Part shown: positions 1-64,000 of the stretch, piece by piece
How the letters are laid out: each line of letters opens with the position of its first letter
Numbering within the stretch: the stretch's first letter is position 1
NCBI RefSeq assembly: GCF_964355755.1
Contig: NC_092677.1
Coordinates: forward strand, 25,035,175-25,099,174
Direction of reading: 5' to 3'
From: Antedon mediterranea
Taxonomy: Eukaryota; Animalia; Echinodermata
Length of the DNA: 64,000 nt
Position numbers and translations under genes: made by a program
The notes under the pieces: generated by a model
The model's input: the letters and a program-made list of their open reading frames with translations, nothing else
Told to the model about the DNA's origin: nothing
The model's database searches: none

Positions 1-853
1 CTAAGTGTTATTAAATACTATAAACACAGACAGTATCCATGTTTTTCTTTTATTGATTTTTCTATTGCTCGTAGATCTACAATACAACATCATGATATGG
101 GATGTAAGGGCGAAAGTAACATTTTTATTATGATTTAACAAACACAAATAACTCTTATAACTCATTTGATGTTACATGACCCATTTGTCTATATTCAATT
201 AAACAATATACAGTACACACAGGTCATATGCATAGAAGCATACACTCAATTTTTGCACGCGTAATTTTAACGGTGACGTTTCTTCGAGTTTTCGGTCCGA
301 CAGAGGTCGTTATTTTTCTCTAAAGCGAATATTCTACCCTGGTATTTGAGTTTATAAGCGCAGCGCTGTTAAAGACTTGTCAAACTTAAACCTGATAGAT
401 CTCCTCCGTAATGCTTCTCAAAATTCGTCGGGCACTGAAGTGCAACTGGGTTAACTGATATCTTCAGAAAATTGCCGAAACAGCCAATTTTGAATTCCAA
501 AAAGAACTGTTAAAGGACAACAACAACAAATGATGACAACAAATCCAGTATAGGCCTATTCAAATGTATTTAACCGAAACTAAATCAATAATTTTGAAAT
601 ACATTCTACGATTTGCATAAAATTGATCAATTATTAGTATCCGGAAGAAAGACATTTAATATGAATCATCTACATCTTTATACAGATTCCATAATGGGAA
701 CTATTCAAACTAACCGATCTGAGATTTCGTCATTTCCGTGAGGGTATATATTCCGATTGGTTTCGGATAACATGCTGAACTTTCGAGAGGAAATAAAACG
801 ACGAATACAATCATTCTCAAAAGTAAAGAGACCAACAGAAGCTGTGTTTAAAA

Positions 854-3800
854 ATGTCTCCACCAGCAAAACGGTCAAAGACCGCTTCTGAATCTGATTT
901 GCCGTATAACTACAAGGAATGGACTGTCGACAACGTCTATACCTATTTGTCAAAGAAAGGATTGGAAGATGAAGCAGAGTGCTTGAAAAGTAAGTATTAA
1001 GAAACCTATGTTTTTGACAGTCCTTTTTCACATTTTTTTTGACATAAAAGAAAGTTGAACAATAATGGACAATAATAATTATTTAATTTATAATTTATAG
1101 GTTTGTTTGTTTTATAATATATTTCTTAATAAATAATTAGTTAAGTATAAAAATCATGTTTGGAACAAACTATAACTACAGTAGGCCTACGGAGAGGCGG
1201 GTGGCATTTGATCTTTCCACGCACCGGCAATTATTGCATTCTCTCCCAAAACTGTTTCTATTATGTGTTGGATATCCTTATGATTTTGGGCAGAAAAATC
1301 TCCTTCCTATCACAAACAAAGGAAGATTTGCTTAGATTTTTGATACAAAAATAAACGTCACGCACTAACCGAGAAAATGGAAAAACCCACACTAGTAAGT
1401 TTTTCTTTGGTATGCGACGTATTGAACTGTGACTTTTGGAAATTATAAATCGTTTTTAATGCTAACAAGGCAAGCCAAATTCAATTGAAATTGAAAAAAA
1501 AACCACACTAGTAAGTTTTTCTTTGGTATGCGACGTCTTGAATTGTGATTGGCTAAAAATAGGCCTAGTTACATCTTTGTAATGCAAACAAGAATCCAGG
1601 TAAGCAAAAATCACTGGAATCGGAAAATCCCACACTAGTAAGTTTTTCTTTGGTATGCGACGTCTTGAATTGTGATTGGCTGAAAATAGTTACATCTTTG
1701 TAATACAAACAAGAATCCAGGGAAGCAAAAATCACTAGAAATCGGAAAAACCCACACTAGTAGGTTTTTCGTCGGCATGCAACGTATCGAATTGTGATTG
1801 GCTGAAAATCTATAGTACCGTACGTCTTTCTAATGCTGGTAAGTTTTTAATATAATAGTATGGTATGCGATGTCTTGAATTATTAGGCCTACTGGCTGCT
1901 TGAAAACTATTAAATCCGTTATAAAATGCAAACAAGAATCCCGGTATGCCAAAATCATTGGAAATCCGGAAATAAATTTGTTTTCTATACCCAGGGAGTT
2001 CCCGGAGTTGTTATTAGACAACTCCCTGCTATACCTAAGTAGACATGAGCCTATAATAACCGGAAATAACAAGTAAAACAAAGTTCCTTATAGATAAATG
2101 ATATAACTTGAAATAACTCCAAATTAATATATCTGTTGGTAATCTCGTGTCCATATAATATGATAAGAAATGCTATGAGCAAGAGTAAATTATTAATTAT
2201 CTCATTTATTTAATTATTTAATAGCAAACAAAATTGATGGAAAAAAGTTACTTGGTTTAACTGAAGAACAATTGAAAGAAATCGGACTCGTGTAAGTTAT
2301 TTAAAATTGTGGTTTTGTGTTTTATTTTGAATTATGCCTACTGGTATTTAGTTTACAATGTTCAACCCATTGAAAAAAATCATGAAAATGGAGATCTAAA
2401 ATCATCGGACTATTATATTTATATTATAGGACAACCGGTCAGCGACTCAAATTGCAAGAAATTTGTCATGAGTTAAAAAGTAGAGATATCAGTTACAAAG
2501 TAAGAAAAACTAGGCCTACTTTAAAAAAATCTCAGGCCGATACGATTATAGCCATAAGACCTGTTTTCCGCGCGAATCCCTTGAGTTCTGATTGGATCAG
2601 CCATTTTTACGTCACAGAAAGACGGTGGTGGTTGTTATAGAGTTTGTTGTTTTTTTTTGTTTTAAGCATTCGGCTCCAGTAATGTCTATAATAAGTGTTC
2701 AGTGTATTCCGGTGCCAGAAACTATAGGCCTAATATAACAACTTAATTGGTGTACCATCACAATTTGAACAATAGGGCATTCCTATTTTGTTATCACTTG
2801 ACTTGACAGTTGGCATATTTATTTTCATGTTTTCAGATATTCAATGATCCTATCCATGGCCACATTGAGATGCACCCATTATGTATTAGCATCATAGACA
2901 CTGTGCAGTTCCAGCGCCTCCGACAAATCAAACAGATGGGCGGCTGTTATTACGTCTATCCCGGAGCTTCCCATAACCGATTTGAACACTCTCTTGGGTA
3001 TGGTATTCAATGTTATATCCGTTGATAAATTCCACCAATTCATGCTCTTGAGAAAAATTAGGCGCGTTCGGGTTTAGGGTTCTAGGACACCTACCCCCTA
3101 GACAGTTACCCCCCGGATGTTTACCACCCGGACAACTACCCCCTTAGGACATCTACCCCCGGACAACTACCCCCCGGACAACTACCCCCTTAGGACAACT
3201 ACCCCCTTAGGATAACAACCCCCCAAACAACTACCCCCCGGACAACCACCCCTTTAGGACAACTACCCCCTTAGGATAACTAACCCCCGGTCAACTACCC
3301 CCGGTCAACTACCCCCCGGTCAACTAACCCCCGGTCAACTTCCCCCCCCCGCCCCCCAATCCAAAAGTAGACAAATATATAGGACCGGTTTCTGTAAAAA
3401 TGAAATCATCTGTTTTTAACGGGTGTTTCGAAACTAGAGACCCGAGACCAGAGACCTGACACGAGACCCAATATGAAAAGGGAGACCTATATTTGGGTCT
3501 CCCTTTTCGTATATTAGGGTCTCCCTTTTCGTATAGTGTGGTCTCTCTTTTCGTATAGTGGGGTCTCCCTTTTCTTATAGTGGGGTCTCCCTTTTCTTAT
3601 AGTGGGTCTCCTTTTTCGTATATTTGGGTCTCCCATTTTGTATATTTGGGTCTCCCTTTTCGTATAATTGGGTCTCCCTTTTTGTATATTTAGGTCTCCC
3701 TTTTCGTATATTAGGGTCTCCCTTTTCGTCGTATAGTGGGGTCTCCCTTTTCGTATAGTGGGGTCTCCCTTTTCGTACGTGGGTCTCCCTTTTCGTATTG

Positions 3801-6800
3801 GGTCTCGGGTCTCTGGTCTCTGGTCTCGGGTCTCTAGTTTGAAACACCCGTTTTTAACCGATTATTCTGTTTAACAGCACGCTAGACCCTAGATGTGCTA
3901 GATTTAAAGTACCGTATTTATTGAAAAAACGGCCTTGGCTGTTTATTGTTTAGATGGTTTTTAGGTGGACATTTATTGGAAGAAAGTTGTTTATTCGATG
4001 GGAGGGGGTATAATCTAATGGAAATAGACCCCCGATTATTCCATATGATGTTTCATGGGAGTGACATGGTCACCGTTTAGTTGAGGGGAATTTATTTAAA
4101 AAAGATCGCCGTTTATTCGGTGAGTGAACTTTGAGGTCAAATATCAAAAGTGATATTATTCTTCAAGTGTACAAAAATACATATATGACAAATTTGAGAC
4201 AAAAATTAATTCTTTTAAGACCAGTGGTTATCGAAGCATTGTCCTGACGCAAAAATTATTATTATTATTAGCGAACCCAGTCTTTACAGTAAATACAGGG
4301 AGTACTATATAATACGTTCGACTATCCTATGATCATGTGTGACAATCTTCAGTTTATACCAGGCTATATTTATGTTCAATCTTTTACTTTTGTTTACAAT
4401 AATGAATAGTAATTCGTCAAAGTAACGAATTAAAATATAGTTATTAATTCCTATTATACACTGTTGCAGAGTCAGGTTGTTGAATGGTCTGGGTGGTAGT
4501 TGTCCGTCCGGGGGGTAGTTGTTCTAAAGGGATAGTTTTCTGGGTGGTAGTTGTCCAGGGGTTAGTTGTCCTACGGAGGTAGTTGTCCTAAAAGATTATT
4601 TGCCCTCGGAGTATTGTCCAGGTAGGAGGTAGTTGTCCTACGGGGGAGTATTGTGTCAGAGGTAGTTATCCGCGGGGTAATTACCCGGGGGGGGGGTAAT
4701 TCTCCGGGGGTAATTGTCAGGGGTAATTGTTCCTAGGGGGTAATTGTCCCTAGGGGGTAATTGTCCGGGGGGTAGTTGTCCAGGGGTTAGTTGTCCTACG
4801 GAGGTAGTTGTCCTAAAAGATTATTTGCCCTCGGAGTATTGTCCAGGAAGTAGTTGTCCTACGGGGAGTATTGTGTCAGAGGTAGTTGTCCGCGGGGTAA
4901 TTACCCGGGGGGGGGGTAATTGTCCGGGGGTAATTGTTACTAGGGGTAATTGTCCGGGGGTAGTTGTCCAGGGGGTAGTTGTCCTAAGGGGGTTGTTGTC
5001 CTAAGGGGGTAGTTGTCCGGGGGGTATTTGTCCGGGGGGTAGTTGTCCTAAAGGGGTAGTTGTCCTAAGGAGGTAGTGGTCCAGGTGGTGGTTGTCCGGA
5101 GGGTAGTTTTCCGGGGGTAAATGTCCAGGGGGTGAATATCCGGATACGCGGGTTTAGTGATTTACCCGGGTAAGTTAGATACTTATCCACCAAAGTTGCG
5201 ATAATTAGTCCAGCTATGCCGAATGCCATATCTCAAATCTTCAACAAAATAATAATGATTAATAAAAAGTTGTATTTGTTATTAAGCATATTTAGGGCAT
5301 GTATAGCCTATAGTATACCATGTATAGTAAGACAATTTATTAACAGATAACATAATCCTGGTTTTTGGTTTACAGAGTGTCATATCTTGCGGGAAAACAA
5401 GCGAGAATTCTGAAAGATAGGCAACCAGAATTGAACATTACCGCTGAAGATATTCTGTGTGTAGAGATAGCAGGGCTCTGTCATGATTTAGGTATTATGT
5501 TTGACGATGCATCCTATAGTATAGCCTCAGAAACGGCTGATAATAATAAAATGGCAACAATATTTTTCTCTCCCTACCCCACCCCTTCTCTCTCCCCCAC
5601 TTTCTCCTCCTCTCCCCCCGTTTGCTATGATTACGAAGCCCGAATATTACCCATAGGCCTACAATATTTTTTATAGGCCATGGTCCATTTTCACACATGT
5701 TTGATGCGATGTTTATACCTCGTGTTCTTCCAAATTCCGAGTGGAAAGTAAGTTAAAGCATTTTACAATTGTTGTTATTCAATTCAATTCAATTTATTTC
5801 CACAATAATATAACATACAAACAGTGTACTAAATGCAATGAAGTAATCATGTGGGGGGAGAGTCATATAAGTCAGAAAGACTTTAAGTTTGACCCAACCC
5901 ATGATATAACATTATTAAATAAGAATACGAAAAAGAAAAAAAATATATATAATAAAAAACAAAGCTACAATTTCTATTTAAATCATATTATCCGATCTTA
6001 ACGGGTCTTATAAAATATATACATTATTGCACTACTTCTATAATGAAATCGAAATTAGTTAATTATTTTGGAATAACAATCTGTATAAAAAATTATAATT
6101 GATCTTCCATCCATCTTATATATTCTGTCAGTTATGTTGATTACGGTATGAAATGGCGTATGACGACTACACAGCGCAATCTCGGCAATACGTTTTTTAT
6201 GCCCATTCTCCCAATATATCATTTTTATTCAACAGCATGAACAAGCGTCCATAAAGATGTTTGATCATCTCGTGAAAGAAAACAATTTGGTAGAAAAGTT
6301 TGAATTACATAACCTGAATGAGAAAGATAGGATTTTCATCAAAGAGCAGATCTATATGGACAAGGAGAAGGTGAGTAGACTTTGAAAACAGCAACATAAC
6401 AGAGACAAATTTGTGACTGCAATTAATTTTTCAAATATTCATACGGTAGATCAAGAAGAAAGAATATGAAGGGCGACCGAAGAAAACATTTCTATACGAG
6501 ATTGTTGCGAACAAAGTGAATGGAATCGACGTGGATAAAAGCGACTATTTCGAACGTGATTGTCTCATGCTTGGTATCAAAAACAGTTTTGATTACAGTC
6601 GTTTCATGAAGTTTACTAAAGTCATAAAAGTGAATGACCAGTATCAGATATGTACACGAGACAAGGTAGATTATTACACCCTTCCAAACAATCTCTACAC
6701 GACCAGTATAATAACCGTTTGCAACCGTAGGCCCTACTTGCAACTAACATTCCTTGATTCGTTTCTCAGCATCATACATTGTCTATCCATACTTTATTCT

Positions 6801-9800
6801 TTCCCGCAAATAATGTCACTTAATAATAAGATGGACACAGTCGAACGAAGAAAGTCGTTTGACGTTATGCCTATTTATAGGCCTACTTTTTCCTATTATT
6901 AGAAACTTACATTGAAATTTCATGTAAAGAATTGGTCATTCATCCTTCTTGTAAAGTGATAAGACAACGTGGTGCAACGTAAAATTAACATTTTGTTTTT
7001 ATTATTTGTAGGAAGTTGGAAATTTATATGATATGTTTCATACAAGAAATAACCTTCATAGACGTGCCTGTCAACATAAAGTTACAAAAGTCATTGAAGT
7101 GATGTAAGGCCGGCTATATGCTTTTATAGTCCTATTGTATACATTTCTTTTCATTGTAGTTTGAATTGTTCCATTACAGGCATTAAAAAGGTCTACTGTA
7201 ACCAAGGAAATATTTCCTCCATGCTGTAACAGTGCTTGAAGTCGGAAAACAATGATCATTACTGAAAACAATATTTTCATTCCGAGTTTAGAATTTCATA
7301 CTCAAATTCTATGATTTTATTTTTCCAGTAAGTTTTCCCAATATTGTAAATAATGTTTGAATAAAAATTAATGAATAGACATGGTTAACATACCAGGCAT
7401 GAAAGGGCGTATAAGGTGAGTGTCCCCCGGCCTCTGAAAGCTTTTTATAATGCCACGTACGTCCAGTTGTCACTAGTATAATATTTAACTGAATACCGTA
7501 GGCTATTGCAAGTAAAGCTTGGTTCCCACTAGAACTTAACGCAAGGACGTAAACGCAACGCAAGCGTTTTAACCAATGACAAGCGAAGTTATAGACAGTT
7601 ACCAATCACAAGGGAATAAGCCATCGCTTGTGATTGGTCAATTTACTTGCGTTGCGTTACGTCCTTGTGTTGCGTCGCTAGTGGGAACCACGCTTAAGTT
7701 AAATACAAGCCAAGGTATGTTAGATACACATCGGATGACTGAGAAATGCCATGTTTTGTTTGTGGTATACGTAGGATTGTTGATGCGTTGGTGAAGGCAA
7801 ACAAATACCTATTGTTTAAAGGAACAGATGAAAAGGACTTTACAATGTCGGAAGCTATTGAGGATATGACAGCCTATACAAAAATGACAGATAATGTCAT
7901 GTACGACATATTGAATACATCAGACGAGAACCTGTTTCCTGCTCGCAAAATCATCCGGGACATCCTAACGAGGAACCTGTATAAATGTGTTGGTCAAACT
8001 AACCCAAAAGAAAACAAATTGCTTCAGGTAAGAACACACAAGAAACATCTTCAAGAAACGTTTCAGTGTCCACGTAGCTATAAAGCTTTGTTCCCACTGG
8101 GACGTAACGCTAGGATGTAAACGCAACGCAAGCGTGTTGCCCAATGACAAGCGTCAGTTTGAATAATCCATCGCCTGTCATTGGTCAACTAACTTACGTT
8201 ACGTTACGTCCTTGTGTTGCGTCTCTGTAGTGAGAACCAAGGTTAAAGGGCTAATCCAGTTTTCTGGATTGTAGCAACCACCACGGATCGTTTTTTTGAG
8301 AAAAAGTTTTGAATGATTATTAAATAATGCATTTGATTTTACTTTTATAAAGGAATCTATTCCGGAATATAAAAAAGAGCTTTTAGAATGTAACACGAAT
8401 AATCTGAAGCCAGAAAACTTGGAGTTTCATGTAAGTTCACATTTGGTTCAATCTTATTGTCGACAATTGGTTTAGCAGCTATACTATAATAGCTTTGATG
8501 ATATTAAGAATAATTTGATTGGTCAATATTCTAAGATTAGGTATGTTTTATTTCATTAGCTGATTGATTATAATTATGGGATGGACAGTGAGGATCCTAT
8601 CGAATCCGTTGGATTTTATACGAAACACAATCCTGATAAAGCATTTAAGATTCGCAAACATGAGGTGTGTAAAACTATACTTTATTTTTTTCTTAAAGAA
8701 CAAAAATGAACCTCTGAGACCTTACCTAGCGTTGGTGACGTAGGCATACACTAAAAAAATACGGGGGAAAAAATAATAAATTGAGGTTGGAATGAATGTA
8801 TGTGTCTTATATAATAGTTTATGGTGAAAACGAGGCTAGATATTAACACACCGTTTGAGATTTGAATTCTCATAAATAATCATCTTCCCTCAAGAATATA
8901 TAAATTTTAAACCTTGACTTAAGCTCTGTCTACACTGTCAAACTAGTTTGACAAAAAAAAGTGTTATGTTCACACATGGTAGTGATATGCCTAAATATGG
9001 TGGTGATATGACATCATCATGTCCATGGGCACATCACATTTTTTTGTCACATAAAGTTTGATAGTGTGGACAGAGCTTTAGACGGCCTTTGTATGTTTTT
9101 TAAACAAACTACCAGTTAATAAACAAAACAAGTTTGAATCTCATCTTTGTTGAACGACGGTTGTAAACCTACATAATATACATGTTTCGGGAAGCATTTC
9201 CCTAGTGTGAAACTATATTCACATACGTTCATCTTTTGTACGCTCTTCATAACAGGTATCAGGTATGTTACCAGAGAAAGTTTCAGAACAGCAAATACGG
9301 TTGTACTGTAAACTATATGACGAAAAAAGCATTCAGGATGCAGCTACTTGCTTTAAACGATGGTGTGAAGGAAGAGGATGGAAATACATGGTAGGGCCTA
9401 AGGGCTACAGTTTAATTTCACGGTTTTTGTGTATATGCGTTTAGGCAAATGGTTTCTGTTGAAGAGGTGATGTGTTTTCTTTAGGCTATTCATAACAATA
9501 CTGGGAGTTGTAACGAGGCTAGTAGGCATACTTGTGTGTGAAGAAGAGTTCCTTATAACCAGAGATCCGCCCCTGTGTGCGTTTGGTATGTGTGTATTGT
9601 AGACCTTTATAGGCATGTTCATTTTGTCTTATTATCAACATTGTGTTAGGCGTGCATGTGATATATCATCATTAGGCCTATATCTTACAACATTGATCAT
9701 ATTTCTTCCTCATGGAATTATCCTTTTGTATATTTACTGTAGGAAGGAAATGTGGAACCGGACCTTACTCCGTACAAGACAAATCAAATTGCAGATCGTC

Positions 9801-9844
9801 CAGAGCAGGTATCTACGGTCAAAAAGAGACTTATGAATGAATAA
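854..9844 (+). CDS. SAMHD1: SAMHD1-like dNTP triphosphohydrolase, copy A (SAM + HD domain), 14 exons, about 578 aa
   Basis: Exons with GT-AG boundaries and consistent phases: 854-989, 2225-2291, 2430-2499, 2837-2997, 5376-5491, 5677-5747, 6236-6370, 6450-6665, 7012-7103, 7775-8027, 8353-8430, 8560-8664, 9256-9390, 9743-9844 (sum 1737 nt, open). Motifs: MSPPAKRSK (NLS-like); SAM domain (WTVDNV..L...[20 protein letters not shown]); IFNDPIHG; [10 protein letters not shown]; HNRFEHSLG; GLCHDLGHGPFSH; NGIDVDK; [12 protein letters not shown]; C-terminal TPYK. Confidence 0.95.
1378..1900. repeat. Tandem repeat of about 120-125 bp, about 4.5 copies, in SAMHD1-A intron 1
   Basis: Core CCACACTAGTAAGTTTTTCTTTGGTATGCGACGT..TGAATTGTGA recurs near 1387, 1503, 1630 and 1752, and degenerately near 1840-1880. 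Confidence 0.85.
1992..2028. mobile_element. 37-bp palindromic micro-element or transposon footprint with 7-bp target-site duplication
   Basis: CAGGGAGTT...AACTCCCTG flanked by CTATACC at 1985-1991 and 2029-2035. Confidence 0.6.
3078..5148. mobile_element. Non-autonomous foldback / Mutator-like (MULE) element with tandem-repeat inverted arms
   Basis: Left arm (GGACAACTACCCCC)n at about 3085-3350, right arm (GGGGGTAGTTGTCC)n at about 4490-5140. 9-bp direct repeat CGGGTTTAG at 3069-3077 and 5149-5157. 9-bp TSDs are characteristic of MULEs. Confidence 0.8.
3421..3849. mobile_element. Nested MULE-like MITE with internal minisatellite of about 22 bp
   Basis: TIRs GGGTGTTTCGAAACTAGAGACCCGAGACCAGAGACC / GGTCTCTGGTCTCGGGTCTCTAGTTTGAAACACCC. 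9-bp TSD GTTTTTAAC at 3412-3420 and 3850-3858. Internal (GGGTCTCCCTTTTCGTATAGTG)n. Confidence 0.85.
5777..6100 (-). mobile_element. Possible 3' end of a LINE/SINE with (TTGAA)n tail
   Basis: ATTCAATTCAATTCAATTTATTT reads on the minus strand as AATAAA followed by a TTGAA microsatellite tail. The inner boundary is uncertain. Confidence 0.35.
7516..7694. mobile_element. MITE family B (PIF/Harbinger-like)
   Basis: TIRs AGCTTGGTTCCCACTAG...CTAGTGGGAACCACGCT flanked by TAA on both sides. Related copies at 8084, 25858, 28128 and 35712. Confidence 0.8.
8084..8243. mobile_element. MITE family B copy
   Basis: AGCTTTGTTCCCACTGG...AACGCAACGCAAGCG...TAGTGAGAACCAAGGT flanked by TAA. Confidence 0.75.
8922..9077. 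mobile_element. MITE family A (PIF/Harbinger-like, about 150 bp)
   Basis: TIRs AGCTCTGTCTACACT.TCAAACT...AGTTTGATAGTGT.GACAGAGCT with TTA flanks. At least nine copies in the window. Confidence 0.85.
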
Positions 9845-10109
9845 AAATGTCTTTAGACATTTCGGATGTACAGGGGTTGTCAAGTTCCTGGTGGTGTCCA
9901 CCATATGATTCTGACGTCATCCTCTAATTGTGATGAGTTGCACATTAAAGGATTCAGTTTTTTAAACATTTTTTTGGAATATTTCGTAATGTATTAAACA
10001 ATCCTTACAAGAATGAGAGGGGGAATATAGAATTGGAACGTATCATTTCCCGTGTATCCGCCTCTATTTATGCCTCTATATTTTTAGTAGTATCGTATGT
10101 TAATTTTAT

Positions 10110-11298
10110 TTTTATTTATTTTTTTTTTATTTATTAGGTATAACACTCAAAATGCAACAAAAGTTGAAAATCTTATGAGTTTACAAAAGGAACAACAAAA
10201 AAACCGAGATAAAGATATAAAACAATAGGCCTATACTAAAATTGACATAAAAACAAAACCAATTAAAACATCATACAAAAATATAATATGCACAAATTTA
10301 AAATTAATGATTATTATTAGATCTAATTAATAGAAATTCAGAAATATATACAAGTTTAAAATTATTCATTATTCATTATTTAAAAAGTCCACTTAAAATT
10401 TAAATTAAAAAATGTCATTACTTCCAAGGATCAATACAATTACTGTATTATTATTTATTTAAAATTCTTATTGCACTAGGAAGAGTTGAATTCCCATAAC
10501 GGTTAGTTCTACATCTAGGTACACAGTACTTGTTGAAGGAACGTAAAGTCCTCTCGGGCTTGATGTTCTCGGGTATCCACGAAGTGAAACGCCCAGATGT
10601 CACCAGACTGCTTCCAAATTTGGCAAGTACACCTAACCGTCTGTCTTGTAAAGATGTTATATTCAAGATTTCTAAAGTGTCTTGGTACCCCGTGTAGTTG
10701 TTATATCCGATGATGATCTTAAAGGCTCTTTTTTTAACAAATTCCAACTGGGTGCATTGCTGTTTAGTGATTGCTGAATGCCATAGAGGACTAGCATACT
10801 CCAGTAAGGGCCTGATGTACGTTATATAGGTAAAGACAAGATCATCCCGAGGTGCACCATATCGTTTTAAAATATATAACATAAACAAACGACGAGAGGA
10901 CTTGGATATCATTTCATTAACTTGATAATCCCATTTCATGTTCTTTTGTAATAAGACACCCAGTAACTTAACAACAGACTTCTCTTCTAGAACATTGTCT
11001 CCAATTGTTAACGGTACATAATTAGGTTCATTCCTCATAAAATGAACATGCATTACATTGCATTTAGCAGGGTTAGGTTGCATGTCATTCTCATCACACC
11101 AGGTCTGCAAAGTGCATCTAGATAACTCTGAAGAGAATGACTAACCAAAGTAGTATCACCACCTCGAGGTACACGATTAATTTCACCAATCGTCAAATCG
11201 TCCACGAACTTCCATCTCTCAGGAACGTGCTCTAATAGGCCATTTACCATCACCGTGAAAAGTATAGGCCCTAATTTGGTTCCCTGGGGCACTCCACA
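10110..11298 (-). mobile_element. 5'-truncated, frameshifted CR1/L2-group LINE (reverse transcriptase C-terminal half plus 3' UTR)
   Basis: ORFs 11053-11292 (PQGTKLGP...KFVDD) and 10451-11110 (W...NPAKC, KLLGV, YIRPLLEYASPLWH, RTNRY) overlap in different frames. The minus-strand A-rich tail is at about 10105-10135. Confidence 0.9.
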
Positions 11299-11429
11299 TT
11301 ATACTATACTATTATTACTACTATTACACAGTATAAATAAATTATTTATTATGACGTTTGCGGCTATTATTTTTATCTAATAGATGTTTATTGTTTTGTA
11401 TATTTTCATATTAAATAACAATCGTATTA

Positions 11430-11872
11430 ATGAATGATGATGATGATGATGATTACTGCCTCTCCGCTGAAAAGTCTGCCGACATTTCTGCTTGGGCTGC
11501 TCAGTATATCTCTTTTACCAGTTTCTTCCAATCGGATCTTTCATTGGCTAGTTGTTTGATGTCTTTCTTGGTTTTTAATTGTTCGGGATACTCGATATTT
11601 GTGTTCTGCTTATAAAGTCGTTGCTGAAAGTTATTAGTAGTGTGGTTCTCAGTCTTCCTCGAAATGTTATATTGGTAGTGTTGCTGAATAATAGCTTATT
11701 GCTGTGTTAGCTGGTGTACATGGTGGACCCAATAGTCTCCATCTTGCATCGACTATTTCTAACGAAATTGGTTTTGTTCCTGTCCTTCTGTATAAATTTA
11801 TGTTCGATATCCTGTCTGGGAAACTGATACCTATACTTTTGCGAAGTGGCTGTGTGTAAAATATGTCAAGTT
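11430..11872 (-). mobile_element. Degenerate 3' fragment of an RTE-like LINE with (CAT)n tail
   Basis: Minus-strand translation of about 11725-11870 gives LDIFYTQPLRKSIGISFPDRISNINLYRRTGTKPISLEIVDARWRLLG, matching the post-RT motif of RTE elements. (GAT)n at 11434-11453 is the tail. Confidence 0.7.
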
Positions 11873-12614
11873 TTATTAGGCCTAATGAATAAAATATAAT
11901 AAATTATTTTTCTATTCGTGTGTTATTTATTGGCTTTTAAACATTCTGTATCGAGTCAATTATTAGCATGCTAATGCAAAACTTTATTTATCGATAGTTT
12001 TCTCGATTTTCTTTTTACGTAAACTGTAAAAAAAATTGGATAGCGTTCGTAAAACAATTACTGTACGAGAGACGAGAATCATTATATTGTAGAGGGCGCT
12101 ATGCATGGAGTAGGAAACCTATAAAAGACGCGTGGAATCGCCATGCCGTTCTTTTGCTTCCTGGCTGCTTTGGTGAGAGGTGTGTTGTTTGGTTGCTTTT
12201 GTTAAATTGCGGAATAGAAAAGTTAAAAATAATGTTTTAAATTGTTGCATAACTATTGGTTTATGATAATGTTACTACAATATTGTATAATGCAACCCCT
12301 CCCTAGGCTAAGGCATAGGCCTATATCGAGTTTTCTGTATGATTTTTCTTCAACCACGTGTGACGTAACGTATTATAGCAGACCACGTGGCTGCATTGGA
12401 CGAGCTGCGTTTTTTTTTCGTACACAAGTTGGAGACTCCTTATGTGAAAGAGCCGAACTACTTCCTAACTAAACCTAACCCTCTAAATAAACTCTCACTA
12501 TTATTTATTAAGTAAAACGAAGTTGCTCATGGACATGGGATTTGAACCCCATACATAACCTAGGCCTACATCGACATGCAAAAGGTCATACAACATATCT
12601 AATCCATTTGACTA

Positions 12615-15600
12615 TAGTAGAGCAGTTAGTGACATGAGCTGTGCATTTTATTACCAAAGCATGAAACTTGGCACAAAGTTTCTTTAATATATATAGATTC
12701 AAAATATCAGGGGGTGCCAAGTGTCCAACGTCCGGTATGGCGGCCATCTTGATTTCAAAATGGCCACCATAAAAACAAAAAATGTTCATATCTTGGCAAC
12801 TATACACATTAGAGACTTAATTCTGGTCTCAAATTGTTCACAAACTATATATTGCTATTTGCTCTAATGAAAATTTTCGTCAAAAAATGACCGGAAATGA
12901 CGTTTCTTTCAGTTTGACCTTTGACCTCGTATTTGTATATCTCTGTAACTACTGGTCATTTTCAATCGATTTTGGTGTCATTTTGTTCAGAATAAATACA
13001 TTTATATTTGTAGTAATGAAACCTTTTCACATAAAATGACCGGAAATACAATTTATGACCTTTGACATTTATTTATTGATTTTTAATTATGTGAATATAC
13101 TGTATGTGGGTTTGTGTTGGTCTTAAATGCATCTAATTTTGAACTTTGACCTGATAGGCGTAATTATATTAAATGATTAATGGACTTAAATTGTATATGT
13201 TACATAAAATTGGTAAACAATGTGCTGGGTGGTACCATTAGTTCAAGGATGTTGGCACCTTCTGATTCGCTAAAAGTTTTAATAGTTTGACAGAGGAAAT
13301 AAGATACATGTTATGGAATACCGTAAAACCTCGAAAAGGTGATAGTATTCATGAGCTTCTTTTCGAGATAGACTGTATTTGAATGTCAAATGAATAGTAT
13401 GATGATCGTGTTTATATCAATATATTATTAATGACCTTACAAAGAACCCTTTATATTTCAACAATCAAGCCTCAGTTATTCTACAATTTATTGTTTTCCA
13501 AGTGGTAGGCCTATTTTGATTGCATCTTCTTTTTGTATGCTTCCTCGGTTAATATGGTCCTACCCCTCCTTCTTTGTCTGTAGATAGTCTTATACCCCCT
13601 TCTTTGTCTGTGGATGGTCTTATACCCCCCTTATTTGTCTGTGGATGGTCCTACACCCCCTTTTTTGACTGTGGATGGTCTTATACCCACTTCTTTGTCT
13701 GTGGATGGTCTTATACCCACTTCTTTGTCTGTGGATGGTCTTACATCCCCTTCTTTGTCTGTGAACGGTCTTACACCCCTTTATTTGTGTGTGGATGGTC
13801 TTATACACCCCTTTTTTTGTCTGTAGATGGTCTTACACCCCTTCTTTGTCTGTGGATGGTCTTATACCCCCTTCTTTGTCTGTGGATGGTCTTATACCCC
13901 CTTTCTTTGTCTGTTGATGGTATTACACCCTTTTTTTTGTGTGTGGATGGTCTTACACCCCTTTCTTTGTGTGTGGATGGTCTTACACCCTTTCTTTGTC
14001 TATGGATGGTCTTACACCCCTTCTTTCTCTGTGGATGGTCTTATACCCCCTTCTTTGTCTGTGGATGGTCTTATACCCCTTATTTGTCTGTGGATGGTCT
14101 TATACCCCCTTCTTTGTCTGTGGATGGTCTTATACCAACTTCTTTGTCTGTGGATGGTCTTACATCCCCTTCTTTGTCTGTGGACGGTCTTACACCCCTT
14201 CTTTGTCTGTGGATGGTCCTACACCCCCTTCTTTGTCTGTGGATGGTCTTATATCCCCTTCTTTGTCTGTAAGTGGTCCTATACCACTTTCTTTGTCAGT
14301 GGATGGTCTTACACCCTCTTCTTTGTCTGTGGATAGTCCTACACCCCCTTCTTTGTCTGTGGATGGTCCTACACCCTTCTTTGTCTGTGGATGGTCTTAC
14401 ACCCCCTTCTTTGTCTGTGGATGGTCTTACACCCCCTTCTTTGTCTGTGGATGGTCCTACACCCCCTTCTTTGTCTGTAGATGGCCTTACACCCCTTTCT
14501 TTGTCTGTGGATGGTCTTATACCCCCCTCTTTGTGTGTGGATGGTCGTACACCCCCTTCTTTGTCTGTGGATGGTCTTACACCCCCTTCTTTGTCTGTGG
14601 ATGGTCTTATACCCCCTTCTTTGTCTGTGGATGGTCTTATACCCCCTTTTTTGTCTGTGGATGGTCTTATACCCCCTTCTTTGTCTGTGGATGGTCTTAC
14701 ACCCCCTTCTTTGTCTGGACCCACTACTATGATTGATTAAATCAGACATTGTTTCTTGTATGATTAGGAGACCAAGACCTTCAAAGTGAAAGTCCACAGG
14801 TGGATGCCTAAAAAGGTCTTGTACAGAACAGTATATTGTAGGTCCATGTCACTAATTTGAGGATTACTTGAATAATTATATTGAGATGTCTTTTACGAAT
14901 TGATTTGGTTCGGATTTTGCTAAAAAATCAATGACTAGAGAAAATCGAGGAAAAGGATTCAGATGGTTTACAGCAAAGGCCCATTACCATAAAAATGGAG
15001 TACATTTTTTTAGATGCAACGAAAATGAACAAGAATTATCTGAGTTTCGGACTAATGAAAGTAGGTCTACTGCACAAATGCAGGATTAGTTTGTAGTAAG
15101 TACTTTGAAAGACGGTGTTCTCTTAACTCGTGAAAATGAGAACTTTCCGAACTTGTCTCATATGCAACATCAAAGAGGCCAACGAAAAAATATTTCCAAA
15201 TGGCATCTAACAATTCAATTCAACTTTTATTTCAGACAATTGTCCATATGGTATAATACATTACAAAAAAAAAAGAAAGGATGAAGGAGGAGAGAGGACC
15301 AAAACTTTTATCTAACGATTGACACATCACAGTTTAGCAAACAAGTCGGCATAGATGAGCTCAGTGATTGATGTTTCTCAGTGATCTGTCATACTTTACG
15401 CCTATCCTATCACATCAAAAGTAAAAAATTCAGAATAATTCCTGGTCATTTTTTCATTAAGTGTCATTTATTTCGGTAAAAAAAATTAAGTGCATTATAT
15501 CAATGTAAACCACATACAATATGTTCACATAATTATATATGTCAAAGGTTATAAATTGTATTTCCAGTCATTTTATGTGAAAATGTTTCATTACTACAAA

Positions 15601-16002
15601 TATAAATGTCTCTATTCTGAACAAAATGACACCAAAATCGATTGAAAATGATCAGTAGTTACCGAGATATACAGATAAGAGGTCAAAGGTCAAACTGGAA
15701 GAAACGTCATTTCCGGTCATTTTTTTACGAAACTTTTCATTAGAACAAATAGAAATATGTGGTTTGTGAACAATTTAACACCAGAATCAAGTCTCTACTG
15801 TTTATAGTTGCCAAGATATGAACACTTTTTGTTTTTATGGTGGCCATTTTGAAATCAAGATGGCCGCCATACCGGACGTTGGACACTTGGCACCCCCCGA
15901 TATTTTGAATCTATACACATCAAAGAAACTTTGTGGCATGTTTCATGCTTTGGTAATAAAGTGCACAACTTGGCTATTTTTATGGCGTTAACTGCTCTAC
16001 TA
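12615..16002. mobile_element. Non-autonomous Academ-like DNA transposon with TIRs of about 500 bp
   Basis: 12615 to about 13130 is the reverse complement of about 15490-16002 (e.g. GTGCCAAGTGTCCAACGTCCGGTATGGCGGCCATCTTGATTTCAAAATGGCCACC). Termini are TAGTAGAGCAGTTA...TAACTGCTCTACTA with a 3-bp flanking duplication CTA. TAG...CTA ends with 3-4 bp TSD are typical of Academ. Confidence 0.8.
13555..14717. repeat. 30-bp minisatellite, roughly 38 copies
   Basis: Unit TA(C/T)ACCCCCTTCTTTGTCTGTGGATGGTCT repeated with point variants. It produces many spurious ORFs. Confidence 0.97.
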
Positions 16003-16288
16003 CTAGGCCTAATCCATTTGACTAGGCCTATACAGTACCTGTACTGACGCAGACAGCTTGACTGAAAGCGTTTGCATTGGCGAATTGTAGTTTGGTCAAT
16101 TCCTATCTATATCACACTATGAATACAAAGCTAACGAATATATTCATGTTTATTTTGTGACGTTTCATGAGGGGTCCCCAACTAATGTACGAAAAGAAAC
16201 ATTGTGACTAGGCGCGAGACAGTACTGTTAGTAGGCCTACTGACTGGAATTGTGTTTCGTCTGAATGACTATCTTAGATTTCAGGTAG

Positions 16289-18315
16289 TAATAGGGATTT
16301 CAGGTGAAAAATTGATTGACACCCTATGAACTTGGAAATGATACCATATGAAGCAGAATTGAAAACAATGACAATGCTTTTTAAATTTTTTTAATCGGAC
16401 AAGGCGTTCAAAAGTTACATTAAAAAACAATACGAAAAAATAGATAGGAAGTCGAAGACATTGGTTTCTATGTTTTCTATTATTTTATTAAAAGCTAAAA
16501 GTGGTCCAAAACAGTCAACAAAATCATTGATATTTTGTACATAATTGGGTATATCTTTTTAACCATAAAGTGTACCGGCCTAATTTTTTCAACAGTTATT
16601 AATATAATGTAAATACATAATGTTCAATAAAAATGTTGCCAAAAAAATCATAAATTATTGTTTTATTAATACATAATGAAACTATGTAATATTTGAATGT
16701 AATAAAATACATAAAATCTAACATAGCTCTTTAATTATTACTCACATTATGCCTATTTTTTTACCAGTTAATTGTATAATATAATTACACAATTTTTAAT
16801 AAAAATTCTATTAAAAATATGTTTTTGTTGCCATGGAAACGTGTAATAAAATAAAAATATGACATTTAATCGCAAAAATACATAAAATCTAACATAGCTC
16901 TTTAATTATAACTCACATTATGCCTATTTTTTTACCAGTTAATTGTATAATATAAATACACAATTTGTAATAAAAATTCTATTAAAAATGTTTTTGTTAC
17001 CATGGAAACGTGTAATAAAATGAAAATATGACGTTTAATCGCAAAAATACATAAAATCAAAGATAGCCATTCGTAATTGTAATGTTGATAAGTTTATCAG
17101 GAAGCAGTAAGTTTATGTAGATCTAAAGCTGAAATACCAACAGCTTTAAGAAAATCACCAGGAATATCTTCTTCCATGTTGATAAATATTAATTACAAAA
17201 AGTTCACTTTTATTTTTATATGAAAATAATCGGTATTATTTAAAAAAAATAAATATTAACTGGAAAAAACACATAGATTTTTATAGCAGTTTTTAAATTA
17301 ATCAATTAAAACTAAAAACCTACAAAATATGATGTATTCCTTTCATTTTTTATAAAAAAACATAATCCTCAATTAATATAACCAAATAATACCCCTTAAA
17401 AATAAGTGGACCTGTCCATAATGTATTTAACTTTCATTGTACGGACGATTCCATTTACATTAATAGGGATGTTAAGCATTTCAAACTAATATGTTTTAAA
17501 ACACTTAAAGTACCTATTATTATTTCTTCGGAACGTTAGGAATAGGAAATATATTAATCATAATTATAATCAATGTTGGTTAAACTATAATTTATATAAG
17601 ACTTAACCTCCGTTAAGTAAAAATTCTACTGGCAGTCCTGTGCAGGCAGGCACAGGCTAGCCTCAGCCTGAGACAATGGAACAAGTGGACTGTGGCTTGA
17701 GAAAGGAAAAACATGTGCCTACTCTTTTCTTTTTCCGTTCATCAATTCTCAACCAATTAAAGATTTTAACAATAGCTACTTTAAACATTATATTTTCATA
17801 TTATATGTGTCTTTGATTTAAAATATTCCATCAACCTACCGAAAAAACGAAGATTATTTTTGAAAGTCCACCAATTCTGTTCTAGACATCGTATAAACCT
17901 GGGACATGCTTTGTTTACAAGCTAAAGCCCATGCCTTTCACTTAGGAAACCAATTTAATTGTCAATCACCTCAGGTTGTCACGGAAACTCCAATCAAAAA
18001 GCATCATATTTTTAGATCTCCAAAAATGGGCGGTCATAAACTGCAAGCAGGAATTTCCCTCATGTTCATGAGGTGACCAGCTGGATAGGGTGTTAGTAAT
18101 CTTGTTGTATTTCATTGAATAATTGATATTTCCGCGAATTGTCTACAGCACTTGAAAGTAGACATGTGTACCTTTCCAAAAATGTATTATTTGCCCAAAA
18201 CATATTAATCTAATAATTAAAAAATGGCACTTCAAAATGGTCAATTTTTTACTTTAATGTGCTGCCTGTGTGTGTGTGACCTCAAGCTGTAGCCATGCAA
18301 CTGAATACCCTAGTA
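16289..18315. mobile_element. Probable non-autonomous DNA transposon with short imperfect TIRs and an internal duplication of about 170 bp
   Basis: TAATAGGGATTTCAGGTG at the left end versus CAACTGAATACCCTAGTA at the right end, flanked by GTAG/GTAA. Superfamily uncertain (CMC/Chapaev-like is a guess). Confidence 0.4.
16705..17060. repeat. Tandem duplication of about 170 bp (2+ copies)
   Basis: AAAATACATAAAATCTAACATAGCTCTTTAATTAT...CCATGGAAACGTGTAATAAAAT begins at about 16705 and 16875, and partially at about 17044. Confidence 0.9.
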
Positions 18316-18624
18316 GTAAGGTATACCACTGCATAGCAACGATGATGATGAACCCGAATGCCCCCGTCTGACTTGATGGTGATGCGAAAATTCGGTTTTT
18401 ATACCTCATACTGAAGTTGTTGTGCAGATATTTTTAATTTTAAGAAATCAAATTTTTTTTTTTAAGTTTAAATTATTTTTATTTCAATTTTGTAATTTTA
18501 ATTGAAAGCAGTTTGTTTTATACGCAGGACAAAGAATACAACGCCATGAACAGTAAAAAAGAAACCAGCTGGATTTTTTGGTGGTAGGTTTATTTTATTG
18601 AATTCATTTCTCTTTGCTGTTGAC

Positions 18625-19040
18625 AATGATGTTATCCATAATCCCAGCTCGCTTTGAGTCCATATTTGGACGTTGAAGAAAAACGGGTTTCCAACACAAT
18701 AAACATACTGAGTCAACTAGGAACCAAAAACCCTCTTTTTCATTGCCAAAAATTGTCTTAACAACTGATACTAATAATAGCATAAACATTTGTTCCTCAG
18801 GTTTTGAAAATATGGGTACGTGATGATGGTCCTTTAGCGTCCATGGTAAGTGATTCTTTATAAATATTGTATTTTTTCTTAAAGTTGTCGAGGTTGGCTT
18901 TTTGTTTTGATAATAATTCCCTATCATGGTGTTGACCTTAATTTGACCATAATTTCTGTAGCTGGCAATGATGTTTTCCATAATCCCAGCTCGCTTTGAG
19001 TCCCATGGGACATTGAAGAGAATGTGTTTCCAACACAGTC
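18625..19040. repeat. Dispersed direct repeat of about 75 bp (18625-18700 and 18966-19037)
   Basis: CAATGATGTT.TCCATAATCCCAGCTCGCTTTGAGTCC...TTTCCAACACA is present twice. Confidence 0.75.
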
Positions 19041-19629
19041 ATACTGAGAGCCAAGCTACATTCTATAAAACGCAATAATGCCTTACTCTACCAAATATTT
19101 ATGCATATTGTACAATTTAATATTTAACACCAATCTTTAATACAGATTTTACCAATCAACCTAAAAACCGTTGCTCTTCTAGCTCAAGCGGACAATAAAG
19201 GAATGGGTTAAATTACTGTAGATGCATGAATGGTGAAGATGCACGCAAGGTAAGCATTGTGGAAATTTATTATTTCCAGTAGGTTTAGGTAATAATGATG
19301 AATAAGTAATTTGACAAGCATATGTCTGAAAACTTTGATGCTAAAAATTACAGTACTGAAATACCTTGGTGCTATTCATGAATGGCTAAATAAAACAAGT
19401 TAAAAATGTTTTTAACTACAATACTTTTTCTTCTTAGGTCGCCAATGTATGCAACACAGCCAATTGGAGCTTACAAGCCAGTTGGAGCTAACTATGATGA
19501 ACATAGTTAAATAACTTAACCTGGTCAGTGTTCTGCATTAAACCTGCTATTTAGACAACACTTGCTTAGGGTTCTTTTGGGATCGTTGTCTAAGTAGGCC
19601 TACAACCGGCATGATGTGTAATAATTGCC

Positions 19630-21003
19630 GTTTACAATGATTAGGTAATATCGCCCCAGTCTGATTTCTATGACTGAATGATTTTTATGAGAAACGGCAA
19701 TTTTACAAGTAAAATTTTAGGAATAATTTGTATGAAATCCAATAATAGTTCTATTGTCGGCTGAACATATTTAAACGTAATCTCTCTTCTTTTTACAGAT
19801 TCTGTGATATTATTACAATACGAGTAAAAAGGTAATAGATTTGAAAGAATATGAAACAAATATAAAAAGTGAACATTTTAAAATACAATATATTTATGTA
19901 ATGATGATCTTTATTGACAAGCATATATCTGATAAATGATGTTGACAATACAGAATCTGATCATGTGTAGCAGTACAGCAACGATTGGTACAAATACAAG
20001 GCATATATTTATAGATTTTGTTTCGTTTTTTAGTTTGAAATATGTCTCAATGTATGAAGTTGATGAACTGCTAAAAGTTGAAAGGGCATTTAGATATAGT
20101 AAGTGATATATTAAATGTATACTTGAATTTAAAGTAAACATGCACATTCTGCCTTAATCTTTCAGTCTAGGCCATCTGCTCATGCACTGCAGCTAATACT
20201 AGGCCAAGGTAAAAAGATAAAATGCAAAGTCTTTACATGTATGTTGTAACTATCTATGGTAGTGATTATAAAAATGTCTCGTTCGTATGATAACGTGATT
20301 ACTCCCTATAGCTTCTGAACTGTAGATATTCATGCTCTTTGTATATATAGGCTTGTAGTTGTTGAAAAATGAGTTTTTAAAATATTTTTCCGCAGGATAG
20401 CGTGTTGGTAGTGATGCATATTGTCAATTGTCGCCAAAACGAACAATTTCAGATTCAGTAAGAAAGCAAATTTTTTAAATAATATTTTGTGTTTGATAAG
20501 CCAACCTATTAGTATGACATCCTGGTTTTAAGTATGAAGCGGTTAGCAAATGAAATGATGAACATAATTACAGACCTGTTCTGAAAAAGATGAGGAATTG
20601 TTTGTTCTGATTTGTTTGCTAATACAAAAATATCCACCAAAGTGAAATTTTAGTTTCTTAAATCTCTAAAATTATGATTTTTCGCAGAAGTAGAATCTGA
20701 TCGGTTTTTGATCTGTATTTTAATGGCAATTCATAAGGCAAGTTTGTTTAATTTATTTATTCAACTTATTTATTTTACTAGATAATTTGATGCTTTTGTG
20801 AGTTTTAGAATGAGAAAAAAAAGACAAACATTAGCATCTAACTGATATTTCTGAGTAAGATTGCAATAGTCTTTTATCAGAGTCCCAGTACAATCTGCAT
20901 GTGTTATGCAATATGTTTGTGTCGTTTACAATGATTAGGTAATATCGCCCCAGTCTGATTTCTATGACTGAATGATTTTTATGAGGAACGGCAATTTTAC
21001 AAT
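19630..21003. repeat. Near-identical direct repeats of about 78 bp (19630-19708 and 20925-21002) bracketing 1.2 kb
   Basis: GTTTACAATGATTAGGTAATATCGCCCCAGTCTGATTTCTATGACTGAATGATTTTTATGAG.AACGGCAATTTTACAA occurs twice. Confidence 0.85.
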
Positions 21004-22080
21004 TAAAATCTATTGAATTAGTTCCAATCTAATGCACTTGATTAACCAGGCTATTCATTCTTTTTGCAGCTTACCTGGTTATTTTATACAGAAGGGCAAA
21101 GCAAGCATCAAGCAAGGCAATAAAACCACTTTCGCAAGTAATTGAAATAATTTGCGAAAATTTCATGCCACGAATAATTGTAGGCCTACTGTACACAATA
21201 GCTTATGTATTAGCGTCTTTATAACACAAAGATTGTGCATTTACTTGTATTATTCAAATTTATGTTGCGGAGGTTTTTGGTTTTACAGTAATTAAGGATC
21301 CACAACTGCATTGTGATGGAACTGCCATGTAGTAATCTGCAACCCTCAGTTGTTGAATAATTGATAGTTATGTTACGAACGTCATGCTTAAATAAAGACA
21401 CAACTGCAAATTTGATGAGCTTGTGTTGCATTTGATTTTCCTTAGTACAATAGACGTTTTAGTGTATTGCTATCAATTTCAACATCAATGTATTGATGAT
21501 AATTTACATACAACCTGGACAATATATGGTAGAAAATAATAAAGTGCTTGCAACATTGTATTATTGATCGTCATTGTGATAATTCTTTGTAGTGATTAAT
21601 TCATGTAAAGCTTGGACCAATCAGAGACCAAAATCTAATCATGTATACTGTACATATGACTTGCCATTTATTATAAAGACCCATTCTATATTGAGAAACC
21701 ATTAGTTCATGTCCTATTCCTGGGCTGTTCATTGGATTTGAAGACTTTTTGACAGGTAAGCAATACCTTTCTCCCAGGTTACTGATATTGCATTACGTTG
21801 ATGTGACCCTACCTTACCTCGGCCAAAGACTGATCTGAACATAAACTTTTTAACACAACTGCGTGGTTAGTAATTTATGACCCGGTGCGTGTAATTGTAA
21901 TACCCTTTTATCGCTTATTTACAAGAAATATTTCTTACAAAAACGCCGCGCGACTATATTCTATTTAATAAGTTTAAGAAATAATGATTATCAATTATTT
22001 TTGTTTAACAATCCGTAGTAAACATTTTGTGTAACGTAAATATATATTCCGGGCGTTACTTCCCAAGGTCTTGTGACCAA

Positions 22081-22485
22081 CGGCGCAGATCCGTTTTTAA
22101 TAGTGGGACGTATAAAAATTAAATATTTTGCGAGCAACCTCAGGCTGAGGAAAGGCATGGGCCTGGTCGGGGTCCAGGGGACGAAGCCCCTTGGAAGCTC
22201 GGCTCTTTGAGTAATTTATAGATCGTTTCAATCGATTTCTGAGCACATACAAATTCCGCCCAGAAGAATATTTTGGGTTATGCACTTTTTAGGCACTGAT
22301 CCTGATGCCCCACTTGGTATATATTCACATAAAATATATATACTGTATTTGTATGTAGATACTGTATTTACATACGATATGTCGATAGAAGTCTTACTTT
22401 CCATTTCATTTCAACAATTTAATGATTTTGCTGTGTTGCAAAGTGGGACACGACAACCCTCCCACCTCTCCCAGGATCTGCGCTG
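22081..22485. mobile_element. hAT-like MITE
   Basis: Ends CGGCGCAGATCC...GGATCTGCGCTG, with internal GGGGTCCAGGGGACGAAGCCCC typical of such MITEs. No clear TSD. A related lone end, CAGTGGCGGATCCAGG, lies at 22551. Confidence 0.55.
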
Positions 22486-24239
22486 GTGCTTGCGATGACC
22501 CCAACATTCCATTTTAATTTCCCAGCCGCAGACAAATGTACTCGCTTATCCAGTGGCGGATCCAGGATTTTGTGAAAGGGGAGAGGGTGTGGGGATGTGC
22601 AACTGTAGAGAGTCCACTCTTTTTTGACGCTTTTTTCCCTAATTTTTGTCCTTATGATAAGGTGGGTGGGTGCGTTTTTTTTCGCGCTGTAGGCAGTTAG
22701 TGTACTATATTCAATTCAATATTGATATAAATACAGTATATAGTGGGTAGAAAAATAGGCCTGATTTTAGATGCAGTCGGCGCAGCCAGCCAGTAATAAT
22801 TGCTGTTCGTTGGACTATGGCTACGCCTACACTCCGCTAATCACTTCCAAAAATTCTACTTAAATTCAAACGGCAAGGATGTAAAAAGTGATGGTCACCA
22901 GTACTAGTTTCAAAGGGACACAAGGAATAAGTAGGCAATTGGTTGACTAATGAAACCAGGAATTGAATTAACATAACAATACAAAAAATAGCTAGATTGT
23001 GTCAAGGAGTGGCAAAAGAGACCAATAGCTTCTGTCGCCATATTAGGCGTGCCACTCCCAACAAAAAAGCTAAAACGTACAGTATAAACAAAAATATAAT
23101 AAAATAATTCAAAATTATCCATCGAAATTGAGCGTGACATATAAAAAAGCTGGACAGTTTAATTGAAAATGGTGCAGTTGGAACTCGAGTTGGAATATGA
23201 TTACCGTTGTCATCATCATTTATTGACACAATCCACCAAATTTTTACTTGTTCAAAAGTGACCAGATTGCGCCAGAGAGTCGGAATGTTGAGACGATCAT
23301 CGATTTCTCAGATTGCGAAGGTGTAAGACCAAGGCCTTAAAAATTAGCTTCGACAATTGTAATTTTTCCCGGAGAATTTACAAAAAGGACTCTTGGTGTA
23401 GGCCTACGGAACAGAAACAATTTGGCTTTGTGTAGGCCTAATTACAGATATTGCATTAGGCCTATCCCCTAATTTTCATCTTAATTCTAGAATCAATACT
23501 TCTAATATATACACAGTACTTTGGCAATAGAATATGAATAAACCATTATGAATTACTGTAATATAAACTAAAATATAACAAGTTCCTGCATATTTCAAAC
23601 ATTCCAGAAATCTATTTATAACAATTGGTAACCGGCAAATTTTGCTCCATATATTTCACTTAATATTCAAAAACCTTTTGAATATTGATGATTTGACACC
23701 TCTCCAATTATTGTATATATGTGAATTGTCACCCAATTTCAGGAACATGACACTTTGTGAGTAACCAATCATTAGTCGCAGGCAAATAATTGCACAATAG
23801 GTCTGAAGCCCTGATTATAGACAATCAATGTGCATTGTATATGAATATGTTTTCTGTATGGACACAAGTACAATGTGCATGCTATTTGTAGGTCTATTTT
23901 AATATACTTAACAATCTGCCTGGTTCCAAAAACAACAATACAGTATTCAACAGCTGTTACTACAAAAATTGCGTCCAACTGTTTAGATATACACATATTT
24001 GTATGGCACAACACACCTTGTTTTGGTGTTGAATTGAATTTACTGAACTGAAAATAATGTCTAGGTAACGGTACCATTCAAACATTTTGCACTTTTGCAT
24101 TATTCAGCGGACTAGGTAAAGGTTACACTCTTGACGGATCTTCAATTAGAAGTCTAAAATTAAACATTTTAGCATTGGTTTCATTTGAGTACTCGATTAT
24201 GCTAATTAATCATATTTGGGGTAAATTTTGAGCGTCCCT

Positions 24240-24508
24240 CCTTAGAGTAGGTACAGCTAGGTCGGAACTTGAGGCTCCCTAATTGACATTCTGTACCTCG
24301 GACCCCTTGTACTTGGAATGCTAAACACATCTCCATTTTTAATAGTTTTACATTTTTAACAGTATTTTTAACTTTTTATCTTGTATTTTTAATCTGTTAT
24401 AATACTGCACGTTTTTAAATTGTTGCAATACTGTTGTTTTATTCTACCAAGCAAAGTGAATTTCCATTTTTATGGACAAATAAAATTTCTTGAATCTTGA
24501 ATCTTGAA
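24240..24508 (+). mobile_element. Possible LINE 3' UTR with (TCTTGAA)n tail
   Basis: AATAAA followed by (TCTTGAA)3 at about 24479-24508, preceded by a T-rich UTR-like tract. Confidence 0.4.
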
Positions 24509-25399
24509 TTGGCTCCTGACTACCTGAGTGAAGAGATTGGCGAGTAGCCACGAGGAGCGTCGCGAAAACGAAACATTGAGACCTGCAGACTTATTGCACT
24601 GAGTTGTGCAATTAAAACGGTGAAGAAATTAAAGTCTAGAAATACTGGCTTTCATCAAACTTTCTGTTATCTGCTAAAATATTCCTGAATAACCTATACA
24701 CGATCCTTTACCATTTTTATTTATCAAATATTTTTTTTTTTTTTAGTATACGAAATACATTTTAATAGCGTTTTTAATAGTACATCCCCCCCCCCCCCAT
24801 TTTTTTTTTATTCATTAAAAAAAATACAACCATAACACAAAGTCACTTAAATATCAAGTAATAGGTATCAAAGTGATATGAACGTTTGATATTGATATTT
24901 CTTTCATTTCGATTCAAGCACGACACAATATAGCAAATTTGTAAAACTAAGAAATTAAACAGAGACAACTACAAAACAAGATAAAAAGCTTTTTACAACT
25001 ATAGTGGAGCCCATAAAAAAATTATATATAAAGTAATAAGATGAAATATAAAGTTTGTAATACAAAAGCAAATACTGTATTATGTTATTCAATAACTGAA
25101 GCATGTAACTATACATTAACATTTATTTATATTACTTAGCCTATGTAAATACGTGAACGTGATTGGTTGAAACTGCATCACATGACTACCGCTGCAAGGA
25201 TCGTAAATCGTATATATAATTTTCGCGTAATTATCGTGTCCCTGTCATTAATCATATAAATTCTCGAGTACGATGATATTGACTGTATACTATTGCAATA
25301 AACTTATAATAACGCAATACGTTTTCATTTCATTTAGCAAATACTAGCTTGCCTAAGAGAATAATTGGTCAAGAGTAAACCTTAAGTCATAGCTTTTCA

Positions 25400-28300
25400 A
25401 TGCCGAACCGTAAGCGAAAAACCAGAGGCTCTGGTGGTGGCCGTAAGTATGCATACATTCTGTACGCATAAGACTGACGTTTTTTTGTATTTTAAATTCA
25501 AATTGTGTCACCGAAAACAATGGTCGCATGATTTTAGATTTTAAAATATTACTGAATTGTATTGGAATTTGGTCCTGCCAAAAAGAAATTTGTCCTCTCC
25601 ACTAACTTTACTAAAGAGCTATTATCATTTGTTAATTGTTTACCTCTTTATATAGAACATAGTATGTGAGCGTGCACTGTGATCAATCACAATTACTTCT
25701 TACAAATAACTGGTGGTATAATGTATAATATAAATATTTTATGAATATGTTGTGATAATCGTACAGGGGTTGTTTATGTCTTCATTTTTATCATATTATT
25801 TTAGGAGGAAGAAAAAAACCGAAGGTTTTGAATGTAGGTATATTGGTTGATGTAATACTTTGCTTCCACTAGACGCAACGAAAGGACGTAACTTAGCGAT
25901 TTGACCAACCACAAACGATGAATTATTCAAACTGTGGCTTGTCATTGGTTAACTCCTTTGCGTTGCGTCTACGTCATTGCATTGCGTTTATGGGAACTAA
26001 GTTTAAACTAGGGCCTATTACTTTTCCAATCCTACATGCACATTTGTGTCTTTTTGTGTTACGAAGTTTGTGAAGGTAACGTTGTTGGAAGACGGACACA
26101 AAAGTTATGTAATCGACTCAAACTGCATCGATCACAAACCTTATACTAGTACAAAACATATGCCTATAGTAAGACCAAGAACCCCCAATAGTTACACACA
26201 ATTGTGACGTCCCGTCTAAATAGGCCTATAATCTAAAAACTATCAACAATACTTACGAATAGCCTGTGTATCAGCCGGAATTTTTCACCAAAACCTCTCT
26301 ACATGTGCTCAGCAAATATAAGTTACCGTAATTGATAATTTGTACCGTACTGTATTAAAACACAGTCTTGTATATGCAGACTAGGCATTTTACCAAGAAA
26401 TTAAATTTGAAAGCTGTTACCAACTAAGCTTTTTTTCCTGTAAAGTGAAATTGTCCAGCAGTTGCTGTTATTTCTTTCAGAAAATATTCAATGATCCTAT
26501 TCATGGAACTATTGAGCTACATCCACTGTGTGTTAAAATCATTGACACTGTGCAGTTCCAGCGCCTACGCAACATCAAACAGCTGGGTGGTTGTTATTTC
26601 GTCTTTCCCGGAGCTTCTCACAACCGATTTGAACATTCTATTGGGTATGGGTTGAGTCGTTGAAGAATTAGATTGTAATTTCAAGATTAAATTTGAAATT
26701 ACAGAAATAACATAAATCATTATGGTTTTTAATAAAATGATATTCAAGTTAGGTTGTTGAGCTTCCTCTATATTTATTATTGCTTACAATAACACAATGA
26801 AGGTTTTCTTAGGCATATATCAATAAAAAAATACAACAAAAGACAAAAAAAAAGAAAAAAAAAAAGAACAGAACTGATTTAAATGTTTTCAAAGAGTGAA
26901 TGATTTTAATTTGAAATTAAAAAAAAAAAAAAAACGTTTATTTTTGTTTTCATTTATTTGTAAAAAAACAGGATAACAATTAAAGTGGGGAAATGTACGA
27001 TAGATAGGATACTTATTTGATATGTCAATTCTACCAGTTTTGGTTGTGCGTGATTTGCCATTTTAAATACATAGAAACTAAAATGGCTTTAGCTTAATAA
27101 CGTTACCCATTAAAACCTTTCTTCTACAACATATCAATTTAAGCACTCAATTTCCTCATTTGAACCATCTGCCGACGAGTACACTTTTTCTGCAATACAG
27201 TATACACTAAGTAATTTAAGTTTCTCTTGATTCAGAGTATCGCATTTAGCTGGAAATCTGGTAAGATCTTTAAATGAAAAACAACCAGATCTGGGTATTA
27301 CAAAGAAAGACATTTTATGTGTAGAGATCGCCGGACTTTGTCATGATTTAGGTATGTATTCCTAACACATGGCTTTACAAGGAATATTATTGTTTATATG
27401 TGTTAATTATAATAGAATAACTTACTTTTATTTTGTTTATTTATAGGCCATGGTCCATTTTCACACCTGTTTGATAGAAAGTTCATACCTGCTATAGAAG
27501 GACAGAAAGTGTGGGAAGTATGAGAAATTGAAAATATTTAATTATCATATTCATAATTATAAAAAATCATACTGTATTTAATAATATGTTCATTATTATA
27601 AAACACATAGATAGTGCATTATTATTAAAGTATTATTTCAAAGATAAATTTCAATCAATTTCTTGTTTCTGTTTTAAATCTATACTAATATTATTACTTT
27701 GTAACTTTGTAGCATGAAGATGCGTCTTTGCAGATGTTTGATCACCTCATTAAACAGAACCCTGAAGTAGAAAATGAATTTAAGAGGCATTTGAATGATC
27801 AAGACAAAACTTTCATTAAAGAGTTGTTTTATGGCAAACTGAAAGTGAGTACTGTCTGAATTCTTAATCATTTTTTAATTGCTAATTGTCTATGGAAATA
27901 AAAGTAGTACAATTAAAATAACAAAAATCAAACTAAATAGGCCTACATTTGGTCATTATGCTATTATTTTATTATTTAAGAAATTCAAATTGGAAGAGAA
28001 GGAAATTCGAAAATATATTCTTGACCCATTGAAGAAAGTGAGTAAATTTATTAGTCACACAATTGTTATTATTCTTATACAGTGGACACCCGGGTCCCGA
28101 AAATAGAAACTTAGACACTGTCAGAAAAGCTTGGTTTCCAATAGAATAATTCTGCCGCAACAACGTTAGGAAATACTCTTCTATCAATGTAGCACAAGTT
28201 TAATAATCACGTTTGCGTCGTTTGCAAAGTAGAAAACGGTGACACTAAATTCGTTATGTTCTCACAGCACTTAGCGTCGATACGTCGCGTCTGCGTTCTT

Positions 28301-31300
28301 GCGTCGCATTCTAGTATAAACCAAGCTCAATTAGTTGTCCAGAAGTACCCCTTATGAAAATATTATGATGCACTGATTTAAACAGGAATAAAACAAACTG
28401 GTTTTTACGAGAGATGTCCGTTGAACTGTTTTGTTTACTTTTCCTCTAATGTTTAAATATGTATGTAATTATGTACTTTTAGTATTGTAGTTGAATTTCA
28501 TATTTGTTGTATTTTTTTATGATCATTCGTTTAAAATTCAAACAAACAAACAAGTGGTGTTACTACAAAAAGAGAAATAAGTTTGATCACATTTTATATT
28601 TTCTAATTGTTAAGAAATACGACTTGGGGGTGAATTCTGACACACTAATGAAAGTAAGTAATGTCAAACTGTAAAATTAAATAATATAATAAAATACATT
28701 TGTTTTTAATATTTTATGGTTATTATATCTAATATTTACAATTGATTGAATTGATACTACATATCAAAATATTGGGCTATATTAAAAATGTCTTTTAGTT
28801 GCAAAAAATAAAACTATATTATAATTATCTTTTTTAAGAATGTGAGAGAGGAAACAAATAAAGTGGTAAGTATTGACCCACTAAAGTGAGTACTGTAAAA
28901 TCTTGTGAAATTAGATACGGTAGAATTTACTGGTTAGGCTAAGTAGTATATTGATACTGTCAATTAATTACATCTTGAATATATTTGAATGTGTATTGTG
29001 GTACTGATAGCAATAAATCATATAAGTTGTTTAAAACAGGTTCAGTATTGTAAATTTTATTCTATTATTCAATTTTTAAAGAAATATGAAATGGAAGAGA
29101 GGTACATTATAAATGTGATTCTTGACGAAATGAAAGTGAGTACTGTTAAATTAAATAATGCATAGGCTTATAAATTAATTTGTAAATTATTGATTTGAAT
29201 ATTTTAATGTCTATTGTGGTGGATAGCACTAAATATCGAATAACATTTATATAATCATGGTGCTTTACATAAATTATAACATTGCTTGAAATTAAGTGTC
29301 TTCACTTGTTAATGTTATAGGCAGATTATTCCATATTTTGAGTCCGTTTTAAGATTACTTTTAAAATTTATAATTCACGTGGTTTGTTGCTATTTCAAAT
29401 TGTTGATATTCTTTTAAAGAAATCTGAATTGAAAATAACACCGGAGAAAATTAAGGAATTGATTATTGAGCCACTGAAGGAAGTGAGTACAGTAACGTGT
29501 GTTATTGTTTTTTTTATATAATGAATGTAATACTGTATTACACAAATAACCAAACTAAACCATTCCTAAACTACCGGTACATGTTTTCTTTACAGTACAG
29601 TAGGCCTACAGTTTTATAAAATTAACTATTATTGTTAGTGACACTAAAATAAATAATTATGAATTAAAAGACGTTTGTTATATAATTTCAATACAAAATC
29701 AACGACGTTGACGTAGAAAACAAATTATTAGGCTAATTAAATAATTATCCCAGGATTAGACCCGGACAACAATAACGTTTTTTACCCTTTCACACCCTCT
29801 ACCACCAAATCATGTATCCAACTAGTTCTACGTCGTCTTTCTAAATTGTACATCTTACCAATCAGGTGTATTTTGGATATAATATTTTTAAAATGATTAA
29901 TTTAAAAAAAAATCAATCAAAATATTATCAGTATCTTGATTCAGTGGATATTATTTTTCAGAAATTTCCATACACATATAAAGGCAGAAGTAAAGAGAAA
30001 CACTTTCTGTACGAGATTGTTGCAAATAAACGCAACGGAATTGATGTTGATAAATGGGACTACTTTGCACGAGATGGTCATATGCTTGGATTCTCAAACT
30101 GTTTTGATCACAAGCGCTTAATGAAACTTGCAAGCGTTTTGACAGTGAAAGACGGTGAAAGTAAGCAGATATGCTTCCGAGACAAGGTAAAGTATATAAA
30201 GAATGGAGTGGATGTAAGTGATGAATGTTGAAATTAGTGTAAGGATATCTTGAGTAAGGGAATATGGATTTGTATGAAGAATTTCAGCTACGGTACATCG
30301 AGGAAATTAGGGGTTATATGCATGGTGATTTGTAAGTAAGAATACCCTTTTTGGGTTATGCGATGTACTATTTCCTTTTAATTGTTTTGTTTATTCAGTC
30401 TAAAATCAGTAGTAGAAATCTTTAAAAAAAAAAGTAAAATTCTCATTTTTAGGAAGTGGGAAATTTATATGATATGTTTTACACGCGACATCTTCTTCAT
30501 AGAAGAGCCTGTCAGCACAAAGTAAACTTGGTCATTGAAAGAATGTAAGTTTGGTATAGGCTAAATAGTCTATTCCTTATACTCTAAATAATTATACTCA
30601 TCATCAACTGACAACTGATCAAACAATTACTATATGGTAATTTTTTTAATCTCAAACATAGAAAAATAAGAAATTAACCTGTGAAATTTTAACTTTAAAG
30701 TATATGAACAAAAAACATGAAAGTGTTCCAAACTAAAACAAAACAAGAGTGTAAAACTGGAAAATGAGAAAATCATTTAAATGAGAATCCTCCCATTTTT
30801 ATTGAGTGGAAAAAAAAAATAATAATCCTTTACTTCACTGCAATCTCAGTAATCTTAGTGAGTGGACATATTTTACTATTGAGAGTGGTTTAAGCCTGTT
30901 TTTCACTAGGCAAATGTATCCCTCAATATTTACTATCTCACCCAGTTTCAGAACACATTTTAATAGTTTTATGTTATATTTAGGATTGTTGAAGCATTAG
31001 TTCTAGCCAATGAACATCTAAAATTGGAATATAAAGATGGGTAAGTAAAGCCAGTTTCTACTATGCAAATATATTTTCATGTTGAAAATGAAACAAAAGA
31101 TGGAAATATAAATTTACATGTGCAAAAATCAACGATCAATTTTGAGTGATTAGAATTGCCTGAATAAAAGCAAAACAGGCCTAAAGTGCCGGTCATAGGA
31201 ATATTGTTGTGAGAAGGTATTACATTTAGTATAGATTTTAATACTAAATCATTATTAGGAAAAACATTATACACTCTAATAATTTCAGAGAGACAACAGT

Positions 31301-34026
31301 AAAAAAGAAAATGTCGGAAGCTATTGATGACATGAAAGCTTATGAGCAGTTAACAGACAATGTACTGTATGATATATTGAAATCATTAGATACAAACATG
31401 GAAGAGGCTCGCGATATGGTAAAAAAGGTGTTTGAGCGGAAGCTGTATAAATGTATTGGAACTTATGCTGTTCCAAAAAGCAATGAAGAAGTAGTAAAGG
31501 TAAAATCTACATATTATATGCAAACTAGGCCATGTTTTACAAATTACTGTAGACTCTTGTTCTGCTTCATAATAATATGTATATGTAACCAGGGAGATGT
31601 AAAATATTATTTTACATCTCCCTAATGTAACTCTCCATACTCGCTAAACGATTATGAGTTGACACGATCTTCACTGGTATCTACCATGGATTGTTTGTAA
31701 ATATTTTGTTAGTAGGCCTACATGAATGTGTGTTTAGTAGTATGAGTAACCTATAGGCTATGTAAGGTGATTGTGTTTTGTTTTTTAATTATCTTGACAC
31801 ATTTCTCAAATGTTGTTTCTCTACCTTGAGAAAAGTCTTCAATCCTTGTTTGCTAATTCCTTTAAAAGTCTAGCTAGAGTTCAATTTCGTTTGTGCTTTC
31901 AGTCATGGTGGTCTATTTAATGATAGAGAAAATACACAATTTAAATGGTCACGTAATTATAAATTGTTACACAAAAAACAAATTGCTGTACAGCAACAAC
32001 AAATTAAAGCAAGTTGAAAATGAAATAAAGATCTTTACATTAAAATGCTTGTAATAAAAAAACATTGTTATGGCATTTTTTTTTCTTTTCTCAAATATAA
32101 TAAGATAGAATTGACTGATAAACATTATTTAAAAAAAAATCCTTTAGTTTTTTTTTATCTACAGTACGATTGATCAATAATAATTCAAAAATGTATTTTT
32201 GTTTCTGTAAAGAAATCTGATGACGAGATTAAGGAAGAGATCGTTGCACGTGCACAGCCCGGCGGCCAACTCGAGAAATTGAATTTAATTGTTGAAGTAA
32301 GTATAGTACAGTGTGGTGGTCCTATTACCGGTGGTGGTGGTGGTGAAATAAACAATTATGAAACACAAAACCATTACTGACTGATCTGAAAACAATAGCT
32401 TTAGAGATACACAATTGTTTTATGCAACTTTGTATTTTATACAATATCATCTATAAAATATGTAGTTAAATGTTTTAGATGTACTTCTAATTTTCCTAAT
32501 AGTACAGGAAAAAGGGTATTACTAAAAGTAATGATTGAAACCACCATCTCAACAGCCAACATCGTCGTTTAAGCAAAATAATACAATCCATTTACACCCA
32601 CATGCATTTAACCTTTATAGGCTTAAGGCAGGCATACACAGTCATACATTTGTCTGTCATACACATCAAACAATGTATGATCAGACAAAGTCTGATCATG
32701 TATGCCTAAACCAGACTTAGTCTGATTGCCATTTTATGTGTCTGTCAGTGTCTGATGAGAGTAGAATAAAGACAGATATATAATTACAATAATTAATTAT
32801 TGGATTGTATTCACTAACAAATCAAAATCGAATTAATGTAGGACTGAAGACTAATATTTATGCATAGGCCTATATAATAATAAATGATCTACGGTAGTAC
32901 ATTATATTAGTTTTTTGTTTCTGTTGCACCTACAGTTTTTATTTTTAGATTTATGTAGGCGACATGGTGCTCAAGTTTATTGTGTCTTGCCACAACTTGA
33001 AGTTGTAATGTTTATAAATTAGGCCTATCTAGTCGGTTCTTTTATTTTTAAGATTTTAAACACTGGTTTTATAGTGTAAAGTCTACTGATGTCAGTGATG
33101 GTGTTGAATATTCTGTCGGAGCTCTAATTCATAAACTCAGAGATAATACATTTACATTTAAAAAAAAAAATGTTATTTTTTAGCGTGTTAAATATGATTA
33201 TGGGCAGAAAAGAGAAAATCCTATTGAATCTGTTTACTTTTACTCAAAAGAAGACAATACAAAAGCATTTACAATCCCTAAACATAAGGTACTGTACTGT
33301 AAAATTATTTTGTTAAATAATACCGTAATCTTTGAAGATTAGCATTTTCTAATCAGTACATTACATTTTAATTAAATGTAACATTTCTATGTCGCCTAAC
33401 AGTAGTTCATTCCTATCATGTCTAGGATTTTAACAAGAAATTAGATTTGTTCAGAACACAAAATTGGGTTATTTGATTTTTTAACAGGTGTCCAGCATGC
33501 TACTGGATCACTTTCATGAAATGGAAATACGTGTTTACTGCAAAGACGAAAAGAAAAAAGACATTGCAAAGAAAGGTTTTGAAAAATGCCTTAAAAAATG
33601 GGTCAGTATGTGTTTTTTAACTGTTTTTTTCTCCTCACTTTTACTACTTTGGTTATCAGATAAAAAATTACCAAAAGTATGTATTTAGTTGACTTAATCA
33701 TGAGTGAACAGGATAAAAATACAAGGAGATCATAACAATATATATTTTAATATTCCCAATTATGAATTTATATAATGATAATTATTTCTTTCCGTACAAT
33801 TTAAAAACAAAAACAGTATAATGAGAATTTAAATATACCCACCTTTAGAATTATATTAGTAATTCTGCTTGACCACATTATCAGCTACCTTATTTTTTTT
33901 ATATGCTTAACTTACAGTAAGCTTGTTAAACTATTGACTTAAATATCATCATGTTTCTGAGTAAATAAATTGTGGTTTTTTTTCTAGCCTCCACATAAGC
34001 CATGTCAAACGTGCAAATCTACTTAG
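25400..34026 (+). CDS. SAMHD1: SAMHD1-like HD-domain triphosphohydrolase, copy B (SAM-less); about 493 aa core, up to about 573 aa with micro-exons
   Basis: Core exons: 25400-25442, 25805-25833, 26481-26644, 27236-27351, 27447-27517, 27713-27844, 29962-30186, 30453-30544, 30984-31040, 31289-31499, 32213-32296, 33184-33288, 33488-33601, 33988-34026 (1482 nt, open). Intact HNRFEHS, CHDLGHGPFSH, HE, DVDKWDY and RKLYK motifs. The first two exons and the last exon are less certain. Confidence 0.92.
25858..26003. mobile_element. MITE family B copy (diverged)
   Basis: TTCCACTAGACGCAACGAAAGGACGTAAC...TTGCGTTGCGTCTACGTC...TGGGAACTAAG. Confidence 0.65.
27981..28037 (+). CDS. SAMHD1-B micro-exon a (57 nt, [19 protein letters not shown])
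   Basis: T-rich tract plus AAG acceptor, GTGAGT donor, phase 0-0, open frame. Confidence 0.75.
28128..28326. mobile_element. MITE family B-related copy between micro-exons a and b
   Basis: AGCTTGGTTTCCAATAGAA...TTGCGTCGCATTCTAGTATAAACCAAGCT. Confidence 0.6.
28615..28653 (+). CDS. SAMHD1-B micro-exon b (39 nt, [13 protein letters not shown])
   Basis: TTAAG acceptor, GTAAGT donor, phase 0-0. Confidence 0.65.
28839..28865 (+). CDS. SAMHD1-B micro-exon c (27 nt, NVREETNKV, using the proximal donor; the distal donor at 28886 would shift frame)
   Basis: TTTTTAAG acceptor. GTAAGT at 28866 preserves frame. The homologous ATTGACCCACTAAA|GTGAGTACTG end gives 47 nt. Confidence 0.45.
29082..29135 (+). 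CDS. SAMHD1-B micro-exon d (54 nt, [18 protein letters not shown])
   Basis: TTTTTAAAG acceptor, GTGAGTACTG donor, phase 0-0. Confidence 0.75.
29420..29482 (+). CDS. SAMHD1-B micro-exon e (63 nt, [21 protein letters not shown])
   Basis: CTTTTAAAG acceptor, GTGAGTAC donor, phase 0-0. Resembles the human SAMHD1 helix FIKEQIVGPLE. Confidence 0.8.
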
Positions 34027-35243
34027 TAGCAAAGCAAGTAAAGTCAAGAACAGCCAACATTTTACATATACAGTTACTGTACAAAGCAGACTTTATTGAG
34101 AGAATATTATCCACTAATAACTTTTATATGTTATAACATAAAACAAATTCCGTTAAAAGTTAAGTAATTAAGCCATTATGATTCAATATTACAAACTGTA
34201 TTTGTTCATCTTAGTTGGTACGGTATTGTAATGGATATTATTACATAAAATGGTGTGTTGATGGTTGTTGTTTAAATTAATCATTGTGTAATAATAATGT
34301 AATTGCAATCAGTAATTTTTAAAAATATATATACTTAGGCCTATATTCTAAAATTCATAGTATTCTGATTATAAGATTTTAATATAGTATGTTGATGTTT
34401 ATGGTAATTAGTGCAATGTACATAACACGTTGCAATACTTCTTAAAATGTTTTTGTGCAAATGGTATTAGAAGGTATATTGATAGTTATTATTTAAGTTG
34501 CAATAGTTTTTACAAATATATGAAACAATTTATTTTAATGAATTGCATAAATTCTGAATATAGAATAATATTTTGGTGTATTACAGGCATTAGGTATTTA
34601 ATAGTAATTTGTAATAGCGCAATTGTACTCAGCTTCAACAAAGTTAAAAATATATTATAATTCTGAATATTAGATTAATACTAATTTATATAATTATGTA
34701 TAATTATAATCACAAAAAAATAGTTTTGATCCATGAAGGAAGTTAACGCAAGTAATTTGACTAAACAGTAATTTTGATTATAATTTTAAACTTAAATGGT
34801 AAAGGGTTTTTTTTATTCATTAATTGGACTGTAGGACTGTAGGCCTGCATATTTATATGTTTAAATTTCTCGCCAAATCCTAGACAATTCCTATTAATAT
34901 AATAGACCCCACTTTTTTTAATCACCCCTTTTTTAACTCTCCTCCGGCATAAACTGTTTTCGCTCTAATATAAGCTCTAACTTCTTCATTACATAAAATT
35001 AACTGTTAAAGTGAGTCTTTTCTTAATTTCTCATTTTTATCATCATCGACACTTTTACGTTTTGGTAATACATTATGCATGTTGGTAAAAAATAAATGAA
35101 ATCAGATGTGTTTTAGCAATCAAGACCTTATACTAATATAGCCTTAAATGGACCTGACAAAAATTAATCTGTATTAAATGTCTGTAGGGTTGCGCCACAT
35201 AATCAAAACTTCGTTTAAATTTAAGTGAATTTCTGTTATATAG

Positions 35244-35546
35244 TATACAAATAATGAATGTTTATGAGTGCAATGGTACAAATAATGGCACGAGGTGAAT
35301 GATGAAAGGTTATATCAACGAGGCAAAGCCGAGTTGATATAACCTTTCATCATTCACCAAGTGCCATTATTTGTACCATTACACGAATACAAAACATTCA
35401 TTATTTGTTTTATATAACATCTAATAACAAACAAAAATGTTTCAAAAAGTACTATTTAACGATCGTTGAATAGTGCGTACTATTGCACGCCATGTGACCC
35501 ACATTCGTCCAATCAAATGACAGGAATTTATATAGGTGTTATATAA
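35244..35546 (+). mobile_element. Non-autonomous element of about 300 bp with long internal palindrome (Crypton-like)
   Basis: Inverted arms of about 80 bp centred on CGAGGCAAAGCCGAG, then a tail ending GTGTTATATAA. A near-identical inverted copy lies at 53893-54198. Confidence 0.7.
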
Positions 35547-35711
35547 TATAGTATATAGTATATAGTATAGTATTATTTCTTGTTTTGTTAGGCCTACTCA
35601 ACTAGTGTAGGATTTAGCCTAAATTCGAAATAAATGAAATAAAAATGGGCCTTGTAGTAAATCACGTCTCAGTGTTTTTTGCCGTTTTCACCCCGTTTTA
35701 GTTCTTGATGA

Positions 35712-35833
35712 AGCGTGTTTCCCACTAGGGCGTAAACGCAACGCAAGCGAGTTGACCAATGACAAGCGACAGTTCGAATAATCCATCGCGTGTCAACTCA
35801 CTTACGTTGCGTTCCGTCCTTGTGTTGCGTCTC
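35712..35833. mobile_element. MITE family B copy (partial)
   Basis: AGCGTGTTTCCCACTAGGGCGTAAACGCAACGCAAGCG...CGTTGCGTTCCGTCCTTGTGTTGCGTC. Confidence 0.7.
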
Positions 35834-36764
35834 TATAACCGAGAGTACAGCTGTTTTCAGTAGTAAAGACGTAATAGCGAGAAAAAAAAAATATGGAGCC
35901 CCCTCAACGGTGAAACTTGATTCGTAGTCTGTTTCGTTTTAAGTGTTCGCTTTTGTGGGAAAAAGATTTTAGAAATTTTAGATTTTGCGTAGTTCTGTAG
36001 TTTTCTTTTATTTTTCTATTCATAAACACTAATAAGGTAAGATTCTAAGATCCTAATATACTCTTTGCGGTAATAAGGGAAGTACCTGACCTTATTCATT
36101 TTATGTTTTATTACTGTATAAATAAGGAGGTGGTTTGATTTGAATGCAACATGGCGTCGTTTTCAGCGACTTCCCAGAGTCTGGTACGCGATACTGTATT
36201 GTAGTCTCGATGTACAGGCGGTAGCTTTCGGGTAGAACATCCACCCTTCAAATTTGTGAAACGGCTTAGCCAACTAGGCTAGGCTAATTTTTTTTGGCGA
36301 GACCCAGACTGTAATCGAATTATGCATGCAATGTGTTTTAGGCTATGATAGTAGCTGTATTATATTATTTTTAAGAATAATGTTACGGGACGGGCGTGAT
36401 AAGAAGCTAGGCCTAATAGCCAAGCAAGGCTAGCTAGGCCTACTAGGCCTAGGCCTAGTTAGTAGGGTCCGTTATTAGTAGTACTGCTATTTAGTACTAG
36501 GTAGTAGGTAGGCCTGTCTGTGTGTGTATAAACGTATAATGGACAATATGGACGGTTCCATATTTAAATGGAAAATGAAAAGGGCTTGTTGGTTGGTTCA
36601 GACTTTCCTGTTTTGTTTTAATGCCTCCTGAGTGGGCCCCATCCATGCCCTGATGAATATATGTACGTACGGTATACTATATATGCCTTCTTTATAGCCA
36701 GCCTAGGCAATTAAATACCATAATGAAGGTAAGAAAACGTATACTGTCCTACTGTACGGGAATC

Positions 36765-37676
36765 GGCGCTAGTTCCGTTTCGCACCTGTTTTTATTTCGA
36801 CTTCCTTTTGACTCCAAATTGTTAAGCAACTTATTGTGAATACCACACCTTAAAATTGGGCCTCATAAGTACTTTTATGAAGAAGAATCACATAAAAAGT
36901 AACTAATAAATCCTTAAATTGATGATTTTACAGACATGTTTCTCGCATACCGTTCGCGAATTTAGCGTACTCGAAGTTCAATATTTTCGTTTCTATGGAG
37001 CGCCAAAAGAGCAACAACAATATAGATGGTTAAAAACTCTTCTTTTAATGCATTTATTATTGAAATACACGTTTAATTTTAATATATTTTGTCAATAAAA
37101 ATGCTGTAACATTTTACTGCTAATAATTTGCTGTTTTCAAATAGCAACCAACCCTAGACCTAACTAAGAGTAAGTAACCTCTTAGTCTTACTAAGACTAA
37201 GAAGAATATTATTTAGATCAGGTAATAGGTATACCCCTACACAGTACATGTAATAAGATGATGAATTTGTCGATTTTCATTCTTAAAAGTTCCTGCAAAA
37301 ACCATGTACAGTATCAACAGTAATATTTTTGTTGCATTGACATTGACAAAATATGATAAAATTGAACGTAATTTTCACCAATAAATGCATTTAAATATAC
37401 GCAATTTATTGAATTTTTAGCCCTCTATTATGATTGCTCTTTTGGCGCTCCATAGAAACAACAACATTGAACATGGAGTATGCGAAATTCACGAACCGAT
37501 GTGCGAGAAACACGTCTGTAAATTCATCAATTTAAAGGATTTATTTTTTACTTTTTGTGTGATCTCCTTCGTAAAAATATTTTTGAGGCCTAATTCTAAG
37601 GTGTGGTATTCACGATAAAGTTACTTAACCAATTTTGAGTCGAAATAAACGACAGGTGCGAAACGGAACTAGCGCC
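36765..37676. mobile_element. 912-bp MITE with long TIRs and 8-bp TSD (Merlin-like), just upstream of the zinc-finger gene 1 start codon
   Basis: GGCGCTAGTTCCGTTTCGCACCTGT...ACAGGTGCGAAACGGAACTAGCGCC, with imperfect inverted homology extending about 300 bp. TSD CGGGAATC at 36757-36764 and 37677-37684. Confidence 0.85.
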
Positions 37677-37771
37677 CGGGAATCCTACTGTACATACAAC
37701 CTTTTTTTGATGCCTCAAATTTTATTTTTATACCCAGCCTGCTTAAATAAAATGTGATTTTTTAATAGAGA

Positions 37772-40700
37772 ATGGAAGAACCAGCAAAGCAAGTGGTGTT
37801 GACCGAATGTGAAGTAACCTCTGACAGCATTGAAACAGCTGATGGTGCCGAAGTCCTTACATTAGACAGCGCTATTGCACAGTTGGTAGCATCTACTAGT
37901 GAAGAAGTTCAACAAGCTACTGTAGTGGTTGATGCAGCCCAAAGCAACCCCGATGATGCAGAATTTGATCTCGAAGAAGATGGAAATGAGTCAGAAAGAG
38001 AAATACTCTCGACCGAGATTTTGTTTAGATGCAAACTCTGCAACTTCCATGGTACCTCTAAGATGGAAATTGCTGACCACTTCATATCAGATCATACGGC
38101 CATGGAAATGGTTGAATCTTCATCCAAACGTGACACTACAGTAAAGAATGTAGATTGTAATGAAGAGGATGGCGATGGTGGTAAACAAACGCGTAAAAGT
38201 GGTCGTAGCAATGCCGGAATCAACAGAGCTTCTGACAGATCGCCCGAGTCGCTGCCGAAAAAATGTAATCGTAAAAGAAAGAAAACAAGCGATGAAGAAT
38301 CCGCAGATGTTTCAGAAACAATGTATATACAGGGATTCAAAACATTGGATGAATGGGAAGCCAACTGGAGAAAGAAAAATATCATTACAGAGGTCCACTG
38401 CCCTGTTGATTGGTGCACTGGGATGATGCCGGAAGAAGAAGTGGAAATGCATGCCAAATGCCACATTAAAAAACATAAAGGGTTTCAATGTTCTGAATGT
38501 TCTTTTAATCATAAATATTGGAGAGATATGAGGCGCCATCTGTACAGTAAACACTTCAAAGAGCAGCGTTTGTGGCGGTGTGACCAAGCGAATTGCGATT
38601 TAGCTTTCTCTACTCTTGGTGATCTTCGTAAGCACATGAAACACAAACATGTGTTTTCAAACCCAGATGAAATTGTTGTTGTTGGAGAATTGGATCAAGA
38701 CGATAACATAGAAGTAGAGGCCATGCCAGTTGTTAAGAAGTCACGTCGTAACTATTATCCACGGTTCCAAGCCTGCTTGTTGTGTGGAATTAAGTGTAAA
38801 GCCAAGGAGGAGACTACATTCCATGAGGGGAAACATTACGACGACACCAATAAAGACATTTTGGTATGTACCGAATGTGACGTTGTGTTCCACTGTGAAC
38901 AAATAGACGAACTGAAAGAACATGTCAAAATTGAACACAAAAGGATGACGCATTCACATCGTTGCACTGTATGTTTCTTCTCAACAGATCGTCTGTTTGA
39001 TCTAAAAAAACACATGTGGACGCACTCTGGCCAAAAGAACTTTGTCTGCGATAAATGCGGAGCAAGAGCATCAACTGCTTACAACCTGCGTGTACATCAT
39101 AGTCGCATACATGCTAATGAGGACGACAAGAAAATATCTTGCAGTCTTTGTGATTTTCGTTGCGCCCATCCGGCCGTATTGAAGGACCATCTACGCCAAG
39201 TTCATCAACTTCTAGCTAGTGGTAAACTGTATCAACGAATCACGCCAATGAAAACATATAAATGCTCTGTGTGCGATTACGTCGGCAAGAAAGAGAGCAG
39301 TTTGCGGTACCATATGAGGATTCATTCTGAGAATCGGCAGTTCAAATGCATGCTGTGTGCTTATGCTAGTAAAACAAAGAACAACCTTATCCTACACATG
39401 AGAACACACAATGGTATGAGTCCACTTAAGTGCCCTCAATGCGACTTTAGAGGTACAGTATAATATTAATATTGGTTTTTATCTTTAAAATATTTTTTGA
39501 AATTTTTAAGAGTTTTTATCATTTTTATAATTTTTTTATATATACAAATACACATTTACCGTATTGTTCATTTTTTACAAACAAAAATTAGAAAAACATG
39601 TTACATTACAGTATTTACTCGTATTATTCTGCAGTTACTGTAACTACATATTGGTTAATCTTTATTTCTTGCAGTAAAATATTTGACATGATCCCTTTTA
39701 TGTAAGCATTTTTTTATTATTTTGTTTTGTTTCTAATTAACAGGTGCCACAAACAAGATTATTCAAGAACACATGATGAGCAAACACACGCGTGAAAGAC
39801 CTTACAAGTGTACGATATGCGGATGGGACACTTGCTACAGCGGTAATATGTGGAAACACATGGACATGCACCGTAAGAAAATGGGTCTGAAGTTACAAGG
39901 TGAACAACTGGTTCTAGTCAGTGGAGGGAAAGATAACGCAGGCCTTCTCACCAAAGATGGCTGCAGCAAGATAATTGTCGCAAGGTATGAATCTCCGAAA
40001 CTGAAGTTTAGGAAACGAACAAACGCTGCAGCTACGACGTTTTTGATCCAGCAACTTGATGGAACGTTTATCCAGACGTCTGCTGGTGATACTCTAACTA
40101 GTGGCGAAGCAGTGCAGGTGACAACTGTAGACGCTGCGGAAACATCACAAGATGAAATGACTGGTCCTTATAACAAAGTTGCCAATTTGTCCAAGTCTGG
40201 TGAAGACGATGGTGATAATACATCCAGTTTTCCCACAGAATCTGAGGAGCAAACGATGGTTTTAGTCTCTGGTGTCGACTCATCTGGTACACCAACTGAG
40301 ATGACCTATGTTCAGGGTAGCTCACAAGCCGTCACTGCTGCTGACAGTGGTTCTGAAGGTAATGACGCAGGAAGCATTCGGTATGTCTCACAAATTCTTT
40401 CGCAAATGGCTGCACAGATTACACAATCAACTAACAATCCACAAGAAATTGGTTCATCACCATATCTACCAGATGGCCAGGTTCCGACATCGATAACTAT
40501 CCAGTCGGCAGACCAGCTTGAATCTCAACAGCTTGGAGAAGAAGGTACTACAATTCTTGTCCAAAGTGATAACCCGGAGGTCAATGAGGCTGGCATGGTG
40601 ACAATGCAAATACAAGGCGATGGTCAACAATCTTATGTGATACCGGTCAAATTCCAAGAAGGAACTGGCAATTCAGACCAGCAAGAAGTGACCTATGCTA

Positions 40701-41887
40701 CTGTACGTATTAACCAAGACGGGAGACCTGAAGAAGGTACTGTTGTCCATGAAGGGATTGTCACCGGTGACAACCAGACCACCTACATGACCGTTTTGGA
40801 TCAAAGCTCAGAACATCAGCAGCAAGGAACCGGTGATGTGAGTCTCCATGACGCCGATGGTCAAGAGATTCAAACAACGTATATAGTTGAGATGGATGAA
40901 GCTGAAGCTGCCAAGCTTCATGCAGGAGGAATGGCAACAGTTGCCAGTGGAGAGGAGAGCCAAACCGCATACATATCTGTTGAGATTGATGGAGCTACAA
41001 TTTCTGCCGAACACATGAGTGAAAAAGAAAAGGAAATTACTGAGCATCTGAAAGGAGAACTTGCTGAACAATTGACGGAGGAAATGTCTAAGCAGTTGAA
41101 CAAGCCAATAACAGAGCAGCAATTGAATGAGCCAATAACAGAGCAGCAATTGAATGAGCCAATAACACAGCAGCAATTGAATGAGCCAATAACAGAGCAG
41201 CAATTGAATGAGCCAATAACAGAGCAGCAATTGAATGAGCCAATAACAGAGCAGCAATTGAATGAGCCAATAACAGAGCAGCAATTGAATGAGCCAATAA
41301 CAGAGCAGCAATTGAATGAGCCAATAACAGAGCAGCAAATGAATGAGCCAATAACAGAGCAGCAATTGAATGAGCCAATAACAGAGCAGCAAATGAATGA
41401 GCCAATAACAGAGCAGCAATTGAATGAGCCAATAACAGAGCAGCAAATGAATGAGCCAATAACAGAGCAGCAATTGAATGAGCCAATAACAGAGCAGCAA
41501 ATGAATGAGCCAATAACAGAGCAGCAATTGAATGAGCCAATAACAGAGCAGCAATTGAATGAGCCAATAACAGAGCAGCAAATGAATGAGCCAATAACAG
41601 AGCAGCAATTGAATGAGCCAATAACAGAGCAGCAATTGAATGAGCCAATAACAGAGCAGCAATTGAATGAGCCAATAACAGAGCAGCAAATGAATGAGCC
41701 AATAACAGAGCAGCAATTGAATGAGCCAATTACTGAGCAAATGAATGAGCCGGTAAGTGAGCAGTTAAATGAGCCAGTAAGTGAGCAGTTGAATGAGCCA
41801 GTAAGTGAGCAATTGAATGAGCCAGTAAGTGAGCAATTAAATGAACCATTGACAGACGATGCAGGAACAACTGAAGTGGAACTATAA
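37772..41887 (+). CDS. C2H2 zinc-finger protein 1, about 1274 aa, with acidic/Gln-rich C-terminus and 9-aa repeats
   Basis: Exons 37772-39452 and 39744-41887. The phase-1 intron splits the finger CPQCDFR|GATNKIIQEHMMSKH. More than a dozen CxxC...HxxxH fingers with linkers such as HSGQKNFVC and HTRERPYKC. Confidence 0.93.
41099..41850 (+). repeat. Coding minisatellite: 23 x 27 bp (NEPITEQQL/M) followed by about 5 x 24 bp (NEPVSEQL-type)
   Basis: Unit AATGAGCCAATAACAGAGCAGCAA(T/A)TG, read directly from the sequence. Confidence 0.97.
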
Positions 41888-42852
41888 ATTTGCTTTTTAG
41901 TAATCTACTCTATATTGCTATGCTAAATTGAATCAGGTATAGGACAGGAATAGATACTTGTACCATTACCTCTCCCTACATCTGAATTACTGTATTGATG
42001 CAACAGAATCATTTTAATTAACTTAAAAACAAATATATAGTTTCAATAATTTTTGGTGGCTTAAAGAAATACTGTCCTAAAAAAAAAACATTTTTTTAGT
42101 TAAATATGCCATTTTATTGTCACATAATGGTTATTCACTTTGACCAAAAATTATATCAAGAATATTTACAGCCAAAAATTTGTCAGAAAATGGGTTTTTG
42201 CGTAAAAGAAGTTTTATTTTGTCTTTATAATTGAAATTATTCTTTTCCCATTAAAGGTGAATAACTGTACAAAAATCCTACTGAAATGTTGTCAATATAC
42301 TGAATAATTTTGGATATAATAATGATATTCTCTACATTTTTATTTTTTGTGCAGATAAAGAGCACAAAAAATTAATAAAAATGTTTAGTTTTAATTTAAA
42401 TGTTGTGTTCCGCCATCATTATTGCAGTATTTAACATTCAAAATGATGTATCTATTCTGCTTATGAAATAAAACAATGGTTTAAATGTAAATTTGCAATT
42501 TGGTGATTATTTAAAAATTGTTATATTAGCCTCTATTCCTTTGTAACCTTCTACTTGGTGCGCGATCATTGCTCGCGCGAAGAGGATCGGAAAGATATGA
42601 CACGCCAGGACGGACATAACTATGTTAACTTCAAATGAGTTTCACTCTTTGTGATGTATGTATTTGCTGACGCATTGTTAACAGATAGAGACAGAGCGAT
42701 AATGTAAAAACTCTACATCATGATGAGTGATGTGTAAAAATTTGAAATGAGCGATGTGTAAAAATTTGAAATGAGCGATGTGTAAACTTGACATGCGATT
42801 TCAACTTGACATAGTTATGTTTGTCTTGGGGGCCATAATTTTTCATTCGTAA

Positions 42853-43037
42853 TGCTTCTGTCTACACTATCAAACTATTTTGACAACAAAAGTGTAATGT
42901 ACCCAAATATGGTAGTGGTATGACATCAGCACATCGCATTTTTTTTCACATAAATGTGACAAAAACATTTGATGTCACTACCATATATGGGCATATCGCT
43001 ACCATATTTGGGTTGGTTTGATAATGTAGACAAAGCT
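42853..43037. mobile_element. MITE family A copy
   Basis: CTGTCTACACTATCAAACT...GTTTGATAATGTAGACAAAGCT. Confidence 0.75.
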
Positions 43038-44004
43038 TTACAACGCGTTTCACAACGCGTTCAACCCAAAAAACGCCACACAAAATCACACAAAATCATT
43101 TATCACAGAGGGCGGTCTTCAGTTTTGGAAATTTTTTATTTTTTTTAAAAGTTTTTTATATTAAAAAATATATAAAACGTACAATTAAATACCACAATAA
43201 CATTAAATAATATGTTCGCATGTACGCGATAACATTGTATATCATAAAGCGATACCGGGGCTTACCGGGGTCGAGGATTATTATGACCCGTTCTCTCACG
43301 TCCACGGGGCTCTGCTGCCGGGCGTAGATTAATGTAAAGAGTCTGTCGTCGATAAATAAATAAATAAATGTTAACGCATAAAAAAGGTAAATAATATAAG
43401 CCTACTACTTAACTAGCAAGTAGAGCGTTAGATAAATATGCCTTATATAGAGCAGAGTAGTACTCATCTCTTATTGCAGTTTTTAGGGCATTAGTTAGGC
43501 CTAGAAAGAGAGAGGAGTTCTATGCTAGGCCCTATTTTCTGTTTTTGGTGGTGGTGTGGGCGCGGTAACGGGACGATTCGGCCCTGAGACGATTCGGCCC
43601 GGGACGAGAGACGATTCGGCCCTGGAACCGTGTGGACCTCCATTCGTTGTTGACTGGCCATGGAAACTGACTGATGTAGTAGGCAAAGCCTAAGCCTAGC
43701 CATAACTGCATGGTTGGTATCAATACAATTGTGCATTTGCGTTTAATTAAACATTATTAAGCCTAACTTCACTAGCTAGGCCTAGCCTAGATTAAATTAA
43801 TTGATAAATTAATAAGAAAGGCAAACTCATCATAGTTTAACTTTCTTTATGTTTATATATCTTATTTAATTACAGTCAGTACTTTACCATTTCTATACCA
43901 TGATCAATCTGTAGAAGAACAAAGTTAGCATGAATTATCAATCAAATGTTTTTCATCTACTACTTACAGATATATATGTGTGGAACATTTTTTATTGAAC
44001 AAAG

Positions 44005-47000
44005 ATGGACGAGCAAGTAGTACTTAAACTTTCAAGACCACTAAAAGTTACGAAAGACACCTGTATAGCATGTGGTGCAACACAGTGGAAATGCTTCAAC
44101 TCTATTCATTCCGTTCGCAGTAAAAGTAAAAGAATACACCAGTTATTACAACTTTATTGTCATGTAAATATTGCAAGGGGCGGGATGTGCAATCCCTGTG
44201 AGCGAGTGCTTATAAAAATGCATCGTAAAATAGAAAAGTTTCGCAATAGTTGTCACGAAACACTTGCGAAAAACAGACTAGTTACAAAAGAAAACTTATT
44301 AGGAATAGGTATTACTAATAAAAAGAATGAAAAATATGCAAGAGATAACATTGTTTGGCCCGGAAAAGAAAACCTGTTTGTTGCCCTATCGGTTTGTTGT
44401 AACTTACCTTCTGCTCTGCATCATACAATCACAACTGAAAAGTTAAATCATTCATCAGAGTACATCAAAGAGATGGAATTGAACGATGGTTCCATCTGTC
44501 GGAGGGATCATAGCTATGTCAGACATTCCCCACGGATATGTGTGAAAGCAGTGTGTTATGCAAAACCTGTGTTGAATCCATTGACTATTGAAAACCGTAA
44601 GGTGGTACATCCGTTGGCAAGGCTTGCTGCTATGAAAATAAGAGAGATGATGGGGGTAGGTTTACTGGGGTCTGCTAGACTATGCAGGCAAGCAAGTGCA
44701 GATGCCATTAAACCTCAAGATAGAAATTTAAATAAAGCAGATATGAAGATGCAAGCAAACGAGGAAGGATGCAGTGAAAATGGGAAATCTAATTTCAGGT
44801 AGAAAATAACAAATTTGTATTATATTATATAGTTATTAATTAAATGTCTATTACCAAACTGGTATTATTTTATACATTGTGGTTTGGAGGTTGAGATTAC
44901 TTACCAATCCCAGGGTTCCTGGTTCAAATCCTGTATTGCCAGCCAATCGAGTGCCCTATATGTCATAGCCTCATGTGTTGTGACTTGGTTTAGAAAGCTT
45001 AAGGGTTTCCCATTATAGGTATATACCGTTTATGCTCTGGTATATTCCCAGCCACCAATAACATGAAATTGTGCCGACTTTTGGGGGTGGGGGATTATAC
45101 CTGAGGAAACCCTGGAAAAAAATTATTGGTAACCATTTCTTGTAAAAACGCATCAATACTGGGACTGTATACCTGGGGATATTCCTGATTGTGAAACCAG
45201 ACATAAAGTAAGGGCTTATATTAGCCCGAAGTGGGATTATACCCAAGGATATACGGTACATATACAGTATAACACAATCGGCAAAGAACATTAATTCTAA
45301 ACCGCCCGGTGATATTCTGAAACTTAATTATTTAATTTGAAACAATAAGATGAAGAAATCTGTGAGAATGAAAAAAAGTCGCCCCAACCGAGATAGTCAC
45401 ATAACATCGGCAGGGGTTCGAGGCTCACTCACTCCATGGTTCTGGTGTTAGAACGAGTCTTCTCGGATAAGGACTATAAACCGTAGGTCCAGTGTACACA
45501 ACTTGCTCGTGTGCACTTTAAAGAACCTAGTACATCTTTCGAGACGAGTAGGGGGTTACCCCGGTGTATTAGTACATCACAGCCACTGATCACCAACTGG
45601 GCCCTCTGGGAGATCAGTCTTTGACTGAAGAGGTCACCCAGTATAAAGATCAAACAAACAAAAGAATAAATAAAAATCACGAAAAACAATGACTAATAAA
45701 AGAGAATTTTTTTTTTACAGTTGTACATCCGTAAATGAGATTCTAAAAAATGCAGATTGGCTATACAGATGTGATTTGGAAAATAGCAATATAGAAAAAC
45801 GAAAACTTGATATTTGTCAACGCAAAGCAATAAGCAATATTAGAAGGCCTACACGTAGCGATGACCCAAAGCCGAAGAAGTCAAAGAATATAGCAACAAC
45901 TAGTCCTGTCGTAATTAATTCCAAAGATATCATTCTATGGGAATCCGAGTGGAGAAAAAATAATGCTAGTGTTTACTACACATGCCCGGTAGCTAACTGT
46001 TCGGAAATGGTTCTTGGCTCCGAGCGCATAATGCACATTGATGCGCACTCTGTGGAAGGTTTTTGCTGTCCATCGTGTCAATTCAAACACGATAAGTGGA
46101 CTACAATGCGTGATCATCTACGCTGCAATCATTCAATGCCGAGTCAACTGTATAATTGCGATCAAGATGGTTGCAACGAGGTGTGCATTTCGTTCAAACA
46201 TTTACGTCAACACATTTTATACGTTCACCAATTTGAAAGCGCTCTGCAATCCGATAAGAACGCTATGAAATGTTTTGATCGGAAAGAGATAGAAGAAGAG
46301 ATGATGTTGAATGAATTGGTTTCCCACGATCTATGTTCTGTTTGCGGTATGGCATGCAAAGTAGAAGATCTACCAAGCCACCAGACAAATCATGCGGTTT
46401 CTGGATGCGCATTGTTAAAATGTTTAGCATGTGATTCTATGGTTTCTGCTGATGAGATTAAAAACCATGTATTGTCAATGCATCGAAAATTAACGTATCT
46501 TTATCAATGCGAAAAGTGTGAATTTTCGTCGCAAACATCTGCGGGTCTTCAACGCCACACAGGTATAAAACATGCGAATACAATTCTTTTAGTATGCGAT
46601 AAATGCGGAAAGGGATTTAAAACGACTTCTGCTTTAAGTGTGCATCATAAACGCGTTCACGCGACGGAAGATGAGAAGACGGTGTTGTGCTCCACCTGCG
46701 GATACCTTTGTGCTCACGAAACCCTCTTGAAAGAACACATCCGCAAAGTGCATAAAAACCCGTCATGGCGCCGTTTTAAATGTCATCTTTGCGAACATTT
46801 CAGTCTGAGAGAGAGTAGTCTACAACGCCATATGCAGATGTATCACAGTCGGGCTAATGACCGGCAGTATAAGTGTTCTTACTGCTCATTTGCTGGAAAA
46901 ACCAAAGACACGTTGGCTCGCCACGAATTGCGACACAAGGGTTCCGCTCCATTTGTTTGCCCTCATTGTAGTTTTAAAAGTAAGTACTAATGTTCTCGAT

Positions 47001-47531
47001 TCATTACTTTGGTTAGTACGCAGCATTCATAATATCCATTTTTATCAGGGACGTGCTTATTGGCACGGTCAACTGTATATGCCCGTGTAATATATTATTT
47101 TCTATCGGCATGATTACATAACTTTCTATCGCCACGGTCGACAATGAGTCTCGTTCTCGTTCTCTATATAACAGAATTAAGGCCCATAGTGCGCTGTATC
47201 GTGCTGGTAATAAAAGCTTTAAATGCACAGCTGATTCTGTCGATATATGCACGATTAAATGTGCTTATATTCTCATCCTCGTTTCAGTGATAATAATAAG
47301 AATAATTTAAATTTAATTTCAGATGCCAAGAAACAAGTAGTTGAGAATCACATTCTTGTGAAACATTCTAATGAAGGATCATACGGTTGTACAATTTGCG
47401 GAGTTGTTTTTGGTTACCATAGCAATCTGCTCTCGCATATGATGCAGCATCAAACGAGTGGCAACATCGACGAGAGTTCAGAACAAATAGTTTCAAATGA
47501 ACAGCAAGACAGGTTGTACTTTCAACTTTGA
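44005..47531 (+). CDS. C2H2 zinc-finger protein 2, about 753 aa; paralog of gene 1 with an N-terminal ZAD-like C4 domain
   Basis: Exons 44005-44798, 45721-46979 and 47323-47531 (2262 nt, open). The finger array aligns with gene 1 (CPV.xC...H...H; CDKCG...L.VHH.R.HA.ED.K; C..C.(Y/F)A.KTK..L..H) and has the same phase-1 intron in CPHCSFK|NAKKQVVENHILVKH. The 3' end could instead splice at 47512. Confidence 0.88.
45403..45670 (+). mobile_element. tRNA-derived SINE with Deu-like central domain (5'-truncated)
   Basis: B-box-like GGTTCGAGGC, then CGGATAAGGACTATAAACCGTAGGTCC...GCACTTTAAAGAACC...GAGTAGGGGG resembling the DeuSINE domain, then an A-rich tail. Confidence 0.7.
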
Positions 47532-47675
47532 TTTGTAGTTTTGTGGAAAACTTTTATTTCGGGGTAGAGAAAGGACAGCATGAACGTGAAATCGACAGTT
47601 CTGATATTGAACAAAACGGTGTACACTTTGTTTATGCATTAATCACTGTCACCGAAATGACCTTCACATCGCTTA

Positions 47676-47818
47676 AACTCTGTCTACACTACAAACTAGT
47701 TTGACAAAAAAAGTGTGATGTTACCCAAATATGGTAGTGATATGACTTCATCATGTCCATATATGGGCACATCACATTTTTTTTTTGTCACATACAGATT
47801 GATAGTGTAGACAAAGCT
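47676..47818. mobile_element. MITE family A copy
   Basis: CTCTGTCTACACTACAAACTAGTTTGAC...TTGATAGTGTAGACAAAGCT. Confidence 0.8.
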
Positions 47819-48172
47819 TTAGCAAAACTCTTGTTTACACAGTTTACTTGTGTTTTTCTAATCGATGGTATATTTTTTATTGTAGCGGTAGTTTTATGCA
47901 TGTATACAGATAAATGCCGAAGCGTTATTTATTTATATGAATCGGAGCTGTTTATATTAAAAATATAAATCATAAAATAACTTATCTTAATTATAAATAA
48001 TAATTTTTGCCAAATATATTTATAGAAATGTGTAATAGGCCTACAACAGTAGTAGGTGGTACAGTAGAATGATTTTAAATACATTTTTTGTATTCATAAG
48101 ACCTAAAAAATGTGTTTGCTGTCCTCTATCATTGTCCTTAGCAGCCAGCACTAAAAACAACAAACAAACAAT

Positions 48173-49469
48173 ATGGCGGCGCCCAATGATTCGTACATTG
48201 TACAGGGCTACGGAAAACACAAGAAAAACATAATTGAAATTGCATCTTTCCTGAGAAATTTTTACGAAGGAAATGTGCCTGATAATGTTGACAGTCACAG
48301 CGAAACCCGCCCGTGGGAAGAAATGATACATCATGCAATTTACGGGAGAATTTGCACTACTTCAAATGCAGCCAACCAACCTGTCAAGCTGTCTGACCAA
48401 CCGAATCGTAAAACAGCATTTGTGTTTGGGCCTGAAACTGTGTGTTCCACTTTGTTACAGTTCCAGCCATATGAAATGCTTTTACACCTTGGCTTTTTAC
48501 CTGAATACATAAAAGTCAAGGTAAAAAGTGTTCTACCCAGTGTTTTCTAATATGCCAAATAATAAATTAGGCCTACTAGGCTTAGGCCTACTTAGCTAGG
48601 CCTAGTTAATACTATCTAGGCCTACTAGGCTAGGCCCTACCTCCTAGTTAGGCCCATAAATATTAGAGAGGCTAGCCTAGGCCTAGGAGGCCTAGCTAGT
48701 AGTAGGCTACTACAGTAGCTTGGCTAGGCCTATAGGCTATCTATACAGTTAGCCTAGCTAGACGTCTAATAGTATGCCTAGCCTATAATAGAATAAAATA
48801 AGCCATTATAAGCTAGGCCAGGTCTATTATTATGTATGTCAATCAATGGTAGTAGTTACACTACAGTAGGTCTAAACATTAAAGTAACATCACATAAGAG
48901 GCAGCTAAAAGCACACATCGTTTTTTTTAAAAATAATGCTCGTCTGATAATGATAATCTTCATTTCAGGTTGTTGACCAAAAGAAAGCCTTCTGGGTTGT
49001 ACTTCTGTATCCTGATTCAGTCCCACAATGCACTCCGATTCTACCCGCAACGTGGGATGGCGTCTTGAAATTTGTGCGGAGATGCTATCCAGACGCATTC
49101 CAGATAGTCAAACAACATCTCTATATTATGAAAAACAATCCGGTAGAGTTTTTCGAAGCACAAGCAGGATTCAAATTTATTGATGCATTGCATAATCCAG
49201 ACGGACCTAACTTTATGAGTTATGCACGCTTTCGGATGCTTCCCCCACCCCAACTTGAGTGGGAGACCCGATTGTTTTTATACTGTGAAGTCCGGATATT
49301 TGAACTGTTCACAGGGAATGGGTTCACAAAGCGGTCCGATGGTATCCAAGGAGAGAAGGAGTATATTTGCGAGAACTATGAACTGACAATGTTTGGTGAT
49401 GAAAACTGTGTTGCAATTCCGCTGACTGTCTGTATACCGCCCTCTAATGTCGATGACAGCCTGGAATAA
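48173..49469 (+). CDS. Uncharacterised 282-aa globular protein, 2 exons
   Basis: Exons 48173-48520 (AAG|GTAAAA) and 48969-49469 (CATTTCAG|GTT) join in phase 0 with no stop. Good ATG context (AATATGGCG). Protein-like composition with motifs YGR, AFVFG, LGF..EYI, ATWDG, RLFLY and LFTGNGFT....G..GEKEY...N. Confidence 0.85.
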
Positions 49470-49590
49470 ACTATACAGACTTGTTACAGGTAAAATTATT
49501 ATTTAAATTTATTTTGTTTGAAAAGTTATTTAATCTTTTTATTCCACAGCTTTCTAAAAAGGTACACTGATATTGATACAACTATTCTTA

Positions 49591-49763
49591 AGCTCTCCTG
49601 TCTACACTATCAAACTTTACTTAAAAAAAAAAAGTGATGTGCCAAAAAAAACTATATGGTACATATTGATATGCATAAATATGGTAGTGATATGACATCA
49701 TCATGTCCATATATGGGCACACATTTTTTTGTCACATAAAGTTTGATAGGTGTAGATAGAGCT
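49591..49763. mobile_element. MITE family A copy
   Basis: AGCTCTCCTGTCTACACTATCAAACT...AGTTTGATAGGTGTAGATAGAGCT. Confidence 0.8.
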
Positions 49764-51178
49764 TACTGTAAGTTATGACCGGTCCCAACATAGCAGTTTC
49801 AAAATTTTATAATTCCATTATTTTTATCTTAATGCCTTGGGTAAGTTCCAATCATAATTTTTGTGTACTTAGAAATATTGTATTGAGTCTTGAAGACACT
49901 AACATCATTTTTAAACAATCATGCAGGGAATTATTTCGCTATTTTGGCATAGCAAAATGCTATACAAAATAACCTTATTGCAACACTAAAATTAAATAGC
50001 CAAAAAAAACTATACATATTATGTACTATGAATGGTGTAGTGTAATTGGGAAGATTGTAATTCAGGAATGTAATTTCACAGATTACTAATTTAATTGAGT
50101 GAATAAATAAGGCCACATACAGTAAATACAGGTCTATAAAATTATATGCTTCTGCAATGGCGGGATGCCACTCTTTTCTAAGAATCCAGCTCAGTTTAAT
50201 CCTGTTATCACAACTGGATTTTACCTCACCTTCCCACGCGCCGCAAAAATGTATTGTGCTTCAGCCCCCCTTCAGCCGCAGTGACTTACTTACTCTAGTG
50301 TGCTTCTAAAAGGCAAATTAAGATAAGCACAGCATACTTTTCAAAAAACATGTTTTCTTCATTAAGGCTGTCCTTGTTGGCCCCCGGGGGAGGAATAGGT
50401 GCTAGCAACAATACCAATTGTGGTGTAGCATACCTCCCCTGGGTGTGGGGTATGACATCACTGAGAATATATTACAGAAGCAACAGTTTATTTTATTGGG
50501 AATATGGCCAATCATTGAGAAATCTTCATTTCTGCAGTTAGTAATAGTAGGGCTGAAAATGTTTCTGTACATTCTGATAAAAGAAAATATTGGCTAAATT
50601 TTGTTTTTCAACTCACTGAATTGCATCATTTATGGAATTAAAACTAAAAGAAGTTTCATTAACTTTTATTTTATTTGTTTATTCAATCTTTTCATTCATG
50701 AAGAAATTTTCATTTGTTAACAAAATAAATGAACATTCCAATCACATCAGGCTTCGATAATAAACCCAATAGTGTACTGTACAATCTGTACAATACATTA
50801 ACCATACTTTACTGTAGATGCTGTTCTATAATTCATTGTTGGATAACATAATTAATTGAATTGTATTACTGTAATTGGTAAATTGTTCATTTAGTTTCAA
50901 TTGAATTAATTTAAATTCTTTCTAAAAATAGAGACAAAACATAGATTGTAGATTTATTTATTACAACATTTATGTGAAGTTTGAAGGAGATAACTTCACT
51001 TTAATTGTGAAAACAATTTATTTTGCTGCAGTTGATTGATTGGTTTAAATCTAAATAGATTGTAATTTTTTAAAGAATAGATATAGAAGAATCAATTAAT
51101 TATTAATCAATTGTTATAGATGTAGTAGATATTCAGTGTTCATAATGTCTCCCTCCCTCTCACAATACATTATTACAA

Positions 51179-51286
51179 AGCTCACTATCAAACTAGTTTG
51201 ACAAAAAAAGTGGGATAAGCCCAAATATGGTAGTATGGGCACATCACATTTTTTGTCACATAAAGTTTGATAGTGTAGACAGAGCT
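51179..51286. mobile_element. MITE family A copy (internally deleted)
   Basis: AGCTCACTATCAAACTAGTTTGAC...AGTTTGATAGTGTAGACAGAGCT. Confidence 0.75.
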
Positions 51287-52376
51287 TTACAATGAAGAAT
51301 CATGTGACAGTTAAACATGGTGCAGTATCATGTCTTTTGACAGAAATTCAAATCTTCATCATATATGATACTGTATAATGAAAGGAATTTAGATGGTAAT
51401 AGATATTCAGCTGCAATGGAAATAGGATTCTGTAATTTATGCACACAAACTATAAATACAAACACATAATTAATTCATATCTAATCTACCCTACAGTATT
51501 ACCACACCATCTCACCTGTATATTTACATAACATACTTAACACACCTGTTCAGCAATCCTATCCTTTGATCTTTTCCTCCACTTACCTGATTACTCAACA
51601 CATGTCAATCATACTATGACGGGTGTCCACTTACGAGGTTCCCATCTCATCCCAACAGGACTATTTGAATTTTCAATTTGGAGAAATTAGATAGAATTAA
51701 CAATGAGAAACATAACTCGTGGTTAATAAAAAATACAACACGGGACATGCCTTAAAAAAACGTCCTAATATAGTGAATAAATCATAATGGTGTGAAATGT
51801 ATGACCGTTTATTAAGAAATATACCATCATTTAAGTATGATGTTGAAAGTAATATAAATTTAAAGTCTAAATATAATTTTGCAGCTTCTTCTATATCATG
51901 AGAAAATTTTAAAACAAGACTTTCTGTGGTAATGAATTAAAATAAATCTAAGTACTGTGAGAAAGATCTGAATTTGTTTTAGCTATAATTATAGCATGTG
52001 GATTTGTAAAAGTAAATGAGACATACAAATTGAAATAGATGGTATGCCACTTTTTCAATCAAATATTTCCCACCCAGCTTAAAATGTATTTTAAGACAAC
52101 CCATCCCATCTGCCCTCCCCACCCACCTCCCCACCAACACTCTCCCCGGCCTAACATACAGTAACATCCCCCGCCCCAATAAAAAACCCTCATGGGTACA
52201 GTTACCTAAAAGATACGGTTTTTGTTTTTTCCCACACCCCCATAAACTTTGACACGGTACCCTAGACTTCTCAGAGCCTACTGTATGTCTGTAACTTCAC
52301 AGAAAACTAATTGTTGCATGTTTGTCTCCTGAAGTTATTGCAAAACAGCAATATTTAATATGGTTTTACCAATCTT

Positions 52377-52688
52377 GGAGCAGTCACTGTGGCACAGTGG
52401 TTAGAGCATTGGACTTGCAATCAAGACTTTGTCGGCTCAAGCCCCGGCTCGGTCACTGCAGTGTTGAGTCCTTGAGCAAGATTCTTTATCCACATTGTTC
52501 TCCCCACCCAGGTGATAGAAATGGGTACCAGTATGTAAAAAGTACTGGGAAGGTAAATCAGACTCGTTTGTGCGGGAGTACCCCCGACAAACACTTAGTG
52601 GAGTCTGGCCCAAACGCTAAAGAAATGGAGATGGGCACCACGGCCGTTAGCATTAGCTTAGGTTTCGACTTTACCTTTACCTTTACCT
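52377..52688 (+). mobile_element. Full-length tRNA-derived SINE with CORE-like domain and (TTTACC)n tail
   Basis: A-box TGGCACAGTGG and B-box-like GGCTCAAGCCC. Central TCCTTGAGCAAG...CCACCCAGGTG...AATGGGTACC. TSD ATCTT at 52372-52376 and 52689-52693. Confidence 0.88.
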
Positions 52689-53775
52689 ATCTTAACACCT
52701 CTTGGGTACAGTACCTTGTATACTAATTTCCCCCCCCCCCCACATACCTGTTTAACATCTACTGTACACCTAACCTTCTTGCATGTCTGTAACTTCAGAG
52801 AAAATGATTGCATGTTTGTTTCCTGAAGTTATTGCAAAACAGCAATTTATTTAATATGATTTTACCAATCTTAACACCTCTTGGATAATTTACAAAATTA
52901 ATTCACAAGAAAATTCAAAATCTTCTCCATCTCCAATTGAAACAAGCTGTTCATAATTGTGTAATCCTTTTCAAGTGTTTAACAAAAACGAAACTGTCAA
53001 AAAAAGGCTGATGTACTGTATCAATAAAAAATGTCAGTTTTTAAATATTAGAATTGTACAAATGACTTACAAATTGCATACTTATACAAGTAAACATGAA
53101 AAGTAACAATCAAACAATTTGTAAGATAATTAATGTAATTACTTTTAATGAACTTTACATTGGCCTACAAAGTTTGTAAATGATTATGTTATTCTGTCTC
53201 TTTTGATGTTTTTATATGGTGTTTTTTATTATGAATGTAACGGGGAGCTGAGTCTTACATTTTGTATTTATTATGTGACAATAAAGTATAATGTCTACAA
53301 TATGTCCATGCTTGTACAAATATACATGTTTGATGCTCAATTCATTTAATTGGAATATTATTTCTTTGAATTGTAAAAGAATGTGTGTCATAATTCTCTG
53401 GTTATTTGTGTTCTAAAGTACTCAGTAGTCAGAGTGGATACAATTTGCTTTATTGTTCATTTCCAAGTAACATTAATGTAAATACGGCCTTTAAATTGTA
53501 AACTCAAACAGCTGTATGTAAAGTTTTATTGTGTTATTCCACAATGATTAACTACACTTTAAATTTGTCAATTCTTTTTTTCTTTAAGTTTCAGAGGTTG
53601 TATTGTACACTAATATGTAAAAATAAGTCTCATTCTATTCTTCTCTTCCAAGTAAAGTGATTAATTATAGTACTCGTTTTTTGTATTTTTCCTTACATTT
53701 ATTATATTGTATCTGAGCTGTACAATATCTTTAATAACTTAAGAAAGAGGACTACTCACTGCCACTCTAGTCTAA

Positions 53776-53890
53776 ACCTCTGTTTACACTATTAAACTAG
53801 TTTGACAAAAAAAGTTTGATATGCTTAAATATGGTAGTGATACTGTATGTCCATATAGGGGCACATCAAATTTTGTTGTCACATAAACTT
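53776..53890. mobile_element. MITE family A copy, right end interrupted by the Crypton-like element
   Basis: CTCTGTTTACACTATTAAACTAGTTTGAC...GTCACATAAA runs directly into the 53893 element. Confidence 0.65.
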
Positions 53891-53892
53891 TT

Positions 53893-54198
53893 TTATATAA
53901 CACCTAAATAAATTCCTGTCATTTGATTGGACGAATGTGGGTCACATGGCGTGCAATAGTACGCACTATTCAACGATCGTTAAATAGTACTTTTTTTTTT
54001 TTTTTTTTTTTTTTTATTTAGATGTTATATAAAACAAATAATGAATGTTTTGTATTTGTGTAATGGTACAAATAATGGCACTTGGTGAATGATGAAAGGT
54101 TATATCAACTCGGCTTTGCCTCATTGATATAACCTTTCATCATTCACCTCGTGCCATTATTTGTACCATTGCACTCATAAACATTCATTATTTGTATA
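53893..54198 (-). mobile_element. Second, inverted copy of the palindromic element of about 300 bp (Crypton-like)
   Basis: Reverse complement of 35244-35546 with few differences, mainly an expanded poly-T. Confidence 0.7.
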
Positions 54199-55814
54199 AT
54201 AATGTAGGTCTGTCTGTTCTACTTTGGGACTGTAGTGGGTTGGTTCTACTGATAGTCCATTGGGAACTTCTGATGCTAATTATTTGGCAGCATCATTTTG
54301 TTATCTTTTATTGATCGTCTTGCTTCTACTATTCCTGGATTTTTAACATTTTATCCTTGTCCCTTCCTCTTTTTTCTCTCTTCCATAATCATTTCTAAGT
54401 TGTTTTCATCAGTGGTTTCCTCATCCATTCTTTGCACTTCTTCAACAATGACTGCAAGCAACTTTTTGTCACTGTTGTCTGCAGTGCAGTATCAGATCAC
54501 CCTTAATTTAGACTTACTATTTATTAAGGCATGACAATGCAAATTGTTTACTATCTTCACTGTTGATCCCTTCCTGTGACTCTCTGGCTAAGTAAGTCTT
54601 CGCTGTTGATCCCTCCCTTTATCTTTACCCTAATTGACAACTTTCTGTAGCAGATACTATTTCATGATGTTGATGGAATCTAGTCGCTTTGTAATTCTTG
54701 GTAATACTGTGACTCCCTAGGTTAGTAATATGTCTTCGCTGTTAATCCATCCCTATCTTAGCCTAATTAACAACTTACTGTAGCATCTTATACTAATTTC
54801 ATGAATGTCCATTTTGACGGAATTGAGTCGCTCTCTTTGTGACAAATTCTGTAACTTTAATTTAGGTCAAGTTCAAAAAGAATCCAAATAGATTAGTAAT
54901 CATCAATAATACCCTCTGACTCTATTAAATGATTTTAAGAATTATTATCCTTTGTGTGATATTGCTAGTCTGTAATAAATTTTGAATATCCTTGCATTTT
55001 TTTAATTTCTATTGGATTCTGCTGTATTTAAACAGAAACTTTCTATTTTAATTTTATACTACAGCATGTTTTTTTGTATGCAAAATTTTGCAATACCTCC
55101 CTCTATATTTGTTACACATTGTACAATTAGGAAAATAAATAGTATTTCCCATTTTCTTTCTTGTTGGTGTATTATTGTGACTCATTTTTTATAAGGCCCT
55201 TTTCAGACACTGCTGCGCCATAATATTTTGCGAATCATGCCGGCTTCTCTTGTCTAAGTCTAATAACGAAGCTGGCGCTGATAATGCCCTTATTTGGATC
55301 ATCGGCTTGAGGGCACTATTGATTGATTGATTGAATGTTTTATTTTGAATACAGTGATGGATTACTGCAGTGAAGATTTTAAATACAGTATATTTGTGTG
55401 TGTGTGTCAAAATGCTGTTTGTGATTTAGGCTAATTTCACTACAAGCATGTGTATGCGAGTTTGATGTAATGGTTATGTATAACAAGCTTTTCAACTAAC
55501 AATAGCGTCAGTTGACTAACAATAGAACAGCAACGCGAAAATCAAACAAGTGAATTTGAAAAGAAATAGGTTTTTTAAACTACTCGCATCAAACAACGTG
55601 CACATTAAATCAAATTATGTTTTAAAATTACAAATCACAAATGATAACTGTTGCCTCTTGTACAAAAAAAAAAAAGGTTTTGGACAAGTAGTTCTCGAGA
55701 AAGTGCAACTAGTTTACTTGTTACTTTAAGACTACTCGCCGGCTTTTGAAAAATGTTTTCCTATTTTTTAACACTAGCAGTTCTGAAAAGTATACTAAAA
55801 AGTAGTCCAGAATT

Positions 55815-55982
55815 GGGACCATGGTCCCAAATGGTCCCAAAATTTCATGGAATGGTCCTTGACCACATATCTCTCTGTATATTCATTTTGGTAAAGATCT
55901 TGTAATTACTTTTTGAGTAATCCTGCTAACAAACAAATAAATACTATACTTGGCAAAATTCCTTTTTTGCCAAGTAACAAAC
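55815..55982 (+). mobile_element. Possible Helentron/HINE-like 3' end
   Basis: ACTTTTTGAGTAATCCTGCTAACAAAC followed by the terminal hairpin CTTGGCAAAA-TTCCT-TTTTGCCAAG and then TAACAA. Confidence 0.4.
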
Positions 55983-56500
55983 ACACGCTACCGATTACAT
56001 ATTTATTTTATTTTATTTCATACTCATCCAACAGCGAGTAACCCGCCAATTACAGGATGGATAAACTATTTAATAATTTCACAAGACAAACATATACACA
56101 AGATGCTCTACAACAGAATTTTGTTTTTTGGCGGAGGTAAATGAAGAAGGTTGATGAATGGAGGGTAACAGAAAGCCTCTGTATTTACCGATATTATTAA
56201 TGATGGTATATATTTTCACATTGGTGTCTTTATTTTATTATGTTTGTTATGATACATTTCCAATTACTGTTCCACTTTGAAAATCAGTGAACTAGTACTG
56301 AAAGTGCCTGCAGAATAAATTAAATAACTAATAAAGCATGTACAGTAATTCTAAAATGTTTGAATAGGGGGGCATACTGTAGACAGCCGGCCCGGGGCCT
56401 ACATAAATTTCAGAATAACCCAATGCGAAAGACATTCACTTCAGCACGGTGTTTCACCATTATTTGGCCCTGAGTGGTACTTTCATGAAACACACTGTAC

Positions 56501-56612
56501 AGTAGTAGTAGGCCTATAGTAGTAGGCCTATGTGGTAGTAGTAGTAGGCCTATGTGGTAGTAGTAGTAGGCCTATAGTAGTCGGCCTATGTGGTAGTAGT
56601 AGTAGGCCTATA
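56501..56612. repeat. Short tandem repeat (AGTAGTAGGCCTATGTGGT-like)
   Basis: About five AGTAGGCCTAT units are visible. Confidence 0.85.
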
Positions 56613-56616
56613 AGTA

Positions 56617-56803
56617 AGGGCAACTCAGACAACATTGTATGACAAGTCGTCTCGTCTGGAGAAGATTAAACACCGTTCTCCCAGCGACCAGCAAACTACG
56701 CCGACACTATCTCATGACGACTCATTTGGATTCAATTTAGACAGCACCGACTAGTCAAGACGTTTCGTCGGGCCTCGTCGTACGACGCTGTCTGGGTTGG
56801 CCT
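56617..56803. mobile_element. Harbinger-like MITE (third family)
   Basis: Imperfect TIRs AGGGCAACTCAGACAACATTGTATGAC / GTCGTACGACGCTGTCTGGGTTGGCCT with TAA/TTA flanks. Confidence 0.55.
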
Positions 56804-58489
56804 TTAGTAAGCAATAGTAGTTTTGTAGGCCTATAGTATACTATAGCAACCTCTTTTATGCCTGCCATAAAGTGTGAGGTGTAAGGCTGGATGTTTGCTG
56901 AATCTACAGTTGTGCAATTTGAATTGACAGGCTACATTTATCCTCATTTGCCATAGGATACTGGCAATACTTAAGGTTTGCAGGGATCACACAAAGTGTT
57001 GACATGACCTTTTGACACTTCTCAATATTCTGTATTTTACAGAATTTTGGTTTTTTTTCGGTATTTTTCTTCATATCTGGAGTTTGTCTTGTGGTTTCGG
57101 CCTTCCAACCCGTTTTAGACAATTGAGGTCGTACGTATCCGTGTGACTACTCACCGACAAAGAATATGCCAACTAGTTGACTTTCATCACTTATATAATT
57201 TCACCGAAATAAAATTGAATTTTACCCATTATTAAAATGACTTCGCAATTTGACAATTTTTCTATAACTAGTCATTGTGATTTTTTGTAAATTTATCGTT
57301 CAAAGTGTACTTATGCTGACTCATTGTCAACCATTAGGGATGAATATTTCACTCTACCATTTACAATATTTCTTGTACAGTGCTGTACAGTGTGTTTCAT
57401 AAAAGTATAGCCGGAAAAACCGAGGCATATTTGCTCAAGGCCGTGGTGCCTACAGTATCTCAATTTTATTTAGACGTTTGGGCTAGACCCCACTGTATTG
57501 TGTATAGTTTTTTTGGGGGTCAGTCTCTCCCTCCTCACAAGCAAATTACTTTCCCAAACGTTTTGTAACTATTCCATTTTATTATGTCCTTTAGGGAGCC
57601 CACCATATATGAAAACAACCCCAATTCCAGTAGACAATGTGAAGTGATTTAGATATGTTTATCACGCTTACAAGTTCAATGGCTGCGCGAAGGAGGACTA
57701 TTCCATTTTTCTGCCGGTAGAAATGTTGATTAAAAATATCTTTTTAACAAATGTTTGATCATTTGATGAAAATCATTTAAATCATTGGTACCATTGTGCC
57801 TCCCTTTTCTTAATTTTTTTGCCCATGTGATTCTTTTTCAGAGCAATGCCCTAGTGGTTTTAATAAAATGTATAAATCTATACCAAAATAATTAGGTCAT
57901 CCATTGACCCATATAAATACCCCCTTTCCTAAACCATTGCCAATGTTTAGCCAATAGAAGAAGCTTCCTTCCTAGCAGATCAATGTCCTATCATTTCACA
58001 CCAAAATGCTGGTTCAACAAACTTAATCACGCCCCTAGGGTACGACAACTTAACATGGAATAATTAATTTCTTTGCGCGTCGTCTAATCAAATCTCGTCA
58101 TTTGTAACATCTTTGATTGTATTTTGGTAACATTCTTAGAATATCTTGAAGAATTACCATCTTTTTTATGAATCAACTCGAATGTTTATTTTATAGATAT
58201 TTTAGTTTTCCTTGCACAATTTTTCTGTGCCTTTTCTCTGAAAAAACAGTTGATTTTTTATACAAATTGTGAGAGACTTTGCCGCGATCTTGACTCCTGA
58301 TTAACAACTCTGTGTGAAGGAAAAGTATTTTTTAAACAAGAACACTGGCTCCTAGAGTACCCTTGTGAGTTTGTTAAAAAGTGGTGACGTTCAATTGTTC
58401 TAAACCTTGATAAACTTCACAATACTATGGATATATTTGATTTAATGTCTGCTATTTTCATAATTATTAATACTTCCTTAATATTCTAA

Positions 58490-58648
58490 AGCTCTGTCTG
58501 CACTATCAAACGTTATTTGACAACAAAATGTTATGTGTCCATATATGGACATGATGATATCATCACTACCATATTTGGGCATATCACTATCATATTAGGG
58601 CACAACACACTTTTTTTGTCAAACTGGTTTGATAGTGCAGACAGAGCT
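58490..58648. mobile_element. MITE family A copy
   Basis: AGCTCTGTCTGCACTATCAAAC...GTTTGATAGTGCAGACAGAGCT. Confidence 0.85.
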
Positions 58649-59356
58649 TTATAATTTCATAGACTTTTAAAAAACAGATGCTCCTCCTACCCCTTTACTG
58701 CACAGTGGTTCAAACCATAAAAGTGATATTTGCTTTATAACATTTTCTTAATATTTGTTTATACTGTAGTAAAGAATTTATTATTTCATTATCCAAAATA
58801 TCACTTTTGTAGGCTTCTAAGTGAAAGTACAGATCATATAATTATCATTATACAGATCTTTCTTTCAACAGCTGTTATTCTTCACTTTTGTCATTTTTTG
58901 TCCCTTTAAGCTTTTCCCTACCAATTTTAGAACATCACCAACTTGTCAGTCTGAATGTGACGACGCCAAGGGAAGATATAATTAGTTTAGTCAAAAGTTG
59001 ATTAACTTGTCCCATTGGACACAATCCCGCGTTTGGTCTATAACATTCAATGTATTTCCTACTGTATAATCTGTGGTTAGTTCCAATTTTATTTTTTTAG
59101 AAACATTCTTTTTATATTGAACTCTGTTTGTTTAAATACTATCAACAAAATATGTCTAATATTATGTCATATGAATTTGTTTAACTGAAGTAAATGTTAT
59201 TCTTCTTCACTAATGTGGATTTGAAACTCCTGAACATTTTTGCTAAAGTCTGTTTTTTTTCTACTTGTAATTTACCCAGTTATTTTTTTTATGGATAAAA
59301 GGAACATCTTGATGTATAAATTTATGTAGGCCCTTGTTTAAAGGTGAAAAGTCAAA

Positions 59357-59521
59357 AGCGCTGTCTACACTATCAAACTTTATGTGAAAAAAAAATGTGA
59401 TGTGCCCATATATGGACATGATATGTCATATTAAAACTATATTTAAGCGTATAGTATCACTACCATATTTGGGCACATCACACTTTTTTTTTTCAAGCTA
59501 GTTTATAGTGTAGACAGAGCT
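59357..59521. mobile_element. MITE family A copy
   Basis: AGCGCTGTCTACACTATCAAAC...TAGTGTAGACAGAGCT. Confidence 0.8.
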
Positions 59522-61634
59522 TTTTGACTTTGCCACTTTCTGGAAACTGCCTGACAGCGTTTATATTTTTTCCTATGTACAGTAAATACTTATTGTTTTT
59601 CATAGTGCCCTCTATAGGTTAATGCCACTTTTTTCTCTCTGAAATGCATTTATAACTTCTCCCGATATTTCTCTTTTGCAATTTTTTCTTTTCCAGTACC
59701 TCTATCAAATAATTGCGATTGGTCTTTAGTCCACATCAATGCATTGTTGTAATTACCCAATATTACCTGAATACTTAAAATGTAAAGATCCTGTGCATTA
59801 TATCATCTGATTGGTTTTCGCTGAACTATGATTAAAGAAGGTCATTTATAAATTAAATTTTAATCCTGATGACCAGGGCATGGAAAGTAGGCCACAGAGA
59901 GGACAATGGCTTCCTTGGTATTTCCTGGTTCATAGATAAGTCTATGATTTGAACTTCTGCCTCTGGGCTAATTCTCATTTATGGCAATGCCCCTTAAAAG
60001 AGTTTGAAATTTTACACAAACCGTGGTATAGAAATGAAGGAGATGTGATCAAAATATTTTGGCGCCATGGCAACAGGACAGTAACGGAAGTTTGTGTCAT
60101 ATTACGTGTAATATAAAAATATAATAATAGGAAAAATGAAATCTTGATTTATAATTTTTTACTTGTTGAATTCAAGCTTTAAAAGATTAAGTAATTGATG
60201 ACAAATTTTGTTCTTTAAAATGCATAAAAAATAGAAGTATTCTCCCCTCCCCTTTTCCTTTTTTATCCCTCCTAATTATTTGCTTGTTTTACTGTAACTG
60301 GAATATTGGAAACACTTATTAATTTGTACATTGTTGTCTGACCAATAGTTATTTCTCCTCTTCTCTTTATACACATCCAAGTAACTCGCCAATTACAGGA
60401 TAGATAAACTATTTAATAATTTATCATGCTTATAAAGTCTCATTTGAGGCTTAGGGAGTGGAATTGAAAGAGGTATGATTTACAACCTAGTACAGTACTA
60501 TTTAGGTCAAGAGAGTGAACCCCAGCACTAGGTCAGGATTGAACCCCAGACTTTGGGATTGGAAGGCAAGCATGATACCACCAAGCTACTGTACAGCTCA
60601 TACATTGCAATGCCATATTACAGAATTTAATCGGCCTTTCAATTCAAATGTTCCCTAATCATTACTTTCCCCTTATCAATGTCGAGATCTATCATGTTGT
60701 TTAACATCAAGGAAACGCATAGGAGTGGTTACGTATGACGAGTCTAGTAACATTATTAGCGGGCACTGTTTGCGGTGAAAATGACAAGACTCGAACCCAA
60801 TCAGGCAGGTGATCCGCGTCAACAGTTGCGGTACATGCCTGCATCGATGATTCGATGAGGGTGTATCTGGGCTGCTGTGTATCACTCTTTACCAACTGCT
60901 TCGAAAACGTCAACTAACGAAACGACAGTTGTTGTTAAGAATGCAACAAATCAAGGACACGGGTTGCCATGTGTCCGTATTTGTTTCTATTTTTATGAAA
61001 ATAATTATTATTTTGTTCAAAACATTTTTTAATCCAAAAATAAAAAAAGAAATATTTTATATGCTTTGCTTTTGGATTTTGAAACTTTCTAAATATAAAA
61101 AAACACATTAAATTTACAAAATAAAACTTTTTATTATTAAATAATATGCATAAATAGAAACTTTATACCCATTAGAGTTTGCACATACAGTAAAGAGTAA
61201 AAATATATATATATTTTTAATTTATACTAGACCTTTTTAAATTGACCTGACTTAAGTTATAGCAGACTTCCTTTATATACTTTAAAAAAAGAACTTGTTT
61301 TGCATTTAATTTAAAAATGTGTTTTCTCAATTTTAAAACTATAATATTTATTGTAGTAAACCTTTCCTTGCTTTAATTAACAGGAAAGTGTAATTAAAGT
61401 TTCTGAACTTAAACTCCCAAAACACTATATCTGATCATACCATGGGCGAATTATTTATATAATTAATTTTTCTCGATGATCAGACTGTGTCCCATGTCTA
61501 TTTTTAGTGGAATTTTAGTCCCCTCTTCATAATGTGTACGTACGTTAGTATTACTATATGCGGCCTCTATACCATGAGAAAGTACTGTACACTGTCCACA
61601 ATGAGTTTTTAGTATGAAATTGAGTAATAGACCA

Positions 61635-61965
61635 TTTTGAAAACTAAAAGTAGGTCTATTTTTGTTCTTGTGTTATGCACTCTTAATAAAACCTGGTCCG
61701 TTATTGGAAATACCCACTAACTGTAGCACTTTAGCCCTTCTTGCCTTGGTATAATATTATGAAGACTAAAAATAGGTCTATTTTTGTTCTTGTGTTATGC
61801 TACTAAAACCTTATTCGTTATTAAAAAAATACCCACTGACTGTAGAGATTTAGCCCTTCTTGCTTTGGTATAATATTTTGAAGACTGAGAGGTCCATTTT
61901 GGTTAGAAAGTCTTAGAAAGTCAATCACTATTTTACAAAACCTGATCAGTTATTGGAAATGTCCA
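61635..61965. repeat. Tandem repeat of about 120 bp, 2-3 copies
   Basis: TAGGTCTATTTTTGTTCTTGTGTTATGC...AATACCCACT.ACTGTAG...TTTAGCCCTTCTTGC.TTGGTATAATATT is repeated. Confidence 0.8.
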
Positions 61966-62014
61966 CTTTTTGCTTTTTACAAAATTATCCAGAATATTTC
62001 GATATATTTGCTTA

Positions 62015-62176
62015 AGTTCTGTACACTATCAAACTAGTTTAACGAAAAAACTGTGATGACGTGCCCCAATATGATAGTGATGTGCCCAAGTATGGTAGTT
62101 ATATGACATCATCTTGTCCATATATGGTCACATCACATTTTTTTTTCACATCAATTTTGATAGTGTAGACAGAGCT
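62015..62176. mobile_element. MITE family A copy
   Basis: TCTGTACACTATCAAACTAG...TTTGATAGTGTAGACAGAGCT. Confidence 0.8.
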
Positions 62177-62839
62177 TTATACTATAGTCCGAGTCTTAAT
62201 TCAATTGAACCGTTAGAAATGAAAGTTCAATAATATTGGCAATTAAGAGACTCATATTAATAAATTGTGTCTGTTTGCGGTTGATTTAAAATAATGAACA
62301 TTCATTGGTCAGTCTTTAACAGTTCATGAAAGTCAAGGCTACTAAAACATACACTGAGTATAAATTTTCTTGTATCTATCTTTACATTACTTTAAATTTA
62401 CTGTGTTGAGTGATATAAGGCAGTCGATGTCATTTAGAAATTGTCACTTGATGTTGTCACTTGTGCGCATAACATCATGTGATCATTTTGGATTAGTCAC
62501 ATGTTGACAAACATTCATTCATGTTCATAATCTTGTTGATAGTAATTATGGTAATTAATTATTAATAGGTTATTTGCACTATGTGGATAACCCTTGTGAT
62601 TTAAATATTAATGCTTTTTTCACATTATTTTTTATTTCTTTTTACTATTTTTGTCGGGGAGTTTCTCCGTAACGTGTAAACAGCAAAAACAAAACTTTCA
62701 AATTGGTCAGCATATACCTTTATCTGAACAAACTGAACTGAGGGATGGTGATCAATTTACTATTTGTAATCCTTGGCTACATGTGCCTAGACAGACATAA
62801 AATATAATCAATAGATAAAGTAAAACTTGGTTGTAATAC

Positions 62840-62858
62840 CATGGAGAAATTCTCCATG
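62840..62858. mobile_element. 19-bp palindromic micro-element or footprint with 7-bp TSD
   Basis: CATGGAGAA-A-TTCTCCATG flanked by GTAATAC at 62833-62839 and 62859-62865. Confidence 0.6.
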
Positions 62859-62944
62859 GTAATACACACACATAAATAAAATTCATAAATATTGTTTCCT
62901 GAGGTTATCAGAGAATGTGGTTTTATACATGGTTGAATTTAAAA

Positions 62945-64000
62945 CTATAATGTTTTGCAACAATTGTATTTAAATTGTATCAGCCCAGGTATTGTTATTA
63001 CTGGTTTTACTGTAGCTGTACGAAGATAAAATGTTTTCGTAGACCATTTCGTATTGGGGTCCATTGGATCTACCATGGTTCGTTCTGTAAAAGTCATTTC
63101 TCCTTTCTTGTTTATTAAAATTACAGTTGTAGTTCTGTTAGAATAAAATCAATTAGATATAAATTGTTAAAATGTCATAGTCGCATCACCATTTCTTCAT
63201 TTCCCCCCCTAAATTTCATTAAAAATTACAATGAAAAGATAGGATCTAATGTACAGTTCAGTGGTTAATTTCACAATTTTTAGGCCCTCTGTACCTCTAT
63301 TTCAAAATACTGGACCCACCCCTTCATCATCATCACCGTCATCATTATAGTCGTCATTGTCTAATCACGTTGTGACCCTAAATCTACATTTGCATCTTTG
63401 AATTTGTCAATATCACTGTTATTGTCGTCTTGTTATCTTATCATCTGAAATAATCATTTGAAATAATAAATTTGAAAATAATGTTTTTAATTAATTAATC
63501 TAAAAAAATTAAAAGTTTTTGTTCTATTGTAGTAATAGAATTGATAGTACCTTGTGCCATAATCCGGTGATTTGAAGAAAGCTGCTTCTGGGACTAAGAG
63601 TGAATCCTCAAATGAAATACCTTCTGGAATTTCCCATTCTCTGTAAGCAATCAAGTTTGTTAGTGCACGATTAAGTCGCCGGACTAATTGAATGAACCTC
63701 TGACTGGTGCCATTGTTAGTTACGGTACTTAATCTATTCAAGTACAGTAGTTTTAAATTTTAACCTGCAATCTTTTGTTTTCACGCGGCTACACACGCGT
63801 GAAGCGTCATGAAAAGGAAACATTGGCGGCAGATTCAATTTTTGGCATCAAACCGTGCCGAAAAAAGAATATATCCAAATAAATAAATTTACTGTACCCT
63901 TCTTTTCTTGATGCATATTTGAGTAGTGTTTGTGTTAGTTCATCCGTACTCATAGTCTGGTTTTTTTTCATCAACTCTTCCAGATATTTTTTACCATTCG
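62945..64000 (-). CDS. TANGO2: TANGO2 (NRDE family) homolog, last three exons; 5' part outside the window
   Basis: Minus-strand exons >64000-63898, 63640-63551 and 63134-62945 splice in phase to NGKKYLEELMKK...LTQTLLKY...AAFFKSPDYGTRTTTVILINKKGEMTFTERTM...W.TKTF. This matches the TANGO2 C-terminus YGTRTNTIILVD..G.VTFTERSM. Confidence 0.9.

What the first reader, a model, noticed from the sequence alone, without database searches (positions are those of the whole stretch)
7012..30544. Both SAMHD1 paralogs have Cys at the sugar-selectivity position Tyr374; copy A also changes Leu150 and Trp313
Seen: both copies read LHRRACQHK (exons 7012-7103 and 30453-30544). Copy A also has IKQMGG and [11 protein letters not shown], while copy B keeps IKQLGG and [11 protein letters not shown]. 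Metal ligands (H, HD, D) and catalytic His residues are intact in both. Known: human SAMHD1 has LHRRAYQHK, IKQLGG and [11 protein letters not shown], and Leu150/Tyr374 line the pocket that discriminates against 2'-substituted nucleotides. Inference: these enzymes may have a relaxed or shifted substrate range (rNTPs, modified nucleotides). The Cys probably predates the duplication.
Basis: partly seen in the sequence, partly recalled or inferred. Interest (0 to 1): 0.72.

Follow-up and report, generated by a model that had tools for sequence, protein, structure and literature searches.

The report
Recurrent Tyr-to-Cys switch in SAMHD1 duplicates
Two intact, spliced spare copies of the nucleotide-destroying enzyme SAMHD1 in a feather star carry a cysteine in place of an active-site tyrosine, a swap that recurs in many other animal SAMHD1-like copies and likely retunes the enzyme rather than letting it cut RNA building blocks.

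Summary
Both genes are intact and spliced and have Cys at human position 374; copy A also has Met150 and Ser313. They are spare copies: the same species encodes a canonical Tyr374 SAMHD1.

The sugar-relaxation reading is weak. Human Y374F/I/A and L150V/A are reported dead, Tyr374 stacks on the base, and a worm ortholog with Thr150 still rejects CTP. One origin of Cys before the A/B split is neither shown nor excluded (p-AU 0.116).

The stronger result is family-wide. Cys is 36 of 46 non-Tyr states among 458 HD units, needing 27 Tyr/Cys changes on a 237-unit tree. His never occurs and Phe once; nine other Tyr columns hold at most 3 Cys. Cys units keep their metal and catalytic residues.

Best reading: retuned dNTPases with weaker base stacking; no activity was tested. 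Nine paper searches found no report of Y374C. The scan earlier noted a clam SAMHD1 array with a similar "retuned" reading (unchecked).

The parts
854..9843 (+). Copy A: SAMHD1-like gene, 14 exons (854-989, 2225-2291, 2430-2499, 2837-2997, 5376-5491, 5677-5747, 6236-6370, 6450-6665, 7012-7103, 7775-8027, 8353-8430, 8560-8664, 9256-9390, 9743-9843), 578 aa, SAM + HD domain
   Evidence: Exons translate exactly to P0006 with GT-AG introns; Pfam SAM and HD; spliced contigs in run X5; AlphaFold model pLDDT 91.3, SAMHD1 fold
2936..2938 (+). Copy A Met125 = human Leu150
   Evidence: covered without difference by spliced X5 contig 2837-2992
6540..6554 (+). Copy A Ser283 (human Trp313) and Glu287 (human Ala317), four residues apart
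   Evidence: Ser is 1 of 474 at that column, Glu 2 at column 317
7069..7071 (+). Copy A Cys344 = human Tyr374
   Evidence: no difference listed in runs X3, X4, X5
25400..34026 (+). Copy B: SAMHD1-like gene, 19 exons, 573 aa, HD domain without SAM
   Evidence: Exons translate exactly to P0405, GT-AG introns, stop follows 34023; Pfam HD only; four GT-AG joints in run X5
27981..29482 (+). Five in-frame mini-exons of copy B (27981-28037, 28615-28653, 28839-28865, 29082-29135, 29420-29482) adding 80 aa; likely tandem copies of the 3' end of exon 6
   Evidence: In database model P0405; similar donor ends, 63% mean column identity; no RNA contig listed across them
30510..30512 (+). Copy B Cys360 = human Tyr374
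   Evidence: X5 contig spliced 30544-30984 covers 42 letters of this exon with no difference listed

Best explanation
Both genes are intact, spliced duplicates of a crinoid SAMHD1 that keep the metal centre and both activator sites and likely still hydrolyse dNTPs, with Tyr374Cys predicted to weaken base stacking and so retune affinity, rate or base preference while residue 150 would still keep ribonucleotides out. Shown: gene structure, splicing, residue states, a Tyr374 ortholog in the same species, and repeated Tyr/Cys change across animal SAMHD1-like proteins. From literature on the human enzyme: GTP and dNTP fill two allosteric sites, the tetramer forms, and the base is sandwiched between His215 and Tyr374. 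Inferred: that Cys copies are active, that Cys is fixed only where a Tyr copy remains, and that it is favoured over His or Phe because a small thiol leaves a working but looser pocket.
For: All 15 metal, catalytic and substrate positions tested other than 150/313/374 are human-like in A and B. Only 5 of 119 strongly conserved columns differ in each copy, against 3 in the canonical copy. Cys units family-wide keep metal ligands (127/128 vs 706/744 in Tyr units), catalytic residues (128/134 vs 676/742) and substrate residues (232/234 vs 1285/1327). Column 374: Tyr 412, Cys 36, Leu 8, Ile 1, Phe 1, His 0 of 458; 27 Tyr/Cys changes, 17 independent pairs on starred branches; nine other Tyr columns have 0-3 Cys. 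In all 14 species where I checked a second same-species protein, it has Tyr. Tyr374 stacks on the base (PMC11074143). A natural change at 150 leaves CTP exclusion intact (PMC10485159).
Against: Human Y374F, Y374I and Y374A are reported catalytically dead (PMC5207538; only text and legend seen, the S2 figure is an image), so Cys copies may be inactive on dNTPs. Met/Phe at 150 is commoner in Cys units (10/31 vs 1/183), hinting at a rebuilt sugar pocket, though the tree-paired test is not significant (median p 0.25). Copy A adds a unique Ser313 and rare Glu317 beside metal ligand Asp311. About 13 of 27 named Cys-bearing species were not checked for a Tyr copy. The 237-unit tree is FastTree with 90 of 234 branches open, and gene conversion in tandem arrays could inflate the count. 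No activity was measured.
Confidence: 0.45

Rival explanations
1. Shifted substrate class: losing the Tyr ring opens the pocket for bulky or modified bases, 2'-substituted sugars or rNTPs, and this has been selected repeatedly in duplicates. rNTPs specifically are the least likely part.
For: Repeated, site-specific Tyr/Cys change with no His. Neighbouring pocket residues vary more in Cys units (150/370/375 human-like in 70/101 vs 496/571). A 2'S-methyl group is modelled to clash with Tyr374. PMC7045340 and PMC7311409 credit both Leu150 and Tyr374 with blocking ribose.
Against: 21 of 31 Cys units and copy B keep Leu150. Paired tests for 150, 370 and 375 are not significant (median p 0.25, 0.25, 0.125). 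Worm Thr150 did not relax specificity. Human Tyr374 mutants lost activity rather than gaining range.
Confidence: 0.2
2. Catalytically crippled but useful proteins: Cys374 switches hydrolysis off while nucleotide and nucleic-acid binding stay, so the copies act as scaffolds or as damping subunits in mixed tetramers with the Tyr enzyme.
For: Human Y374F/I/A dead. Allosteric residues kept in A and B. Allosteric sites can bind oligonucleotides (PMC7854603). A Tyr copy is present in 14 of 14 species checked.
Against: Metal and catalytic residues are at least as conserved in Cys units as in Tyr units, also on long branches (B end branch 0.5-1.1). A dead enzyme could be reached by many other changes, yet His and Phe are absent or rare at 374.
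Confidence: 0.2
3. Near-neutral swap: Cys is simply the one tolerated alternative one base change away, and the copies are ordinary dNTPases under relaxed constraint.
For: Tyr to Cys needs a single transition (genetic code). Column 374 changes about as often overall as other Tyr columns such as 419 and 507. A and B sit on long branches.
Against: Canonical-looking orthologs of echinoderms, hemichordates, amphioxus and most vertebrates in the trees all keep Tyr. Phe, the usual tolerated swap at other Tyr columns, occurs once at 374, and His, also one transition away, never.
Confidence: 0.15

Closest known systems
Human/mouse SAMHD1 dNTP triphosphohydrolase (PDB 7ujn, 7a5y, 6txc, 6brg)
   Same: HD fold (TM-score to target 0.92-0.96 for most listed chains); metal, catalytic, substrate and allosteric residues; SAM domain and Thr592 equivalent in copy A; 54% (A) and 49% (B) identity over the HD part.
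   Different: Cys for Tyr374 in both; Met150, Ser313, Glu317 in A; no SAM, no Thr592 equivalent and an 80-aa modelled insert in B; Cys522 absent (also absent in the canonical crinoid copies).
Canonical crinoid SAMHD1 (P0010 Antedon mediterranea, P0009 Anneissia japonica)
   Same: Closest relatives of A (65% identity; 99* clade); all five crinoid proteins form one starred clade in the 16-row tree.
   Different: They keep Tyr374, Leu150, Trp313 and have short branches (0.04-0.11 against 0.35-0.44 for A and 0.5-1.1 for B).
C. elegans ZK177.8 (PMC10485159, PDB 6pwy)
   Same: Natural substitution at Leu150 (Thr) in an invertebrate SAMHD1.
   Different: Keeps the Tyr374 equivalent and is shown to reject CTP; it has no Cys there.
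Uncharacterised SAMHD1-like paralogs of teleosts, oyster, sea urchin, anemone and lizard
   Same: 34 further HD units with Cys at 374 and mostly intact catalytic sets.
   Different: Separate origins on the tree; no functional study found in nine paper searches.

Membership tests
SAMHD1 dNTPase | HD metal ligands H167, H206, D207, D311 | tested here: met
   both copies
SAMHD1 dNTPase | Catalytic and substrate residues H210, H215, D218, H233, Q149, R164, D309, K312, Y315, D319, R366, Q375 | tested here: met
   both copies
SAMHD1 dNTPase | GTP site AL1 (D137, Q142, R145, R451) | tested here: met
   residue roles from PMC7854603 passages
SAMHD1 dNTPase | dNTP site AL2 (V156, F157, R352, K354, N358, H376, K377, K523) | tested here: met
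   A has Tyr157, a common state (170 of 437) also in the worm enzyme
SAMHD1 dNTPase | Pocket residue Tyr374 | tested here: not met
   Cys in both
SAMHD1 dNTPase | Ribose gate Leu150 | tested here: inconclusive
   Met in A, Leu in B; a natural Thr keeps the gate in the worm enzyme
SAMHD1 dNTPase | SAMHD1 HD fold with C-lobe | tested here: met
   Copy A only: model pLDDT 91.3, Foldseek E about 1e-47 to human SAMHD1; B not folded
SAMHD1 dNTPase | N-terminal SAM domain | tested here: inconclusive
   Present in A, absent in B; absent in the P0009 entry and many homologs
SAMHD1 dNTPase | GTP/dNTP-induced tetramer | not tested
   No complex job sent; a pass would follow from likeness to solved tetramers
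SAMHD1 dNTPase | Hydrolysis of dNTP, not rNTP, to nucleoside plus triphosphate | not testable with these tools
   Needs an enzyme assay

The most novel reading that the evidence does not exclude
Tyr374Cys is a one-base neofunctionalisation switch that animals have thrown dozens of times in spare SAMHD1 copies, turning a dNTPase into a hydrolase for another nucleotide class (bulky or modified bases, 2'-substituted sugars, or an immune nucleotide), giving an unrecognised convergent enzyme subclass from cnidarians to lizards.
Probability: 0.2. Interest if true: 0.75.

Novelty: new variant of a known kind. Interest (0 to 1): 0.42.

Why it matters
Tyr374 lines the pocket that decides which nucleotides, including anticancer nucleoside-analogue triphosphates, SAMHD1 destroys, and the three lab mutants I found reported at this site are dead. 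Nature has repeatedly put one specific residue, Cys, there while keeping the catalytic machinery. These proteins are ready-made probes of what Tyr374 does and whether SAMHD1 specificity can be shifted. If they act on another nucleotide class, expanded SAMHD1 families of fish and marine invertebrates would have a role beyond dNTP depletion. If they are only attenuated dNTPases, the result is a tidy case of convergent tuning after duplication.

Tried and rejected
No whole genome is held for this window, so the gene family could not be counted and the distance to the canonical gene is unknown. Assembly error at the Cys codons: rejected. Pseudogenes: rejected, open spliced frames. Query bias as the cause of Cys enrichment: unlikely; among the cluster representatives other rare query residues occur 0-12 times (Ser313 0/151, Glu317 1/151, Val139 2/142, Val545 2/133, Met150 6/145, Lys339 12/152) against Cys374 22/150, spread over ranks 14-143; the region search does favour Cys and gave 5 of its 81 new units. 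One ancient Cys subfamily: rejected, 27 changes against 33.1 for shuffled labels (range 29-35), and 23 of 36 Cys units are nearest to a Tyr unit. One clade of all three crinoid Cys copies: rejected at p-AU 0.029 (group chosen by trait, long branches). A with the two canonical copies as a clade: not rejected (p-AU 0.418). The careful 35-row tree did not finish; its quick tree is used. Co-change of 374 with 150, 370, 375: same direction, not significant. The run search listed no holder on record as RNA; X5 is a guess supported by its spliced joints. No X5 cover was listed for B's mini-exons or A's Ser313 codon. A PDB search with a distant homolog did not show alignments to the fungal, worm or bacterial structures. 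Paper searches (9): SAMHD1+Y374C gave 0; searches gave no study of Cys374 or of such paralogs in listings or passages read. Earlier-findings search by sequence gave nothing.
Full report
OBSERVATION. Searches of single exons against solved structures align them to full-length human SAMHD1 and fix the numbering: Cys at 374 in both copies, Met at 150 and Ser at 313 in copy A. Copy A also has Glu for Ala317. Copy A is a 14-exon gene (854-9843) whose translation equals P0006, 578 aa with SAM and HD domains. Copy B is a 19-exon gene (25400-34026) equal to P0405, 573 aa, without SAM. Both proteins are named SAMHD1-like of the crinoid Antedon mediterranea. Run X5, from another sample and study than the DNA runs, has contigs that skip introns at the predicted GT-AG sites in B (four joints) and join exons of A; no difference is listed at either Cys codon. 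An AlphaFold model of A (pLDDT 91.3) matches human SAMHD1 at E about 1e-47.

CONTEXT. The same species encodes P0010, a SAM+HD protein with Tyr374, Leu150 and Trp313; it is not among the two genes found in this window. Anneissia japonica has a canonical copy (P0009) and a Cys copy (P0017, 248 aa). So A and B are spare copies. All metal, catalytic and allosteric residues tested are human-like in both, except Tyr157 in A and Thr125 in B. Of 119 columns at least 85% conserved in Tyr units, A and B each differ at 5 and P0010 at 3.

WHAT TYR374 AND LEU150 DO. PMC5207538 (passages and one section read; the S2 figure is an image I could not see) names Leu150 as the gate against ribose, reports Y374F/I/A and L150V/A as catalytically dead, and concludes Tyr374 may not be a steric gate. 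PMC11074143 (passages) has the base stacked between His215 and Tyr374, with the Tyr ring moving into the base's place after product release. bioRxiv 10.1101/296624 (passages) has Tyr374 contacting 2'S groups and Leu150 clashing with 2'R groups. Against this, PMC7045340 and PMC7311409 (passages) credit both residues with blocking ribose. PMC10485159 (passages) shows that worm ZK177.8, with Thr at 150 and Tyr at 374, still rejects CTP. The literature therefore gives little support for rNTP hydrolysis and raises the possibility of lost activity. PMC13519002, PMC12042053 and PMC7854603 (passages) showed nothing on variation at 374.

HOW COMMON IS CYS. Four searches returned 456 proteins (the best 120-150 of each, out of 264, 3902, 16437 and 437 hits). 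They hold 497 HD units, 458 with column 374 filled: Tyr 412, Cys 36, Leu 8, Ile 1, Phe 1. Among 50%-identity representatives Cys is 22 of 152. Thirty Cys units carry names: 23 teleost, 3 crinoid, and one each of sea urchin, oyster, anemone and lizard; 6 are unnamed or not looked up. For the tree, 447 units with enough coverage were thinned at 80% identity within each state to 237 (194 Tyr, 35 Cys; P0017 dropped for length), with columns 150, 313 and 374 removed. Tyr/Cys needs 27 changes (shuffled mean 33.1), with 17 independent pairs on starred branches. Several Cys units sit beside Tyr sisters at 83-95% identity. The spectrum is site-specific: the nine other columns with at least 60% Tyr have 0-3 Cys and mostly Phe (up to 42), whereas 374 has 35 Cys, 1 Phe and no His. 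His is also one transition from Tyr (genetic code), so plain decay does not explain 27 to 0. Cys units keep metal, catalytic and substrate residues at least as well as Tyr units (full set of 15 in 24/28 vs 323/366). In 14 of about 27 named species I had a second same-species protein to check, and all 14 had Tyr; the rest were not tested. Met or Phe at 150 goes with Cys (10/31 vs 1/183), but the tree-paired test is not significant.

ORIGIN IN THE CRINOID. A groups with the two canonical crinoid proteins (99*). B is a long branch: outside the ambulacrarian clade in the larger trees, inside a starred crinoid clade in the 16-row tree. A+B is not rejected (p-AU 0.116). Shared derived states are 9 for A+B, 8 for A+canonical, 4 for B+canonical. 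One clade for all three crinoid Cys copies is rejected at p-AU 0.029.

MECHANISM. Shown: intact expressed duplicates, kept chemistry residues, recurrent specific substitution. Inferred: they assemble and hydrolyse like SAMHD1, and replacing the ring with a thiol loosens the grip on the base, raising Km or changing base order, while residue 150 still bars ribose (0.45). Rivals: new substrate class (0.2), hydrolysis-dead binding or damping subunit (0.2), neutral swap (0.15). Trp313 faces no substrate in the papers read (0 mentions in two searched); Ser313 with Glu317 is private to A and may be a local repacking (inference). Assignment of K116, N119, H125, D330, R333 and K455 to allosteric sites is recalled, not from a call.

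VERDICT. Real, and a variant of a known enzyme. The window's own change is one case of a family-wide pattern that I did not find in print (nine searches of open-access text only). It is directly testable, but no function is shown. Interest 0.42.

Noticed in passing
window 27981-29482: Copy B's database model has five phase-0 mini-exons adding 80 aa after exon 6; their 3' ends and donor sites resemble exon 6's own end, suggesting serial duplication of an exon end. Inclusion in mRNA not shown.
   Followed up: partly
window 26519-26669: A low-depth contig in DNA run X1 differs from copy B at 18 listed places across exon 3 and the start of the next intron, with five amino-acid changes including the usual Pro139: a further B-like copy or a divergent haplotype.
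   Followed up: partly
window 869-7099: Eight exonic differences in other runs for copy A: four synonymous, four not (K6E, A11S, A194V, V354M).
   Followed up: partly
P0007, P0008, P0013, P0228, P0230, P0237, P0273, P0327: One clade (named members are cypriniform fishes) has Leu at 374, often in the first of two fused HD units whose second unit keeps Tyr.
   Followed up: no
window 37769-41887 and 45674-47531: Long ORFs of C2H2 zinc-finger genes; 39737-41887 ends in a run of 9-residue repeats.
   Followed up: no
window 10451-11140 (-): A 229-aa ORF that looks like the end of a LINE-type reverse transcriptase (recalled likeness, not searched).
   Followed up: no
window 3060-5150 and 13550-14850: Tandem-repeat tracts; the first lies in intron 4 of copy A and draws very high contig depth.
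   Followed up: no
window 43999-44802, 48155-48550, 48957-49469: ORFs of 267, 131 and 170 aa with no Pfam match.
   Followed up: no

Follow-up and report, generated by a model that had tools for sequence, protein, structure and literature searches.

Copy B of a SAMHD1-like gene in the feather star Antedon mediterranea contains five tandem micro-exons that, with a probability of about 0.5, are normally spliced together to encode 80 residues, predicted to form a four-helix bundle, in a surface loop of a fast-evolving paralog without a SAM domain, the array diversifying by DNA duplication and mutation and not by skipping. SAMHD1 is usually regarded as a conserved single-copy enzyme whose variability is confined to the termini. 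The five-unit gene model is already public in RefSeq; new here are the likely variation of units in a second allele, repeats at the same site in vertebrates and Phe-Lys codons as a candidate source of the splice acceptor. Positions refer to the window, the whole stretch of 64,000 nucleotides that was analysed.

An array of in-frame micro-exons

The features of the locus are as follows.

6371..6449, + strand: matching intron of copy A, 79 nt, without micro-exons
25400..34023, + strand: coding span of SAMHD1-like gene copy B (tblastn of P0006 on the window; Pfam)
27713..27844, + strand: upstream (parent) exon, 44 aa, residues 142-185, with the core helix FIKELFYG at its end
27779..27784, + strand: Phe-Lys codons TTT AAG, 60 nt before the donor, putative source of the AAG acceptor
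27981..28037, + strand: micro-exon a, 57 nt, residues 186-204, predicted helix 1
28082..28346, no strand: intronic insert of ~265 nt that carries inverted-repeat arms and is missing in the second copy (joint 28081>28347 in runs X2, X4 and X5)
28615..28653, + strand: micro-exon b, 39 nt, residues 205-217, first half of predicted helix 2
28839..28865, + strand: micro-exon c, 27 nt with the proximal donor, residues 218-226, second half of predicted helix 2
28866..28895, + strand: relic 3′ end of unit c with an ancestral-type donor at 28886; aligns with the ends of a, d and e
29082..29135, + strand: micro-exon d, 54 nt, residues 227-244, predicted helix 3
29420..29482, + strand: micro-exon e, 63 nt, residues 245-265, predicted helix 4, nearest to the ancestral helix
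29962..30186, + strand: downstream exon, 75 aa, carrying the metal ligand equivalent to human D311

The original prediction had placed five AG...GT segments in an intron that is 79 nt long in copy A. Their coordinates, lengths (57, 39, 27, 54 and 63 nt) and translations were all reproduced, as was the length of the copy A intron, and each segment has an AAG acceptor, a GT[AG]AGT donor and frame 0 without a stop. The five lengths all differ, all are multiples of three and all units are phase 0-0, with introns of 136-577 nt within the array. Unit c, as had been claimed, is in frame only via its proximal donor, the distal donor at 28886 giving 47 nt, one base short; the proximal site, 20 nt upstream, is nearer to the U1 consensus (9 vs 7.5 of 11). 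GTRAGTA donors number six within 2116 nt, where their frequency in the remainder of the window predicts 0.29 (Poisson P 6e-7). A generic scan, with rules fixed after the segments had been seen, for AG..GTRAGT segments that are 24-75 nt long, in frame and free of stops returned exactly these five micro-exons, and 0 of 1000 dinucleotide shuffles reached five in the same scan (mean 0.1, maximum 2). The AAG acceptor, present in 5/5 micro-exons vs 1/11 other internal acceptors checked, is unusual and weak and so leaves room for skipping. The segments are very likely real exons.

Copy B is a divergent SAMHD1 paralog

The copy B protein (P0006) corresponds to RefSeq XP_071957720.1 of A. mediterranea, 573 aa long. 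Pfam found only the HD domain in P0006, SAM being absent, and a SAM domain in P0194, which is a third paralog and not copy A. Because copy B lacks the N-terminal SAM domain, it is SAMHD1-like and not canonical. In the tree, the true Antedon SAMHD1 ortholog is XP_071959324.1, which groups with Anneissia, and copy B is a paralog on a long branch (0.8 vs a median of 0.24). Contigs of run X1, which is RNA-like and RNA by guess (low depth, 4.5-8 on copy B), contain the copy B GT-AG joints 30544>30984, 31039>31288 and 33286>33486; at a likeness of 90 or 80 they cover neither the array nor its flanking exons. A further X1 joint, 30479>31310 (depth 19.4), was not counted as skipping, as by eye it fits copy A or another paralog.

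Predicted structure and enzyme residues

AlphaFold2 predicted the 80 insert residues as four amphipathic helices in the loop matching human 278-283, which would lie away from the active site and leave the catalytic core intact. The original prediction had located the site correctly, in the flexible loop ahead of W/Y-x-YKGR; the junction maps to human 277-285. A passage of PMC7045340 describes human residues 278-283 as disordered in open and closed structures alike. Modelled alone, the insert again formed four helices in the best model (pLDDT 79.6), with the other four single-sequence models at 57.6-69.3; inside the whole model, the insert blocks scored 47-76. In both models b (13 aa) and c (9 aa) make up one helix, and the amphipathic character persists even in diverged units (moments 0.35-0.44). 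The whole model superimposes on human 4bzc_B with an rmsd of 2.0, a TM of 0.88 by target and a Foldseek E of 3e-42. A fold search with the insert gave a best Z of 7.2 to a common helical arrangement and named no family, and matches in a structure atlas were leads only (best feature score 0.84, TM < 0.5). A metagenome scan with a 29-base pattern gave 0 matches.

The metal ligands H76, H115, D116 and D295 correspond to human H167, H206, D207 and D311, whose roles as ligands are given in a part of PMC7045340, and all are kept. In alignments, the allosteric residues D137, Q142, R145, N119, R333, R352, K354, N358 and K523 are identical to the human chains; human H364, a dimer-dimer interface residue, is Tyr in copy B. 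The substrate pocket retains Q149, L150, R164, K312, Y315, D319, R366 and Q375, and Y374 is replaced by Cys360, at a position with Cys in 21 and Tyr in 291 of 332 motifs. With its metal ligands and allosteric residues retained, the copy B protein probably continues to act as a nucleotide-activated dNTPase, whose substrate preference may be shifted given Cys for human Tyr374. It has the predicted fold, the four metal ligands, both allosteric sites and the loop position of SAMHD1 (PF01966), and differs from it in this Cys, in lacking the SAM domain and the Thr592 tail, and in its 80-aa exon-coded insert.

Origin of the units

Serial duplication of the 3′ end of the upstream exon, as originally proposed, is supported as the source of the array. 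For the proteins, a clear resemblance to that exon end was confined to e, whose score was equalled in 3 of 300 shuffles, and a, b, c and d gave no score; at the DNA level the resemblance was weak (z 0.1 to 2.4; b -0.4). Among themselves, a, c, d and e show a clear relationship (z 2.2-5.4), b reaches z 2.9 against a, and d and a share 73% identity across 89 nt including flanks (E 4e-8). The first unit would have been copied from the terminal 60 nt of the parent exon together with its donor, its acceptor would stem from that exon's own Phe-Lys codons (TTT AAG), and later units would have arisen by tandem duplication of exon plus intron. An acceptor recruited from these codons, at a distance of 60 nt from the donor, would automatically yield phase 0 and a length divisible by three, so the 0-0 symmetry of the units says little in favour of modular skipping. 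The idea that units start with a copy of the start of the downstream exon was set aside; it had one weak hint (z 3.2, in 1/15 acceptor comparisons).

A second gene copy in one animal

DNA contigs of one animal contain a second, strongly diverged copy of the array locus, which appears to carry about eight units vs five. Extra contigs for this copy were found at the parent exon (one), at the a acceptor (three) and at d (two); one joint reaches back 136 nt, and a d-like unit of 57 nt, 3 longer than d, is stop-free (worked out by hand from the contig table). In a listing of 40 of the 124 substitution rows, picked by depth, 18 of 22 exon codons alter the residue and none becomes a stop, and the core exons too have amino-acid changes in 11/14, as relaxed constraint would give. 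By contig depth, a rough measure, the reference contigs stand at 0.39-0.50 of the level for unrelated loci across 3/3 DNA runs, and the second copy is alike in X4; the second copy is likely the other allele. The same animal would then hold, beside the reference array, one with more units and many amino-acid changes, here seen in part.

Repeats at the same site in vertebrates

A profile scan picked up the core helix in repeated form at this loop site in wrasse, electric eel, milkfish and a frog, together 7 of 283 distinct spans; the crinoid units themselves had no score. Two wrasse genes keep the insert unaltered in 6/6 and 4/4 isoforms. The repeated-helix state changes four times on the tree, and electric eel and milkfish have their insert in common on a branch with support 99, which implies long retention. 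A test of one clade for the repeat-bearing paralogs was marginal (p-AU 0.043). The repeats in wrasse, in electric eel and milkfish, in frog and in the crinoid are probably of independent origin, although the starred branches alone also allow one origin. The paralogs of Labrus bergylta, Electrophorus, Chanos and Hyperolius share with copy B the helix repeat, the site, the long branch and the intact core; their units, known from annotation records, measure ~36-54 residues vs 9-21 in the crinoid. Across SAMHD1 motifs, the loop spans 19 to 57 residues in 211/212, with low-complexity inserts in other species. Among the papers listed in a search of largely open-access literature, none described these repeated-helix paralogs, the crinoid insert or repeats at this site.

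Splicing of the array and alternative explanations

Residues 186-265 of XP_071957720.1 are the five peptides end to end and in order, which points indirectly to all five units being joined in mRNA; the model presumably has RNA backing, given how the RefSeq pipeline works. This protein stands alone in its cluster and carries no tag for an isoform, and Anneissia and Lytechinus models from the same look-up come as isoform pairs X1/X2. No second protein identical across the 75-aa downstream exon was among the best 120 of 1283 matches, in a region search P0006 alone spanned the insert within the best 120 of 1364, and none of 31 candidate short proteins with the insert reached an E of 1 or better. 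Of the two outcomes originally proposed, the evidence is stronger for an 80-aa helical-repeat insertion, given the single RefSeq isoform, the one predicted helix of b and c and the constant wrasse inserts. A combinatorial cassette of up to 32 isoforms gained no support; the indirect evidence speaks for joint inclusion.

Independent skipping of units, regulated or stochastic, would turn one gene into a source of many surface variants. Every subset would be in frame, the AAG acceptors are weak, the introns (136-577 nt) permit any joining and minor isoforms could escape annotation at low expression, but we consider such a cassette improbable: the annotation is one isoform holding all five units, their symmetry would be explained by the mode of origin, the parallel wrasse inserts, whatever their exon layout, are constant in 10/10 isoforms, and the prediction joins b and c in a single helix and packs all four helices together, a fold that most subsets would likely break. 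Tandem homologous exons are, in a section of PMC9013439, also the usual substrate of mutually exclusive arrays of the Dscam kind. One unit per transcript is very improbable here, since all five are joined in the RefSeq model, unit lengths vary more than twofold, the introns seem too long for steric exclusion and no recurring docking-type inverted repeat was among the 25 longest of 51 pairs. It is equally hard to credit that the segments are unspliced, decayed duplicates that misled the annotation pipeline. Micro-exon junctions are indeed absent from the contigs of the RNA-like run X1, which leave the array uncovered, but all five lengths are still in frame and stop-free despite heavy divergence, c has a frame-restoring donor, the second copy carries an in-frame length variant, none of the 12 listed indels (of 46) hits a unit, and no homologous protein able to guide the model was found among the best rows of the protein searches.

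The five exons could also be spliced in and merely tolerated, with unequal crossing over adding and removing units in a relaxed paralog and the reading frame as sole filter. The variable loop length and low-complexity inserts elsewhere, the long branch of copy B, the many amino-acid changes in its core exons and a frame that follows automatically from the likely origin all fit this account. We hold it possible but unlikely, as diverged units keep amphipathic helices that co-fold in prediction, the insert shared by electric eel and milkfish implies long retention, catalytic residues are intact, and two very different copies stand side by side at allele-like depth. Under joint inclusion of a functional bundle, pathogen or retroelement selection might maintain diversity in the knob, whose surface would serve for binding or shielding; we infer such a function for an exon-built repeat insert, variable at the DNA level, in a fast-evolving immune paralog. 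An oyster SAMHD1-like gene figures, in part of one report, as a marker of herpesvirus response; medaka samhd1 and samhd1-like stand in an appendix table of introgression outliers, and in that part of the source not as balancing selection. A more far-reaching and speculative reading, which we think doubtful, makes the loop a hotspot at which crinoids, fish and frogs repeat the core helix, the feather star by an exon accordion with long-lived alleles under balancing selection and possibly skipping too, giving a variable pathogen-facing surface on a restriction factor.

Implications and comparison with known systems

A repeat-built, copy-variable domain encoded by exons in a catalytic fold, and arrived at several times in fast-evolving paralogs, would mark an unrecognised interaction surface. 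It would also point to a testable way in which the codons of an exon give rise to new exons and domains. Repeated inserts at one site would suggest a recurring site of immune-type innovation, and proteins with 0, 2, 4, 6 or more extra helices form a natural series for probing the role of the loop. Even as a passenger, the insert would be a clean case of exon birth under frame selection.

Unit number varies in the DNA of the sea-urchin SpTransformer elements. The same is described, in part of the literature on them, for NBPF/Olduvai repeat arrays; the crinoid repeat differs from both in being a single helix from the enzyme's own core, set in a catalytic-domain loop. Tandem exon duplication of the Dscam/TEDS type likewise produces homologous tandem exons (a section of PMC9013439). 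The crinoid units, in contrast, seem additive; they copy the end of an exon in part and likely recruited their acceptor from codons. The coding sequence of schistosome MEG genes consists mostly of micro-exons. Short exons there also run between longer introns, with sizes of 3-81 bp (in a part of PMC10526429) vs 27-63 nt here. MEG proteins are secreted and alternatively spliced, whereas the crinoid array supplies 80 of 573 residues in a cytosolic/nuclear enzyme with no alternative forms on record. By eye, the N-terminus of the copy B protein is basic, vs the signal peptide of MEG.

The probable micro-exon array of copy B

A translated search of the window placed two SAMHD1-like genes on the forward strand:

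about 850 to 9400–9900, +, SAMHD1-like copy A
25400–34023, +, SAMHD1-like copy B

As originally predicted, the intron following the FIKE helix is 79 nt long in copy A vs 2,117 nt in copy B, and the latter holds five phase 0-0 segments, a–e (27981–28037, 28615–28653, 28839–28865, 29082–29135 and 29420–29482), which read in frame 0 without stops behind AAG acceptors. A generic segment scan of this intron yielded precisely these five, a number reached in 0 of 1,000 shuffles, and six GTRAGTA donors were observed against 0.29 expected. Exons of 27–63 nt with AAG acceptors are not generally called by the annotation pipeline without junction reads. The RefSeq protein XP_071957720.1 (Antedon mediterranea, 573 amino acids), 100% identical to the exon downstream of the array, carries all five segments contiguously, in the order a to e, as residues 186–265, and it is very improbable that the segments are not exons. 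The exon structure is thus already present in RefSeq. Elsewhere in B, the 84-nt exon 32213–32296 is likewise phase 0-0 with an AAG acceptor.

Canonical SAMHD1 identity was rejected for B, in which Pfam found no SAM domain. On the tree, B is not the SAMHD1 ortholog, because XP_071959324.1 groups with Anneissia (support 100) while B has a long end branch (0.8 vs a median of 0.24). XP_071959324.1 is the canonical SAMHD1 of this species, a third paralog lying outside the window, which brings the species' SAMHD1-like genes to at least three. In B, two small 5′ exons (25400–25442 and about 25805–25833) encode a basic, NLS-like N terminus in place of the SAM domain. Copy A (+) has SAM-like 5′ exons (854–988, 2212–2292 and about 2430–2478) and DKSDY where DKWDY is expected; no RefSeq protein identical to it was among the matches listed.

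Origin of the units

The exon interiors of a, c, d and e are mutually related (z 2.2–5.4), b being related to a only (z 2.9); a and d share 73% identity over 89 nt, flanks included, and a 38-nt repeat is common to two introns. The proposed likeness to the end of the upstream parent exon (27713–27844) held for e (family profile, matched by 3 of 300 shuffles) and was weak for the others; HMMER aligns both that end and e to human residues 268–277. The parent exon carries TTT AAG (Phe-Lys) codons precisely 60 nt upstream of its donor, every unit is preceded by a T-rich stretch ending in TTAAG or TAAAG, and unit length is, or was, 47–63 nt except in b. We infer that this codon pair supplied the units' acceptor; if so, phase 0 and lengths divisible by three would be inherited, and symmetry would say little about modular skipping, only later in-frame length changes being informative.

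Splicing

In run X1 (RNA by guess), contigs with a depth of 4.5–8 span three of B's GT-AG joints, and B is therefore spliced; the array lies outside their cover. Indirect signs favour joint inclusion of all five units, because only one isoform is annotated (XP_071957720.1 is the sole member of its cluster and has no isoform tag, the sister models of Anneissia and Lytechinus being isoform pairs in the same look-up), because five differing lengths all keep frame, because unit c, whose ancestral-type donor at 28886 is off frame by one base, has a better donor that keeps frame 20 nt further upstream, and because the short units b and c make one helix in both structure models. Counting against it, AAG acceptors occur at 5 of 5 array units and at 1 of the 11 other internal acceptors checked. 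The headline claim of combinatorial skipping is unsupported; we consider a skipping cassette unlikely, and a mutually exclusive choice among the units scarcely credible.

Structure and insertion site

AlphaFold2 (101 sequences, mean pLDDT 88) predicts a B core that superposes on human SAMHD1 (4bzc_B) with an rmsd of 2.0, in agreement with the predicted sparing of the catalytic core; metal ligands and allosteric residues are retained in the alignment. Tyr374 is Cys in B, as in copy A and two wrasse genes. The 80-residue insert forms helices at 191–206, 212–223, 231–246 and 252–266 in the whole model (pLDDT 47–76), and the same four when modelled alone (best model 79.6, remaining models 57.6–69.3). 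A fold search with it gave a common bundle (best Z 7.2) and no specific match.

Its site corresponds to human SAMHD1 loop 278–283, bearing out the proposed placement in a flexible loop; PMC7045340 describes these residues as disordered in both the open and the closed structures. In seven proteins this loop is occupied by non-homologous inserts of about 23–170 residues, from rabbit and hare (P0084, P0087, P0089), pipefish (P0210, P0211), sea cucumber (P0261) and cichlid (P0299), making it a general insertion site. SAMHD1-like P0276, P0300 and P0358 have helical or repeat inserts elsewhere in the HD domain.

Parallels in vertebrates

Among the best 150 of 16,617 matches in 1.84 billion representatives, plus earlier matches, 7 of 283 distinct spans have the parent helix at this site in two to seven repeats. 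The carriers are two Labrus bergylta genes, Electrophorus, Chanos and the frog Hyperolius, all seen as annotation models rather than transcripts. The wrasse inserts do not vary among the annotated isoforms (6 of 6 for one gene, 4 of 4 for the other), and four Electrophorus electricus and two Chanos models retain theirs (an E. voltai model and a 109-aa fragment lie outside the scored set). On a 42-row tree with insert columns removed, the trait needs four changes, and electric eel and milkfish join with support 99. A single clade of all six carriers was marginally rejected (p-AU 0.043), the starred branches alone being compatible with one origin; differing unit lengths argue for probably separate origins.

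A diverged second copy within one animal

In DNA runs from a single sample, the exact reference sequence occurs together with a diverged copy, which shows 44 mismatched letters and 11 gaps across 27710–28054. Extra contigs in run X4 fall on the parent exon (one), the a acceptor region (three, one joining back 136 nt) and d (two); a single instance each of b, of c and of a donor end like that of e is present in the second copy, which would have about eight units provided that all contigs represent one haplotype. One d-like unit, read by hand, is 57 nt with an open frame. The listed differences, tallied from 40 of 124 rows plus one further row, touch 22 exon codons, with 18 residue changes and 0 stops; 7 of 8 codons in units and 11 of 14 in core exons change the residue.

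Reference contig depth relative to the median of unrelated loci was 0.50 (X4), 0.39 (X2) and 0.42 (X5), the comparison contigs containing repeats that possibly inflate their depth; in X4 the second copy stood at 159 and the reference at 147. The simplest reading is two very different alleles, a paralog on one haplotype being possible. At likeness 90 the second copy had no placement on most of 30018–33800, and no annotated protein for it was among the matches listed. A diverged version of exon 26444–26669 in X2 and X4 (20 listed differences) has Pro in the DT-x-QFQRL motif, like most relatives.

We consider it most likely (probability about 0.5) that the array encodes a jointly spliced, exon-built helical knob, variable at the DNA level and kept diverse by immune-type selection. 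That the insert is a tolerated passenger is a less probable alternative, if a better one than skipping. An immune role would draw on family knowledge and one oyster source, in which a SAMHD1-like gene is given as marking the herpesvirus response (bioRxiv 10.64898/2026.05.15.723513). The array works like other exon-coded repeat arrays; identity with schistosome micro-exon genes was rejected. Searches of the open literature yielded no description of the insert. Variation between copies and recurrence across animals appear undescribed, and both are open to direct test.

Other features of the window

37769–41887, +, C2H2 zinc-finger gene; a long tandem repeat of 11-residue units (LNEPITEQQ-type) lies close to its end
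45674–46990, +, second C2H2 zinc-finger reading frame
43999–44802, +, Cys-rich frame of 267 aa, without Pfam match
48155–49469, +, one gene with two reading frames, of 131 aa and 170 aa, the second without Pfam match
10451–11298, −, frame-broken LINE-like reverse-transcriptase remnant between A and B, identified by eye; a 229-aa piece has no Pfam match
3100–3860, 4480–5150 and 13550–14740, simple tandem-repeat arrays, two of them within a copy A intron
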